From Amphiscolops sp. MND2022 (lineage: Eukaryota): DNA of 64,000 nucleotides. Shown here piece after piece: positions 1 through 64,000 of this stretch. Position numbers and translations under genes: made by a program. Each line of letters starts with the position of its first letter. Positions within the stretch are counted from its first letter, which is position 1. The stretch covers positions 50,096,001 to 50,160,000 of the forward strand of contig OZ076421.1 in assembly GCA_964187785.1 (NCBI GenBank). The letters run 5' to 3'. The notes under the pieces were generated by a model that worked only from the letters and a program-made list of their open reading frames with translations, made no database searches and was not told the DNA's origin.

Positions 1-37
1 GGTTAAGGAATCGGACAATTTCTCTACTAATTGATTA

Positions 38-300
38 ATTTGAACAAGCCGGGAACGGCCCAAGTCGGCGCCCTGTTCAAGGGTCAAAAGAGTAAAGTTT
101 CTTGAATACTTTCGTCAAAAGTATATCAAATTTACAGTGCCGAAAAATACAAGAAGGGATACGCATAAGACACGAACACAACTTTTTTCTAACTTGAAAC
201 ATCAAAAAACTAATTTTTTTTCTAGAAAAAAAATTCTTCGGGCAAGTCTCATGATGCCGGAAAAGAAGCTTTACGCTTGTCAACGCTTTTATCAGTCCGA
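38..300. repeat. Dispersed repeat, copy 1 (non-autonomous element fragment)
   Basis: aatttgaacaagccgggaacggcccaagtcggcg at 38 recurs, diverged, as aatttgaacaagccgagaacggcataagtcggcg at ~3321, with patchy similarity for about 250 bp. Confidence 0.5.
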
Positions 301-446
301 ACACAATTAATAAAGTGAAGGGGGGTACCCTTTGACCAAGTGAAAATTGTATTTAAAAAAGCCAGACTTTGTAAAAAAAACAGATCTTTTCGCGATAAAA
401 GAGGCGACAGATATAGACTGCTTCGAAGCGCATTGTAAGAAAATTA

Positions 447-520
447 GCGCATATGCACCAGTTCGAACACGAAACCTCTGGGTTGAAAAGCAAGCATTTT
501 ACCACTAGCCCATGAACGCC
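447..520 (-). pseudogene. Degenerate tRNA-like sequence (Glu-like) or SINE head
   Basis: Minus strand GGCGTTCATGGGCTAGTGGTAAAATGCTTGCTTTTCAACCCAGAGGTTTCGTGTTCGAACTGGTGCATATGCGC: 74 nt with an A-box-like TAGTGG, a B-box-like GTTCGAAC and CT-TTC-AA at the anticodon position. The acceptor and T stems pair poorly. Confidence 0.45.
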
Positions 521-1520
521 TGAAATGTGCGACTTGCCGGCTGAAACGAGAGTTGTCGCGCGGAAAAAAGCACCCGCACTTTCTCATAACACTTGCTTAT
601 CGGAAGTGTAATTAATCCAGAGCATTTCTTATAACTACGACCTAAAAGTTGATGAGATCAAAATAGTCAAAGTAAAGTTAACAAGACGGGAACGTCAAAG
701 TCGTCGCTATATCTAAGGCTCAAAAAGCGCAGTTTTTAAATATGCGTAGGACGTTTTCATGAAAAACTCCTCTCTTCGAACCTCGCCTCCTCCTTAATAA
801 AACGCAATATAGTTCGCATATAACGTCAAAAGTTCAGATATAGCGCTTCAATTCGGATATTACGAGAGAGACTTGAATAAAATCGAAGGAGACATTAAAG
901 AATTTGCGGAAAAAAGTCACACAGTGGCGAAACAAAATCGAAAGGGGGACCCTTTAGTCTCGTCCGGTTTTGCAGGTAACATTAAAAAAGTAAAAAAAAT
1001 GAAAGAGGGCCTTTTGCACTAAGTTTCCGCTGGCCGGACTTGGCCTCAGTAGTTTTAGTAGTTTCTATAAAAAGTGGACCGATCAGTGTGAGGTCTGTGG
1101 TCTGGAGAAAAAAATGTCACTGTAACTGTCGGGCGTTTTTGCGTTAATGAAAAATGCGCTGACAAAAAACTAGAGAAAAGTTTGAAAAGGTCAACCCAAA
1201 ACAATTTCAAGACCCTTGCGCCTTAAAACAATTCATAGGAAATTGACCTCGACGTCAGGAATTTTCGGAAATTATAATATGTAGAGGGCCAGAATTTTTC
1301 ACCTGTGGTGTTTAGATTTTTGCAGAACTGTTCTACAACTTCATGCTTCGTGGAACACATTTTTTACAAGTGAAAAACACGATGTTTTCAAAAACCGAAT
1401 CTTTTTGCCAGATATTTTGTGTTCTGTTTCAAAAGGTGTCTTGCAGATACTTTAATTTGTCTGGTACGCTTCTCAAAGCCAAAAAGTCAAAAATCAGGAG
1501 CAGCTAAGTCAAAATTTGAT

Positions 1521-1590
1521 CAGGTCAACAATAACGCAAGGTCAACGATAACACAAGGTCAACAATAACACAAGGTCAACAATAACACAA
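1521..1590 (+). repeat. 17-bp minisatellite (caaggtcaacaataaca x4)
   Basis: Four near-identical tandem 17-mers, read directly. Confidence 0.85.
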
Positions 1591-1625
1591 GCCGAGCTCG
1601 CATGCATTTCACAGCTAATATTGGA

Positions 1626-1980
1626 AAATCAGCGCATTAGGCCGCGGCTTGTATTTGAAACAAAATGTTGCAACATTAATACAATTTTGGAAGCACCATC
1701 ATCTCCGGTTAATTCTTGTTCGGATAATTCGGATCTTCCTTTAATCCGCATGTATCTGGGATACCCATTTCGCGACGACCAAAGTCGTATTCCTCATTAT
1801 TCGTACTATTTTATTCGATCCCTAACGATATGCATTCGACGTATTTGACAGTATCTCAATATCCAATGAATCATTTCCATATCGAAGTGCCGTGTGTTCC
1901 AGCAAATACATCTTACGTTTGAAAATGAGTCAAAAACCTCGACAAATGACTTTCGGATTTGTTGGCAGAAATCAAACAAG
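1626..1980 (-). pseudogene. piggyBac-like transposase relic
   Basis: Manual minus-strand translation ...FDMEMIHWILRYCQIRRMHIVRDRIK*YE**GIRLWSSRNGYPRYMRIKG...GDDGASKIVLML resembles the piggyBac DE.M...KYGIK.W...GY...G...VV.L region. It contains three stops. Confidence 0.4.
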
Positions 1981-3319
1981 AACGTTTTCGAAGATTGACA
2001 AAACGACTTATTCGGGAAATGACAATTATTTTGTGTTTTTGCTTAAATCTATACTAGTTCATGAGCAATTCTACTCGATTTCAGCTCACGAAATTAATAT
2101 TTGATATATAATCGACCAGAAAAACACTATATTTGTCCTAGAAAAAAGTTCCTTATTTCAGAGGTTCCTACAAAGTGTGAACGTCAAACTTTTTGAAATT
2201 AACGAAAAACATCGCAGTGCCATTGCGCCTCTCATTGACTTGAGCTTTAAAATCAGTGAACAAAATGTAAGACTTTGCAGTCTTTGAAAACAGTAAATTT
2301 ATATCCTTCGAAAATTGGGTTCATTCAGATTTGAAAAAACGGAAAGATTGGTACAAATAGGCTTCATTTACAAAATAATGTAAACAACAAAGTATATACA
2401 TAATGAGATGAAACAAAAAATTTTAGAGTAGCATTGAACATTTACACGAATAAATGATATTTAAATAAAAATCCATTCAAATTTTGCGGAGGAAATTGCA
2501 CTAAATGATGCACCATTAACTCGTTGCTGTAGGAAAACCATGGTATTATTGAATCTAAGGAGTAAAATTTTTGTGGCTGCAAGGATTTTTATTATAAACT
2601 CCTAAACGTCAATTAATTTCTCTCAAATTTCAACATCTCAAACCACAGCATGAATCCCCTCAACAGGTGCTGGAAATTTTCTAAGTGCCCAGTTGGACCA
2701 GAGGTACTTCTGTAATCCCTATTGGCAAGGATTAACTTCTATTCAAACAGCAGCGTTGATACAGGAAACGTTTGGAAAATTTTTTGTTTCTCATCGATCG
2801 TGTTAAATAATATTAAACCAGTTATTAGTTTTAAAATTAAAATTATTCATTTAAAAAGAATTTTGTACTTTCAAAGCTATGATGGTTTCTTATTTGTAAC
2901 TATTTCTGATAGTATTGAATATAGTGCTTCCTCTCTGTCTCTCCCCAAAAAATTTCAAAATAGGCCCCTTTTCCAAATTTTCAATTTCTCCTTTGGGCTA
3001 CACTATCGCCTTTGATTATACTGTCTTCGATTTTTTTCGGACGATAGGCTTTGTTACTTGAAGAAAATAATACAACTACGGAGCGTATATGACGTTTTGA
3101 ATCGATTATCAATGCATGCGAATCTCTTGGCGTTCGAATCATTACCACTCGTCAGCTTCATCTCAAAGAGTTACCTGGCTGCTGCGAAAAATGGATAAAC
3201 TACCTGAAGACTTGAGTATCGTTGCCTAACTGCTAACAGAATTGCCGACCAAAGTGGGATGACGGAATTCTGGAAAAAATCTCATTTACGGCTTCTATAA
3301 CATTTCAGCTTTCCAATAG

Positions 3320-3560
3320 TAATTTGAACAAGCCGAGAACGGCATAAGTCGGCGCTATATCAAATGCTCAAAAATAGCAAAAGGACTTCAAAGTATCAAG
3401 TATTCTTTTATAGTACCTAAAAAACCCAAACGTTGGACCAAATTGGCGCGACAGGAGAGACCCTTTGAGGTTTTTCATCAATTCTGTCGCAAATCAAAAA
3501 TAGACTGGCGAAAAAAAATCGAAAAAAGTCTCACAATGCCGAAAAAAGCTGAAAGGGGAC
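3320..3560. repeat. Dispersed repeat, copy 2
   Basis: Same orientation as 38-300 and similar in sequence. Confidence 0.5.
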
Positions 3561-4269
3561 CTTTCTGTGCAAGAAGGTCTTATATCGCTGTACAAATATG
3601 CTATGGCAACGTGCTTGTACAGATTCAATTGATTTGGTACAGAAGTCTGGAGAAACCTTTTGGAACAACCACCCATGTTTTTCCAGTTTGAGTTCCAGAC
3701 AAGCCGCGGTAATGACATGGAAAAAGTCACTTGGACACATGAGGGAAGAGGTCCGCTTCAGATTCCACAGCTATCCATTCGATCGTGCAGGAAGTCAAAT
3801 CGTGGAGCGGCCTTTTGGAGGGTTGACTTCACAATGGGAGATCCTAATTAACTACCATCTCTTTCAGAAAACCCTGTATCCATTGCATCGATCATTCTCA
3901 CAAATGTTATAATGTTATTTGACTATTTCTGTTAGTATGACGGCTAGACTGATAGTGGGTCAAGCATTTTTGGAACTGTTATCAGAATCAAAGCTCTCAG
4001 TAGCGGATAACAGTTGTTTGTCGAACGAATTCGCACAAAAATGTTGCGCAAAGTGTCGTCAGATAATATTCATGTTTTTGAGACCAGAGCAGCAGAAAGA
4101 ACTAAAAGAGCCATGAAGACCAAAGCAATGCAAGAATCAGATAAACATTTGATGGAGACAGTGAATTGTCGTGTATCGAGTGTTTCGTGTATTTGCAAAA
4201 ACCATTACGTGTATTAGTGTATTTTAAAAAATCGCGTTATTTCCGTGTATATTCGTGTATCGTTTCTGA

Positions 4270-4421
4270 AAAATAAAAAAGACCCTCGAAGTTTTTGGCG
4301 TCATACGGTTTCTTCTATTTGCGCATCGTATGTTACATTGAGAAAATAGCCTTTCGACTGCTCCTGAGCTTACTGGAATAGCTACAATTTCAAGGATCAC
4401 TTTTTTGAACACTACTCGCAC
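4270..4421 (-). pseudogene. hAT transposase C-terminal dimerisation-domain relic
   Basis: ORF 4224-4421 contains ILEIVAIPVSSGAVERLFSQCNIRCANRRNRMTP, matching the hAT IP.SS...ER.FS......RRNRL.P motif. No upstream transposase frame is recoverable. Confidence 0.7.
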
Positions 4422-4773
4422 CTGCGTCCCAAATTCACGCGCTCAATTTAACTTTCGCAATTTCGTGTATATTTTTCAAAAAATCGTGCATCGCTTAGTT
4501 CGTGTATTTAAAAAAGCAATGTCGTGCATCGTGTACAATTCACTGGTTGGAGATAAAATCGGTAGACGAAATAAAGCAGTCGCCAACCAGTAGATGGTCA
4601 GAGAAAATGGACAATACCAAACTCCTTAATGGTAAATGCTTTGAGCAAGAAAAATGTGTCTATTCGAGAATCATTTGTGGCGCTTGACTTGCAACATGAT
4701 CAATGAAGGCATCTCAAAAGGTCAATTCTGTGTGTTCTAAAAACTTCTGAAAAACCCCAGACAAATAACTTTT

Positions 4774-5148
4774 TGTTGCACAGCCGGGAGGGAGGGCGCT
4801 CCCACCGTAAACAAAAGAGGTTGTCAAAGGTTTATTAAAAGTGGATGGACAGAAATTCTCTTCGCAGAATTACGGCTTTTAACGGTGGTGCCTTGCAAAG
4901 GCGTCAGCTTGCGACCTAGCCGGGGACCGCGAGTGTCGACATAAAGTATTCCCCACACGTCGTCGAAGGGCATGCCTCGGCAAGCACACGGATTGGGCGT
5001 CGGAACGCTACGTGGCGTTGTACTATTGACGGGGCGAGAATGTAGGAGGTGGATGCAGCTAATAGCAGTCGAGAGTGTGAATGTTATGAAACTTCAATAT
5101 TGTTGAATTTATGACTTTTAAACATTTACTAGCTGTTTTTTCCTAACA
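4774..5148 (-). mobile_element. Possible solo LTR or small element
   Basis: 375-bp, relatively GC-rich block bounded by TGTT...AACA, with AATAAA near its minus-strand 3' end. The flanks (ctttt / aaaaa) do not form a TSD. Confidence 0.25.
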
Positions 5149-5376
5149 AAAAAAAAACAAAAATGTCTTGTGTTCAATGGTTCTTATCAACGACTGATTG
5201 CAACAGTTAGCTGGCCTAATGGAAGGATCTAACTGTAGGATAGAATCATGAACTTAATCGTTGACTGCACAGTCCGAATATTGAGAAGTCATTTTGTTCG
5301 AAGTTTTGGTAGTGATAGCCTTCACAAGTTGTCAAAAGGCCAACTTGAAAGGCTATCTCAGGATAATAGCAAACCT

Positions 5377-8300
5377 TGCAGAAGCTCGATCTATGAAGAG
5401 CACGTGCCATCAATGTGAATGACACTTTCAAACACTTTGGATCCAAAAGGTGAGTAGTATAGAAATTTGTTAGGTATACAACGGGGTGAGGCCCTCTCGG
5501 GGCCAACGGGGATGATCCGAATCCTTCACGGAATCCTTGAATTTGCGGTTTCACTGAGACGTAGCGCAAAGCGAAGCTTTTCACAGTGTCTGCGCAGACC
5601 GTGTCGCGACACAGAAAGGAACCGAAGTTCCTATTGGCACTCTCTGCTCGTTACCGATGTCCACGAAAGCCAGCTGAAGTGATTTCTAGTTGAAATTGAA
5701 AATAGAATCCGACAAAGAGAACAGTCAAAATAAAGGTGTGAAAGTAGACTTCAACAACGACTGACAGTCATGAAATTAGAAAACTCAAATTTCAACAGAA
5801 TCAAAAGGCCAAAAGACTCATTTTCATGCCTATAAACGAAAAGGACGAAAAATGAGAAAACCTCTTAATATCCGACTTCTCTCAGACGTGAATTGTAGAG
5901 GAGAATCCAAAAATAAGTAATCAGGGTACCACAACAAAAAATCATCTAGTCAAGATCAAAATTTACCTTTGCTTATATTGCAATTTCCACTTGAAAAAAA
6001 TCTCATCTCCTTACTCAACCAACTCACTTAGAATCTGAAGATGTCTCCCCCCAATTACGAACAGTATGAGCGAGGCCCCTCTATGCTAAGAAGAAGAGCA
6101 ATCAGCTCAATCCCAGAGTGCGATATCACGCCATAATAGTGGCTGAAGATGGAGCTGGTTTTTATTGCTTCTCAGACGCCAAAAAAGCTGGGCTGTTGAA
6201 AGAGCCGCGCCGTCAAAAACAACCCTTCGATGGCGCCAACTACAGCAGTCAGGTGGCGAAATGGCGGTATCTCAATCATCCGTCGCCCTGTTCCAAACGG
6301 TGGCGGCATCAACGAGACCCCATTGCTAAAAAAGTCTCGAACCTCATAGGCGACGATTGAAGTGCAAGTGTGAGAACTTGTACTGTTCTGAAATCTCCTG
6401 TAAAGCAACCACTCCTGGTGTCCTCCTAGTTGTTTTTTTCTTCATCGTGTGCTGGTGATTCACCGGTTTTGAGCTCGATCTGGGCCAATTTAGCAACTGT
6501 AGGAGCCACCGACATGGTTCATGGTAACGAGACCAAAGCTTCAAAAGCAAAGATTTCTCTAAGATTTTTTCCAGGATAGAAAATTGAGAAAGCTAAGCGG
6601 GGATTTTTTCTGAGATAAAATATGAATGAATTGACAAATAACTAAGATAAAAGACTTAGAGTGGCTTTTACGTGAAAATGAGAATGAATGATTGAAGATT
6701 CTGCCCAAAAAGTGAAAATTGTTATTTACAAAAAACTTGTCAACAAAAAGGCACATCAGTGAAGAATGAATTATGTACATATGTATAAATAACCAGACAT
6801 TTCAGTCAATGATTGGCATTATTTGTACCATTAATTACAATAAAATATTGCATGGTTATGTTATGCTAATAAACATATTCACAAAATGTACAATTCACCA
6901 ACAGAGTTTGAGTGAAGATTAAATGGATGTTAATATGGGGCGGCATAATATTAAAGGTGTATGAAAAAGTTGTATATAAGTAATATTCTGATTGACAACA
7001 TAAAATTGGTGGTCATGCATAAAAAACTGAGCCACCAAAACATCCTAATGCAGAAGCTCGATCTATGAAGAGCACGTGCCATCAATGTGAATGACACTTT
7101 CAAACACTTTGGATCCAAAAGGTGAGTAGTATAGAAATTTGTTAGGTATACAACGGGGTGAGGCCCTCTCGGGGCCAACGGGGATGATCCGAATCCTTCA
7201 CGGAATCCTTGAATTTGCGGTTTCACTGAGACGTAGCGCAAAGCGAAGCTTTTCACAGTGTCTGCGCAGACCGTGTCGCGACACAGAAAGGAACCGAAGT
7301 TCCTATTGGCACTCTCTGCTCGTTACCGATGTCCACGAAAGCCAGCTGAAGTGATTTCTAGTTGAAATTGAAAATAGAATCCGACAAAGAGAACAGTCAA
7401 AATAAAGGTGTGAAAGTAGACTTCAACAACGACTGACAGTCATGAAATTAGAAAACTCAAATTTCAACAGAATCAAAAGGCCAAAAGACTCATTTTCATG
7501 CCTATAAACGAAAAGGACGAAAAATGAGAAAACCTCTTAAGATCCGACTTCTCTCAGACGTGAATTGTAGAGGAGAATCCAAAAATAAGTAATCAGGGTA
7601 CCACAACAAAAAATCATCTAGTCAAGATCAAAATTTACCTTTGCTTCTATTGCAATTTCCACTTGAAAAAAATCTCATCTCCTTACTCAACCAACTCACT
7701 TAGAATCTGAAGATGTCTCCCCCCAATTACGAACAGTATGAGCGAGGCCCCTCTATGCTAAGAAGAAGAGCAATCAGCTCAATCCCAGAGTGCGATATCA
7801 CGCCATAATAGTGGCTGAAGATGGAGCTGGTTTTTATTGCTTCTCAGACGCCAAAAAAGCTGGGCTGTTGAAAGAGCCGCGCCGTCAAAAACAACCCTTC
7901 GATGGCGCCAACTACAGCAGTCAGGTGGCGAAATGGTGGTATCTCAATCATCCGTCGCCCTGTTCCAAACGGTGGCGGCATCAACGAGACCCCATTGCTA
8001 AAAAAGTCTCGAACCTCATTGGCGACGATTGAAGTGCAAGTGTGAGAACTTGTACTGTTCTGAAATCTCCTGTAAAGCAACCACTCCTGGTGTCCTCCTA
8101 GTTGTTTTTTTCTTCATCGTGTGCTGGTGATTCACCGGTTTTGAGCTCGATCTGGGCCAATTTAGCAACTGTAGGAGCCACCGACATGGTTCATGGTAAC
8201 GAGACCAAAGCTTCAAAAGCAAAGATTTCTCTAAGATTTTTTCCAGGATAGAAAATTGAGAAAGCTAAGCGGGGATTTTTTCTGAGATAAAATATGAATG

Positions 8301-8720
8301 AATTGACAAATAACTAAGATAAAAGACTTAGAGTGGCTTTTACGTGAAAATGAGAATGAATGATTGAAGATTCTGCCCAAAAAGTGAAAATTGTTATTTA
8401 CAAAAAACTTGTCAACAAAAAGGCACATCAGTGAAGAATGAATTATGTACATATGTATAAATAACCAGACATTTCAGTCAATGATTGGCATTATTTGTAC
8501 CATTAATTACAATAAAATATTGCATGGTTGTGTTATGCTAATAAACATATTCACAAAATGTACAATTCACCAACAGAGTTTGAGTGAAGATTAAATGGAC
8601 GTTAATATGGGGCGGCATAATATTAAAGGTGTATGAAAAAGTTGTATATAAGTAATATTCTGATTGACAACATAAAATTGGTGGTCATGCATAAAAAACT
8701 GAGCCACCAAAACATCCTAA
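5377..8720. repeat. 1672-bp direct tandem duplication at the left edge of the H3-like array
   Basis: 5377-7048 is repeated at 7049-8720; ORF pairs are offset by exactly 1672 (5467/7139, 6118/7790, 6559/8231). Confidence 0.95.
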
Positions 8721-11125
8721 TGAGTTTCATATTTGATTATGGCGGCCGTTTCCGTAGCTATCTTAACAGTTTCCAGTCTACTTTCGCTGAACCAAATTCG
8801 GTTTAGTTTCTGAACCCGGTAATGGTAAAAACAGAAAGTACTAGTCTTTCAAATGGAAGTTTTCTAATCGAAAGCTAAGTACTGTTCTGAAATCGCCTGT
8901 AACGCAACCACTCCTGGTGTCCTCCTAGTTGTTTTTTCCTTCATCGTGTGCTGGTGATTCACCGATTTTGAGCTCGATCTGGGCCAATTTAGCCACTGTA
9001 GGAGCCACCGACATGGTTCATGGTAAAGATACCATAGCTTCAGAAGCAAAGATTTTTCTAAGATTTTTTCCAGGATAGAAAATTGAGAAAGCTAAGCGGG
9101 GAATTTTTCTCAGATAGAAAAGGAATGAATTGACAAATAACTAATATAAATGACTTAGTGTGGCTTTTACGTGAAAATGAGAATGAATGAATGAAGATTC
9201 TGCCCAAAAAGTAAAAATTGTTATTTACAAAAAACTTGTCAACAAAAAGGCACATCAGTGAAGAATGAATTATGTACATATGTATAAATAACCAGTAAAA
9301 ATTTGACATTTCAGTCAAGGATTGGCATTATTTGTACCATTAATTACAATAAAATATTGCATGGTTATGTCATGCTAATAAACATATTCACAAAATGTAC
9401 AATTCACCGACAGAATTTGAGTGAAGATTAAATGGATGTTAATATGGGGCGGCATAATATTAAAGGTGTATGAAAAAGTTGTATATAAGTAACATTCTGA
9501 TTGACAACACAAAATTGGTGGTCATGCATAAAAAACTGAGCCACCAAAACATCCTAATGAGTTTCATCTTTGATTATGGCGGCCGTTTCCGTGGCTATCT
9601 TAACAGTTTCCAGTCTAATTTCGCTGAACCAAATTCGGTTTAGTTTCTGAACCCGGTAATGGTAAAAACAGAAAGTACTAGTCTTTCAAATGGAAGTTTT
9701 CTAATCAAAAGCTAAGTACTGTTCTGAAATCGCCTGTAAAGCAACCACTCCTGGTGTCCTCCTAGTTGTTTTTTCCTTCATCGTGTGCTGGTGATTCACC
9801 GGTTTTGAGCTCGATCTGGGCCAATTTAGCCACTGTAGGAGCCACCGACATGGTTCATGGTAAAGATACCATAGCTTCAGAAGCAAAGATTTTTCTAAGA
9901 TTTTTTCCAGGATAGAAAATTGAGAAAGCTAAGCGGGGATTTTTTCTGAGATAGAAAATGAATGAATTGACAAATAACTAAGATAGAGACTTAGTGTGGC
10001 TTTTACGTGAAAATGAGAATGAATGAAGATTCTGCCCAAAAAGTGAAAATTGTTATTTCCAAAATCTTGTCAACAAAAAGGCACATCAGTGGAGAATAAA
10101 TTATGTACATATGTATAAATAACCAGTAAAAATTTGACATTTCAGTCAAGGATTGGCATTATTTGTACCATAAATTACAATAAAATATTGCATGGTTATG
10201 TCATGCTAATAAACATATTCACAAAATGTACAATTCACCGACAGAATTTGAGTGAAGATTAAATGGATGTTAATATGGGGCGGCATAATATTAAAGGTGT
10301 ATGAAAAAGTTGTATATAAGTAATATTCTGATTGACAACACAAAATTGGTGGTCATGCATAAAAAACTGAGCCACCAAAACATCCTAATGAGTTTCATCT
10401 TTGATTATGGCGGCCGTTTCCGTGGCTATCTTAACAGTTTCCAGTCTAATTTCGCTGAACCAAATTCGGTTTAGTTTCTGAACCCGGTAATGGTAAAAAC
10501 AGAAAGTACTAGTCTTTCAAATGGAAGTTTTCTAATCAAAAGCTAAGTACTGTTCTGAAATCGCCTGTAAAGCAGCCACTCCTGGTGTCCTCCTAGTTGG
10601 TTTTTCCTTCATCGTGTGCTGGTGATTCACCGGTTTTGAGCTCGATCTGGGCCAATTTAGCCACTGTAGGAGCCACCGACATGGTTCATGGTAAAGATAC
10701 CATAGCTTCAGAAGCAAAGATTTTTCTAAGATTTTTTCCAGAATAGAAAATTGAGAAAGCTAAGCGGGGATTTTTTCTGAGAAAGAAAATGAATGAATTG
10801 ACAAATAACTAAGATAAAGACTTAGTGTGGCTTTTACGTGAAAAGGAGAATGAATGAAGATTCTGCCCAAAAAGTGAAAATTGTTATTTCCAAAAAACTT
10901 GTCAACAAAAAGGCACATCAGTGGAGAATAAATTATGTACATATGTATAAATAACCAGTAAAAATGTGACATTTCAGTCAATGATTGGCATTATTTGTAC
11001 CATTAATTACAATAACATATTGCATGGTTATGTCATGCTAATACATATTCACAAAATGTACAACTCACCGACAGAATTTGAGTGAAGATTTAAATGGATG
11101 TTAATATGGGGCGGTATAATATTAA
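6380..11125. repeat. ~835-bp tandem array with histone H3-like fragment, left arm
   Basis: The marker ctaatgagtttca recurs at ~8722, 9559 and 10390. The minus strand of each unit encodes KKTTRRTPGVVALQEI and, after a frameshift, [15 protein letters not shown]. Confidence 0.95.
8842..9014 (-). pseudogene. Histone H3-like (variant or CenH3-like) fragment, representative copy
   Basis: Reconstructed MSVAPTVAKLAQIELK...K.KTTRRTPGVVALQ(E/A)I / [15 protein letters not shown] versus canonical H3 [35 protein letters not shown]. It has frameshifts, a stop and a non-canonical N-tail. The end copy at ~27.97 kb reads [16 protein letters not shown] without the stop. Confidence 0.75.
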
Positions 11126-11154
11126 CATTACGACGCATATCCCTACACTTTTTG
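11126..11154 (+). repeat. Left terminal inverted repeat
   Basis: cattacgacgcatatccctacactttttg. Confidence 0.95.
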
Positions 11155-11156
11155 AA

Positions 11157-11575
11157 AACTGCGGAATTGACTGCTAACCGCAGGTAGCACCTACCAGACC
11201 TGGAATCCGCTGTTTAAAATGACGGATTTCAAAGACACACTTTATAACATGTGCAGCGGATTCCGCTTGCAATGTTTTCTGGATTCCGGGGACAAATCTC
11301 TTTACATTGAGTTTTTGGTGGAATTCAGAGGCATATATTATTATATTAGCAACAGTGGATTCCACAGTCGCTGTACCGGAATCCGGGGTCACATATTAAT
11401 ACACAGCATAAAATTAGTGGATTCCAAGGACAAGCTTTCGTAATGTAAAAGAAAAAACAGTGGAATCCACTGCTGCGACAGCGGATTCCGCAACAGCACC
11501 AGTGGATTCCGCTGTTGTGCAAGCGAATTCCGCAGTTTTTGACACCTGCTGTTTTTAACAGTGGATTCCACTGCA
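11157..11575. repeat. Left subterminal cluster of quasi-palindromic 11-mers (gcggattccgc / gtggattccac type)
   Basis: About 13 copies in mixed orientation. Confidence 0.9.
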
Positions 11576-11617
11576 AGATATCGCGAAATATGTACCTCGT
11601 TTAATCAGCACTTCTGA

Positions 11618-11823
11618 AGGCTCCAAACGTTTGAATTCAATGAAATTATCATAGTTTCTTATCATAGAACTAGATTAAAACACATCCAATTAAACACAAA
11701 ATACAGTAGTAGATTACGAGCAATACAGAAGTATGATACATATTTTAGTTTATCTCAGTAATCTTAATCCCAGAGACCATAGTAGAATACATAATGGAGA
11801 CAGTAATCTTAATCCCAGAGACA
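11618..11823 (+). repeat. 206-bp internal direct repeat, left copy
   Basis: aggctccaaa(c)gtttgaattcaatgaaattatc...cccagagaca, near-identical to 22301-22506 in the same orientation. Confidence 0.95.
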
Positions 11824-13295
11824 TTTGACCTTTACCGTATTTCGGTTGTAGACATACCAGCTATATTTACAAACATTAGATGTGGAGTTGCTACATCCAT
11901 TTATGTTATTGATGTAACCTAACTCAGTATACATTGTGATCAAAAGAGATACTATTTTAGAAACTCTATTCTTTTCATAGACTTAGTTAGAAATACAACA
12001 CTTACAACATTTATGTTTTAGGACCATTTGTATTCCTTCTGGTTCATCACCCATCAGCACACATCAAAGACACTTCAATGAATGACACACATAATTTGGA
12101 TTTGGCTGCACTATAGCCTTTTTAAATGTTCTAATTAATTAATTATTTCAAACTTGATAAATTTTAGTTGAATCAATTTTAGTCAATTTGTTCAAACGCA
12201 TTCAAAACTATGCGAACCTGGTGCAGCATATGCCATTTGATCTATAGTGATTTAAAGAATTTCTAAAATATTATTTAATTATAACAATTATAGTATTGAT
12301 TTGTAAGAATGTTATCAATACTTAACTTCATAATTTGTGCTGAGTTTTGGTAACAATTATATTGTGTCAAATGTGTTGTAATTAAGTTTTTGTATGCTTA
12401 TATTATCAATGAAGAAAAGAGCCAATTTCAGTCAATATTCAGTTGTCCGAACTTTGTAAAAAACAATCTTCTTTTACCATTCTTCTCTGTGTTTAAGAGA
12501 ATGCATTGTTTGTATTGATTCTGTAAAAATGTTATCAGTATTAACTTCATAATTTGTGCTAAATTTGTGTAACAAAAAGATTTTTGTAGCTGGCAAATTT
12601 TTTGATTCGTGACAGTTGCCGAGATATTTGATTTTCAGTTTGTCATTTTAAGCAATGAGGTTGCGATATTTTAGAACGCTACATTATATCTTGGTATATA
12701 TAATACGTGTCTAAAATGTGTCGGTAACTATAGCATCGCGCCGACCGTCATAAGCGGACTGGCGCCAATCTCACTCTTCTCTGCGTTTGAGAGAACGATG
12801 CATTGGTCACGTGACTGAAATTGTTCGATTTCAGAGTAAAATAAACAAACCGTTCTGACAGTGTGTGATTAGTTACTGCCAAGACAAGTTGCCCAGCTAT
12901 TGAATAATAACTCTCATTTGAACATTTGAAGATTCATAATCGAAATATATAATCTTTACAAAACTAGTTGAAGAATTCTCGAAGTCTTCTTACCAATCTT
13001 CTTTTGATCTTTACTAATTTAGTCTTCTTTTGATTCTAAATCAAGGTAAGTAACATTTATAATCTTCAACCTAATTGTCAAGATTATTTGAGGGAATCTC
13101 TGTATAGGATATTTAGTGTATTTTTGTATTTTTTTGTTTTCTATCAGAAGAGGATTTCGAGCGAAGTCATCGTTTTCAAGTGAACTTTTGCTCAACAATT
13201 CATAGGCTGCGGTGTCTTTTTCTAAAAGCTTTCCTCTGAAAATTGATCATTTTTCAAATGCAACATGCAAAAAGTTCATTCAGGCTCGACTAGGG

Positions 13296-13400
13296 TATAT
13301 ATATATATATATATTTATATATGTATACATATAAATACATATATAATCTGTAATAATCTGTAATTAGGATATATATAATCAGGATATATAATAATTAGGA
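13296..13400. repeat. (TA)n-rich microsatellite
   Basis: Runs of tatata, read directly. Confidence 0.8.
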
Positions 13401-13647
13401 TATATATTTGTCTCTGTATTAAGGATAAGATTCAAGAGAATCTCCGTATAAGATAGGTATATCTCTGTATTCAGAACAGGGCCGGGCTCATTTAAGGGAA
13501 TCTCTGTATTTGAGATAAATATTTGTCTCTGTATCTCAACTCAAAAAAGAAATTGAAACTTGTAGGTTTTAGCTGAACAAACACTTGACTAGGTTACTAA
13601 ACGATCCAAAATAGAATGTATAAAATGGCAGTTCTACAAGCAAAGAG

Positions 13648-14291
13648 TTATTCGGTAAAAAGTTCTTGGGCTGTCTTATCACCGTAATCGAAACGTAGTT
13701 GCTCGAAGGGTTCTATCTGTCGTCTAGCCTTCATTACTGCGATTCTCACAGGGGGATCTGTATAGTCCAAGAGGATGCTAGTAGACTTCATGTTGGCTTC
13801 TCTGTTATCAGCGTTGTTTTTTCTCTGGGTCGCGTGGTTGGCTAAACGACCCATACCTAAACGACATAACGAAATTGTAGAAATTTTTAATCTTACAACT
13901 CTAAAGATAAAACATTATTATTATTACATAAATTTGTTGGATGATCCACACAAATCTCGGAACTGGCATCTATAAGTCGCTTTGGTGGACCTGCTACTTC
14001 CATGACAAACTCGCTCGTAACGTCGGGTTGCTGCACGTACTCATCGAACTTCTGGCCGGTAATGACTTTCCCGTGGTAGTCTACAATTATTGTGTCTTTC
14101 TCCAGTTTTCCTAGACTGACAATGCCTCGACCGAATTTAGTGAAATGGGCATCGCAAATCCATTCCCACTTTTGGTTGTCAATTCGGTCTTTTAAACTCA
14201 TCTGGTTTTCGTATGACAACCTGTCTCCTTTGCAGATGATTGGATTGAACTGAGGCCTGCTTATACTGGTCCGTGATGATGTGCTCTTCAT
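13648..14291 (-). CDS. SET8/PR-Set7 (KMT5A)-like SET domain; last two exons (14291-13928, 13856-13648) of the minus-strand cargo gene
   Basis: Motifs GRG, DYHG, LIDAS, RLANHA and EQLRFDYG are all present. A 71-bp GT-AG phase-1 intron (13927-13857) joins HPTNLC to MGRLANH. There is no post-SET Cys cluster, as in SET8. Confidence 0.88.
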
Positions 14292-14523
14292 CTATACAAA
14301 ACACAGAGCATCCAAACGCAATGATTTTTTCTAATAACCATCGATCACTTAGCATTGGGCAGCTCCAGACAGGCAAAACACTTCTTTAGTTGCTTACCAT
14401 ATGGCACCAAAACAAATGATTTTTTTGCCCCATTCGATTTTCGATTTGTGCCATTGGGAAATTTTACCGTAATCTAATACACTGCAATCTAAAAAACTCG
14501 AACGCGACGTAACCCAACCTAAC

Positions 14524-14757
14524 CTGTTTTAAAGCTATAGTCATCGTTTTCTTGATGTCGCATTTGTCCCAGCCCATCCTCGCATAAAAGGTGTTCAGGC
14601 GCTGCTCCATATCACTGCAGTTTGGCAGTAACCAACCATTGTTCTTGATCCAATGTTGCGCTCTAATTGTTTGCCGATGGTACCGTAATTGGTCAAGTCT
14701 GTGTTTCACTGCCTTGGAAACCTCTTTGTGGGAATACTTTTCTGTCTGACTTTTCAC
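14524..14757 (-). CDS. Exon of the same gene (linker with RAQHWIKNNGW motif)
   Basis: Acceptor tttttag at 14758, donor cag|gttagg at 14523; 234 nt, phase 0 at both ends, in frame with the SET exons. Confidence 0.65.
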
Positions 14758-14851
14758 CTAAAAAAGAATTTCCATTCCTTTGTTGAAAGCGAAAGCTTAG
14801 AAAGTCAATATTTTATTACCAAACGAAAAAGAACAAAACCTGATTGATTAC

Positions 14852-15573
14852 TTGCTTCTGTTTGCCAATGGTGAAACCTGGATCGCTTCGAAACGGCAGA
14901 AAACTCGCAACATGTCTTTCTAGGGTGGTCTCATGGGGGTTATCGATGTGCTGCTGAAGCTAAAATACGCAAACTTAGGTAAACCCTGGAAACATTTGAA
15001 GCAATTTAGGTGTTTCTAGATTGAAGTTTAAGTTTTTACCGTGTCTTTGAATTGGTCGCATAGTTGGCGCACTTTGAAATGGGTTGAGCCATTGGAATTG
15101 ACGAAAAAGCGGTAAGTTCTCACTGTTCTTTCGTCATCTGCGAAAACCCTGGTGAAAACATCAAGACCTTCTTTTGGCAGGAAGTGCGGTCTTGCCTCCA
15201 GGTAGTATGTTTTCAAACCGTCCACTACCCATCGAGGAACAGTGTGCGACGATCTTATCGGAGAAAATTCAGCAGGCTCAACATAGATTGTGGTTCCTGC
15301 TGCAACTGCTGTTTCATCGTCTGTGTCCTCTTGTAAGGAAACGATGGCCTGTGTAACAGCATGCACTGTCAGCTCTATGATACCTTTGTCCATCATTGGT
15401 GGTGATGCATGCTTTGAGAGGAAACACGCCAAAGCACGAAAGAGCATTGTTCTTTGCTTTTGTGTCAGAGCTTCCGTTGTCTTGTACTGCTCTACAATGT
15501 CCCTGATGGCTATCTCAAGTTCTTCTTCAGTCGTCTCGCCACAAGTAACCCTGATAGAAGTCTTCGATATTTT
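14852..15573 (-). CDS. Exons (15573-15040 and 14959-14852) encoding a degenerate tyrosine-recombinase-like region
   Basis: ALACFLS...GIIELTVHAVTQA, LKTYYLEARP...FFVNSNG and ERHVASFL recall the YR domains fused to SET in animal mobile elements. The catalytic R, K, HxxR and Y residues are not evident. Both exons are phase 0 and open. Confidence 0.5.
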
Positions 15574-15847
15574 CTAAATATATTGAATACAAATTTCAAA
15601 AACAACTTCAAAAATTAGAATGAAAGTCAAATAATACTCAACAAGTTCAATCACAAATTCATATGCAAATTGGTTTTCAAATTCAAACACAAAATGAATT
15701 TTAAAATCTGGGAAATATGAAGTTTTTCTTGAGAGTTTTTTTCTTGAAAGTAAAGCTGAAAGAAAATGGAAATCCGTCACCGCTCAGCCAAGGCGGCAGC
15801 TGGAAATTTTCTTGAGGTATGGTACCGAAAACTGAAATCACAATGTA

Positions 15848-15965
15848 TTAGCATTTGTCTGCGGATTCCGCTGCACATGTGTTAACATTTGCTCCTAAAT
15901 TCCGCAACGCTCTTTTGGAAGTCAATGATATGAAACATAAGACAGCGGATTCCGCTGTTATGATG
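15848..15965 (-). repeat. Inverted, diverged copy of the 215-bp unit at 17.1-17.6 kb, inside an intron of the SET gene
   Basis: Its reverse complement matches cataacagcggaa.ccgctg...gcggaatttagg...atgttaa.acatgt.cagcggaatccgcag. Confidence 0.75.
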
Positions 15966-16055
15966 AACAAACTTGTTTTCGTGCTCTATGTGGTTCTAGA
16001 AGGTGAAAATCTCCCGCTTCAGTTTGAAATTTTCAATTGAAATTCAAAAACTGAC

Positions 16056-16496
16056 CTCCGGAATATCAATTGTTGATCTTTTAGGGCTAGTTGCTCTTTT
16101 CCGGCTTTCTTCAAGTTGCTCAGTCGACGAAGCTTCAAGCGGAGGAAGAAAAAGGTCCGGCGAGTGTTCAGGTGGTGGAAGAATTTCACCAAACATGTTC
16201 GGAGGAAGTTCGTGCGAAGTTCCATCCATGTTGAGCCATTGCGATTGATTCCAATCAAAATATGACGGTTGTGAATATTGTCGAACTGCAGCCGGACTCT
16301 TTCCGGTAGGGGTAGTCAAATATTCATGCGATCGTGAGAGAGGGGTTAATGATGGAACTGGAGGAGGAGGTAGTGTAAGTGTAAACGTCTCGGGTTGCAC
16401 TGGCGTTGAGGTAACTAGTTGAGGCGATTGAAGTTCTGTCAAATTTCCAAGATCTTCTAATGGTTGTGACTGAATTTGATGCGTTTGCAGAGACAT
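16056..16496 (-). CDS. Pro/Ser/Thr-rich first coding exon of the SET gene
   Basis: Open frame MSLQTHQ...IDIPE ending at the phase-0 donor gag|gtcagt. It joins in frame to the exon starting at 15573. The full six-exon model is about 629 aa with no stops. Confidence 0.6.
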
Positions 16497-16649
16497 TGTA
16501 GGTTTTTTCGAGAAATAGAACGATGTACAATTCAAATTGACTGATTCCTAGTAGATCAAAATTATATTATGAATAGTATTATGAATAGTATTATAATACT
16601 ACTGAAACTGCTAATTACTTAACTGCTTATTGCTACCATAGTAATTTAA

Positions 16650-16799
16650 CACTTCCACTTTGACAAATTAAAAAAAGCCTCATCAGACGCTGCCAATGAA
16701 AATAACTGTAATTATATAATTATAATGATTATAATTTTATAATTATTTCTATTATAATTTTTGGCAGCGCCTGATGCGGTTCTTAATCATTTGGAAGTG
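16650..16799. mobile_element. 150-bp MITE with TTAA flanks (piggyBac-like)
   Basis: TTAA|CACTTCCA...TGGAAGTG|TTAA, with inner inverted arms catcagacgctgccaa / ttggcagcgcctgatg around an AT-rich core. Confidence 0.7.
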
Positions 16800-17084
16800 T
16801 TAAAACCACACCTCATATATCATTTGACTTGAGTCATTAGCACTTTTTCTCATTGTTCGTTCTTTGGCCCGAAAGAATGCCCGACAAGTTTTCATCAGGA
16901 CTTGAAAGATGAATGCGTGAAACACATGTATCTTGGATTGGCCGAATGACACTCATATGAATAAAACCCTATCTATAACAATGAAATACAATCTATGTTA
17001 CACAATCTAGAACAACATTGAGCACCAAACGATTTTTTCCTCATAACAACAAAATGTTTTATACTCCATATTATTGCCTCCCAA

Positions 17085-17640
17085 AGAAACAGTGCGGAAT
17101 TTAAGGACAAATTTTATTACATGTACAGCGGAATCCTCAGACAAATGTTAATACATTGCCATTTAAGTTTCCTGTACAATACCTGAAGAAAATTTTCAAA
17201 AATGCTTAGTAGCATAAAACAGTGGATTCCGTGGTTAGCGAGAGGGATGCGCCTCATAACAGCGGAACCCGCTGTTTTGTATTCCAGATTGATGCCTTCC
17301 AAAATCGCAGTGCGGAATTTAGGGACCTATGTTAATACATGTACAGCGGAATCCGCAGGCGAATGTTAATACATTGCGATTTCGATTTCCTGTACCATAC
17401 CTCAAGAAAATATCCAAATATGCTTAGTAGCATAAAACAGTGGATTCCGTGGTTAGCGAGAGTGATGCGCCTCATAACAGCGGAACCCGCTGTTTTGTAT
17501 TCCAGATTGATGCCTTCCAAAATCGGAGTGCGGAATTTAGGGACCTATGTTAATACATGTACAGCGGAATCCGCAGGCAAATGTTAATACATTGCGATTT
17601 CCATTTCATGTACCAGACCTCAAGAAAATATCCAAATCTG
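17085..17640. repeat. 215-bp tandem repeat (~2.5 copies) built from the subterminal gcggaatccgc motif
   Basis: ORFs at 17117 and 17332 are offset by 215; the motifs are shared with the element ends. Confidence 0.85.
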
Positions 17641-19429
17641 CTCAGTAGCATGAAACTGTGTTTAGGAATTTTATTTTTTTGAACCCTCTCTTGAAAATGC
17701 ATTTTGGGACCAGTAATCTCAAATTTCCCAGGTTGAAATCCTAATTAACTAGAAGTCAAGTAGAATCTCTTAAGATTCTATCAGTGTCTATATGTCTGTA
17801 GTTGTCTTATAAGCGCCTATAAAAGTGCCTAAACTCGTCTACTGAAGCTTTTGTGATCCGTTCCTCCAAGGTGGCTGGGGAGTCGTCGCAGGGTACTTGG
17901 GAGCAGTCGCTCATTCCGAAACCCAGAGAAATGTCATTTAGAGATTGAAACTTTCATCTAACGAGAATACAGTATGCTCAGGCGCAGTTGGTGCAGTGAG
18001 ATCAAATCGAATAAAGTAAATATCACGTAAAGTTGCTTCAGTAACAGTTTCCGTTGGACATTTGCGATTGCAACATCTGCCTACTAACTTGTGCATTGTG
18101 TCATGATTGCATGTATGACTGATGCATATCTCTGGAAGTAGGAAAAGTAACAGCACGCGCGGCATGTAAGACTGATGCTTACCTCTGGATTTAGGAAAAG
18201 TATCTGTAATCTCTTGAAAACTAAGATCAAATGCTATTGAAGTATTTATTTTCCAACCTCTGCAATTATGACCTTGATTGTAGGAAATTGTATTTGGCCT
18301 AAAAATTTTTTGTTTGAAGGTTCTCTCTGGAAATATGCCCCAATTTCAATGCCCCACGTGCCAACTGACCCTCTCAAATAAGGGTAATCTAACCCGGCAC
18401 ATGAATCAGAGTTGCGGTAAGAGAGAGCAGACGCGCAGCACAAGAATGAAGTGCATGTTTTGTGGCTCTCCTACAGATGGCTCCTTCTTCAAGGACGTGC
18501 AGCAGACTGCTGATCATGTGCTGACACTCCGATGCTGGAATGCTCGAAATGAACTAACAGCGGAAGATCGGGCCAAATTACTGGAGCCCACACTGGAAAA
18601 CTTTGTTCTCGTAAGAGACACCTACCCGGGCTGCAAGAAGGCCTTCTCGGCAGAAGGGAGGACGAGGAAGTTCTTTAATCAACCGCCACCATCTAAGTTG
18701 GTTAAACGAGAAGTCCAAGTCCGAGAAACCAGTGCGACATCATGTGGGAGGTAATTCAAATGGGAGGACACACCCTGGTGGGAGGTAATTCAATCAAACA
18801 AATATATTTAATAAAAACGTAGCTTATGGGCATGAATAAGAATTAAGTCATAGGTTCTGTTTGATTTTGAATGATTCACATTTTTGAGTTCAAATGATTT
18901 ATTTTTGAACAGGTTCCGGAAATCAGCAGTCCTGTGGAGCCTGAGCCTGTTTCCTCCTCTTCCACCCTCCATTTTGCAACAGAGGCAGAAGAAGTTATTG
19001 TGGAAGAGTTTGTTGTTCTTCTGGAGGACAAGCGAGAAGAAGAGGCAATCGCTTCCATGGTAGCTTTGGAAGCCTTCAAGATTGCAGAAGTCAACCACAT
19101 TCAAGTTGAAGAGCCCAAATGTGTATGTATTTTTTGAATGACTGTTTCATGTTTCATGTAATATTTTTCGGGATGTGTAATTTTTATGGATTTCTAGTTT
19201 CAAAAGCATAATGGTTTGGAGGGATTTAAACTTCTAAAACCGATAATGCTTTAGGAAAAGTGGCAACAGAAACGACGACGTTTGCACAAGAGTGTATCAC
19301 GAATGCCAGCGACACTTCCAAACCTGACCAGATGTACGCTTACCATGCGAAGGATGAACATGACGAACACGAACCTCATGAAATCGTTTGCTAGCATCTG
19401 GGAACTACGTGACCTTATGAGTCAAGTAA

Positions 19430-19620
19430 GAACTTCTCTGGATTTAAGAATGAGATCTCTTCTCAGGATCTTAGAATGCAATCTCTTCTCCGGACTCTAG
19501 ATCTAATCGGTTTTGAGTCTCTGGATTCACGAATAAGATATCTTCTTTAGACTTAAATCTCTGGTTTTAAGAATTAGGTCTTTTCTCTAGATATAAATCT
19601 CTGGATTGACGAATAAGGTT
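19430..19620. repeat. Degenerate intronic minisatellite (tctctggatt.a.gaat)
   Basis: About 5 imperfect copies in a JmjC gene intron. Confidence 0.6.
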
Positions 19621-21042
19621 TTGACTTCTGTGTAATGTAACATGGAGTAAATTTAGATTCCAAATGCTACCTCGATGCGGCGTGACATAACAGCAGGAGA
19701 AGTCACACCAGAACTGCTGTCAGACCCTGCTTTTTTGGACGGGGAATATGTCTTCGTCATCCGTGACGGTTTGGCCATCCCCGGCTTCAACACGAAGCTA
19801 ACCAGAGAGAAGATGTGCCGAATGTCGTCTGTTCAACAAATGATGCAGAATTACACTGGCAACCCCGTAACACTTCGTTATTTGACGACGAAGTTCGAGG
19901 TTAGGAGAGTCAATGGAACTGCTAAAAGAGATACAAACAAAAATTTTGTTCTCTGTTATAAATTTGAGAATACATGTACCTGACCTGATATTTATTATTT
20001 AGGAAGGGAAGAAAGTTGTGCCAGGTAACAGAGTTACCGAGATGATGGAGAGTGACCCCCCCAAATTCTTCAACGTCATCGATGCCGAGGCAAACAAGTG
20101 CCCAGGAGCCTCTTTCAAGAAGCCTAGCTTTCTAGACGAGGTTTCCCTTGGGCACATGAACTGGGAACAGACACCTGAAGAATTGCGTCCAGTGCGTGAA
20201 TCGAATTATTTGCTGATTTCACAAAATGGCGCAATCACGAGGTTCCACCAGGATTTTTCATCCACAAGTGTCTTGTATTATCTGGCCAAAGGTTGGTAAC
20301 AAGTTTTAGTACAAGTAAAATGAAAATCGTGTTTTTTTTAAATAAGTCAAGTGTTGGTGGTTGACGGACTATTGTTACAGGAGTTAAAGTTTTTCATGTT
20401 GTGAGGCCCACTGCCAGAAACGTTGACTTGTTCAAGGCGTTCAAGAATCTCCCCAGGCAAGTAAAATTGTTTATACTTACACTACACAGTGCTTTTCTCT
20501 CTGTTATGCATGTAAGACTGATAACCGGGACAAATTTATTACTGTTATTGATTGTTTAGAAGAGACCTCTTTTTTGGCACCCATGAAGAGCTTGACATGG
20601 GCGGCTGCGCAAAGTCACAAAAGGACAAGCGTGCCATTGACTTGCGCTCCGTGCACAAACGGCATTCTTGTTAAAGGCAAGAAGGCTTTGGACAGAGGAG
20701 GATACCTATGCACTATTGAAATGCTGGAGTACGTCATTTCAAGGAAGAAAGCATTTGTCAGTTTGACATGGGATGAAAGTGCGGACTTCACTAGCAGAGT
20801 TCCAGCGTCTTCAGTAAGGCTCCCGGAAGAAAATTACACAGCATTGGACCCCGTGAGTCTAGACAGCATGGTTTGCCCCATTGATCGAGCATATGCAGTA
20901 TTTTCTGCCATCAAGCGGGCCATAGGTCTTTGTCGAAGAAAACATTCTGCGAGTTTCAATGTGTGCCCCGCAACACCTTTCACCAGGCGATGTGTTGGAT
21001 TCGAAGCAGATTCAGCTCGGGATAATGTACGTATTTCAGAAT

Positions 21043-21315
21043 AAAATTGGTCAATTAAGAAGATCATTAAGTAATTGTTAACTAAGAGCATTGAAGCAAT
21101 TCAAGATGATCGTTTTTTGAGTTCATGTTATTGTTTAGTTCAGATTTGCTGCTCATATTGAAACTGGACTCAAAGTGAAAACAAAATTGGTCAATTAAGA
21201 AAATCATTAATTATTTGCTAACTAGGAGTAATGAAACAATTCAAGATGATCGTTTTTTGAGTTCATGTTATTGTTTAGGTCAGATTTGCTGCTCATATTG
21301 AAACTGGACTTCGCG
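21043..21315. repeat. 140-bp tandem duplication spanning an intron/exon boundary
   Basis: aaaattggtcaattaagaa...atattgaaactggact at 21043 and 21183. Confidence 0.85.
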
Positions 21316-21659
21316 GCTGCCATCGCTCGTGGGACTCACTCTTTGGAGAGCGGTGGGACATCTTGCCAGGAGACGGAGAAGAGTCGCTGGACACCCTCAT
21401 CAGAGCAATCCGATTCTCTGAGACGCAAGACTTTCTCTTCCGAACCATCAAGGTTCAAATAAACTCTTGCGAAGGACGCTTCCGAAATGAAGAAAAATAT
21501 CGGGAAATCCTCAATATCAACTCTAAACTTAATGAGGGTTTCTTATAAATGAGGGTTTCTTATAAACTTTATAAACATAAAGAATATATGTTCATGTGTG
21601 TATAATCATGTGTGTATTTGTATTATTATTAATACTGCTAGCATCAAATAATAAATCAA

Positions 21660-21990
21660 GATTAGAATCAAGATCATTTATCCTAATCCCAGAGAAAATA
21701 GTAGAGTACATGTTGTTTTTAGTAGCATGTAGGCCTTTAATACATAATTGAGACAGTAATTTTAATCTCAGAGACAATAGTTGTATACATGTAGTATTAA
21801 TAGCATGTAGGCTTATTATACATAATCCTAACCCCAGAGACAAAAGTAGCATACATGTAGTAATAATAGCATGTAGGCCTATAATAAATACATAATGGAA
21901 ACAGTAATCCTAATCCAAGAGGCTTTAGTAGAATACATTCAGGCCTATAATACATCAAGGAGACACAGTTATCTTAAACACAGAAATTGT
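21660..21990. repeat. Degenerate repeats related to the 3' part of the 206-bp direct repeat
   Basis: Recurring cagtaatc(c/t)taatcccagaga.a..agtag..tacat motif. Confidence 0.65.
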
Positions 21991-22142
21991 ATACACCCTG
22001 TAGAGGTTTCAGACAATGTATATTAATTAGTCGGCTTTTATTTCATGGTTGTATTGTGTCATTGATGCTCATTTATTAATACCTGCCAATTTAGTGCAGA
22101 TGAAGAATTGTCTTCGAAAAGAGAGTACAAAATAGTTAGAGT

Positions 22143-22506
22143 AAAGTTTGAATTCAATGAAATTATCATAGTTTCTTATCATAGAACTAGATTAAAACAC
22201 ATGCAATTAAACACAAAATACAGTAGTAGATTACGAGCAATACAGAATTATGATACATATTTTAATTTATCTCAGTAATCTTAATCCCAGAGACCATAGT
22301 AGGCTCCAAAAGTTTGAATTCAATGAAATTATCATAGTTTCTCATCATAGAACTAGATTAAAACACATCCAATTAAACACAAAATACAGTAGTAGATTAC
22401 GAGCAATACAGAATTATGATACATATTTTAATTTATCTCAGTAATCTTAATCCCAGAGACCATAGTAGAATACATAATGGAGACAGTAATCTTAATCCCA
22501 GAGACA
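22143..22506 (+). repeat. 206-bp internal direct repeat, right copy (22301-22506), preceded by a partial tandem copy (22143-22300)
   Basis: Direct alignment by eye to 11618-11823. Confidence 0.95.
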
Positions 22507-22509
22507 ACA

Positions 22510-22990
22510 GTGGATTCCATACATGAAGGCCTATAATACATCAAGGAGACTTGTTTATCCTAAACCCAGAAACTGTATACGCCCTATTAAACACAATAAT
22601 AAAGGTATACAGCAAGCTTTATACTAGCCTGCGCTCGTCTGCGGATTCCGCTGTCATACAACTTGAAACAAATGTCACGCAGAGCTGTCAGTGGATTCCG
22701 CTTCACAAAACAAACATTTTATTACTTGCTTGCATTAGTCTCCGGAATCCGCTGACACTGCCCCGGATTCCGCTGGTACTGGTCCGGATTCCGCTGTCAC
22801 TGCCCCGCAATCCGCTGCAAGCAGTGGATTCCACGATTTCGAGCTGACCAATGCAGCGGATTCCGCGATTTTGCCTTTTCGTCAACTGAAATCGCGAGAA
22901 ATTATACACTGCGGTATTTGTCCCTGAATTCCACGCGGCGAATTTCGCTCTTTGCGGTTGGCATGTTTTAAAGCTTGGCCCAGGATTCCA
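22510..22990. repeat. Right subterminal cluster of quasi-palindromic 11-mers
   Basis: About 11 copies of gcggattccgc / ccggattccgc / gtggattccac. Confidence 0.9.
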
Positions 22991-23019
22991 CTGCTCAAAC
23001 GGCTCAACTTTGATCTGCA

Positions 23020-23048
23020 CAAAAAGTGTAGGGTTATGCGTCGTAATG
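23020..23048 (-). repeat. Right terminal inverted repeat
   Basis: caaaaagtgtagggttatgcgtcgtaatg is the reverse complement of the left TIR with one mismatch. Confidence 0.95.
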
Positions 23049-26000
23049 AAAGGTGTATGAAAAAGTTGTATATAAGTAATATTCTGATTGACAACATAAA
23101 ATTGGTGGTCATGCATAAAAAACTGAGCCACCAAAACATCCTAATGAGTTTCATGTTTAATTATGGCGGCCGTTTCCGTAGCTATCTTAACAGTTTCCAG
23201 TCTAATTTCGCTGAACCAAATTCGGTTTAGTTTCTGAACCCGGTAATGGTAAAAACAGAAAGTACTAGTCTTTCAAATGGAAGTTTTCTAATCGAAAGCT
23301 AAGTACTGTTCTGAAATCGCCTGTAAAGCAACCACTCCTGGTGTCCTCCTAGTTGTTTTTTCCTTCATCGTGTGCTGGTGATTCACCGATTTTGAGCTCG
23401 ATCTGGGCCAATTTAGCTACTGTAGGAGCCACCGACAGGGTTCAAGGTAAAGATACCATAGCTTCAGAAGCAAAGATTTTTCTAAGATTTTTTCCAGGAT
23501 AGAAAATTGAGAAAGCTAAGCGGGGATTTTTTCTGAGATAGAAAATGAATGAATTGACAAATAACTAAGATAAAGACTTAGTGTGGCTTTTACGTGAAAA
23601 TGAGAATGAATGAAGATTCTGCCCAAAAAGTGAAAATTGTTATTTCCAAAAAACTTGTCAACAAAAAGGCACATCAGTGGAGAATAAATTATGTACATAT
23701 GTATAAATAACCAGTAAAAATTTGACATTTCAGTCAAGGATTGGCATTATTTGTACCATAAATTACAATAAAATATTGCATGGTTATGTCATGCTAATAA
23801 ACATATTCACAAAATGTACAATTCACCGACAGAATTTGAGTGAAGATTAAATGGATGTTAATATGGGGCGGCATAATATTAAAGGTGTATGAAAAAGTTG
23901 TATATAAGTAATATTCTGATTGACAACATAAAATTGGTGGTCATGCATAAAAAACTGAGCCACCAAAACATCCTAATGAGTTTCATCTTTGATTATGGCG
24001 GCCGTTTCCGTAGCTATCTTAACAGTTTCCAGTCTAATTTGGCTGAACCAAATTCGGTTTAGTTTCTGAACCCGGTAATGGTAAAAACAGAAAAGAATAG
24101 TCTTTCAAATGGAAGTTTTCGAATCAAAAGCTAAGTACTGTTCTGAAATCGCCTGTAAAGCAACCACTCCTGGTGTCCTCCTAGTTGTTTTTTTCTTCAT
24201 CGTGTGCTGGTGATTCACCGATTTTGAGCTCAATCTGGGCCAATTTAGCCACTGTATGAGCCACCGAATGGTTCATGGTAAAGATACAATAGCTTCAAAA
24301 GCAAAGATTTTTCTAAGATTTTTTCCAGGATAGAAAATTCAAAGCTAAGCGGGATTTTTTCCGAGATAGAAAATGAATGAATTGACAAATAACTAATATA
24401 AAAGACTTGACGTGGCTTTTACGTGAAAATGAGAATGAATGATTGAAGATTTTGCCCAAAAAGTGAAAATTGTTATTTACAAAAAACTTGTCAACAAGAA
24501 GGCACATCAGTGGAGAATAAATTATGTACATATGTATGAATAACTAGTGAAAATTTGACATTTCAGTCAATGATTGGCATTATTTGTACAATTAATTACA
24601 ATAAAATATTGCATGGTTATGTCATGCTAATGAACATATTCACAAAATGTACAATTCACCGACAGAATTTGAGTGAAGATTAAATGGATGTTAATATGGG
24701 GCGGTATAAGATTAAAGGTGTATGAAAAAGTTGTATATGAATAAAATTCTGATTGACAACATAAAATTGGTGGTCATGCATAAAAAACTGAGCCACCAAA
24801 ACATCCTAATGAGTTTCATCTTTGATTATGGCGGCCCTTTCCGTAGCTATCTTCACAGTTTCCAGTCTAATTTCGCTGAACCAAATTCGGTTTGATTCCT
24901 GAACCCGGTAATGGTAAAAACAAAAAGTACTGGTCTTTCAAATGGAAGTTTTCTAATCGAAAGCTCAGTACTGTTCTGAAATTTCCTGTAAAGCAACCTT
25001 TCCTGGTCTCCTCCTAGTTGTTTGTTTCTTTATCGTGTGCTGGCGATTGACCAGTTTTGAGCTCGATCTGGGCCAAATTAGCCACTGTAGGAGCCACCGA
25101 CATGGTTCATGGTAAAGATACCATAGGTTCAAAAGCGAAGATTTTTTTAAGATTTTTTCCAGGATAGAAAATTGAAAGCTAAGCGGGGATTTTTTTTGAG
25201 ATAGAAAATGAATGAATTGACAAATAACTAATATAAAAGACTTGGCGTGACTTTTACGTGAAAATGAGAATGAATGATTGAAGATTTGGCCCAAAAAGTG
25301 AAAATTGTTATTTACAAAAAACTTGTCAACAAAAAGGCACATCAGTGAAGAATAAATTATGTACATATGTATAAACAACCAGTAAAAATTTGACATTTCA
25401 GTCAATGGTTGGCATTATTTGTACCAATATTTACAATAAAATATCGCATGGTTATGTCATGCTAATAAACATATTCACAAAATGTACAATTCACCGACAG
25501 AATTTCAGTGAAGATTAAATGGATGTTAATATGGGGCGGTATAAGATTAAAGGTGTATGAAAAAGTTGTATATGAATAAAATTCTGATTGACAACATAAA
25601 ATTGGTGGTCATGCATAAAAAACTGACCCACCAAAACATCCTAATGAGTTTCATCTTTGATTATGGCGGCCCTTTCCGTAGCTATCTTCACAGTTTCCAG
25701 TCTAATTTCGCTGAACCAAATTCGGTTTGATTCCTGAGCCCGGTAATGGTAAAAACAAAAAGTACTGGTCTTTCAAATGGAAGTTTTCTAATCGAAAGCT
25801 CAGTACTGTTCTGAAATCTCCTGTAAAGCAACCTTTCCTGGTGTCCTCCTAGTTGTTTGTTTCTTTATCGTGTGCTGGCGATTCACCGGTTTTGAGCTCG
25901 ATCTGGGCCAAATTAGCCACTGTAGGAGCCACCGACATGGTTCATGGTAAAGATACCATAGGTTCAAAAGCGAAGATTTTTCTAAGATTTGTTGCAGGAT

Positions 26001-27262
26001 AGAAAATTGAGAAAGCTAAGCGGGGATTTTTTCTGAGATAGAAAATGAATGAATTGACAAAAAACTAATATAAAAGACTTGGCGTGGCTTTGACGTGAAA
26101 ATGAGAATGAATGATTGAAGATTTTGCCCAAAAAGTGAAAATTGTTATTTACAAAAAACTTAACAAAAAGGCACATCAGTGAAGAATAAATTATGTACAT
26201 ATGTATAAATAACCAGTAAAAATGTGACATTTCAGTCAATGGTTGGCATTATTTGTACCATTAATTACAATAAAATATTGCATGGTTATGTCATGCTAAT
26301 AAACATATTCACAAAATGTACAATTCACCGACAGAATTTCAGTGAAGATTAAATGGATGTTAATATGGGGCGGTATAAGATTAAAGGTGTATGAAAAAGT
26401 TGTATATGAATAAAATTCTGATTGACAACATACAATTGGTGGTCATGCATAAAAAACTGAGCCACCAAAACATCCTAATGAGTTTCATCTTTGATTATGG
26501 CGGCCCTTTCCGTAGCTATCTTCACAGTTTCCAGTCTAATTTCGCTGAACCAAATTCGGTTTGATTCCTGAACCCGGTAATGGTAAAAACAAAACGTACT
26601 GGTCTTTCAAATGGAAGTTTTCTAATCAAAAGCTCAGTACTGTTCTGAAATCTCCTGTAAAGCAACCTTTCCTGGTGTCCTCCTAGTTGTTTGGTTCTTC
26701 ATCGTGTGCTGGCGATTCATCGGTTTTGAGCTCGATCTGGGCCAAATTAGCCACTGTAGGAGCCACCGACATGGTTCATGGCAAAGATACCAAAGCTTCA
26801 AAAGCAAAGACTTTTCTAAAAACTTTTCTAGGAAAGAAAATTGAGAAAGCTAAGCGGGGAATTTTTCTGAGATAGAAAATGAATGAATTGACAAATAACT
26901 AATACAAAAGACTTGGCGTGGCTTTTACGTGATAGTGAGAATGAATGATTGAAGATTTTGCCCAAAAAGTGAAATTTGTTATTTACAAAAAACTTGTCAA
27001 CAAAAAGGCACATCAGTGAAGAATAAATTATGTACATATGTATAAATAACCAGTAAATATTTGACATTTCAGTCAATGATTGGCATTATTTGTACCATTA
27101 ATTACAATAAAATATTGCATGGTTATGTCATGCTAATAAACATATTCACAAAATGTACAACTCACCGACAGAATTTGAGTGAAGATTAAATGGATGTTAA
27201 TATGGGGAGGAAAAAGATTAAAGGTGTATGAAAAAGTTGTATATAAGTAATATTCTGATTCT

Positions 27263-27601
27263 AAGACTGCCCTTCCATCCCCAAAAGCTAAAATCCCTAG
27301 AAAGCTCAAAAGTCACGTAGTCTATCAAATAAAGTGTCCTGGATGCCAATCCAGCTACGTCGGGCAAACCACCCGCCACCTGTCTACGAGGATTAGAGAG
27401 CACTCGAGGAAATCTAGTAATGTGGGAGAACACCTGTTTCACTGTGGGGTGGCACTGACAGAAGATAATGTGAAGAAAATAGACAGCAGCAGCAGCTACA
27501 GCAAACTTTTGACCTTAGAGGCCCTTCACATATCAAAAGAGAAGCCTAAAATCAACACGAAGGAAGAATACAGATCACGCGAACTTACCTTGAGGGTCTA
27601 A
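27263..27601 (+). CDS. GIY-YIG endonuclease C-terminal fragment of a Penelope-like element (not in the ORF track; no start codon)
   Basis: KTALPSPKAKIPRKLKSHVVYQIKCPGCQSSYVGQTTRHLSTRIREH...GEHL...LLTLEALHISKEKPKINTKEE...* (113 codons, open). Confidence 0.9.
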   Translation, partial: KTALPSPKAKIPRKLKSHVVYQIKCPGCQSSYVGQTTRHLSTRIREHSRKSSNVGEHLFHCGVALTEDNVKKIDSSSSYSKLLTLEALHISKEKPKINTKEEYRSRELTLRV

Positions 27602-27698
27602 TAAACATCTTCTTTGTCGCAATTTAGTTGCCTAGATAAATGATAACTGTATAGTCTTTCCGTTGATTTTGAATGATTGTTTTAGAATATTTTAAGAT

Positions 27699-27729
27699 CT
27701 GATGATGACACATTGTGTCGAAAACGTTC
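27699..27729 (+). ncRNA. Minimal hammerhead-ribozyme-like motif in the Penelope 3' end
   Basis: CTGATGA-t-GACAC att GTGTC-GAAA-ACGT-TC: core boxes, a 5-bp stem II, a palindromic AACGTT stem III and a UUC cleavage triplet. Stem I is weak and there is one extra U after the CUGAUGA box. Confidence 0.5.
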
Positions 27730-28538
27730 ATTGATAATAAAAAGTTTTCAACATTCTGATTGACAACATAAAATTGGTGGTCATGCATAAAAAACTGAGC
27801 CACCAAAACATCCTAATGAGTTTTATCTTTGATTATGGCGGCCCTTTCCGTAGCTATCTTAACAGTTTCCAGTCTAATTTCGCTGACCCAAATTCGGTTT
27901 AGTTCCTGAACCCGGTAATGGTAAAAACAGAAAGAACTAATCTTTCAAATGGAAGTTTTCTAATCAAAAGCTCCGTAATGTTCTGAAAACAGTTATGACC
28001 AAAAAACGCAAAATAGACATAAACAACGCAACAACACGCGAAAATGGTAAAGTCACTACTTGAGCAGCCTGATGTCTTCAAAAACCTCGTTTTACTGCTA
28101 AAATCTACACTACACATTCTGGGGTACATAATGAGTGACAAAAATGAGTAAAATTTTGTTGAAATCAATTTTCACTGTGATCCCAGGCTTCCTCTGGTAC
28201 CAGTCATAATCGTGTTTTCGAGTAACATGTGCCGCACTGGTTGCCTCTTCAAAAGGGGGCGGTTGATGAGTAGGTTGTAGTGGAAAGAATGACGTGCGTC
28301 GATTGGGGACAAAAAATAATTTTATGAAAAAATTGAAGGAAAAAATTTTTCCACGAATAGTAACTATGGACTTCTCAATGTTAAGTGAAAGAGTACCAAA
28401 CCGGGTGCTGGACTGACTTCGCAGCTTCTAATACAGTTCTTCTAGCGTTCCTTCAAGTAAAATAGGGTGGTATTACTTGTCTTTTTGCGAGTACATTACC
28501 ATCTCCCCAAAGGGAGATAGAATGTACTCAACTGTTCC

Positions 28539-31500
28539 GTACTTTCGGATGGATAAGACGGTGTCAAAACTTATCAAAATGGGTCAAAAGACCTTGAATG
28601 GTATTACTACACTACACAGCTGGAATTAAACCGCTTTGGGATTAATTAAACGTATTCCGATGAGTTTTGGATGAGACTTAGCTTTCATTTTCAGTTTTTG
28701 AAATTTTTCTCACAGCAAGCACACTCTTTCTCTTCGAACTGCGGAATCAAAATAAAAATATTTCCCAAACTTTGGACAAATATCTTCGTGAACGTGGAGA
28801 TGAGTACTGGCTGTTCAGAGACCAGAAAAAAACACAGATAGCAAACCTGGATACCCCAATTTTTGATACTGATTTTGCTTCTTTTGTTGCATTTGATGCT
28901 TTTGTTGCTTTTAACAATTGTTGCTTATGAATCACAAACAAAAAAAACAAGATAGGTGTTGCCGACTGGAGGCAACTTTGTTAATAATAATTAATTTTCC
29001 CATTATGGTTGGTCGTAAACCTTGACCATTTGAATGCTGATGGCATAGTGGTTAAATACCTAAGCTATGAGGTTCGAGAACAGGGTTCGAACCCCGTCGG
29101 GACCCGACCTTTTCCCCTTTTTCCGACTCCCCCCCCCCAATTTACCGTGACCCTAAACGACCACAAACGAACGTACCTGCCTGTCAATCATTTGTTTGTC
29201 CTTTGTGTTATTGTTTGTGAACAAGTTCAACTGTATATGTAACATGTCAATTACATAATTGTCTAATTTTGATAAACATACTGAAACATTATATAATTCT
29301 TTCTGTGTTGTGAACGCTTTGGTATCACTGATGTTAAGCTGAACGCTATAGAAGCTTATCAATAGACATTACCTTTATCTACCTTTCTCCGAAACGACGA
29401 CCACCAGACATTGAGTTGAAGTGAGCCACAATAGGATTTGTTGCATAATTCGATGTATTTGTTGCTTTTCAGAAGTATGAAATTTTCTTTCTATTCCGAT
29501 TTCTGTTTCTACATTTGAAATCAGATTTGTTGAGTGATTTATTACTATCTTGTTTGTTGTGTGTGATTCTTTTAGTATCACATTTGAAGTAATTTTTGTC
29601 AGTGATTTGTTTCTATACATTTGTTTTTTGTGTGTGAGTTTTTATTATCACATTTGAAGTGATTTCAGTCATTGAATTAATACCATGATTTTCATTGTTT
29701 GAATTATCACATTTGAAGTAAATTTTTGTCCTGCTGGGAGTTTTTTCCACTAGACTCCTTCGGTGGTGGTCTTAGGAAACAGACTCGAAGCAGGGCATTT
29801 TCAAAACCCAATTTTGCAATATTTGAGTTTTCACAAAAAAAAACAATTTTTTTGAGGAAAAAAAAGCCCGTTTCGTACTTTCGGATGGATAAGACGGTGT
29901 CAAAACTTATCAAAATGGGTCAAAAGACCTTGAAGGGTATTACTGCACTACACAGTTGGCATTATACCGCTTTGGGATGGATTGAACGTATTCCGATGAG
30001 TTTTGGATGACTCTTAGCTTCCATTTCTAGTTTTTGCAATTTTTTCTCACATAGCAAGCTCACTCTTTCTCTTCGAACTGCGGAATCAAAAGAAAATTGT
30101 TTCCCGAACTTTCGACAAACATCTTCGTGAACGTGGAGATGAGTTCTGGCTGTTCAGAGACCAGAAAAAACACAGATAGCAAACCTGGCTACCCCAATTT
30201 TTGATACTGATTTTGCTTCTTTTGTTGCATTTGATGCTTTTAACAATGGTTGCTTATGAATCACAAACAAAAAAAAACAAGATAGGTGTTGCCGACTGAA
30301 GACAACTTTGTTAACATTAATTAATTTTCCCATTATGGTTGGTCGTCAACCTTGACCATGTAAATGCTGATGGCAACGTGGTTAAATACCTGAGCTATGA
30401 GGTTCGAGAACAGGGTTCGAACCCCGTCGGGACCCGACCTTTTTCCCCTTTTTCCGACTTTCCCCCCTTTTTATCGTGACCCTAAACGACCCCAAACGAA
30501 CGTACCTGCCTGTCAATCATTTGTTTGTCCTTTGTTTTATTGTTTGTAAACAAGTTCAACTGTATATGTAACATGTCAATTACATAATTGTCTAATTTTG
30601 ATAAACATACTGAAACATTATATAATTCTTTCTGTGTTGTGACCGCTTTGGTATCACTGATGTTAAGCTGAACGCTATAGAAGCTTATCAATAGACATTA
30701 CTTTTATCTACCTTTCTCCGAAACGACGACCACCAGACATTGAGTTGAAGTGAGCCACAATAGGATTTGTTGCATAATTCGATGTATTTGTTGCTTTTCA
30801 GAAGTATGAAATTATCTCTCTACTCCGATTTCTGTTTCTACATTTGAAATCAGATTTGTTGAGTGATTTATAACTATCTTGTTCGTTGTGTGTGATTCTT
30901 TTAGTATCACATTTGAAGTAATTTTTGTCAGTGATTTGTTTCTATACATTTGTTTCTTGTGTGTGAGTTCTTTATTATCACATTTGAAGTGATTCCCGTC
31001 ATTGAATTAATACTATGATATTCATTGTTTGGATTTATTATCACATTTGAAGTAAATTTTTGTCCTGCTGGGAGTTTTTTCCACTAGACTCCTTCGGTGG
31101 TGGTCTTAGGAAACAGACTCGAAGCAGGGCATTTTCAATACCCAAATTTGCAATATTTGAGTTTTCACAAAAAAAAATTTGAGGAAAAAAAAGCTCGTTT
31201 CGTACTTTCGGATGGATAAGACGGTGTCAAAACTTATCAAAGTGGGTCAAAAGACCTTCAAGGGTATTACTGCACTACACAGCTGGCATTATACCGCTTT
31301 GGGATGGATTGAACGTATTCCGATGAGTTTTGGATGACTCTTAGCTTCCATTTCTAGTTTTTGCAATTTTTTCTCACATCGCAAGCTCGCTCTTTCTCTT
31401 CGAACTGCGGAATCAAAAGAAAATTGTTTCCCGAACTTTCGACAAAGATCTTCGTGAACGTGGAGATGAGTTCTGGCTGTTCAGAGACCAGAAAAAAACA

Positions 31501-34500
31501 CAGATAGCAAACCTGGATTCCTCAATTTTTGATACTGATTTTGCTTCTTTTGTTGCATTTGATGCTTTTGTTGCTTTTAACAATTGTTGCTTATGAATCA
31601 CAAACAAAAAAACAAGATAGGTGTTGCCGACTGAAGACAACTTTGTTAACATTAATTAATTTTCCCATTATGGTTGGTCGTCAACCTTGACCATGTAAAT
31701 GCTGATGGCAACGTGGTTAAATACCTGAGCTATGAGGTTCGAGAACAGGGTTCGAACCCCGTCGGGACCCGACCTTTTTCCCCTTTTTCCGACTTTCCCC
31801 CCTTTTTATCGTGACCCTAAACGACCCCAAACGAACGTACCTGCCTGTCAATCATTTGTTTGTCCTTTGTTTTATTGTTTGTAAACAAGTTCAACTGTAT
31901 ATGTAACATGTCAATTACATAAGTGTCTAATTTTGATAAACATACTGAAACATTATATAATTCTATCTGTGTTGTGACCGCTTTGGTATCACTGATTTTA
32001 AGCTGAACGCTATAGAAGCTTATCAATAGACATTACTTTTATCTACCTTTCTCCGAAACGACGACCACCAGACATTGAGTTGAAGTGAGCCACAATAGGA
32101 TTTGTTGCATAATTCGATGTATTTGTTGCTTTTCAAAAGTATGAAATTATCTCTCTACTCCGATTTCTGTTTCTACATTTGAAATCAGATTTGTTGAGTG
32201 ATTTATAACTATCTTGTTCGTTGTGTGTGATTCTTTTAGTATCACATTTGAAGTAATTTTTGTCAGTGATTTGTTTCTATACATTTGTTTCTTGTGTGTG
32301 AGTTCTTTATTATCACATTTGAAGTGATTCCCGTCATTGAATTAATACTATGATATTCATTGTTTGGATTTATTATCACATTTGAAGTAAATTTTTGTCC
32401 TGCTGGGAGTTTTTTCCACTAGACTCCTTCGGTGGTGGTCTTAGGAAACAGACTCGAAGCAGGGCATTTTCAATACCCAAATTTGCAATATTTGAGTTTT
32501 CACAAAAAAAATTTTTTTGAGGAAAAAAAAGCTCGTTTCGTACTTTCGGATGGATAAGACGGTGTCAAAACTTATCAAAGTGGGTCAAAAGACCTTGAAG
32601 GGTATTACTGCACTACACAGCTGGCATTATACCGCTTTGGGATGGATTGAACGTATTCCGATGAGTTTTGGATGACTCTTAGCTTCCATTTCTAGTTTTT
32701 GCAATTTTTTCTCACATCGCAAGCTCGCTCTTTCTCTTCGAACTGCGGAATCAAAAGAAAATTGTTTCCCGAACTTTCGACAAAGATCTTCGTGAACGTG
32801 GAGATGAGTTCTGGCTGTTCAGAGACCAGAAAAAAACACAGATAGCAAACCTGGATTCCCCAATTTTTGATACTGATTTTGCTTCTTTTGTTGCATTTGA
32901 TGCTTTTTTTGCTTTTAACAATTGTTGCTTATGAATCACAAACAAAAAAAAACAAGATAGGTGTTGCCGACTGGAGGCAACTTTGTTAATAATAATTAAT
33001 TTTCCCATTATGGTTGGTCGTCAACCTTGACCATTTGAATGCTGATGGCATAGTGGTTAAATACCTAAGCTATGAGGTTCGAAAACAGGGTTCGAACCCC
33101 GTCGGGACCCGACCTTTTCCCCTTTTTCCGACTCCCCCCTCCCCCCCCCCCCAAATTACCGTGACCCTAAACGACCACAAACGAACGTACCTGCCTGTCA
33201 ATCATTTGTTTGTCCTTTGTTTTATTGTTTGTAAACAAGTTCAACTGTATATGTAACATGTCAATTACAAAATTGTCTAATTTTGATAAACATACTGAAA
33301 CATTATATAATTCTTTCTGTGTTGTGACCGCTTTGGTATCACTGATGTTAAGCTGAACGCTATAGAAGCTTATCAATAGACATTACTTTTATCTACCTTT
33401 CTCTGAAACGACGACCACCAGACATTGAGTTGAAGTGAGCCACAAAAAGATTTGTTGCATAATTCGATGCATTTGTTGCTTTTCAGAAGTATGAAATTTT
33501 CTCTCTACTCCGATTTCTGTTTCTACATTTGAAATCAGATTTGTTGAGTGATTTATTACTATCTTGTTCGTTGTGTGTGATTCTTTTAGTATCACATTTG
33601 AAGTAATTTTTGTCAGTGATTTGTTTCTATATATTTGTTTCTTGTGTGTGAGTTCTTTATCATCACATTTGAAGTGATTCCCGTCATTGAATTAATACTA
33701 TGATATTTATTGTTTGGATTTATTATCACATTTGAAGTAAATTTTTGTCCTGCTGGGAGTTTTTTCCACTAGACATCTTCGGTGCTGGTCTTGGGAAACA
33801 GCCTCTAAGTAGGGCATTTTTAATAACCAAATTTGCTATATTTGAGTTTTCACGAGAAAAAAAAACAAATTTTTGAGGAAAAAAGCACGCTTTCAAATGT
33901 ATATTCTCCAACAGCCAGCGCGAAAAACTAAATTTCAACAAAGACATCCTACAAGTAAATTGATTGGTTTTTGGCGTCACCATCGCCCACGAATGCCTTT
34001 ACCCTTACATTCGGAGACCTGATAATTTATATTTCTCTGAATTTTGCCTGACAATAAATTTTTCTTCAAGGAAAATGTTGCTACAAGTCCCCACCGAAAC
34101 GCCAAGTTGGAAAGAAAAAATCCAAGTCGAACCCGTATCGTCCACTGGAAGCTCTTTCCGTTTCGAGGTTTCTGTTTTGCATAGCTATTCAAGGTTGCGA
34201 GACATAGGGAAGATTTGCTCTTTCCAATGACAGATTTCAAATTTTGACTTTTTTATAGTTTCTCAAGTGACGAAGAAACATTGGAAATGGTGAGCTGTGG
34301 GATTAGGTGAGTTGTTTGAAGAAGCATTGGACTGCGGTTAGCCCTATTTCCGCTAGACTCCTTCGGTGGTGGTCTTAGGAAACAGACTCGAAGCAGGGCA
34401 TTTTCAATGCCCAAATTCGCAATATTTGAGTTTTCACAAAAAAAAACAATTTTTTTGAGGAAAAAAAGCTCGTTTCGTACTTTCGGATGGATAAGACGGT

Positions 34501-37500
34501 GTCAAAACTTATCAAAATGGGTCAAAAGACCTTGAAGGGTATTACTGCACTACACAGCTGGCATTATACCGCTTTGGGATGGATTGAACGTATTCCGATG
34601 AGTTTTGGATGACTCTTAGCTTCCATTTCTAGTTTTTGCAATTTTTTCTCACATAGCAAGCTCACTCTTTCTCTTCGAACTGCGGAATCAAAAGAAAATT
34701 GTTTCCCGAACTTTCGACAAATAACTTCGTGAACGTGGAGATGAGTTCTGGCTGTTCAGAGACCAGAAAAAAACACAGATAGCAAACCTGGATACCCCAA
34801 TTTTAGATACTGATTTTGCTTCTTTTGTTGCATTTGATGCTTTTGTTGCTTTTAACAATGGTTGCTTATGAATCACAAACAAAACAAGATAGGTGTTGCC
34901 GACTGAAGGCAACTTTGTTAACATTAATTAATTTTCCCATTATGGTTGGTCGTCAACCTTGACCATGTAAATGCTGATGGCAACGTGGTTAAATACCTGA
35001 GCTATGAGGTTCGAGAACAGGGTTCGAACCCCGTCGGGACCCGACCTTTTTCCCCTTTTTCCGACTTTCCCCCCTTTTTACCGTGACCCTAAACGACCCC
35101 AAACGAACGTACCTGCCTGTCAATCATTTGTTTGTCCTTTGTTTTATTGTTTGTAAACAAGTTCAACTGTATATGTAACATGTCAATTACATAATTGTCT
35201 AATTTTGATAAACATACTGAAGCATTATATAATTCTTTCTGTGTTGTGACCGCTTTGGTATCACTGATGTTAAGCTGAACGCTATAGAAGCTTATCAATA
35301 GACATTACTTTCATCTACCTTTCTCCGAAACGGCGACCACCAGACATTGAGTTGAAGTGAGCCACAATAGGATTTGTTGCATAATTCGATGCATTTGTTG
35401 CTTTTCAGAAGTATGAAATTATCTCTCTACTCCGATTTCTGTTTCTACATTTGAAATCAGATTTGTTGAGTGATTTATAACTATCTTGTTCGTTGTGTGT
35501 GATTCTTTTAGTATCACATTTGAAGTAATTTTTGTCAGTGATTTGTTTCTATACCTTTGTTTCTTGTGTGTGAGTTCTTTATTATCACATTTGAAGTGAT
35601 TCCCGTCATTGAATTAATACTATGATATTCATTGTTTGGATTTATTATCACATTTGAAGTAAAGTTTTGTCCTGCTGGGAGTTTTTTCCACTAGACTCCT
35701 TCGGTGGTGGTCTTAGGAAACAGACTCGAAGCAGGGCATTTTCAATACCCAAATTTGCAACATTTGAGTTTTCACAAAAAAAATTTTTTGAGGAAAAAAA
35801 AGCTCGTTTCGTACTTTCGGATGGATAAGACGGTGTCAAAACTTATCAAAGTGGGTCAAAAGACCTTGAAGGGTATTACTGCACTACACAGCTGGCATTA
35901 TACCGCTTTGGGATGGATTGAACGTATTCCGATGAGTTTTGGATGACTCTTAGCTTCCATTTCTAGTTTTTGCAATTTTTTCTCACATAGCAAGCTCACT
36001 CTTTCTCTTCGAACTGCGGAATCAAAAGAAAATTGTTTCCCGAACTTTCGACAAATATCTTGGTGAACGTGGAGATGAGCTCTGGCTGTTCAGAGACCAG
36101 AAAAAAACACAGATAGCAAACCTGGATACCCCAATTTTAGATACCGATTTTGCTTCTTTTGTTGCATTTGATGCTTTTGTTGCTTTTAACAATGGTTGCT
36201 TATGAATCACAAACAAAAAAACAAGATAGGTGTTGCCGACTGAAGGCAACTTTGTTAACATTAATTAATTTTCCCATTATGGTTGGTCGTCAACCTTGAC
36301 CATGTAAATGCTGATGGCAACGTGGTTGAATACCTGAGCTATGAGGTTCGAGAACAGGGTTCAAACCCCGTCGGGACCCGACCTTTTTCCCCTTTTTCCG
36401 ACTTTCCCCCCTTTTTACCGTGACCCTAAACGACCCCAAACGAACGTACCTGCCTGTCAATCATTTGTTTGTCCTTTGTTTTATTGTTTGTAAACAAGTT
36501 CAACTGTATATGTAACATGTCAATTACATAATTGTCTAATTTTGATAAACATACTGAAACATTATATAATTCTTTCTGTGTTGTGACCGCTTTGGTATCA
36601 CTGATGTTAAGCTGAACGCTATAGAAGCTTATCAATAGACATTACTTTCATCTACCTTTCTCCGAAACGGCGACCACCAGACATTGAGTTGAAGTGAGCC
36701 ACAATAGGATTTGTTGCATAATTCGATGCATTTGTTGCTTTTCAGAAGTATGAAATTATCTCTCTACTCCGATTTCTGTTTCTACATTTGAAATCAGATT
36801 TGTTGAGTGATTTATAACTATCTTGTTCGTTGTGTGTGATTCTTTTAGTATCACATTTGAAGTAATTTTTGTCAGTGATTTGTTTCTATACATTTGTTTC
36901 TTGTGTGTGAGTTCTTTATTATCACATTTGAAGTGATTCCCGTCATTGAATTAATACTATGATATTCATTGTTTGGATTTATTATCACATTTGAAGTAAA
37001 GTTTTGTCCTGCTGGGAGTTTTTTCCACTAGACTCCTTCGGTGGTGGTCTTAGGAAACAGACTCGAAGCAGGGCATTTTCAATACCCAAATTTGCAATAT
37101 TTGAGTTTTCACAAAAAAAAAAACAATTTTTTTCAGGAAAAAAAAGCTCGTTTCGTACTTTCGGATGGATAAGACGGTGTCAAAACTTATCAAAATGGGT
37201 CAAAAGACCTTGAAGGGTATTACTGCACTACACAGCTGGCATTATACCGCTTTGGGATGGATTGAACGTATTCCGATGAGTTTTGGATGACTCTTAGCTT
37301 CCATTTCTAGTTTTTGCAATTTTTTCTCACATAGCAAGCTCACTCTTTCTCTTCGAACTGCGGAATCAAAAGAAAATTGTTTCCCGAACTTTCGACAAAT
37401 ATCTTCGTGAACGTGGAGATGAGCTCTGGCTGTTCAGAGACCAGAAAAAAACACAGATAGCAAACCTGGATACCCCAATTTTAGATACTGATTTTGCTTC

Positions 37501-40500
37501 TTTTGTTGCATTTGATGCTTTTGTTGCTTTTAACAATGGTTGCTTATGAATCACAAACAAAAAAACAAGATAGGTGTTGCCGACTGAAGGCAACTTTGTT
37601 AACATTAATTAATTTTCCCATTATGGTTGGTCGTCAACCTTGACCATGTAAATGCTGATGGCAACGTGGTTAAATACCTGAGCTATGAGGTTCGAGAACA
37701 GGGTTCGAACCCCGTCGGGACCCGACCTTTTTCCCCTTTTTCCGACTTTCCCCCCTTTTTACCGTGACCCTAAACGACCCCAAACGAACGTACCTGCCTG
37801 TCAATCATTTGTTTGTCCTTTGTTTCATTGTTTGTAAACAAGTTCAACTGTATATGTAACATGTCAATTACATAATTGTCTAATTTTGATAAACATACTG
37901 AAACATTATATAATTCTTTCTGTGTTGTGACCGCTTTGGTATCACTGATGTTAAGCTGAACGCTATAGAAGCTTATCAATAGACATTACTTTCATCTACC
38001 TTTCTCCGAAACGGCGACCACCAGACATTGAGTTGAAGTGAGCCACAATAGGATTTGTTGCATAATTCGATGCATTTGTTGCTTTTCAGAAGTATGAAAT
38101 TATCTCTCTACTCCGATTTCTGTTTCTACATTTGAAATCAGATTTGTTGAGTGATTTATAACTATCTTGTTCGTTGTGTGTGATTCTTTTAGTATCACAT
38201 TTGAAGTAATTTTTGTCAGTGATTTGTTTCTATACATTTGTTTCTTGTGTGTGAGTTCTTTATTATCACATTTGAAGTGATTCCCGTCATTGAATTAATA
38301 CTATGATATTCATTGTTTGGATTTATTATCACATTTGAAGTAAAGTTTTGTCCTGCTGGGAGTTTTTTCCACTAGACTCCTTCGGTGGTGGTCTTAGGAA
38401 ACAGACTCGAAGCAGGGCATTTTCAATACCCAAATTTGCAATATTTGAGTTTTCACAAAAAAAAACATTTTTTTTTCAGGAAAAAAAAGCTCGTTTCGTA
38501 CTTTCGGATGGATAAGACGGTGTCAAAACTTATCAAAATGGGTCAAAAGACCTTGAAGGGTATTACTGCACTACACAGCTGGCATTATACCGCTTTGGGA
38601 TGGATTGAACGTATTCCGATGAGTTTTGGATGACTCTTAGCTTCCATTTCTAGTTTTTGCAATTTTTTCTCACATAGCAAGCTCACTCTTTCTCTTCGAA
38701 CTGCGGAATCAAAAGAAAATTGTTTCCCGAACTTTCGACAAATATCTTCGTGAACGTGGAGATGAGCTCTGGCTGTTCAGAGACCAGAAAAAAACACAGA
38801 TAGCAAACCTGGATACCCCAATTTTAGATACTGATTTTGCTTCTTTTGTTGCATTTGATGCTTTTGTTGCTTTTAACAATGGTTGCTTATGAATCACAAA
38901 CAAAAAAACAAGATAGGTGTTGCCGACTGAAGGCAACTTTGTTAACATTAATTAATTTTCCCATTATGGTTGGTCGTCAACCTTGACCATGTAAATGCTG
39001 ATGGCAACGTGGTTAAATACCTGAGCTATGAGGTTCGAGAACAGGGTTCGAACCCCGTCGGGACCCGACCTTTTTCCCCTTTTTCCGACTTTCCCCCCTT
39101 TTTACCGTGACCCTAAACGACCCCAAACGAACGTACCTGCCTGTCAATCATTTGTTTGTCCTTTGTTTCATCGTTTGTAAACAAGTTCAACTGTATATGT
39201 AACATGTCAATTACATAATTGTCTAATTTTGATAAACATACTGAAACATTATATAATTCTTTCTGTGTTGTGACCGCTTTGGTATCACTGATGTTAAGCT
39301 GAACGCTATAGAAGCTTATCAATAGACATTACTTTCATCTACCTTTCTCCGAAACGGCGACCACCAGACATTGAGTTGAAGTGAGCCACAATAGGATTTG
39401 TTGCATAATTCGATGCATTTGTTGCTTTTCAGAAGTATGAAATTATCTCTCTACTCCGATTTCTGTTTCTACATTTGAAATCAGATTTGTTGAGTGATTT
39501 ATAACTATCTTGTTCGTTGTGTGTGATTCTTTTAGTATCACATTTGAAGTAATTTTTGTCAGTGATTTGTTTCTATACATTTGTTTCTTGTGTGTGAGTT
39601 CTTTATTATCACATTTGAAGTGATTCCCGTCATTGAATTAATACTATGATATTCATTGTTTGGATTTATTATCACATTTGAAGTAAAGTTTTGTCCTGCT
39701 GGGAGTTTTTTCCACTGGACTCCTTCGGTGGTGGTCTTAGGAAACAGACTCGAAGCAGGGCATTTTCAATACCCAAATTTGCAATATTTGAGTTTTCACA
39801 AAAAAAAACAATTTTTTTGAGGAAAAAAGCTCGTTTCGTACTTTCGGATGGATAAGACGGTGTCAAAACTTATCAAAATGGGTCAAAAGACCTTGAAGGG
39901 TATTACTGCACTACACAGCTGGCATTATACTGCTTTGGGATGGATTGAACGTATTCCGATGAGTTTTGGATGACTCTTAGCTTCCATTTCTAGTTTTTGC
40001 AATTTTTTCTCACATAGCAAGCTCACTCTTTCTCTTCGAACTGCGGAATCATAAGAAAATTGTTTCCCGAACTTTCGACAAAGATCTTCGTGAACGTGGA
40101 GATGAGTTCTGGCTGTTCAGAGACCAGAAAAAAACACAGATAGCAAACCTGGATACCCCAATTTTTGATAATGATTTTGCTTCTTTTGTTGCATTTGATG
40201 CTTTTGTTGCTTTTAACAATAGTTGCTTATGAATTACAAACAAAAAAAAACAAGATAGGTGTTGCCGACTGAAGGCAACTTTGTTAACATTAATTAATTT
40301 TCCCATTATGGTTGGTCGTCAACCTTGAACATGTAAATGCTGATGGCAAAGTGGTTAAATACCTGAGCTATGAGGTTCGAGAACAGGGTTCGAACCCCGT
40401 CGGAACCCGACCTTTTTCCCCTTTTTCCGACTTTCCCCCCCCCCTTTTTACCGTGACCCTAAACGACCCCAAACGAACGTACCTGCCTGTCAATCATTTG

Positions 40501-43500
40501 TTTGTCCTTTGTTTTATTGTTTGTAAACAAGTTCAACTGTATATGTAACATGTCAATTACAAAATTGTCTAATTTTGATAAACATACTGAAACATTATAT
40601 AATTCTTTCTGTGTTGTGACCGCTTTGGTATCACTGATGTTAAGCTGAACGCTATAGAAGCTTATCAATAGACATTACTTTTATCTACCTTTCTCTGAAA
40701 CGACGACCACCAGACATTGAGTTGAAGTGAGCCACAATAGGATTTGTTGCATAATTCGATGCATTTGTTGCTTTTCAGAAGTATGAAATTTTCCCTCTAC
40801 TCCGATTTCTGTTTCTACATTTGAAATCAGATTTGTTGAGTGATTTATTACTATCTTGTTCGTTGTGTGTGATTTTTTAGTATCACATTTGAAGTAATTT
40901 TTGTCAGTGATTTGTTTCTATATATTTGTTTCTTGTGTGTGAGTTCTTTATCATCACATTTGAAGTGATTCCCGTCATTGAATTAATACTATGATATTCA
41001 TTGTTTGGATTTATTATCACATTTGAAGTAAATTTTTGTCCTGCTGGGAGTTTTTTCCACTAGACATCTTCGGTGCTGGTCTTGGGAAACAGCCTCTAAG
41101 TAGGGCATTTTTAATAACCAAATTTGCTATATTTGAGTTTTCACGAGAAAAAAAAACAAATTTTTGAGGAAAAAAGCACGCTTTCAAATGTATATTCTCC
41201 AACAGCCAGCGCGAAAAACTAAATTTCAACAAAGACATCCTACAAGTAAATTGATTGGTTTTTGGCGTCACCATCGCCCACGAATGCCTTTACCCTTACA
41301 TTCGGAGACCTGATAATTTATATTTCTCTGAATTTTGCCTGATAATAAATTTTTCTTCAAGGAAAATGTTGCTACAAGTCCCCACCGAAACGCCAAGTTG
41401 GAAAGAAAAAATCCAAGTCGAACCCGTATCGTCCACTGGAAGCTCTTTCCGTTTCGAGGTTTCTGTTTTGCATAGCTATTCAAGGTTGCGAGACATAGGG
41501 AAGATTTGCTCTTTCCAATGACAGATTTCAAATTTTGACTTTTTTATAGTTTCTCAAGTGACGAAGAAACATTGGAAATGGTGAGCTGTGGGATTAGGTG
41601 AGTTGTTTGAAGAAGCATTGGACTGCGGTTAGCCCTATTTCCGCTAGACTCCTTCGGTGGTGGTCTTAGGAAACAGACTCGAAGCAGGGCATTTTCAATA
41701 CCCAAATTTGCAATATTTGAGTTTTCACAAAAAAAAACAATTTTTTTGAGGAAAAAAAAGCTCGTTTCGTACTTTCGGATGGATAAGACGGTGTCAAAAC
41801 TTATCAAAATGGGTCAAAAGACCTTGAAGGGTATTACTGCACTACACAGCTGGCATTATACCGCTTTGGGATGGATTGAACGTATTCCGATGAGTTTTGG
41901 ATGACTCTTAGCTTCCATTTCTAGTTTTTGCAATTTTTTCTCACATAGCAAGCTCACTCTTTCTCTTCGAACTGCGGAATCATAAGAAAATTGTTTCCCG
42001 AACTTTCGACAAAGATCTTCGTGAACGTGGAGATGAGTTCTGGCTGTTCAGAGACCAGAAAAAACACAGATAGCAAACCTGGATACCCCAATTTTTGATA
42101 ATGATTTTGCTTCTTTTGTTGCATTTGATGCTTTTGTTGCTTTTAACAATAGTTGCTTATGAATTACAAACAAAAAAAAACAAGATAGGTGTTGCCGACT
42201 GAAGGCAACTTTGTTAACATTAATTAATTTTCCCATTATGGTTGGTCGTCAACCTTGACCATGTAAGTGCTGATGGCAAAGTGGTTAAATACCTGAGCTA
42301 TGAGGTTCGAGAACAGGGTTCGAACCCCGTCGGAACCCGACCTTTTTCCCCTTTTTCCGACTTTTCCCCCCTTTTTACCGTGACCCTAAACGACCCCAAA
42401 CGAACGTACATGCCTGTCAATCATTTGTTTGTCCTTTGTTTTATTGTTTGTAAACAAGTTCAACTGTATATGTAACATGTCAATTACAAAATTGTCTAAT
42501 TTTGATAAACATACTGAAACATTATATAATTCTTTCTGTGTTGTGACCGCTTTGGTATCACTGATGTTAAGCTGAACGCTATAGAAGCTTATCAATAGAC
42601 ATTACTTTTATCTACCTTTCTCTGAAACGACGACCACCAGACATTGAGTTGAAGTGAGCCACAATAGGATTTGTTGCATAATTCGATGCATTTGTTGCTT
42701 TTCAGAAGTATGAAATTTTCTCTCTACTCCGATTTCTGTTTCTACATTTGAAATCAGATTTGTTGAGTGATTTATTACTATCTTGTTCGTTGTGTGTGAT
42801 TCTTTTAGTATCACATTTGAAGTAATTTTTGTCAGTGATTTGTTTCTATATATTTGTTTCTTGTGTGTGAGTTCTTTATCATCACATTTGAAGTGATTCC
42901 CGTCATTGAATTAATACTATGATATTCATTGTTTGGATTTATTATCACATTTGAAGTAAATTTTTGTCCTGCTGGGAGTTTTTTCCACTAGACATCTTCG
43001 GTGCTGGTCTTGGGAAACAGCCTCTAAGTAGGGCATTTTTAATAACCAAATTTGCTATATTTGAGTTTCCACGAGAAAAAAAACAAATTTTTGAGGAAAA
43101 AAGCACGCTTTCAAATGTATATTCTCCAACAGCCAGCGCGAAAAACTAAATTTCAACAAAGACATCCTACAAGTAAATTGATTGGTTTTTGGCGTCACCA
43201 TCGCCCACGAATGCCTTTACCCTTACATTCGGAGACCTGATAATTTATATTTCTCTGAATTTTGCCTGATAATAAATTTTTCTTCAAGGAAAATGTTGCT
43301 ACAAGTCCCCACCGAAACGCCAAGTTGGAAAGAAAAAATCCAAGTCGAACCCGTATCGTCCACTGGAAGCTCTTTCCGTTTCGAGGTTTCTGTTTTGCAT
43401 AGCTATTCAAGGTTGCGAGACATAGGGAAGATTTGCTCTTTCCAATGACAGATTTCAAATTTTGACTTTTTTATAGTTTCTCAAGTGACGAAGAAACATT

Positions 43501-44620
43501 GGAAATGGTGAGCTGTGGGATTAGGTGAGTTGTTTGAAGAAGCATTGGACTGCGGTTAGCCCTATTTCCGCTAGACTCCTTCGGTGGTGGTCTTAGGAAA
43601 CAGACTCGAAGCAGGGCATTTTCAATGCCCAAATTCGCAATATTTGAGTTTTCACAAAAAAAAACAATTTTTTTGAGGAAAAAAAGCTCGTTTCGTACTT
43701 TCGGATGGATAAGACGGTGTCAAAACTTATCAAAATGGGTCAAAAGACCTTGAAGGGTATTACTGCACTACACAGCTGGCATTATACCGCTTTGGGATGG
43801 ATTGAACGTATTCCGATGAGTTTTGGATGACTCTTAACTTCCGTTTTTAGTTTTTGCAATTTTTTCTCACATAGCGAGCTCACTCTTTCTCTTCGAACTG
43901 CGGAATCAAAAGAAAATTGTTTCCCGAACTTTTGACAAATATCTTAGTGAACGTGGAGACCAGTACTGGTCGGTCAGAGACCAGATAAAACACTTGCGAA
44001 AATTGGCTAAATCTGGATACCACAATTGTTGATACTGATTTTGCTTATTTTGTTGCATTTGATGCTATTGTTGCATTTAACAATTGTTGCTTCTCAGGAG
44101 TATGAAATTTTCTTTATACTCTGTTTCCTGTTTCTAAAAATGAAATCAGATTTGTTCTGAGTGCTTTATTACTATCTTGTTTGTTGTGTGTGATTCTTTT
44201 AAAATCACATTTGAAGTGATTTTTGTCAGTGATTTGTTTCTATTACATTTGTTTTGCGGGTGTGATTTCTTTATTATGACATTTGAAGTGATTTTCGTCA
44301 GTGAACTAATACTATGATATTTATTCATTGTTTGGATTTTTTATCACATTTGAAGTGAATTTTTTTCCTGCTGGGAGTTTTTTGCCACTAGACTCTTTCG
44401 GTGCTGATCTTAGGAAACAGCCTCTAAATATGGCATTTTAAAATACCCAAATTTGCTATATTTGAGTTTTCACAGAAACTTTTTTCGAACAAAGCACGCG
44501 TTCAAATGTATTTTCACAGCCAGCGCGAGAATACTAAATTTTTACAAAAATATCCTAAAAGTAAAATGATAGTTTTTTTGGCGTCACCATCGCTCACGAA
44601 AGCTTTTTGACCTTACATTC
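28539..44620. repeat. Tandem array of 1.34-kb and 1.93-kb units (11 starts)
   Basis: The marker tactttcggatgg occurs at ~28540, 29876, 31203, 32541, 34478, 35812, 37156, 38499, 39839, 41770 and 43696 (periods 1327-1344 or 1926-1937). Each unit has internal atcacatttgaagt subrepeats. Confidence 0.95.
29034..29122 (+). ncRNA. tRNA(His)-like Pol III cassette, representative of 10 copies
   Basis: A box TGGCATAGTGG (29041), B box GGTTCGAACCC (29084) and T4/T5 runs at 29110-29122. ATG sits at the anticodon position and the cloverleaf is imperfect. Other A boxes are at ~30371, 31706, 33046, 34978, 36315, 37659, 39002, 40344 and 42274. Confidence 0.6.
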
Positions 44621-45340
44621 GAAGACCGTGCGGACTTTTTTTCACGCCATACAACTTCTATCGGAATTTTTTCAATAACCACTCGGTTGATCAGTGACTC
44701 TTGTTTGTTTTCCAAAAGACCACTGATGATGTTGTCTGTACTGTCTCAGGAGTGATGCATACCGGAAATGTTTTTACGACTTAACAACAGAACGCTCGGA
44801 CCAATGTAAAAACAATTCTGTTTCGAAAGCTTCCTCCATGTGTACTAATTGGTTTTCGGCCACTCATCATGGCACAATGTCGTAATGCTGCGACCTATGA
44901 TGGGATCTCCCTTGACCACTCTGTTTTTTTGAGACCCGAAGGAGGCCACGTTCTCGTCGTGGGTCTCGTCAAGTGTGGTACTATGTATCTCATGAGCTGA
45001 AAGCCTCCCTAAAAATACAGCATAAAGACTTCTGCAACCAATTTCTTTAAACTTTGTTTACAGGTGGCGGTTACGCCCGACATTGAGATATGTCTTACAT
45101 AGTTTTTAATACTTCTTTATATTACAATTATACTTTGTGATCTCGTTTTCTTGTGGAACTCGTGTTCTTGAACGTATGAATGTATAAGTAAGTTGAGGGT
45201 GCTTTGGGAAGTGTACTGCAAGCTGAAACGCTCTCTACTATATACAATCTATCCAATATGAAGCCCAGCTCAAGCAACGGCTACAATAATAACAAATAAG
45301 AAATGGGAAAATTTTAAAAGTCAGGGATTTTCCCATTAAG

Positions 45341-45510
45341 CCATGGATCGTAATGCCACCAAGCCATGGGAAAATCTGCCAGGCCATGGATTATCCTAAC
45401 AAGTTATGGATTTCCTTTCAAGTTTCTTGCATATCCATGGTGGGACCCATGGATTTTCCTATCATGGCATTGTAGGGCTGCATGGATTTTCCTGGTAGTC
45501 TTACCATGGA
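45341..45510. repeat. Cluster of CCATGG palindromes (subterminal-repeat-like)
   Basis: Six exact CCATGG plus three near matches in 170 bp. Confidence 0.7.
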
Positions 45511-45995
45511 CCAAAACACTGGGCATTATTGGAGCCCAAGAACCAACCAAAACACACTGACACATCCTATGGGACCTACGAAAAATGCTATGTTCGAAGT
45601 GAACTTCTCGCTTTTAGAATAGTTTTTGACGTCTTGGTTTAAGAAATAAAACACCTGAACAAAACTATTTGATATCGAAAAAAGCGAAAAACAGTCAAAA
45701 TTTGTTGTCAATATTTCAATTAATATTTAGGATCAGGCTTTTTCTACGGTTTCTGGATGTTGTGTATGATTACCAAATGTAAGTTGAGCCACGAAAGTTT
45801 GACTTGCTACAATTAGGGAAGATATTTATATCCTTTTTCAGAACATTTGTACAAAAAAGCAATCAGAATAGTGTCTGAAGCCAGTGAAGACGGTCTCTCA
45901 GAAAAGGTCATATTCAAAGTGCACTTGTTTTTCATTTTTATGAAATTTCTGAACAAACTCAAAAATCTAAAGTTCAATATCTAGTACTTCTAAAA

Positions 45996-46560
45996 AATGT
46001 CGTTCAAGGTCCCGCATTCAATTCCATTGAAAGATACCTCGATGAAGATCCCCAGGGATTTCAAAAAGTTTACTTAAGTGAACAGAAATTATTTGGCCTT
46101 GTAGCTACGAAAATGTTCCGAAAGGGTGACTTTCTTCTCTTCTACAGAGGTGAACGCATTTCAAAGCAGGAATACAACCGCAGACTGAGAGTGAGTATCT
46201 CATTCAAAAGTAATGTGTCAAAAACTTAACAGTTTTGTTTTTGGTAAGTTATAAACTTTGTACTAAAACAATTTTTCAGCTCGGAAAACAGTACTTGTTC
46301 ACCGATATTGAAACGATGTTCATCGACGCCGAGAACGAAGAAACTGCTGGTCTAGCGCGCTACATGAACAATGACCATCGAAAACCAAATGCCAAAGCTG
46401 TCCATTACGTCGACTCCAGTGAGATATTTTACAGATAAAACTACCAAATCTCATCAATTTTATTCCTTCAGGAGGAATACCACAAGTCCAATTCGTCGCC
46501 ATCCGCGAAAGATAAGGAAGTCAGTTACGACTATAATGGACTTGACCTCACTTGGAGGAC
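45996..46560 (+). pseudogene. Second SET8-like methyltransferase gene; founder copy of the 890-bp array, frameshifted before EEVSYDY
   Basis: NVVQG...FGLVATKMFRKGDFLLFYRGERISKQEYNRRLR | intron 46191-46279 | LGKQYLF...IDAENEETAGLARYMNNDHRKPNAKAVHYVDS | intron 46419-46471 | RGIPQVQFVAIR, then 7 nt, then out-of-frame KEVSYDYNGLDLTWR. Confidence 0.85.
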
Positions 46561-49500
46561 AATTCGGTACTTTCAAGCAACCAACTTCGACTCCATTTCC
46601 AAATGTATTTATATTTCTGGTCGTTGAAGCATGTATTGTTTCGAACAGGAACAAGAAAGTCCAAATCCTCGTGGATTCAGAAGAGTCAGATTCAAACGAA
46701 CAAGAGAAGTATAAAACTTGAGAATACAGCTATTGGGTTCCGTTGAAATCTCGATGTGGCTTTGCAAATAATTGCGTTTTTTCTAGAACTAGTGACGAAG
46801 ACTGTGAACACCTACCACCTCCGAATGTGGTACCAACAGTCCTGGAAGCAAAGTAAAAACCTTTAAAAAATTCCAATGAACAAAAAGTTAGAAGGTGCAG
46901 TTCCTCATGCGTTCTGCGTTTCAGCAAACGAAAGCGAATTACAACGAGGAAAGAAGAAAACTATCAAAACTTTATTGGAAACCAAGTCAAGAAACATTGG
47001 ATACCGAAATGGTAAAAACTGTAATTTTAGATTAGATGCAGTCCAATGCATTTCAAAGCAGGAATACAACCGCAGACTGAGAGTGAGTATCTCATTCAAA
47101 AGTAATGTGTCAAAAATTTAACAGTTTTGTTTTTGGTAAGTTATATACTTTGTACTAAAATAATTTTTCAGCTCGGAAATCAGTACTTGTTCAACGATAT
47201 TAAAACGATGTTCATCGACGCCGAGAACGAAGAAACTGCTGGTCTAGCGCGATACATGAACAAAGACCATCGAAAACCAAATGCCAAAGCTGTCAATTAC
47301 GTCGACTCCAGTGAGATATTTTAGATAAAACTACCAAATCTCATCAATTTTTTCCTTCAGGAGGAATACCACAAGTCCAATTCGTCGCCATCCGCGAACG
47401 ATGAGGAAGTCAGTTACAACTATAATGGACTTGACCTCACTTGGAGGACAATTGGGTACTTTCAAGCAACCAACTTCGACTCCATTTCCAAATTCATTTA
47501 TATTTCTGGTCGTTGAAGCATGTATTGTTTCGAACAGGGACACGAAAGTCAAAATCCTCGTGGATTCAGAAGAGTCAGATTCAAACGAACAAGAGAAGTA
47601 CAAAACTTGAGAATACAGCTATTGGGTTCGGTTGAAATCTCGATAAGGCTTTGCAAATAATTGCGTTTTTTCTAGAGCTAGTAACGAAGACTGTGAACAC
47701 CTACCACCTGCGATTATGGTATCAACAGTCCTGGAAGCAAAGTAAAAACCTTTAAAATATTCCAATGAACAAAAAGTTCGAAGGTGCAGTTCCTCATGCG
47801 TTCTGCGTTTCAGCAAACGAAAACGAATTACAACGAGGAAAGAAGAAAACTATCAAAACTTTATTGGAAACCAAGTCAAGAAACATTGAATACGGAATTG
47901 GTAAAAACTGTATTTTTAGATTAGATGCAGTCCAATGCATTTCAAAGCAGGAATACAACCGCAGACTGAGAGTGAGTATCTCATTCAAAAGTAATGTGTC
48001 AAAAACTTAACAGTTTTGTTTTTGGTAAGTTATAAACTTTGTACTAAAACAATTTTTCAGCTCGGAAATCAGTACTTGTTCACCGATATTGAAACGATGT
48101 TCATCGACGCCGAGAACGAAGAAACTGCTGGTCTAGCGCGCTACATGAACAATGACCATCGAAAACCAAATGCCAAAGCTGTCCATTACGTCGACTCCAG
48201 TGAGATATTTTACAGATAAAACTACCAATTCTCATCAATTTTTTTTCCTTCAGGAGGAATAGCACAAGTCCAATTCGTCGCCATCCGCGAAAGATGAGGA
48301 AGTCAGTTACAACTATAATGGACTTGACCTCACTTGGAGGACAATTGGGTACTTTCAAGCAACCAACTTCGACTCCATTTCCAAATTTATTTATATTTCT
48401 GGTCGTTGAAGCATGTATTGTTTCGAACAGGAACAAGGAAGTCAAAATCCTCGTGAATTCAGAAGAGTAAATTCAAACGAACAAGAGAAGTATAAAACTT
48501 GGAAAAAACAGCTATTGGGTTCCGTTGAAATCTCGATGCGGCTTTGCAAATAATTGCGTTTTTTCTAGAGCTAGTTACGAAGACTGTGAACACCTACCAC
48601 CTCCGAATATGGTACCAACAGTCCTGGAAGCAAAGTAAAAACCTTTAAAATATTCCAATGAACAAAAAGTTAGAAAGTGCAGTTCCTCATGCGTTCTGCG
48701 TTTCAGCAAACGAAAACGAATTACGAGGAAAGAAGAAAACTATCAAAACTTTATTGGAAACCAAGTCAAGAAACATTGAATACGGAATTGGTAAAAACTG
48801 TATTTTTAGATTAGATGCAGTCCAATGCATTTCAAAGCAGGAATACAACCGCAGACTGAGAGTGAGTATCTCATTCAAAAGTAATGTGTCAAAAACTTAA
48901 CAGTTTTGTTTTTGGTAAGTTATAAACTTTGTACTAAAACAATTTTTCAGCTCGGAAATCAGTACTTGTTCACCGATATTGAAACGATGTTCATCGACGC
49001 CGAGAACGAAGAAACTGCTGGTCTAGCGCGCTACATGAACAATGACCATCGAAAACCAAATGCCAAAGCTGTCCATTACGTCGACTCCAGTGAGATATTT
49101 TACAGATAAAACTACCAATTCTCATCAATTTTTTTCCTTCAGGAGGAATAGCACAAGTCCAATTCGTCGCCATCCGCGAAAGATGAGGAAGTCAGTTACA
49201 ACTATAATGGACTTGACCTCACTTGGAGGACAATTGGGTACTTTCAAGCAACCAACTTCGACTCCATTTCCAAATTTATTTATATTTCTGGTCGTTGAAG
49301 CATGTATTGTTTCGAACAGGAACAAGAAAGTCAAAATCCTCGTGAATTCAGAAGAGTAAATTCAAACGAACAAGAGAAGTATAAAACTTGGAAAAAACAG
49401 CTATTGGGTTCCGTTGAAATCTCGATGCGGCTTTGCAAATAATTGCGTTTTTTCTAGAGCTAGTAACGAAGACTGTGAACACCTACCACCTCCGAATATG

Positions 49501-52500
49501 GTACCAACAGTCCTGGAAGCAAAGTAAAAACCTTTAAAATATTCCAATGAACAAAAAGTTAGAAGGTGCAGTTCCTCATGCGTTCTGCGTTTCAGCAAAC
49601 GAAAACGAATTACGAGGAAAGAAGAAAACTATCAAAACTTTATTGGAAACCAAGTCAAGAAACATTGAATACGGAATTGGTAAAAACTGTATTTTTAGAT
49701 TAGATGCAGTCCAATGCATTTCAAAGCAGGAATACAACCGCAGACTGAGAGTGAGTATCTCATTCAAAAGTAATGTGTCAAAAACTTAACAGTTTTGTTT
49801 TTGGTAAGTTATATACTTTGTACTAAAATAATTTTTCAGCTCGGAAATCAGTACTTGTTCAACGATATTAAAACGATGTTCATCGACGTCGAGAACGAAG
49901 AAACTGCTGGTCTAGAGCGATACATGAACAAAGACCATCGAAAACCAAATGCCAAAGCTGTCAATTAAGTCGACTCCAGTGAGATATTTTAGATAAAACT
50001 ACCAAATCTCATCAATTTTTTTCCTTCAGGAGGAATACCACAAGTCCAATTCGTCGCCATCCGCGAAAGATGAGGAAGTCAGTTACAATTATAATGGACT
50101 TGACCTCACTTGGCGGACAATTGGGTACTTTCAAGCAACCAACTTCGACTCCATTTCCAAATTCATTTATATTTCTGGTCGTTGAAGCATGTGTTGTTTC
50201 GAACAGGAACAAGAAAGTCAAAATCCTCGTGAATTCAGAAGAGTCAGATTCAAACGACCAAGAGAAGAATAAAACTTGAGATTACAGCTATTGGGTTCCG
50301 TTGAAATCTCGATGCAGCTTTGCAAATAATTGCGTTTTTTCTAGAACTAGTGACGAAGACTGTGATCACCTACCACCTCCGAATGCGGTACCAACAGATC
50401 TGGAAGCAAAGTAAAAACCTTTAAAATATTCCAAGTGAACAAAACGTTAGAAGGTGCAGTTCCTCATGCGTTCTGCGTTTCAGCAAACGAAAGCAAATTA
50501 CAACGAAGAAAAAAGAAAACTATCAAAATTTTATTGGAAACCAAGTCAAGAAAAATTGAATACCGAAATGGTAAAAACTGTAATTTTAGATTAGATGCAG
50601 TCCAACGCATTTATAAGCAGGAATACAACCGCAGACTGAGAGTGAGTATCTCATTCAGAAGTAATGTGTCAAAAACTTAACAGTTTTGTTTTTGGTAAGT
50701 TATAAACTTTGTACTAAAACAATTTTTCAGCTCGGAAATCAGTACTTGTTCACCGATATTGAAACGATGTTCATCGACGCCGAGAACGAAGAAACTGCTG
50801 GTCTAGCGCGCTACATGAACAATGACCATCGAAAACCAAATGCCAAAGCTGTCCATTACGTCGACTCCAGTGAGATAATTTACAGATAAAACTACCAATT
50901 CTCATCAATTCTTTTCCTTCAGGAGGAATAGCACAAGTCCAATTCGTCGCCATCCGCGAAAGATGAGGAAGTCAGTTACAACTATAATGGACTTGACCTC
51001 ACTTGGAGGACAATTGGGTACTTTCAAGCAACCAACTTCGACTCCATTTCCAAATTTATTTATATTTCTGGTCGATGAAGCATGTATTGTTTCGAACAGG
51101 AACAAGAAAGTCAAAATCCTCGTGAATTCAGAAGAGTAAATTCAAACGAACAAGAGAAGTATAAAACTTGGAAAAAACAGCTATTGGGTTCCGTTGAAAT
51201 CTCGATGCGGCTTTGCAAATAATTGCGTTTTTTCTAGAGCTAGTAACGAAGACTGTGAACACCTACCACCTCCGAATATGGTACCAACAGTCCTGGAAGC
51301 AAAGTAAAAACCTTTAAAATATTCCAATGAACAAAAAGTTAGAAGGTGCAGTTCCTCATGCGTTCTGCGTTTCAGCAAACGAAAACGAATTACGAGGAAA
51401 GAAGAAAACTATCAAAACTTTATTGGAAACCAAGTCAAGAAACATTGAATACGGAATTGGTAAAAACTGTATTTTTAGATTAGATGCAGTCCAATGCATT
51501 TCAAAGCAGGAATACAACCGCAGACTGAGAGTGAGTATCTCATTCAAAAGTAATGTGTCAAAAACTTAACAGTTTTGTTTTTGGTAAGTTATATACTTTG
51601 TACTAAAATAATTTTTCAGCTCGGAAATCAGTACTTGTTCAACGATATTAAAACGATGTTCATCGACGTCGAGAACGAAGAAACTGCTGGTCTAGAGCGA
51701 TACATGAACAAAGACCATCGAAAACCAAATGCCAAAGCTGTCAATTAAGTCGACTCCAGTGAGATATTTTAGATAAAACTACCAAATCTCATCAATTTTT
51801 TTCCTTCAGGAGGAATACCACAAGTCCAATTCGTCGCCATCCGCGAAAGATGAGGAAGTCAGTTACAATTATAATGGACTTGACCTCACTTGGCGGACAA
51901 TTGGGTACTTTCAAGCAACCAACTTCGACTCCATTTCCAAATTCATTTATATTTCTGGTCGTTGAAGCATGTGTTGTTTCGAACAGGAACAAGAAAGTCA
52001 AAATCCTCGTGAATTCAGAAGAGTCAGATTCAAACGACCAAGAGAAGAATAAAACTTGAGAATACAGCTATTGGGTTCCGTTGAAATCTCGTTGCAGCTT
52101 TGCAAATAATTGCGTTTTTTCTAGAACTAGTGACGAAGACTGTGATCACCTACCACCTCCGAATGCGGTACCAACAGATCTGGAAGCAAAGTAAAAACCT
52201 TTAAAATATTCCAAGTGAACAAAACGTTAGAAGGTGCAGTTCCTCATGCGTTCTGCGTTTCAGCAAACGAAAGCAAATTACAACGAAGAAAAAAAAACTA
52301 TCAAAACTTTATTGGAAACCAAGTCAAGAAAAATTGAATACCGAAATGGTAAAAACTGTAATTTTAGATTAGATGCAGTCCAACGCATTTATAAGCAGGA
52401 ATACAACCGCAAACTGAGAGTGAGTATCTCATCCAGAAGTAATGTGTCAAAAACTTAACAGTTTTGTTTTTGGTAAGTTATAAACTTTGTACTAAAACAA

Positions 52501-55500
52501 TTTTTCAGCTCGGAAATCAGTACTTGTTCACCGATATTGAAACGATGTTCATCGACGCCGAGAACGAAGAAACTGCTGGTCTAGCGCGCTACATGAACAA
52601 TGACCATCGAAAACCAAATGCCAAAGCTGTCCATTACGTCGACTCCAGTGAGATAATTTACAGATAAAACTACCAATTCTCATCAATTCTTTTCCTTCAG
52701 GAGGAATAGCACAAGTCCAATTCGTCGCCATCCGCGAAAGATGAGGAAGTCAGTTACAACTATAATGGACTTGACCTCACTTGGAGGACAATTGGGTACT
52801 TTCAAGCAACCAACTTCGACTCCATTTCCAAATTTATTTATATTTCTGGTCGTTGAAGCATGTATTGTTTCGAACAGGAACAAGAAAGTCAAAATCCTCG
52901 TGAATTCAGAAGAGTAAATTCAAACGAACAAGAGAAGTATAAAACTTGGAAAAAACAGCTATTGGGTTCCGTTGAAATCTCGATGCGGCTTTGCAAATAA
53001 TTGCGTTTTTTCTAGAGCTAGTAACGAAGACTGTGAACACCTAACACCTCCGAATATGGTACCAACAGTCCTGGAAGCAAAGTAAAAACCTTTAAAATAT
53101 TCCAATGAACAAAAAGTTAGAAGGTGCAGTTCCTCATGCGTTCTGCGTTTCAGCAAACGAAAACGAATTACGAGGAAAGAATAAAACTATCAAAACTTTA
53201 TTGGAAACCAAGTCAAGAAACATTGAATACGGAATTGGTAAAAACTGTATTTTTAGATTAGATGCAGTCCAATGCATTTCAAAGCAGGAATACAACCGCA
53301 GACTGAGAGTGAGTATCTCATTCAAAAGTAATGTGTCAAAAACTTAACAGTTTTGTTTTTGGTAAGTTATATACTTTGTACTAAAATAATTTTTCAGCTC
53401 GGAAATCAGTACTTGTTCAACGATATTAAAACGATGTTCATCGACGTCGAGAACGAAGAAACTGCTGGTCTAGAGCGATACATGAACAAAGACCATCGAG
53501 AACCAAATGCCAAAGCTGTCAATTACGTCGACTCCAGTGAGATATTTTAGATAAAACTACCAAATCTCATCAATTTTTTTCCTTCAGGAGGAATACCACA
53601 AGTCCAATTCGTCGCCATCCGCGAAAGATGAGGAAGTCAGTTACAACTATAATGGACTTGACCTCACTTGGCGGACAATTGGGTACTTTCAAGCAACCAA
53701 CTTCGACTCCATTTCCAAATTCATTTATATTTCTGGTCGTTGAAGCATGTGTTGTTTCGAACAGGAACAAGAAAGTCAAAATCCTCGTGAATTCAGAAGA
53801 GTCAGATTCAAACGACCAAGAGAAGAATAAAACTTGAGAATACAGCTATTGGGTTCCGTTGAAATCTCGATGCAGCTTTGCAAATAATTGCGTTTTTTCT
53901 AGAACTAGTGACGAAGACTGTGATCACCTACCACCTCCGAATGCGGTACCAACAGATCTGGAAGCAAAGTAAAAACCTTTAAAATATTCCAAGTGAACAA
54001 AACGTTAGAAGGTGCAGTTCCTCATGCGTTCTGCGTTTCAGCAAACGAAAGCAAATTACAACGAAGAAAAAAGAAAACTATCAAAACTTTATTGGAAACC
54101 AAGTCAAGAAAAATTGAATACCGAAATGGTAAAAACTGTAATTTTAGATTAGATGCAGTCCAACGCATTTATAAGCAGGAATACAACCGCAGACTGAGAG
54201 TGAGTATCTCATTCAGAAGTATTGTGTCAAAAACTTAACAGTTTTGTTTTTGGTAAGTTATATACTTTGTACTAAAATAATTTTTCAGCTCGGAAATCAG
54301 TACTTGTTCAACGGTATTAAAACGATGTTCATCGACGCCGAGAACGAAGAATCTGCTGGTCTAGCGCGATACATGAACAAAGACCATCGAAAACCAAATG
54401 CCAAAGCTGTCAATTACGTCGACTCCAGTGAGATATTTTACAGATAAAACTACCAATTCTCATCAATTTTTTTTCCTTCAGGAGGAATAGCACAAGTCCA
54501 ATTCGTCGCCATCCGCGAAAGATGAGGAAGTCAGTTACAACTATAATGGACTTGACCTCACTTGGAGGACAATTGGGTACTTTCAAGCAACCAACTTCGA
54601 CTCCATTTCCAAATTCATTTATATTTCTGGTCGTTGAAGCATGTATTGTTTCGAACAGGAACAAGAAAGTCAAAATCCTCGTGAATTCAGAAGAGTAAAT
54701 TCAAACGAACAAGAGAAGTATAAAACTTGGGAAAAACAGCTATTGGGTTCCGTTGAAATCTCGATGCGGCTTTGCAAATAATGCGTTTTTTCTAGAACTA
54801 GTGACGAAGACTGTGATCACCTACCACCTCCGAATGCGGTACCAACAGTCCTGGAAGCAAAGTAAAAACCTTTAAAATATTCCAAGTGAACAAAAAGTTA
54901 GAAGGTGCAGTTCCTCATGCGTTCTGCGTTTCAGCAAACAAAAGCGAATTACAACGAAAAAAAAAGAAAACTATCAAAACTTTATTGGAAACCAAGTCAA
55001 GAAAAATTGAATACCGAAATGGTAAAAACTGTATTTTTAGATTAGATGCAGCCCAACGCATTTATAAGCAGGAATACAACCGCAGACTGAGAGTGAGTAT
55101 CTCATTCGAAAGTAATGTGTTAAAAACTTAACAGTTTTGTTTTTGGTAAGTTATATACTTTGTACTAAAACAATTTTTCAGCTCGGAAATCAGTACTTGT
55201 TCACCGATATTGAAACGATGTTCATCGACGCCGAGAACGAAGAAACTGTTGGTCTAGCGCGATACATGAACAATGACCATCGAAAACCAAATGCCAAAGC
55301 TGTCAATTACGTCGACTCCAGTGAGATATTTTACAGATAAAACTACCAAATCTCATCAATTTTTTTCCTTCAGGAAGAATACCACAAGTCCAATTCGTCG
55401 CCATCCGCGAAAGATGATGAAGTCAGTTACAACTATAAAGGACTTGACCTCACTTGGAGGACAATTTGGTACTTTCAAGCAACCAACTTCGACTCCATTT

Positions 55501-58500
55501 CCAAATTTATTTATATTTCTGGTCGTTGAAGCATGTATTGTTTCGAACAGGAACAAGAAAGTCCAAATCCTCGTGGATTCAGAAGAGTCAGATTCAAACG
55601 AACAAGAGAAGTATAAAACTTGAGAATACAGCTATTGGGTTCCGTTGAAATCTCGATGTGGCTTTGCAAATAATTGCGTTTTTTCTAGAACTAGTGACGA
55701 AGACTGTGAACACATACCACCTCCGAATGCGGTACCAACAGTCCTGGAAGCAAAGTAAAAACCTTTAAAATATTCCAAGTGAACAAAAAGTTAGAAGGTG
55801 CAGTTCCTCATGCGTTCTGCGTTTCAGCAAACGAAAGCGAATTACAACGAAGAAAAAAGAAAACTATCAAAACTTTATTGGAAACCAAGTCAAGAAAAAT
55901 TGAATACCGAAATGGTAAAAACTGTATTTTTAGATTAGATGCAGTCCAACGCATTTCAAAGCAGGAAGACAACCGCAGACTGAGAGTGAGTATCTCATTC
56001 AAAAGTAATCTGTCAAAAACTTAACAGTTTTGTTTTTGGTAAGTTATATACTTTGTACTAAAACAATTTTTCAGCTCGGAAATCAGTACTTGTTCACCGA
56101 TATTGAAACGATGTTCATCGACGCCGAGAACGAAGAAACTACTGGTCTAGCGCGCTATATGAACAATGACCATCGAAAACCAAATGCCAAAGCTGTCCAT
56201 TACGTCGACTCCAGTGAGATATTTCACAGATAAAACTACCAATTCTCATCAATTTTTTTCCTTCAGGAGGAATAGCACAAGTCCAATTCGTCGCCATCCG
56301 CGAAAGATAAGAAAGTCAGTTACGACTATAATGGACTTGACCTCACTTGGAGGACAATTTGGTACTTTCAAGCAACCAACTTCGACTCCATTTCCAAAGT
56401 TATTTATATTTCTGGTCGTTGAAGAACAGGAACAAGAAAGTCAAAATCCTCGTGGATTCAGAAGAGTCAGATTCAAACGAACGAGAGAAGTATAAAACTT
56501 GAGAATACAGCTATTGGGTTCCGTTGAAATCTCGATGTGGCTTTGCAAATAATTGCGTTTTTTCTAGAACTAGTGGCGAAGACTGTGAACACCTACCACC
56601 TCCGAATGTGGTACCAACAGTCCTGGAAGCAAAGTAAAAACCTTTAAAAGATTCCAATGAACAAAAAGTTAGAAGGTGCAGTTCCTCATGCGTTCTGCGT
56701 TTCAGCAAACGAAAGCGAATTACAACGAGGAAAGAAGAAAACTATCAAAACTTTATTGGAAACCAAGTCAAGAAACATTGAATACCGAAATGGTAAAAAC
56801 TGTATTGTTAGATTAGATGCAGTGCAACGCATTTCCAAGCAGGAATACAACCGCAGACTGAGAGTGAGTATCTCATTCAAAAGTGATGTGTCAAAAACTT
56901 AACAGTTTTGTTTTTGGTAAGTTATATACTTTGTACTAAAACAATTTTTCAGCTCGGAAATCAGTACTTGTTCACCGATATTGAAACGATGTTCATCGAC
57001 GCCGAGAACGAAGAAACTACTGGTCTAGCGCGCTATATGAACAATGACCATCGAAAACCAAATGCCAAAGCTGTCCATTATGTCGACTCCAGTGAGATAT
57101 TTTACAGATAAAACTACCAATTCTCATCAATTTTTTTCCTTCAGGAGGAATAGCACAAGTCCAATTCGTCGCCATCCGCAAAAGATAAGAAAGTCAGTTA
57201 AGACTATAATGGACTTGACCTCACTTGGAGGACAATTTGGTACTTTCAAGCAACCAACTTCGACTCCATTTCCAAAGTTATTTATATTTCTGGTCGTTGA
57301 AGAACAGGAACAAGAAAGTCAAAATCCTCGTGGATTCAGAAGAGTCAGATTCAAACGAACGAGAGAAGTATAAAACTTGAGAATACAGCTATTGGGTTCC
57401 GTTGAAATCTCGATGTGGCTTTGCAAATAATTGCGTTTTTTCTAGAACTAGTGGCGAAGACTGTGAACACCTACCACCTCCGAATGTGGTACCAACAGTC
57501 CTGGAAGCAAAGTAAAAACCTTTAAAAGATTCCAATGAACAAAAAGTTAGAAGGTGCAGTTCCTCATGCGTTCTGCGTTTCAGCAAACGAAAGCGAATTA
57601 CAACGAGGAAAGAAGAAAACTATCAAAACTTTATTGGAAACCAAGTCAAGAAACATTGAATACCGAAATGGTAAAAACTGTATTGTTAGATTAGATGCAG
57701 TGCAACGCATTTCCAAGCAGGAATACAACCGCAGACTGAGAGTGAGTATCTCATTCAAAAGTGATGTGTCAAAAACTTAACAGTTTTGTTTTTGGTAAGT
57801 TATATACTTTGTACTAAAACAATTTTTCAGCTCGGAAATCAGTACTTGTTCACCGATATTGAAACGATGTTCATCGACGCCGAGAACGAAGAAACTACTG
57901 GTCTAGCGCGCTATATGAACAATGACCATCGAAAACCAAATGCCAAAGCTGTCCATTATGTCGACTCCAGTGAGATATTTTACAGATAAAACTACCAATT
58001 CTCATCAATTTTTTTCCTTCAGGAGGAATAGCACAAGTCCAATTCGTCGCCATCCGCGAAAGATAAGAAAGTCAGTTAAGACTATAATGGACTTGACCTC
58101 ACTTGGAGGACAATTTGGTACTTTCAAGCAACCAACTTCGACTCCATTTCCAAAGTTATTTATATTTCTGGTCGTTGAAGAACAGGAACAAGAAAGTCAA
58201 AATCCTCGTGGATTCAGAAGAGTCAGATTCAAACGAACGAGAGAAGTATAAAACTTGAGAATACAGCTATTGAGTTCCGTTGAAATCTCGATGTGGCTTT
58301 GCAAATAATTGCGTTTTTTCTAGAACTAGTGGCGAAGACTGTGAACACCTACCACCTCCGAATGTGGTACCAACAGTCCTGGAAGCAAAGTAAAAACCTT
58401 TAAAAGATTCCAATGAACAAAAAGTTAGAAGGTGCAGTTCCTCATGCGTTCTGCGTTTCAGCAAACGAAAGCGAATTACAACGAGGAAAGAAGAAAACTA

Positions 58501-61500
58501 TCAAAACTTTATTGGAAACCAAGTCAAGAAACATTGAATACCGAAATGGTAAAAACTGTATTGTTAGATTAGATGCAGTGCAACGCATTTCCAAGCAGGA
58601 ATACAACCGCAGACTGAGAGTGAGTATCTCATTCAAAAGTGATGTGTCAAAAACTTAACAGTTTTGTTTTTGGTAAGTTATATACTTTGTACTAAAACAA
58701 TTTTTCAGCTCGGAAATCAGTACTTGTTCACCGATATTGAAACGATGTTCATCGACGCCGAGAACGAAGAAACTGCTGGTCTAGCGCGCTACATGAACAA
58801 TGACCATCGAAAATCAAATGCCAAAGCTGTCCATTACGTCGACTCCAGTGAGATATTTTACAGATAAAACTACCAAATCTCATCAATTTTATTCCTTCAA
58901 GAGGAATACCACAAGTCCAATTCGTCGCCATCCGCGAAAGATAAGGAAGTCAGTTACGACTATAATGGACTTGACCTCACTTGGAGGACAATTGGGTACT
59001 TTCAAGCAACCAACTTCGACTCCATTTCCAAATTTATTTATATTTCTGGTCGTTGAAGCATGTATTGTTTCGAACAGGAACAAGAAAGTCAAAATCCTCG
59101 TGGCTTCAGAAGAGTAAATTCAAACGAACAAGAGAAGTATAAAACTTGGAGAATACAGCTATTGGGTTCCGTTGAAATCTCGATGCGGCTTTGCAATTAA
59201 TTGCGTTTTTTTCTAGATCTAGTGACGAAGACTGAACACCTACCACCTCCGAATGTGGTACCAACAGTCCTGGAAGCAAAGTAAAAACCTTTAAAATACT
59301 CCAATGAACAAAAAGTTAGAAGGTGCAGTTCCTCATGCGTTCTGCGTTTCTGCAAACGAAAGCGAATTACAACGAGGAAAGAAGAAAACTATCAAAACTT
59401 TATTGGAAACCAAGTCAAGAAAAATTGAATACCGAAATGTTAAAAACTGTATTTTTAGATTAGATGCAGTCCAACGCATTTCAAAGCAGGAAGACAACCG
59501 CAGACTGAGAGTGAGTATCTCATTCAAAAGTAATCTGTCAGAAAACTCAACAGTTTTGTTTTTGGTAAGTTATATACTTTGTACTAAAACAATTTTTCAG
59601 CTCGGAAATCAGTACTTGTTCACCGATATTGAAACGATGTTCATCGACGCCGAGAACGAAGAAACTGCTGGACTAGCGCGGTACATGAACAATGACCATC
59701 GAAAACCAAATGCCAAAGCTGTCAATTACGTCGACTCCAGTGAGATATTTTACAGATAAAACTACCAAATCTCATCATTTTTTTCCTTCAGGAGGAATAC
59801 CACAAGTCCAATTCGTCGCCATCCGCGGAAGATGAGGAAGTCAGTTACGACTATCAAGGACTTGACCTCACTTGGAGGACAATTGGGTACTTTCAAGCAA
59901 CCAACTTCGACTCCATTTCCAAAGTTATTTATATTTCTGGTCGTTGAAGCATGTATTGTTTCGAACAGGAACAAGAAAGTCAAAATCCTCGTGGATTCAG
60001 AAGAGTCAGATTCAAACGAACGAGAGAAGTATAAAACTTGAGAATACAGCTATTGGGTTCCGTTGAAATCTCGATGTGGCTTCGCAAATAATTGCGTTTT
60101 TTCTAAAACTAGTGGCGAAGACTGTGAACACCTACCACCTCCGAATGTGGTACCAACAGTCCTGGAAGCAAAGTAAAAACCTTTAAAAGATTCCAATGAA
60201 CAAAAAGTTATAAGGTGCAGTTCCTCATGCGTTCTGCGTTTCAGCAAACGAAAGCGAATTACAACGAGGAAAGAAGAAAACTATCAAAACTTTATTGGAA
60301 ACCAAGTCAAGAAACATTGAATACCGAAATGGTAAAAACTGTATTGTTAGATTAGATGCAGTCCAACGCATTTCCAAGCAGGAATACAACCGCAGACTGA
60401 GAGTGAGTATCTCATTCAAAAGTGATGTGTCAAAAACTTAACAGTTTTGCTTTTGGTAAGTTATATACGTTGTACTAAAACAATTTTTCAGCTCGGAAAT
60501 CAGTACTTGTTCACCGATATTGAAACGATGTTCATCGACGCCGAGAACGAAGAAACTGCTGGTCTAGCGCGCTACATGAACAATGACCATCGAAAATCAA
60601 ATGCCAAAGCTGTCCATTACGTCGACTCCAGTGAGATATTTTACAGATAAAACAACCAAATCTCATCAATTTTATTCATTCAGGAGGAATACCACAAGTC
60701 CAATTCGTCGCCATCCGCGAAAGATAAGGAAGTCAGTTACGACTATAATGGACTTGACCTCACTTGGAGGACAATTGGGTACTTTCAAGCAACCAACTTC
60801 GACTCCATTTCCAAATTTATTTATATTTCTGGTCGTTGAAGCATGTATTGTTTCGAACAGGAACAAGAAAGTCAAAATCCTCGTGGCTTCAGAAGAGTAA
60901 ATTCAAACGAACAAGAGAAGTATAAAACTTGGAAAATACAGCTATTGGGTTCCGTTGAAATCTCGATGCGGCTTTGCAAATAATTGGGTTTTTTTCTAGA
61001 ACTAGTGACGAAGACTGTGAACACCTACCACCTCCGAATGTGGTACCAACAGTCCTGGAAGCAAAGTAAAAACCTTTAAAATATTCCAAGTGAACAAAAA
61101 GTTAGAAGGTGCAGTTCCTCATGCGTTCTGCGTTTCAGCAAACGAAAGCGAATTACAACGAGGAAAGAAGAAAACTATCAAAACTTTATTGGAAACGAAG
61201 TCAAGAAACATTGAATACCGAAATGGTAAAAACTGTATTGTTAGATTAGATGCAGTCCAACGCATTTCCAAGCAGGAATACAACCGCAGACTGAGAGTGA
61301 GTATCTAATTCAAAAGTGATGTGTCAAAAACTTAACAGTTTTGTTTTTGGTAAGTTATATAATTTGTACTAAAACAATTTTTCAGCTCGGAAATCAGTAC
61401 TTGTTCACCGATATTGAAACGATGTTCATCGACGCCGAGAACGAAGAAACTGCTGGTCTAGCGCGCTACATGAACAATGACCATCGAAAACCAAATGCCA

Positions 61501-64000
61501 AAGCTGTCCATTACGTCGACTCCAGTGAGATATTTTACAGATAAAACTACCAAATCTCATCAATTTTATTCCTTCAGGAGGAATACCACAAGTCCAATTC
61601 GTCGCCATCCGCGAAAAATAAGGAAGTCAGTTACAACTATAATGGACTTGACCTCACTTGGAGGACAATTGGGTACTTTCAAGCAACCAACTTCGACTCC
61701 ATTTCCAATTTTATTTATATTTCTGGTCGTTGAAGCATGTATTGTTTCGAACAAGAACAAGAAAGTCAAAATCCTCGTGGCTTCAGAAGAGTAAATTCAA
61801 ACGAAGAGAAGTATAAAACTTGGAGAATACAGCTATTGGGTTCAGTTGAAATCTCGATGCGGCTTTGCAAATAATTGCGTTTTTTTCTAGAACTAGTGAC
61901 GAAGACTGTGAACACCTACCACCTCCGAATGTGGTACCAACAGTCCTGGAAGCAAAGTAAAAACCTTTAATATTCCAAGTGAACAAAAAATTAGAAGGTG
62001 CAGTTCCTCATGCGTTCTGCGTTCCAGCAAACGAAAGCGAATTACGAGGAAAAAAGAAAACTATCAAAACTTTATTGGAAACCAAGTCAAGAAAAATTGA
62101 ATACCGAAATGGTAAAAACTGTATTTTTAGATTAGACGCAGTCCAAGGCATTTCAAAGCAGAAATACAACCGCAGACTGAGAGTGAGTATCTCATTCAAA
62201 AGTGATGTGTCAAAAACTTAACAGTTTTGTTTTTGGTAAGTTATATAATTTGTACTAAAACAATTTTTCAGCTCGGAAATCAGTACTTGTTCACCGATAT
62301 TGAAACGATGTTCATCGACGCCGAGAACGAAGAAAATGCTGGTCTAGCGCGCTACATGAACAATGACCATCGAAAACCAAATGCCAAAGCTGTCCATTAC
62401 GTCGACTCCAGTGAGATATTTTACAGATAAAACTACCAAATCTCATCAATTTTATTCCTTCAGGAGGAATACCACAAGTCCAATTCGTCGCCATCCGCGA
62501 AAAATAAGGAAGTCAGTTACGACTATAATGGACTTGACCTCACTTGGAGGACAATTGGGTACTTTCAAGCAACCAACTTCGACGCCATTTCCAAATTTAT
62601 TTATATTTCTGGTCGTTGAAGCATGTATTGTTTCGAACAAGAACAAGAAAGTCAAAATCCTCGTGGCTTCAGAAGAGTAAATTCAAACGAAGAGAAGTAT
62701 AAAACTTGGAGAATACAGCTATTGGGTTCAGTTGAAATCTCGATGCGGCTTTGCAAATAATTGCGTTTTTTTCTAGAACTAGTGACGAAGACTGTGAACA
62801 CCTACCACCTCCGAATGTGGTACCAACAGTCCTGGAAGCAAAGTAAAAACCTTTAATATTCCAAGTGAACAAAAAATTAGAAGGTGCAGTTCCTCATGCG
62901 TTCTGCGTTCCAGCAAACGAAAGCGAATTACGAGGAAAAAAGAAAACTATCAAAACTTTATTGGAAACCAAGTCAAGAAAAATTGAATACCGAAATGGTA
63001 AAAACTGTATTTTTAGATTAGATGCAGTCCAAGGCATTTCAAAGCAGAAATACAACCGCAGACTGAGAGTGAGTATCTCATTCAAAAGTGATGTGTCAAA
63101 AACTTAGCAGTTTTGTTTTTGGTAAGTTATATACTTTGTACTAAAACAATTTTTCAGCTCGGAAATCAGTACTTGTTCACCGATATTAAAACGATGTTCA
63201 TCGACGCCGAGAACGAAGAAACTGCTGGTCTAGCGTGATCTAGGTGATCAGGTCTAGTATCTCATTCAAAAGTGATGTGTCAAAAACTTAGCAGTTTTGT
63301 TTTTGGTAAGTTATATACTTTGTACTAAAACAATTTTTCAGCTCGGAAATCAGTACTTGTTCACCGATATTAAAACGATGTTCATCGACGCCGAGAACGA
63401 AGAAACTGCTGGTCTAGCGCGATACATGAACAATGACCATCGAAAACCAAATGCCAAAGCTGTCAATTACGTCGACTCCAGTGAGATATTTTACAGAAAA
63501 AACTACCAAATCTCATCAATTTTTTTTCCTTCAGGAGGAATACTACAAGTCCAATTCGTCGCCATCCGCGAAAGATGAGGAAGTCAGTTACGACTATAAT
63601 GGACTTGACCTCACTTGGAGGACAATTGGGTACTTTCAATCAACCAACTTCGACTCCATTTCCAAATTTATTTATATTTCTGGTCGTTGAAGCATGTATT
63701 GTTTCGAACAGGAACAAGAAAGTCAAAATCCTCGTGGCTTCAGAAGAGTAAATTCAAACGAACAAGAGAAGTATAAAACTTGGAGAATACAGCTATTGGG
63801 TTCCGTTGAAATCTCGATGCGGCTTTGCAAATAATTGCGTTTTTTTCTAGAACTAGTGACGAAGACTGTGAACACCTACCACCTCCGAATGTGGTACCAA
63901 CAGTCCTGGAAGCAAAGTAAAAACCTTTAAAATATTCCAAGTGAACAAAAAGTTAGAAGGTGCAGTTCCTCATGCGTTCTGCGTTTCAGCAAACGAAAGC
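46153..64000. repeat. ~890-bp tandem array derived from SET-gene exons and introns (about 20 copies, runs off the window)
   Basis: The marker gtttttggtaagtta recurs from ~46237 to ~63297 with periods of 878-894 bp. Confidence 0.97.

Follow-up and report, generated by a model that had tools for sequence, protein, structure and literature searches.

How relics of histone and histone-modifying genes come to lie together among tandem repeats is the question raised by the 64,000-nucleotide stretch of Amphiscolops DNA analyzed here (termed the window). One answer, proposed in an earlier sequence-only reading, is that a family of large mobile elements, loaded with histone and histone-modifying genes, has pieces that are repeatedly amplified into satellites. 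The present analysis favors a different history: the repeat island within the window probably consists of three locus-specific macrosatellite arrays (termed A, B and C) that were built in layers and were later struck by a transposon.

By self-blastn, three kilobase-scale tandem arrays and one element bounded by terminal inverted repeats (TIRs) make up 56,065 of the 64,000 bases, or 87.6% of the window, in agreement with the original estimate of about 85%. The arrays had also been described as adjacent: there are indeed three, but they do not simply lie side by side, inasmuch as the TIR element sits inside array A and array C sits on an insert inside array B. The main blocks and their boundaries are as follows:

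5377-8722: left edge of array A, two 1672-bp higher-order units, 99.6% identical (self-blastn)
8052-11125, minus strand: left part of array A, 832-bp units that each bear a frameshifted piece of H3 (e.g., 9643-9777)
11126-23048: TIR element, 11.9 kb, a member of a ~17.8-kb family that has lost internal sequence (self-blastn)
23046-27260, minus strand: right part of array A, about five 832-bp units, with the best-preserved H3 relic at 26525-26698
27251-27598, plus strand: relic of a GIY-YIG nuclease, a kind known from Penelope-like retroelements (Pfam GIY-YIG, 1.4e-5)
27750-27988, minus strand: displaced A-unit fragment, whose H3 relic reads on to 28000 (27902-28000)
28534-44627: array B, eight short (~1336 bp) and three long (~1930 bp) units plus partial units
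44628-46152, plus strand: unique 5' part of a segment inserted into a long B unit, with SET8-like exon 1 at 46026-46190 running into the first C unit
46153-64000, plus strand: array C, 890-bp units, 21 in total, the last ending at 64996, past the window (self-blastn)
11125/11126, 23048/23049, 44627/44628 and ~65070/65081: junctions between arrays, element and insert

In unit size and number the arrays correspond to macrosatellites (A, 832/1672 bp, ~11 units; B, 1336/1930 bp, ~11 units; C, 890 bp, 21 units). Blocks of classical satellite, whether centromeric or heterochromatic, are recognized by very long arrays or high genomic abundance and by centromere or heterochromatin marks; here each array spans 6-19 kb, within an island of ~60.5 kb that extends from 5377 to ~65,916 on the extended contig and that has ordinary sequence on either side. 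Because the arrays stop at ~65.9 kb and the island lies mid-way along an 855-kb contig, they do not form part of a large satellite compartment, and the earlier suggestion of a heterochromatic, centromeric or sex-chromosome compartment is weakened accordingly. Open reading frames (ORFs) of the arrays form singleton protein clusters found on this contig only, a comparison that is based on called ORFs (array B having none on record) and that may miss dispersed or single progenitor copies. Units within each array all have the same orientation, and no TIRs were found bounding the island as a whole. A hAT relic occurs at 4227-4442.

Repeats of this kind invite the suspicion that the arrays or their nesting reflect mis-assembly, all the more so as the contig is labelled 204x, versus ~90-100x for other contigs of the assembly, which could mean collapsed copies. 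A twofold depth, however, is what is expected of a stretch merged from both haplotypes; the window is 100% identical to the public contig across the 20.4 kb (L005) for which a full comparison was made, the two loci that cover arrays B and C being derived from the same record; the units differ from one another by 0-8% in a structured pattern; and the junctions are clean and unique. An assembly artefact is therefore extremely improbable.

The 832-bp units of array A (92-97% identical by self-blastn across 8052-11125 and 23046-27260) carry the histone relic. Its best-preserved copy (26525-26698, minus strand) matches histone H3 in the PDB at E 1.1e-5, with the best 60 matches all to H3 and covering residues 51-88, and an upstream frame matches residues 37-53; the H3-like relic that had been read from the sequence is thus confirmed. 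It is only a fragment: codons ~37-75, possibly to 88 (~35-50 codons), with an incomplete histone fold, an 8-nt deletion that shifts the frame, and a stop in most units; ORFs downstream of it yielded no Histone-family match. What had been taken for a second, separate H3-like relic turns out to be the displaced A-unit fragment at 27902-28000. At the left edge each 1672-bp unit combines ~1 kb of other sequence with 671 bp of the A unit. Array B, whose units are 93-98% identical, yielded no coding or RNA relic. The probable beginning of the island would be the amplification of an 832-bp unit bearing a dead H3 gene fragment into array A, followed by that of a non-coding 1.3-1.9-kb unit into array B; tandem duplication together with unequal exchange would account for the growth of such arrays.

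The element inside array A has the features of a cut-and-paste TIR transposon: inverted termini, a target duplication, empty sites, and dispersed copies sharing the same ends. Its duplication is 2 bp (AA), the filled site reading ATATTAA, element, AAAGGTG, and nine other A units retain the uninterrupted site ...ATATTAAAGGTG, which serve as paralogous empty sites. Its parts are:

11126-11154 and 23020-23048: 29-bp TIRs, 28/29 complementary
13651-14291, minus strand: SET-domain exons, with an RLANH motif (13825-13848) and an FDYG motif (13675-13698); Pfam SET E 0.02 and 0.1, colinear
14467-16547, minus strand: three ORFs upstream in the SET gene (167, 181 and 97 aa), without a family match
17055-17660: internal tandem repeat, 218 bp, 2.8 copies, with an inverted partial copy at 15801-16000
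18284-18751, plus strand: ORF with a C2H2 zinc finger (Pfam zf-C2H2, 1.6e-4; pN/pS ~0.3)
20003-20618, plus strand: JmjC gene, 5' part only, with coding stretches at 20204-20293 (HxD), 20374-20460 and 20564-20614

Other copies share window positions 11126-20618 at 84-99% identity; the exon proteins form clusters of 38, 45 and 47 variants spread over dozens of contigs, one protein being identical on nine contigs; and the terminus recurs with different flanks in three other loci (L002, L006 and L011), as well as at the distal end of a full-length copy (L009). That copy runs from 6430 to ~24270, with the equivalent of window 20622-23045 adjoining the other TIR, and holds 6.1 kb missing from the window copy, namely two ORFs of ~490-560 aa and the remainder of the JmjC gene. 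One of these two large ORFs contains a BRCT domain (Pfam, 5.8e-7); Pfam found nothing else in them (487 aa; 497-561 aa), the 487-aa ORF also lacked a PDB match, and a single-sequence fold of a large ORF reached a pLDDT of 39. No transposase domain was recognized in the family by Pfam or PDB sequence searches, nor did the three ORFs upstream in the SET gene give a Phage_integrase match at E 0.1 when searched exon by exon. The family is recently active: a deletion copy facing paralogous empty sites shows that its transposition continues, depends on the TIRs and duplicates 2 bp of target. The window copy, a non-autonomous deletion derivative, was inserted into array A, probably recently, and was presumably mobilized in trans by full-length copies.

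With regard to gene content, the JmjC demethylase relic proposed earlier is borne out, its best PDB matches being KDM2A, KDM7 and PHF8 (E 0.0065). The window copy is cut at the internal deletion breakpoint (20618) and so lacks the second iron-binding His; all JmjC copies have HQD, and a full-length one (L004) retains the second-His segment. The PHD finger that had been hinted at lacks support, no PHD-finger cysteine/histidine pattern occurring in any frame. Based on a between-subfamily comparison of exons shared with the window copy, pN/pS is 0.38 for the pooled cargo exons (Fisher p 9e-12), 0.19 for the JmjC exon (p 6e-7) and 0.10-0.25 for the first SET exon; judged by these ratios, the element's SET, JmjC, C2H2 and other exons are evolving under purifying selection.

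SETMAR is an example of the capture of a chromatin gene by a transposon. More generally, 823 gene models join chromatin and transposon domains, mostly PHD/Chromo readers and some SET (Grau-Bove et al., 10.1101/2021.11.30.470311), and TET/JBP dioxygenase genes occur in fungal DNA transposons (PMC12730594). As in these cases, the mobile element here retains chromatin-modifier genes as selected cargo; unlike them, it brings together within ~17.8 kb a writer-type SET, an eraser-type JmjC, a C2H2 and a BRCT gene, each a separate gene with introns, and a full-text literature search found no description of this set in one TIR element. A transposon that keeps both histone methyltransferase-type and demethylase-type genes would be useful for studying how mobile DNA manipulates host chromatin. 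As for classification, the termini (CA...TG), the short duplication (2 bp), the subterminal repeats and the large size resemble those of CACTA/Mirage/Chapaev elements. CACTA/EnSpm elements are characterized by CACTA termini, a 3-bp duplication and a CACTA-type transposase; with a CATTACG terminus, a 2-bp duplication and no Transposase_21/24 match, the element differs from that group.

A multi-copy mobile family carrying histone-modifying genes thus exists, as had been proposed, but no H3-like gene is present in the full-length element. Nor are the satellites amplified pieces of it. Neither blastn nor tblastx matched units of A, B or C to full-length copies, and the array ORFs are singletons whereas element proteins fall into clusters of 38-47. 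Protein searches for an unamplified progenitor holding H3, SET and JmjC genes together found none. The transposon does have a genuine chromatin theme; in the arrays the chromatin-gene relics co-occur, but no shared origin has been demonstrated for them.

Array C nevertheless has a history of its own that bears on a mobile origin. Each of its units (92-100% identical) starts midway through exon 1 of a SET8-like pseudogene, spans exon 2 and exon 3, the latter frameshifted, and takes in ~450 bp downstream, and the array as a whole lies on a ~2.5-kb insert in a B unit: the left flank stops at long-B-unit position 1607, the right resumes at 1628, and the intact insertion site is present in three other long B units. 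Exon 1 is about one third identical to human SETD8, its 14 best PDB matches are all SETD8/KMT5A (E 1.2e-3), and Pfam SET matches are colinear on exons 1 and 2. Two SET8-like domains had been claimed for the window; the one in array C stands, and resembles cellular SET8 far more than it does the SET of the TIR element, which gave weak Pfam SET matches and, for either exon, no PDB sequence match, and may or may not be SET8-like. The reading frame is broken by the exon 3 frameshift, by units that lack the gene start and by stops in some units. Relative to the intact homologue described below, one frameshifting deletion is common to 17/17 units that captured exon 3. By this account, a ~2.5-kb segment with a divergent, intron-containing SET8-like gene would have entered one long B unit; once the gene had acquired the deletion, an 890-bp internal piece would have been tandemly duplicated and expanded to 21 copies.

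The segment has neither TIRs nor a well-defined target duplication, although an A7 run marks its 3' end, and may therefore itself derive from part of a mobile element. A broader alternative is that arrays A and C are amplified pieces of another large mobile-element family with H3-like and SET8-like genes, such cargo elements repeatedly seeding satellites. Host genomes normally hold one conserved SET8 gene; an extra, divergent copy hints at origin from a transposon, and this one reached array B within a discrete insert of 2.5 kb. Moreover, protein searches returned a single homologue, in another assembly (L007), with which the exons but not the introns and flanks are conserved, implying that the gene was long kept as coding. 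On the other hand, the arrays have no sequence link to the full-length 17.8-kb family; an exon-1 word search found no second copy in this assembly; protein searches for a progenitor of the H3 relic gave only ordinary H3 (~58% identity) or the relic itself; insert and island alike are without TIRs; and the homologue has no recognizable transposon context, the only such domain among its neighbors being an unrelated reverse transcriptase ~4 kb away. On balance this alternative is unlikely. That the H3 fragment and the SET8-like gene came from one unrecognized mobile or virus-like element with a histone plus histone-methyltransferase module is, likewise, rather doubtful; if true, cargo-laden elements would seed macrosatellites, and the island may be a source of small RNAs against them. 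Had the transposon's cargo been tied to the formation of satellites, that would have been the surprise of this locus, but the tests do not bear it out.

The preferred reading, locus-specific arrays built in layers, treats the arrays as probably non-functional. Among exon 2 variants within array C, 5 are synonymous, 15 non-synonymous and 1 a stop, a pattern that looks neutral. A higher-order pattern of two units and a triplet at 99-100% identity suggests recent homogenization and active turnover through ongoing local exchange. Such turnover, together with the strand-uniform arrays and the nesting of several mobile-element types (hAT, 4227-4442; the GIY-YIG relic, 27251-27598; the TIR element), could also be expected of a locus with a function in chromatin or small-RNA pathways (a piRNA-type cluster, a site of heterochromatin nucleation or a centromere-associated block) in which transcripts of gene- or transposon-derived repeats act on matching genes or elements. 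Such a role, which is compatible with layered arrays, is very unlikely for an island that spans only ~60 kb, is flanked by ordinary sequence and shows seemingly neutral variation in array C.

Mobile elements do seed satellites elsewhere, as in the Tetris foldback transposon of Drosophila virilis (PMC4079207), Helentron-borne satellite-like repeats in the Pacific oyster (PMC7492417) and retrotransposon-derived arrays in plants (PMC7004042; reviewed in PMC9659126). Seeding of this type is the process that was proposed earlier for this locus, and the TIR element here likewise has short internal tandem repeats (218, 166 and 140 bp). Unlike in those cases, no sequence is common to the three large arrays and the element, whose own repeats are not expanded here.

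Parallels to the arrays are offered by macrosatellites with gene-derived units, such as human D4Z4 (the DUX4 retrogene) and RS447 (USP17). Such macrosatellites have been surveyed (PMC2588610), and D4Z4/DUX4 is treated in PMC12376486 and PMC13558733. As in D4Z4 and RS447, kilobase-scale units lie head to tail, apparently at one locus, with a gene or gene fragment per unit and, presumably, local unequal exchange; unlike them, the units here hold only dead fragments (~35-50 codons of H3; a frameshifted SET8-like piece without a start) and three unrelated arrays are nested within 60 kb. The window offers a clean, datable example of kilobase-scale satellites arising from gene fragments: in array C one can follow the insert, a frameshift that was already there, the junction of the first duplication and the higher-order copies that came later.

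The array island, which begins at position 5377 of the window and runs past its end to about 65,916, is best read as the product of ordinary macrosatellite dynamics combined with a recent transposon hit. Macrosatellites that carry genes are well documented, as are satellites of transposon origin (PMC2588610, PMC12376486, PMC4079207, PMC7492417, PMC7004042, PMC9659126). By self-comparison, arrays A, B and C together with the TIR element make up 87.6% of the window, close to the 85% or so estimated by the sequence-only reading, which had described three adjacent arrays plus one TIR element; all four components are indeed present, but they are nested rather than side by side, as follows.

Features of the island and its left flank (window positions; strand where assigned)
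4227-4442, minus strand: in the unique left flank, a hAT transposase relic consisting of the C-terminal dimerisation domain (Pfam 3e-5)
5377-8722: left edge of array A, two 1672-bp units that are 99.6% identical
8052-11125 and 23046-27260: array A, 832-bp units at 92-97% identity
11126-23048: TIR element, with 29-bp TIRs
27251-27598, plus strand: GIY-YIG nuclease relic (Pfam 1.4e-5) of the type carried by Penelope-like retroelements, flanked by the end of array A on one side and a displaced piece of an A unit on the other
27750-27988: that stray piece of array A (239 bp), beyond the GIY-YIG relic
28534-44627: array B, with eight short units (~1336 bp) and three long ones (~1930 bp)
46153-64996, running past the window's end: array C, an ~890-bp unit in 21 copies

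The window contains no N bases and is 100% identical to part of a public contig (ctg185871_204x_l of ENA assembly ERZ25074608, 854,932 bp), in which it occupies a mid-contig position at 503.7-567.7 kb (window position + 503,738); through the locus around a called ORF, the sequence was extended to window-equivalent 69,759. The island's right limit lies at ~65.9 kb, and both the 3.8 kb that follow and the first 5.4 kb of the window are ordinary sequence with transposon relics. That the whole island might be one giant TIR element was rejected, since its borders lack inverted repeats and the island itself is without terminal repeats. The contig's depth label (204x, versus ~90-100x elsewhere) fits a merging of both haplotypes and gives no pointer to hemizygosity.

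The H3-like relic reported earlier is borne out in array A: each A unit carries an H3-like stretch on its minus strand, and in the two best-preserved units this takes the form of a stop-free frame (YRRFQNSTELLIRKLPFER...) whose ORF matches solved structures at E 1.1e-5, the top 60 matches all being histone H3, over residues 51-88 (Pfam Histone, 0.015). Another frame immediately upstream reads RRTPG(V/K)VAL, which matches H3 residues 37-53, and H3 accounts for all 38 of its matches with E of 10 or below; when the unit is aligned to a generic H3 codon string, an 8-nt deletion falls between the two pieces. In most A units the Glu codon of STELL is replaced by TAG. Nothing of the A-unit relic is recognisable past residue ~75-88: H3 proteins align to the unit (tblastn) in the N-terminal helix region only, and the ORFs downstream give no Histone-family match for the remainder of the fold. 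The relic, some 35-50 codons long, is a dead fragment rather than a gene. A closer H3 variant was considered as progenitor and rejected, in that 1.84 billion representatives yielded 19 matches, all of them ordinary H3 at ~58% identity. The top matches (proteins P0032-P0049) are gene models in which several tandem histone genes have been fused; their high rank comes solely from H3 recurring two or three times within each, which is a trap for searches with histone fragments. A word search with the relic protein P0031 (which represents the tail frame, not the better-conserved helix frame) matched only itself, and the searches run found no closer H3 variant or progenitor of the relic.

The TIR element inserted cleanly into an already existing array A and duplicated 2 bp of target: the uninterrupted target site (...ATATTAAAGGTG) occurs in nine other A units, and the flanks at the filled site read ATATTAA and AAAGGTG. 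Relatives of its 181-aa ORF at 15031-15573 (minus strand) occur in the same assembly, where the ORF's 90% protein cluster holds 38 variants; the clusters of two other element exons hold 45 and 47 variants from dozens of contigs, and one SET-exon protein of the family is identical across 9 contigs. Six other loci (L001-L004, L006 and L011) match window 11126-20618 at 84-99% and diverge beyond. L003 and L004, from separate contigs with ~90-100x depth, share the same insertion and flanks, as do L001 and L006, and each pair probably represents two haplotypes of one site; because L003 and L004 have a common flank and L001 and L006 look allelic, the six loci probably amount to four insertion sites. 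At L003 and L004 the TIR is without its terminal five bases, and a Gypsy-type retroelement (RT, RNase H, integrase) directly adjoins the copy (L003:17131-20216, L004:15188-20216). A second, full-length copy lies in non-array sequence ~200 kb away on the window's own contig. The window copy is 98-99% identical to one subfamily, which suggests that it inserted recently.

Walking upstream from another locus, L009, established that window 20622-23045 is the family's true other end, beside the second TIR, and that the full-length element is ~17.8 kb, of which an internal 6.1 kb is missing from the window copy. In the missing part lie ORFs of 215, 148, 487 and 497-561 aa, a BRCT domain (5.8e-7) being present in one of the two longest, as well as a second 218-bp repeat block and the JmjC gene's 3' half. 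The window copy is a deletion derivative and presumably non-autonomous. The JmjC relic noted earlier was confirmed in the element; full-length copies have both the HQD motif and a later His segment, before which the gene in the window copy ends, at 20618. L009 also has an internal third copy of the terminal sequence (L009:9096-9235), which is TIR-like, 80% identical to window 11125-11264 and ~2.7 kb from the element end.

Comparison between subfamilies shows purifying selection on the family's cargo exons: the pooled pN/pS value is 0.38 (Fisher p 9e-12), with 0.19 for the JmjC exon (p 6e-7), 0.25 for the first SET exon and 0.33 for the C2H2 ORF, and homologous cargo ORFs contain no stops. Two Pfam matches, weak but colinear (0.02 and 0.1), point to a SET domain in the element, along with RLANH and FDYG motifs; in an exon-by-exon PDB sequence search (the spliced genes of the window being searched in this way throughout), neither of its SET exons matched a solved structure, and the SET8-like label given earlier gains no support for this gene. 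Neither Pfam nor PDB sequence search recognised a transposase for the family, and a single-sequence fold was likewise uninformative (pLDDT 39). Viral contigs contained no relatives of the SET8-like protein or of the element ORF. A PHD finger, also suggested earlier, was not borne out, the Cys4-His-Cys3 pattern being absent from all frames. Transposon capture of chromatin domains is known mostly for readers, with some SET domains (10.1101/2021.11.30.470311), and fungal DNA transposons with TET/JBP genes have been described (PMC12730594); no TIR element with SET and JmjC genes came up in full-text literature searches.

The sequence-only reading derived the satellites from a mobile family laden with chromatin genes. 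Such a family is real; its link to the satellites found no support: the arrays as pieces of it were rejected, since blastn and tblastx comparisons with the full-length copy and with five partial ones gave no match, for the A, B and C units and for both spacers alike. The SET domains of array C and of the element are barely alignable (only 25% identity, over 28 residues) and would appear to be unrelated. Among the called ORFs searched, those of the arrays form singleton clusters confined to this contig, unlike the element's multi-variant clusters.

Array B gave no tRNA (ARAGORN), Rfam or protein-family signal, and tRNA or Pol III genes within it are unsupported, ARAGORN and Rfam being empty across the window. 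Array C lies inside array B: in long-B-unit coordinates the left flank stops at 1607 and the right flank restarts at 1628, the other three long units keep the site intact, and B-type sequence extends to 65,916. Before amplification the insert measured ~2.5 kb (44628-47044 and 64997-65070). It lacks TIRs, shows no clear duplication and finishes with an A7 run. Its unique part includes a block of short repeated motifs (45293-45560) upstream of SET8-like exon 1.

The insert's gene is small and intron-containing, with canonical GTGAG donors, and its SET8-like assignment stands: exon 1 finds SETD8/KMT5A in each of its 14 best PDB matches (E 1.2e-3), and Pfam SET matches run colinearly over exons 1 and 2. 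A colinear, apparently intact homologue occurs in a second assembly (L007:10343-10990, ERZ26859043); exon 1 is 67% identical between the two, and outside the exons there is no nucleotide similarity. This homologue also sits among unrelated tandem arrays (L007:1-4400 and 16500-20549; 714-bp, ~178-bp and 9-bp units), and its neighbours show no recognisable transposon domain. This divergent extra SET8-like gene may once have been transposon cargo, a reading given a fairly low probability. ORFs of 300 and 150 aa lacking family matches lie 3-4 kb downstream of the homologue.

The duplicated 890-bp piece extends from mid exon 1 to ~450 bp beyond exon 3. Relative to L007, exon 3 bears a frameshifting deletion in 17 of the 17 array-C units whose exon was captured by pattern; because it is common to all of them, the gene would already have been dead when the piece was first duplicated. 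Exon 2 variation within the array (5 synonymous, 15 non-synonymous and 1 stop) looks neutral. A two-unit higher-order pattern (units 3, 4, 6 and 8 set against 5, 7 and 9) and the mutual 99-100% identity of units 12-14 together bear what appears to be the signature of continuing unequal exchange. Unit 20 is irregular through a 184-bp internal duplication (63072-63423).

Follow-up and report, generated by a model that had tools for sequence, protein, structure and literature searches.

The question raised by this locus is why a tandem repeat should carry a piece resembling histone H3 in each of its units, and whether that piece is the remains of a gene cluster, a source of regulatory RNA or a passenger. 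The window analysed is a stretch of 64,000 nucleotides from contig OZ076421.1 of Amphiscolops sp. MND2022 (C13 in our numbering). Between positions 6380 and 27990 it contains about 11 units of 832 bp arranged head-to-tail (Table 1), and the tandem array of about 10 units described in an earlier note on this DNA is thus real. Units recovered by blastn with unit 23303–24134 as the query are spaced 827–837 bp apart and share 92–98% identity. An 11.9-kb transposon divides the array in two, a 490-bp insert interrupts the final right-hand unit, and a dispersed repeat (X) at the left flank of the array recurs inside it as part of a 1672-bp duplication with 99.6% identity. The array terminates within the H3 piece. 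Both array ends in fact lie inside this piece and agree in phase to approximately 16 nt, which is not predicted by the passenger model favoured below. No Rfam families or tRNAs were found when the array was scanned for them.

Among the matches listed, the 832-bp unit is found only at this locus and on C8 (19.975–20.010 Mb), and it is therefore not a genome-wide satellite. The term satellite, as first applied to the repeat, describes the head-to-tail arrangement of a defined unit correctly but not its distribution, since about 11 units and the C8 fragments do not amount to long, high-copy arrays on several chromosomes. Read-contig depth, summed across the units, amounts to about 5–25 times that of a unit-specific unitig. 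The unit itself is a mosaic, and dispersed low-copy sequence matching its middle part occurs on further contigs, C3 and C9 among them. The C8 locus is likewise a mosaic repeat, in which the 109-nt H3 piece occurs in two different unit contexts.

Table 1. Features of the 832-bp array and its surroundings (window coordinates).
Feature	Position	Strand	Details
Dispersed repeat X, left flank of array	5377–6379		
Left block of 832-bp array (unit A)	6380–11125		Partial unit 6380–7050; units start at 8052 (match to 8878), 8879 (to 9715), 9716 (to 10546) and 10547 (to 11125)
H3-variant exon-1 fragment, 5′ half	6392–6447	-	Cut at left edge of array
Dispersed repeat X, second copy, within array	7049–8051		
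H3-variant fragment, 5′ half	8064–8119	-	Copy from the 1672-bp duplication
H3-variant fragment, complete (109 nt)	8833–8946	-	8-nt deletion and in-frame TAG stop
H3-variant fragment, complete	9670–9783	-	
H3-variant fragment, complete	10501–10614	-	
Transposon, 11.9 kb, 29-bp terminal inverted repeats	11126–23048		Inserted into one unit; outside the repeat proper
Right block of 832-bp array	23046–27990		Match 23046–23302; units start at 23303 (match to 24134), 24135 (to 24965), 24968 (to 25800), 25803 (to 26634) and 26637 (to 27260, then 27750–27972)
H3-variant fragment, complete	23257–23370	-	
H3-variant fragment, complete	24094–24202	-	
H3-variant fragment, complete	24922–25035	-	Second half without stop, frameshift retained
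H3-variant fragment, complete	25757–25870	-	
H3-variant fragment, complete	26590–26704	-	Best H3 peptide match (21 residues, 81% identity)
Unrelated insert in last unit, 490 bp	27261–27749		Single occurrence within window
H3-variant fragment, 3′ half	27941–27988	-	Right edge of array

The H3-like peptides reported from the minus strand were recovered in every unit by tblastn with the genome's own H3 as the query, with up to 81% identity across 21 residues. The H3-like part makes up about 109 bp of each unit. The two halves of the peptide share the same nucleotides, with QEI and RRF/RKF being alternative readings of a single stretch. An 8-nt deletion, corresponding to the shared frameshift noticed earlier, breaks the reading frame in every copy, and five of the eight complete copies also contain an in-frame TAG. 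As had been observed, the units yield no sequence for the α2 or α3 helices, and nothing beyond the residues RLV is homologous; the fragment thus does not encode a complete histone fold (α1-loop1-α2-loop2-α3). The supposed non-canonical tail (MSVAPTV…) fared differently: it lies in a third reading frame without detectable homology to any H3, and as a candidate for the variant's tail its local alignment is no better than those of shuffled sequences.

Could the resemblance to H3 be fortuitous? The Pfam Histone profile matches the best repeat peptide weakly (E = 0.017; 15.8 bits, below the cut-off of 26.4 bits), and the earlier note had named the failure of such searches as a reason to abandon the histone reading. 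At the DNA level, however, an nhmmer profile built from the units matches exon 1 of an intact H3 variant gene on C1 with 65.5 bits (E = 1.4e-20), and the repeat carries derived residues of that variant. GVVALQEI and QNST are common to the variant's exon 1 and the repeat, whereas canonical H3 has GTVALREI and QKST. Chance resemblance is thereby refuted, its probability being practically nil, and the fragment shows significant homology to an H3 gene.

The same comparisons identify the source. When the genome was searched with the repeat peptide, the test suggested earlier for finding an intact parent, the C1 gene ranked above the canonical H3 copies among the matches listed. Canonical H3 was rejected as the source, giving only a 20-nt blastn match and 6.9 bits with the unit profile (E = 1e-3), as was the H3.3 gene (C7:46.57 Mb), with 13.8 bits (E = 1e-5) against 65.5 bits for the C1 variant. 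The proposal of a pseudogene derived from a divergent H3 variant therefore stands, and the concern that its parent might be a canonical H3 does not. The repeat holds 117 bp of the parent's exon 1, coding for residues 50–88 (the αN helix and the start of α1). The homology runs from parent positions 730/747 to 841/846, with identical limits in 8/8 full copies of the array and 6/6 copies on C8, and no more complete copy was found on C8. The 8-nt deletion is common to the same 8/8 and 6/6 copies, and the capture was therefore a single event. Homology to the parent does not extend upstream or downstream of the fragment (scores of 8 and 12 versus shuffle means of 9.7 and 11.7); stretches on either side that by eye seem to suggest the tail, the end of the exon or the intron of the parent align no better than shuffled sequence.

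These limits bear on the idea, also put forward in the earlier note, that the array marks a former cluster of variant genes that has since decayed. Canonical histone genes are indeed arranged in tandem in this genome, with units of 3.62–3.63 kb. Against a cluster of whole genes, the homology ends abruptly at the same two points within exon 1 rather than at gene boundaries, the array copies hold no trace of the parent's tail, intron or exon 2, and an 832-bp unit is shorter than the gene of roughly 2.9 kb. Because only 117 bp was captured, and once, and because the parent lies on a different chromosome as a single gene with conserved synteny, this origin is rejected as highly improbable.

Variation among the copies is evenly spread over the codon, with 16, 13 and 14 variable sites at positions 1, 2 and 3, respectively, and therefore indicates neutral decay. 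When changes are polarised with the ortholog of a related species, six fall on the parent lineage, all at third positions, while the repeat lineage has 2, 3 and 6 at positions 1, 2 and 3. The fragment shows no sign of conservation relative to its flanks. Together these observations indicate that the H3 piece is decaying neutrally within the repeat. The persisting likeness of the repeat peptide to H3 reflects the high conservation of the source gene and the only moderate age of the copy, not selection on the repeat.

In each unit, then, 109 bp probably represent a dead relic of the C1 variant's exon 1, carried as a passenger by tandem duplication, and we infer that the repeat most likely serves no function related to histones. 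In the history proposed here, the 117-bp piece of exon 1 would have been copied once into unrelated non-coding sequence and would then have lost 8 nt, breaking its frame; subsequently it would have been amplified as a passenger, on C13 through local tandem duplication and on C8 as part of a mosaic repeat. The piece may have been captured as filler DNA during break repair or through transduplication by a transposon.

The surroundings of the array are relevant to the second of these routes. The 832-bp array (A) is one of three adjacent private arrays. Array B contains a 475-bp dispersed repeat, while array C contains a scrap of a SET-domain gene, the nearest relative of which is a transposon copy on C6 that adjoins a JmjC-like ORF, as in the chromatin-gene transposons of this genome. 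Judged by their sequences, the neighbouring arrays are built from repeat and transposon debris. The 11.9-kb transposon in array A also carries SET-like cargo; its SET ORFs were considered as the origin of the scrap in array C and show no similarity to it. The clustering of chromatin-gene pieces (H3, SET scrap and SET-like cargo) may not be coincidental.

Transduplication of the fragment by a transposon, with the arrays representing amplified transposon interiors, would be compatible with a functionless fragment. It would fit the mosaic unit with its dispersed middle part, the repeat material in arrays B and C, the two unit contexts of the 109-nt piece on C8, and the precedent of H3 capture by a hAT transposon in fungi (PMC6710886). 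On the other hand, neither the fragment nor the unit nor the array complex is bordered by terminal repeats or a target-site duplication, and none of the matches listed is a dispersed transposon copy with the H3 piece elsewhere. This origin is accordingly considered unlikely. Inverted repeats around the whole A-B-C complex were not found, and inspection of the unit junction for Helitron-like ends gave no fitting 5′ TC or 3′ CTRR.

A different role would follow if the array were a putative piRNA- or siRNA-like source acting in trans on the mRNA of the H3 variant. About 11 copies of the fragment are present, all in a single orientation, and the three private arrays with a transposon insertion have an anatomy resembling that of small-RNA clusters. 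A 24-nt match to the parent mRNA is present with one mismatch in some copies and is exact in one C8 copy. The copies of the C13 array, however, are 75–78% identical to the parent overall, their longest exact matches to its mRNA are 11–14 nt, and the even decay over codon positions in a fragment no better conserved than its flanks argues against such a role, which we regard as improbable. Similarly improbable is a broader version, in which arrays A, B and C and the C8 twin would together form a putative small-RNA-generating trap of chromatin-gene scraps that silences or tunes genes in trans. The scraps in question would be the H3 variant with CenH3-like features (array A) and the SET-domain methyltransferase from chromatin-gene transposons (array C). 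Besides the shared phase of the array ends, two observations are counted against the passenger reading, namely the clustered chromatin-gene pieces and the exact 24-nt mRNA match of the one C8 copy. The repeat would gain in importance only if it were shown to yield small RNAs that act upon the variant gene; if the trap existed, the locus would be one of host-versus-transposon conflict over chromatin in which a host histone variant is also involved.

In Drosophila, tandem repeats of the Su(Ste)/Stellate type derive from a protein-coding gene and yield piRNAs; the Su(Ste) units keep long and very similar portions of the target gene, and their piRNA production is demonstrated. The units of the present array are likewise non-coding, tandemly arranged remains of a host gene and lie apart from the parent, but the relic is 109 nt long with 75–78% identity. 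A closer likeness is to local macrosatellites and arrays of mosaic debris, with which it shares a unit of 0.8–1.3 kb, tens of copies, 92–98% identity, restriction to one or two loci, later transposon insertions and flanking arrays of other kinds. From these it does not differ in kind, the recognisable exon scrap being its sole special feature.

When the literature was searched for satellites with H3 or CenH3 scraps, the only relevant case was that of Dothideomycete fungi, in which a hAT transposon amplified transduplicated histone H3 sequences (Dhillon et al., 2019; PMC6710886). There, as here, an H3 coding piece was copied from an intact parent under purifying selection, multiplied as a passenger and then decayed. 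The fungal copies are carried by a hAT element, dispersed in hundreds and inactivated by RIP (PMC6710886). The present copies, by contrast, number about 11 plus 6, are tandem and occupy two loci; they also comprise only 117 bp, and derive from an H3 variant rather than from canonical H3. As a scrap of a histone-variant exon within a young, locus-specific tandem repeat, the array provides a datable example of its kind, and for annotation purposes its H3-like matches are not genes.

The repeat also led to the parent itself, a previously unannotated and conserved H3 variant that is arguably of greater interest than the repeat. In two genome searches able to reveal a further, more divergent CenH3 candidate, the 150 matches listed for each were nearly all canonical H3 copies. 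The intact gene lies on the minus strand at G000:C1:39790649-39793518 and comprises two exons and 156 codons; its closest named relative is in an acoel. SNRNP200 lies upstream both in this genome and in that of a related species, and the parent is therefore a host gene. The earlier note had asked whether the parent would prove to be CenH3 or H3.3-like, and it has features of both. Exon 1 is 48% identical to H3. As in CenH3 (CENP-A), the N-terminal tail is divergent and longer (by 16 residues than that of H3), loop 1 has 13 residues versus 11 in H3, Trp replaces Phe84, and the hydrophobic C-terminus is altered, reading DYYSI (conserved as DYYSI/DYYTI). The loop 1 reading runs across the splice junction (donor AAA|GTGAGT, acceptor TTTAG|G), which was joined by eye. 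Unlike in CenH3, the tail begins with an H3-like QTARK motif conserved among relatives, the PFQRLV motif retains its Gln, and α2 is not divergent: exon 2 shares 78% identity with canonical H3, and α2-α3 is nearest to H3.3, the best solved relatives being H3.3 chains rather than CENP-A. Because of this affinity of α2-α3, CenH3 is only a candidate label, and the C1 variant is possibly either a CenH3 or a lineage-specific derivative of H3.3.

Array A, in which each 832-bp unit carries a 109-bp relic of histone H3-variant exon 1 on the minus strand, comprises eight full and three partial units of 92-98% identity, in agreement with an earlier count of about 10 units of ~835 bp. When the canonical H3 of this genome, taken from its 3.63-kb histone repeat, was used as a tblastn query, every unit matched residues 37-52 on the minus strand and residues 53-75 in another frame, the best match reaching 81% identity over 21 residues. 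The two H3-like halves overlap and share nucleotides; an 8-nt deletion breaks the frame from one half to the other, and they do not represent two separate matches. At the DNA level, similarity between canonical H3 and array A is almost nil. A profile of the units matched 117 nt of the first exon of a divergent H3 variant on contig C1 with 65.5 bits (E 1.4e-20), whereas the H3.3 locus scored 13.8 bits and canonical H3 only 6.9; this upholds the origin proposed in the earlier note. The Pfam Histone profile matched the best repeat peptide only weakly (E 0.017, 15.8 bits), below its cut-off of 26.4.

The intact parent was located by a whole-genome search with the repeat's peptide, in which one place on C1 outscored all canonical H3 copies; only the best candidates were scored, so very divergent extra copies could escape. 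Exon 1 encodes a tail 16 residues longer than that of H3, followed by the GVVALQEI and QNST versions of H3 motifs, both of which are common to the parent and the repeat. The two exons were searched one by one, and the joined model, with its splice read by eye only (donor AAA/GTGAGT, intron of ~2.4 kb, acceptor TTTAG/G), predicts a protein of 156 residues in which loop 1 exceeds that of H3 by two residues and Trp replaces Phe84. Its relatives include two ENA proteins (75% identity over exon 1 and 59% identity, respectively) and, nearest among those with a name, the 155-residue "Histone H3.3-like type 2" from Convolutriloba macropyga, an acoel; this protein has the same type of end (DYYTI) and was counted among the orthologs. 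SNRNP200 lies immediately upstream of the gene, both here and in the contig of the closest relative; since this neighbourhood is kept in both genomes, the parent is a conserved host gene and not transposon cargo. Judged by its sequence, it may be the CenH3 of this lineage or a conserved H3.3 derivative. Its longer loop 1 and its tail, together with the altered C-terminus and the Trp that replaces Phe84, would suit a CenH3, whereas the H3.3-like alpha2-alpha3 region, the conserved QTARK motif of the tail and the retained Gln of the PFQRLV motif argue against it.

The captured piece has identical homology limits in every copy. In blastn comparisons of the 4-kb gene region with the window and with a mosaic repeat on contig C8, these fall at gene-segment positions 730/747 to 841/846, corresponding to parent residues 50-88. 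No homology to the parent was found beyond the piece by local alignment, which scored 8 upstream and 12 downstream against 9.7 ± 1.3 and 11.7 ± 1.6 for shuffles. As these flanks align no better than shuffles, the peptide described in the earlier note as a non-canonical tail is a translation, in a third frame, of unrelated upstream sequence; the parent's real tail is absent from the repeat. A former variant-gene cluster, also suggested there, is rejected because every copy holds residues 50-88 only, with the same limits.

The frameshifts said to be common to the units are real: the 8-nt deletion occurs in 8/8 complete copies in array A and in 6/6 on C8, where several copies lack 3 further nucleotides. 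An in-frame TAG is present in five of the eight copies, and variable sites among copies (16/13/14 at codon positions 1/2/3) indicate a repeat without coding constraint. Between the parent and the majority sequence of the repeat there are 2/4/13 differences at codon positions 1/2/3. Polarised by the relative's ortholog, against which synonymous sites may be partly saturated, six changes fall on the parent lineage, all at third positions, and 2/3/6 on the repeat lineage, a roughly even spread whose third-position excess consists of G/C-to-A/T changes, in part located at CpG sites. The former pattern is that of purifying selection; the piece itself records one capture followed by neutral decay.

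The H3 piece is quite probably a passenger relic without histone-related function. That array A might instead supply small RNAs against the H3-variant mRNA seems improbable, and the similarity of its copies to the parent mRNA is modest; present-day copies share 75-82% identity with the parent, with exact matches of 11-14 nt in array A and 24 nt in one C8 copy. The passenger relic could have been captured as filler DNA at a repaired break, or by transposon transduplication, for which fungi offer the closest published analogue, a hAT element that captured and amplified H3 (PMC6710886). Both ends of array A share the same phase within ~16 nt, inside the H3 piece, which would fit seeding via recombination between short direct repeats or, alternatively, re-integration of a circular multimer.

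Among the best candidates scored genome-wide, the array A unit was found only in the window and at C8:19.975-20.010 Mb, where other tandem units (~2.1-4.2 kb repeats) combine shuffled pieces of units A, B and C with parts of the spacer between B and C, and the 109-nt H3 piece occupies two differing contexts. Among such candidates, C8:19975000-20010000 is also the only other place carrying H3-variant scrap. The unit is covered by contigs from four public read runs on a single sample; the depth of a unit-specific 88-nt unitig (18-65) and the summed depth over the unit (~200-1300) fit a copy number in the tens rather than a large satellite that has been collapsed.

Three distinct head-to-tail arrays (A, B and C) adjoin each other within the window (C13:50096001-50160000).

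Table. Features of the arrays and of the parent gene (window positions unless a contig is named)
Feature	Position	Strand	Description
Array A	6380-11125 and 23046-27990		832-bp units
11.9-kb element	11126-23048		29-bp terminal inverted repeats at 11126-11154 and 23020-23048
Insert in array A	27261-27749		490 bp
Tandem duplication	5377-8721		1672 bp, 99.6% identity; left edge of array A
Array B	28534-44478		1344-bp units, ~12; some with 463-bp replacement
Array C	46153 to ~1 kb beyond window end		889-bp units, ~21
Parent exon 1	C1:39793518 to ~39793214	minus	
Parent exon 2	end ~C1:39790649	minus	terminal residues DYYSI

Array A was later interrupted by the 11.9-kb element, the 490-bp insert and the 1672-bp duplication. 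The element breaks one unit at unit positions 576-580, and read-contig depths of 25,000-74,000 at its ends imply very high abundance of the family or at least of its termini. Its terminal inverted repeats start CATTACGACG, and subterminal direct repeats of 206 bp lie at 11618-11823 and 22301-22506. Among its ORFs are weak SET-domain ones on the minus strand (13648-14291), one with C2H2 zinc fingers (18314-18754) and one that is JmjC-like (20018-20299). The duplication, which at such identity is very recent, comprises X, a dispersed repeat with dozens of copies (5377-6379, copy at 7049-8051), and the first 670 bp of an array A unit.

Unit positions 84-556 of array B correspond to a dispersed repeat of 475 bp that occurs on most large contigs at 78-94% identity; in 28534-31000, which spans the first two units, ARAGORN detected no tRNA. 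A weak SET-domain scrap (e.g. 48906-49106, plus strand) is embedded in array C. Its nearest relative outside the arrays (C6:40718008-40718187) shares a 264-codon open frame with an LTR-retrotransposon RNase H, to which it is fused, and has a JmjC-like ORF beside it. Given the dispersed repeat in B and the scrap in C with its transposon-like relative, the arrays resemble mosaics of repeat debris that were amplified locally, with the H3-variant scrap as one tile among others.

Canonical histone genes are arranged in long tandem arrays whose periods are 3621 bp and 3633 bp (C67, C33, C4:21.12 Mb and many small contigs). Their H3 has unusual alpha2 residues (STAIMALQEASESYLVS); single substitutions or a deletion of two residues occur in a few copies. 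One canonical H3 gene (C8:45872596-45873643, minus strand) encodes a normal protein to residue 85, followed in frame by reverse-transcriptase-like sequence within a 336-codon ORF, and looks like a histone gene into which a non-LTR retrotransposon has inserted.

Follow-up and report, generated by a model that had tools for sequence, protein, structure and literature searches.

A probable internal-deletion derivative of a young transposon family that joins a RAG1/Transib-fold transposase to predicted histone-methylation genes

An 11.9-kb element lies at positions 11126-23048 of the 64-kb stretch of DNA analysed here (the window), in a satellite array (6380-27988) made up of ~833-bp units. The element is bounded by 29-nt terminal inverted repeats (TIRs) complementary at 28 of 29 positions, and this CATTACG...CGTAATG pair was the only one of its sequence in the window; shuffled sequences gave none. 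The filled site reads ...ATATTAA/CATTACG...CGTAATG/AAAGGTG, and the empty sites in eight neighbouring satellite units read ...ATATT-AA-AGGTG. Because these eight units carry a single AA, the target site duplication (TSD) is exactly AA. The palindrome YGGAWTCCR, presumed to be a protein-binding site, occurred 24 times in the window, in all 24 cases within the element, and was clustered at both ends, with ten copies at 11201-11562 and eight at 22511-22857, and between the two main genes (Table 1). These results indicated a true TIR transposon whose insertion came later than the formation of the satellite, and a window copy that is young, with ~0.2% private changes. The preliminary description had reported the TIRs, the AA duplication and the palindromes at both ends, and had proposed a recent, post-satellite insertion; all of this was borne out, and copies of the family are ~99% alike. 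Two further repeats lie within the element. The ~166-bp repeat differs in copy number among family members, with element positions 1594-1990 repeated in other copies, and the 218-bp units bear the YGGAWTCCR palindrome and have an inverted 163-nt copy at 15801-15963.

Table 1. Positions of the features of the element, counted from the first nucleotide of the window.
Feature	Position	Strand	Basis or remark
Left TSD copy (AA)	11124-11125	.	single AA at empty sites, 8 satellite units
Left 29-bp TIR, starts CATTACG	11126-11154	+	521 matches genome-wide
Left subterminal cluster, ten YGGAWTCCR palindromes	11201-11570	.	
~166-bp repeat, left copy	11605-11770	+	sequence matches TRF consensus
SET gene, ~630 aa	13651-16547	-	ORFs; predicted GT-AG model guided by L059
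SET8-type SET exons (predicted)	13929-14283 and 13651-13856	-	
SET exon N3	about 14519-14757	-	
SET exon N2, possibly tyrosine-recombinase-derived	15031-15573	-	
SET 5' exon, S/T/P-rich	16047-16547	-	
SET/JmjC intergenic group, six YGGAWTCCR palindromes	15862-17565		
218-bp unit, 2.8 tandem copies, SET/JmjC divergent intergenic region	17055-17660	.	
C2H2-ZnF/JmjC gene, truncated	18314-20674	+	ORFs, PDB matches; predicted
ZnF exon	18314-18751	+	
JmjC exons	19675-19980, 20018-20296 (HxD motif), 20365-20556	+	
6.46-kb deletion junction	20616-20624	.	3-bp AAA filler 20619-20621; unique in assembly
Fourth gene (G4), 3' exon remnant, 5' exon deleted	20622-21044	+	G4 homologues in L058-L060
166-bp repeat, two tandem copies near right end	22143-22468	+	TRF consensus
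Right subterminal cluster, eight YGGAWTCCR palindromes	22511-22865	.	
Right 29-bp TIR, finishes CGTAATG	23020-23048	-	
Right TSD copy (AA)	23049-23050	.	

Located within the element, head to head, are a minus-strand SET gene and a plus-strand C2H2-ZnF/JmjC gene; a search for RNA runs found none, the contigs examined contained no spliced exon joints, and the exon models are predictions. All SET exons in the window were open, ungapped and 99-100% identical to those of other copies, and the predicted model contained the GxG, NH and FDY motifs. Contiguous homologues matched Pfam SET with E values of 1e-10 to 5e-9 (a single window exon alone reached only 0.1), and an intronless 660-aa paralogue with the same architecture also contained Pfam SET. 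In a PDB profile search KMT5A was nearest (E 2e-12), followed by the next SET class, KMT2, at 1.5e-5. The predicted SET domain is therefore assigned to the SET8/KMT5A type, and would be expected to monomethylate H4K20.

PDB matches of the JmjC domain were confined to KDM2A, PHF8 and KDM7 (KDM2A and PHF8 for the exon with the HxD motif), and its C-terminal exon matched ceKDM7A at 9.8e-7 and PHF8 at 1.2e-5; Pfam returned a weak Cupin_8 match alone (E 0.021). The N-terminal PHD finger of KDM7/PHF8 was absent, and a single C2H2-type finger (E 1.3e-4, below the Pfam cut-off) stood in its place. Judged by its sequence, the domain is of the KDM7/PHF8/KDM2 type and probably a demethylase. At the level of the family its iron triad consists of HQD in the 20018-20296 exon and a His in the last exon. 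In the window the deletion, at 20618/20622, interrupts the last exon, the frame ends with a stop at 20672-20674, and the exon with the third iron ligand is missing; the window copy therefore lacks an intact writer/eraser pair. The preliminary description of a SET8-like and a ZnF-JmjC gene was thus right as to types and head-to-head arrangement, but the JmjC member is truncated by a deletion. The product of the fourth gene had no recognisable domain, Tudor, chromo and MBT included, in Pfam, PDB or Atlas searches.

To place the window copy within its family, matches to the TIR were collected genome-wide, a check that had been proposed with the preliminary description; 521 were found (260 + 261). 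All 14 TIR pairs tested had perfect 2-bp TSDs of varied sequence, showed no sequence preference at the insertion sites and enclosed elements of 176 bp to 18.7 kb. Family copies were 97-99% identical, full copies measured ~18-19 kb (one, C10, was 19.3 kb long with a TT duplication), and the family was present in sequencing runs from two samples. The tandem-repeat flanks are of the kind in which assemblies often err, yet an artefact of assembly, or a one-off rearrangement within satellite DNA, is hardly credible for an element with precise empty sites, hundreds of same-ended copies at unrelated loci, and representation in the runs of both samples. Variable sites were equally frequent in coding (49/2079) and non-coding (63/2074) positions and were mostly singletons; constraint is therefore evident only between lineages.

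Four other copies (C2, C1, C10 and C11) contained an extra 6,458-6,487 bp between element positions 9493 and 9497, and this segment holds two transposase ORFs, one of 491 aa and one of 594 aa; the large 594-aa exon was open in at least nine other copies in the genome. The window copy contains no transposase ORF, as had been noted before, because of a copy-specific deletion of 6.46 kb that also took the JmjC exon with the last iron ligand and the first exon of the fourth gene. Any movement would need a transposase in trans. The earlier proposal that the element is mobilised in trans holds to that extent, but the deletion junction occurs nowhere else in the genome, and the deletion may have happened at the present site. 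Each of the nine short derivatives examined had breakpoints of its own, which makes trans-mobilisation of deleted forms plausible at most. A deletion with a 3-bp filler is what interrupted gap repair or end joining would typically leave. Ds of Ac and KP of the P element are internal-deletion derivatives that likewise kept their ends, have a short filler where the interior was lost, and rely on the transposase of full copies. We conclude that the window copy is very probably a non-autonomous internal-deletion derivative of a young, ~18-19-kb cut-and-paste TIR family, which would move only with transposase from other copies. Unlike Ds and KP, it keeps an accessory SET gene that is apparently whole, and so may still make a chromatin enzyme. 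With its ends and SET gene present and the transposase absent, it amounts to a natural experiment.

Full copies are predicted to carry four genes, encoding the transposase, the SET protein, the C2H2-ZnF/JmjC protein and the fourth protein. The predicted transposase (~1,100 aa) is of the DDE type; its core is like that of RAG1/Transib, and a BRCT domain (BRCT_2, E 7.8e-7), conserved among homologues, lies at the C terminus. The homologues formed 239 clusters. Pfam detected no transposase domain, RAG1, Transib and Transposase_21 included, in the element ORFs or in nine long homologues, and no match to the RAG1/Transib core was found at the sequence level, where identity is ~10%. The other copies thus hold a RAG1/Transib-fold ORF in place of the Transposase_21/CMC ORF for which a search had been suggested. 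Its AF2 model (pLDDT 91.4) gave RAG1, HzTransib or BbRAGL as all of the best 45 Foldseek matches. In structure superposition (VIA), RAG1 aligned with Z 20.0 over 379 residues of RAG1 483-1007, and HzTransib and a third match reached 18.5 and 17.6, against 12.4 for the P element and 8.5 for Hermes. Conserved acidic residues lay on the first strand (D370/D374), just past the fourth strand (D454) and at the start of a helix (E744/E747), an RNase H-like order, and the 'EGxExxN'-type glutamate helix resembles that of RAG1. The canonical C(2)C and H(3-4)H motifs were absent from 17 homologues, which had no conserved Cys pair; C523 was present in 13 of the 17 and H528, H741 and H751 were invariant, giving C-x-D-x-x-H and H-x9-H. 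Such a transposase would bind the TIRs and the subterminal palindromes, excise the element, and reinsert it through a 2-bp staggered cut without a strict target sequence.

Mirage has 2-bp TSDs, and the family agrees with it in TSD length, the single feature compared. Mirage is placed with EnSpm/CACTA, Chapaev, Transib, Plavaka, ESTA, Lanisha and RAG1 in the CMCT clade, defined by 5'-CA..TG-3' termini, TSDs of 2-5 bp and C(2)C and H(3-4)H motifs, and in which PlavakaA makes 2-bp TSDs (PMC12730594). The family matches this clade in its CATTACG...CGTAATG termini, TSD length and subterminal repeats, and its DDE core superposes on RAG1, Transib and BbRAGL. It differs in its BRCT tail, its four-gene ~19-kb layout and the absence of C(2)C and H(3-4)H, and for the last reason was not filed as a canonical member. 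CACTA/EnSpm proper (CACTA ends, 3-bp TSDs, a TnpD-type Transposase_21) was rejected for a family with CATTA ends, 2-bp TSDs and no Pfam transposase match, as was Transib/RAG proper, which has 5-bp TSDs and a CACGGTG-like heptamer where the family has 2-bp TSDs and CATTACG. The first description of the element as CACTA-like, or CMC-like, therefore holds only if the label is taken broadly, as the CMCT clade, on termini and TSD length. The best structural match was to Transib/ProtoRAG/RAG1, over the whole catalytic core (Z 17.6-20); here too the transposase is accompanied by a partner gene related to chromatin, and no RAG2-like kelch/PHD partner was detected in the family.

In four other samples the SET and JmjC genes had transposase homologues with 25-50% identity as neighbours. 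L059 and L060 carried SET with N2, G4, transposase and JmjC together, L058 carried SET, G4 and transposase, and SET adjoined the transposase in L061 and on the P0085 contig. The presence of the same genes beside such diverged transposases indicated that they are ancestral genes of the family, and the pair is, on this comparison of sequences, an old, co-inherited part of it. The preliminary description had instead proposed a transposase-less cassette with a captured host methyltransferase/demethylase pair, a self-contained chromatin-editing unit moved in trans. The window copy does lack a transposase while keeping both ends, and its enzymes are of the types guessed, yet this origin is very unlikely: the transposase was lost only through the copy-specific deletion, the JmjC gene is truncated in the window, and the genes accompany the diverged transposases in other samples.

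Exon N2 of the SET gene raised the question of a second mobility enzyme. Its language-model (Atlas) features pointed to the Phage_integrase/DUF3504 clan (0.94), and XerD, Cre and XerH were among the weak, non-significant fold matches of a poor model (pLDDT 53.6); Pfam and PDB profile searches gave no match in the N2 region. The N-terminal domain of the SET protein may derive from a tyrosine recombinase. That this domain moves the element in a Crypton-like manner, the large ORF being no mobility enzyme, is highly improbable. All 14 TIR pairs have perfect ends and 2-bp TSDs, the hallmark of DDE cut-and-paste transposition; acidic residues are conserved in the RAG1-fold protein; and at the Box-I arginine position of the Box-I-like 'LDRE.SN.TV', which is R in L059 and L060, the present family has K.

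Inherited with the transposase across deep divergence, the accessory genes most likely work on nucleosomes of the element or its surroundings. Their products could keep the element transcribable and accessible, or could link its excision and integration with repair chromatin of the methyl-lysine/BRCT kind. Alternatively, the accessory genes might have no anti-silencing role and serve transposition itself, through marks written or read on target chromatin that select integration sites, or through recruitment of double-strand-break repair, in which methylated H4K20 is read, by the BRCT tail and H4K20-type methylation. The conserved BRCT domain, the SET8-type SET domain, the YGGAWTCCR motif in internal promoter-like regions and the location of the window copy in satellite DNA agree with such a service, which we nevertheless consider rather unlikely; the insertion sites are without sequence preference. 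A more far-reaching reading, given somewhat less than even odds, is that the family represents an undescribed, superfamily-level RAG1/Transib-fold lineage (2-bp TSD, BRCT tail, variant zinc motifs) that has long kept a histone-lysine methylation kit as part of its core, with which it would set the chromatin of its own copies or targets. In this reading the writer of the kit, of the SET8 type, would be fused to a DNA-binding domain of recombinase origin, its eraser would be of the KDM7 type, and it might include a reader.

Known transposons that carry chromatin or DNA modifiers include fungal TET/JBP DNA transposons, HarbingerS and Phytophthora MuDR elements with SET, and plant VANDAL elements with anti-silencing factors (PMC12730594). 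Each is likewise a DNA transposon with an epigenetic enzyme or regulator, presumably for its own benefit. The present family differs in holding a writer and an eraser, together with a fourth gene, with one transposase lineage across deep divergence in an animal-type genome; the fungal TET/JBP genes, in contrast, were repeatedly passed between lineages. We found no description in the open literature of such a set, a RAG1-like transposase paired with a histone-methylation writer and eraser of its own. Since the family is without a Pfam signature, gene-finders will take its SET and JmjC genes for chromatin genes of the host.

The transposase, as a distant RAG1/Transib branch that cuts with another geometry (2 bp) and bears a BRCT tail, is relevant to the diversification of RAG-type enzymes and their partnership with chromatin readers. 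If the reading of an undescribed lineage is true, these transposons would encode a chromatin system of their own within an animal-type genome, and would stand as a new branch next to V(D)J recombinase ancestors. Histone methylation is normally directed at transposons; a family that has kept a writer and an eraser of its own across deep divergence suggests that host chromatin is actively handled by means the element itself encodes, an idea that the hundreds of young copies make directly testable.

The element in the window is real and precisely bounded. Its ends form the only pair of 29-nt inverted repeats in the window, with 28 of 29 positions complementary, and shuffled sequences gave no match. 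The flanking DNA is a tandem satellite with a unit of ~833 bp, and eight other units of this satellite carry the empty site (...ATATT-AA-AGGTG), where the filled unit reads ...ATATTAA-element-AAAGGTG. Because the empty units carry AA once, the insertion was precise and duplicated AA. All 24 copies of the palindrome YGGAWTCCR in the 64 kb fall within the element: ten in the left subterminal 450 bp, eight at the right end and six between the two divergent genes. The terminal inverted repeats (TIRs), AA target site duplication (TSD), empty sites, palindrome clusters and head-to-head genes of the preliminary description were all recovered, but its JmjC gene proved to be incomplete. Copies of the surrounding satellite are 92-98% alike, and the unit that borders the element on the left matches neighbouring units at 98% identity. 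Two further satellites follow in the window, and a tblastn comparison of the third with the SET gene and exons of the element revealed no similarity. The presence of three different satellites in 64 kb suggests a heterochromatic neighbourhood. ARAGORN found no tRNA anywhere in the 64-kb window.

Whole-element matches with 97-99% identity were found at many loci of the 1.07-Gb genome, which also holds subfamilies at 76-95% identity. The TIR was counted 260 times in forward and 261 times in reverse orientation, against none for a control pattern. A lack of other TIR-paired copies with 2-bp TSDs, combined with both genes being single-copy syntenic host orthologues, had been named as what would reduce the element to a one-off gene capture or an assembly artefact; when 14 pairs lying 176 bp to 18.7 kb apart were fetched, each of the 14 was flanked by a matching dinucleotide (TA, AT, AT, AA, GT, TC, CT, AC, TA, TC, TT, AC, CA and AC), and a further full copy on contig C10 was flanked by TT. 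These varied dinucleotides indicated that a 2-bp TSD without a fixed target sequence is a property of the family. Full copies measure 18-19 kb, the C10 copy reaching 19.3 kb with a 200-N gap included. The C10 copy also holds, in the intron of the fourth gene, an inverted internal copy of its own left end (85% identical) from which the 9 terminal bp of the TIR are missing; this copy may be either what is left of a nested end or a binding site inside the element.

Comparison with the copies on contigs C2, C1, C10 and C11 identified a segment of 6,458-6,487 bp that is absent from the window copy. The absence of a transposase, noted previously, reflects this deletion, since full copies carry transposase ORFs of 491 and 594 aa in the missing segment; at least nine other genomic copies keep the 594-aa exon open. 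The deletion junction (...GTCAC-AAA-AGGAC..., in which AAA is a 3-bp filler) occurs once in the whole assembly. Nine short derivatives were compared and each had its own breakpoints; among the examined elements, two of 355 bp were different deletions. Such separate breakpoints fit deletions arising by interrupted repair, and the exact 11.9-kb form may have been deleted in place. Mobilisation in trans, as proposed earlier, agrees with a copy that lacks its own transposase, yet the test of that proposal found the junction of the 11.9-kb form only once. Beyond the junction the JmjC frame runs for 19 codons to a stop, so that the predicted protein lacks the third iron ligand.

Coordinates of features of the window copy, its family and relatives
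Feature	Sequence	Position	Strand	Description
Left and right TIR	window	11126-11154, 23020-23048		29 nt each
First satellite	window	6380-27988		flanks the element
SET exon N2	window	15031-15573		N-terminal exon of SET protein
Stop of JmjC frame	window	20672-20674		
Second satellite	window	28665-~45000		~1.34-kb period, occasional 1.93-kb units
Third satellite	window	46443-64000		~890-bp period, ~20 copies
Missing segment	element	between 9493 and 9497		absent from window copy
Last JmjC exon (GQALILPAKMIHAV...)	missing segment			
Two large ORFs	missing segment		minus	491 and 594 aa, ~117 bp between them
One exon of fourth gene	missing segment		plus	
Transposase exon A	L031, locus of same genome	5007-6479		also in C11 copy
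Internal left-end copy	C10 full copy (L035+L036)	16001-16130		inverted copy of left-end 10-139
SET gene of second family	G000:C7 (L062)	6903300-6905282 (801-2783)		
LTR retrotransposon	L058, relative from another sample	14076-21818		

The modelled fold identifies the large ORF as a putative transposase. Pfam detected a BRCT domain alone (E 7.8e-7), likewise in nine long homologues, and neither a PDB sequence search with two transposase ORFs nor a profile search with 17 sequences gave a relevant match. An exhaustive HMMER search returned 239 homologue clusters, among them uninterrupted proteins of 1,000-1,300 aa. Residues 240-830 of one homologue, P0039, were modelled by AlphaFold with 62 sequences (pLDDT 91.4, pTM 0.88), and all 45 significant Foldseek matches in the PDB were to RAG1, HzTransib or amphioxus RAGL. 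VIA-align superposed the model on RAG1 483-1007 with Z 20.0 (rmsd 3.5 Å over 379 residues), followed by HzTransib (Z 18.5) and BbRAGL (Z 17.6); less related transposases scored lower (P element 12.4, ISCth4 8.9, Hermes 8.5). Numbered as in P0039, the conserved acidic residues are D370/D374, D454 and E744/E747. Read from the model without superposition, D370/D374 would lie on the first strand, D454 just past the fourth and E744/E747 where a helix begins, in RNase H-like order. The N-terminal part of transposase exon A contains imperfect decapeptide repeats of the 'VPNNVPINGS' type, the number of which differs between copies.

The CMCT clade is defined by CA..TG termini, TSDs of 2-5 bp and C(2)C and H(3-4)H motifs (PMC12730594). 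The present family shares the termini, a TSD within that range and the fold, but lacks the canonical motifs, having C-x-D-x-x-H and H-x9-H in their place. On this combination we label it CMCT-like, neither CACTA nor Transib.

A second family in the genome encodes a transposase 44-47% identical, with open frames of up to 1,175 aa. At two of its loci, on contigs C7 and C3 (L064), a SET protein lies ~10 kb from the transposase as one intronless ORF of 660 aa. It shares its N-terminal domains with the window protein and contains a Pfam SET domain, which lends support to the five exons modelled for the SET gene of the window. A SET-protein profile that included this paralogue matched KMT5A/SETD8 in the PDB at ~2e-12, with KMT2 the next class at 1.5e-5; the earlier label 'SET8-like' is thus apt as to the nearest relative. 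The designation of the JmjC protein as KDM7/PHF8-type is likewise sound as to nearest relatives: the HxD exon matched KDM2A, PHF8 and KDM7 only, the C-terminal exon matched C. elegans KDM7 (9.8e-7) and PHF8 (1.2e-5), and Pfam gave only weak cupin signals. No domain was found in the fourth gene by Pfam, PDB or Atlas. Searches for runs turned up no RNA data, only four to five DNA-like runs of one study; contigs from these runs that cover window positions 13500-19400 had no intron-skipping joints and are thus uninformative on expression.

Language-model features scored exon N2 at 0.94 for the first half of a tyrosine-recombinase catalytic domain, and a Box-I-like motif is present in which the arginine position is lysine in the window family. 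A homologue search gave eight close relatives only; the AF2 model was poor, and Foldseek found no significant match for it; a profile including the 660-aa paralogue matched SET proteins only. We somewhat favour exon N2 being a recombinase-derived, probably non-catalytic DNA-binding domain. Many ORFs of 455-458 aa elsewhere in the genome share an N2-like domain only (29% identity), and Pfam matched nothing in them.

The SET and JmjC genes had been read as a cargo pair; in other samples they accompany diverged transposase homologues and, judging by these sequences, belong to the transposon family itself. In two relatives, L059 (ERZ1742291) and L060 (ERZ25074608), the transposase is joined by JmjC exons, the fourth gene and a SET gene that includes the N2 domain, with amino-acid identities of 28-52%, and L058 carries transposase, fourth gene and SET together. 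In L061 (ERR15087781) and the P0085 contig (ERZ21818094), a Pfam SET gene adjoins a transposase 25-32% identical to that of the window family; a search with the L061 SET protein gave two matches only. Gene order and orientation vary among lineages and the gene set is kept. Just downstream of the L058 transposase homologue lies an LTR retrotransposon with integrase, RT/RNase H and gag-protease, which probably interrupts that element. Differences between copies within the genome are mostly singletons, and coding and non-coding DNA vary equally; the copies are too young for a selection signal within the family, and purifying selection is visible between lineages only.

Transposons with epigenetic genes include fungal TET/JBP-carrying transposons, HarbingerS and Phytophthora MuDR with SET genes, and VANDAL (PMC12730594). 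These are analogues, but none has the gene set of the present family, and the open literature, with Repbase outside the search, yielded no transposon combining transposase, SET, JmjC and the fourth gene. The transposase would bind the TIRs and palindromes and insert the element via a 2-bp stagger, and the accessory proteins may act on nucleosomes, whether those of the element or those of its targets. For transposase the window copy would rely on other copies, and the SET protein is the most that it could still express. As a defective deletion derivative this copy is ordinary; it is its family that is unusual.
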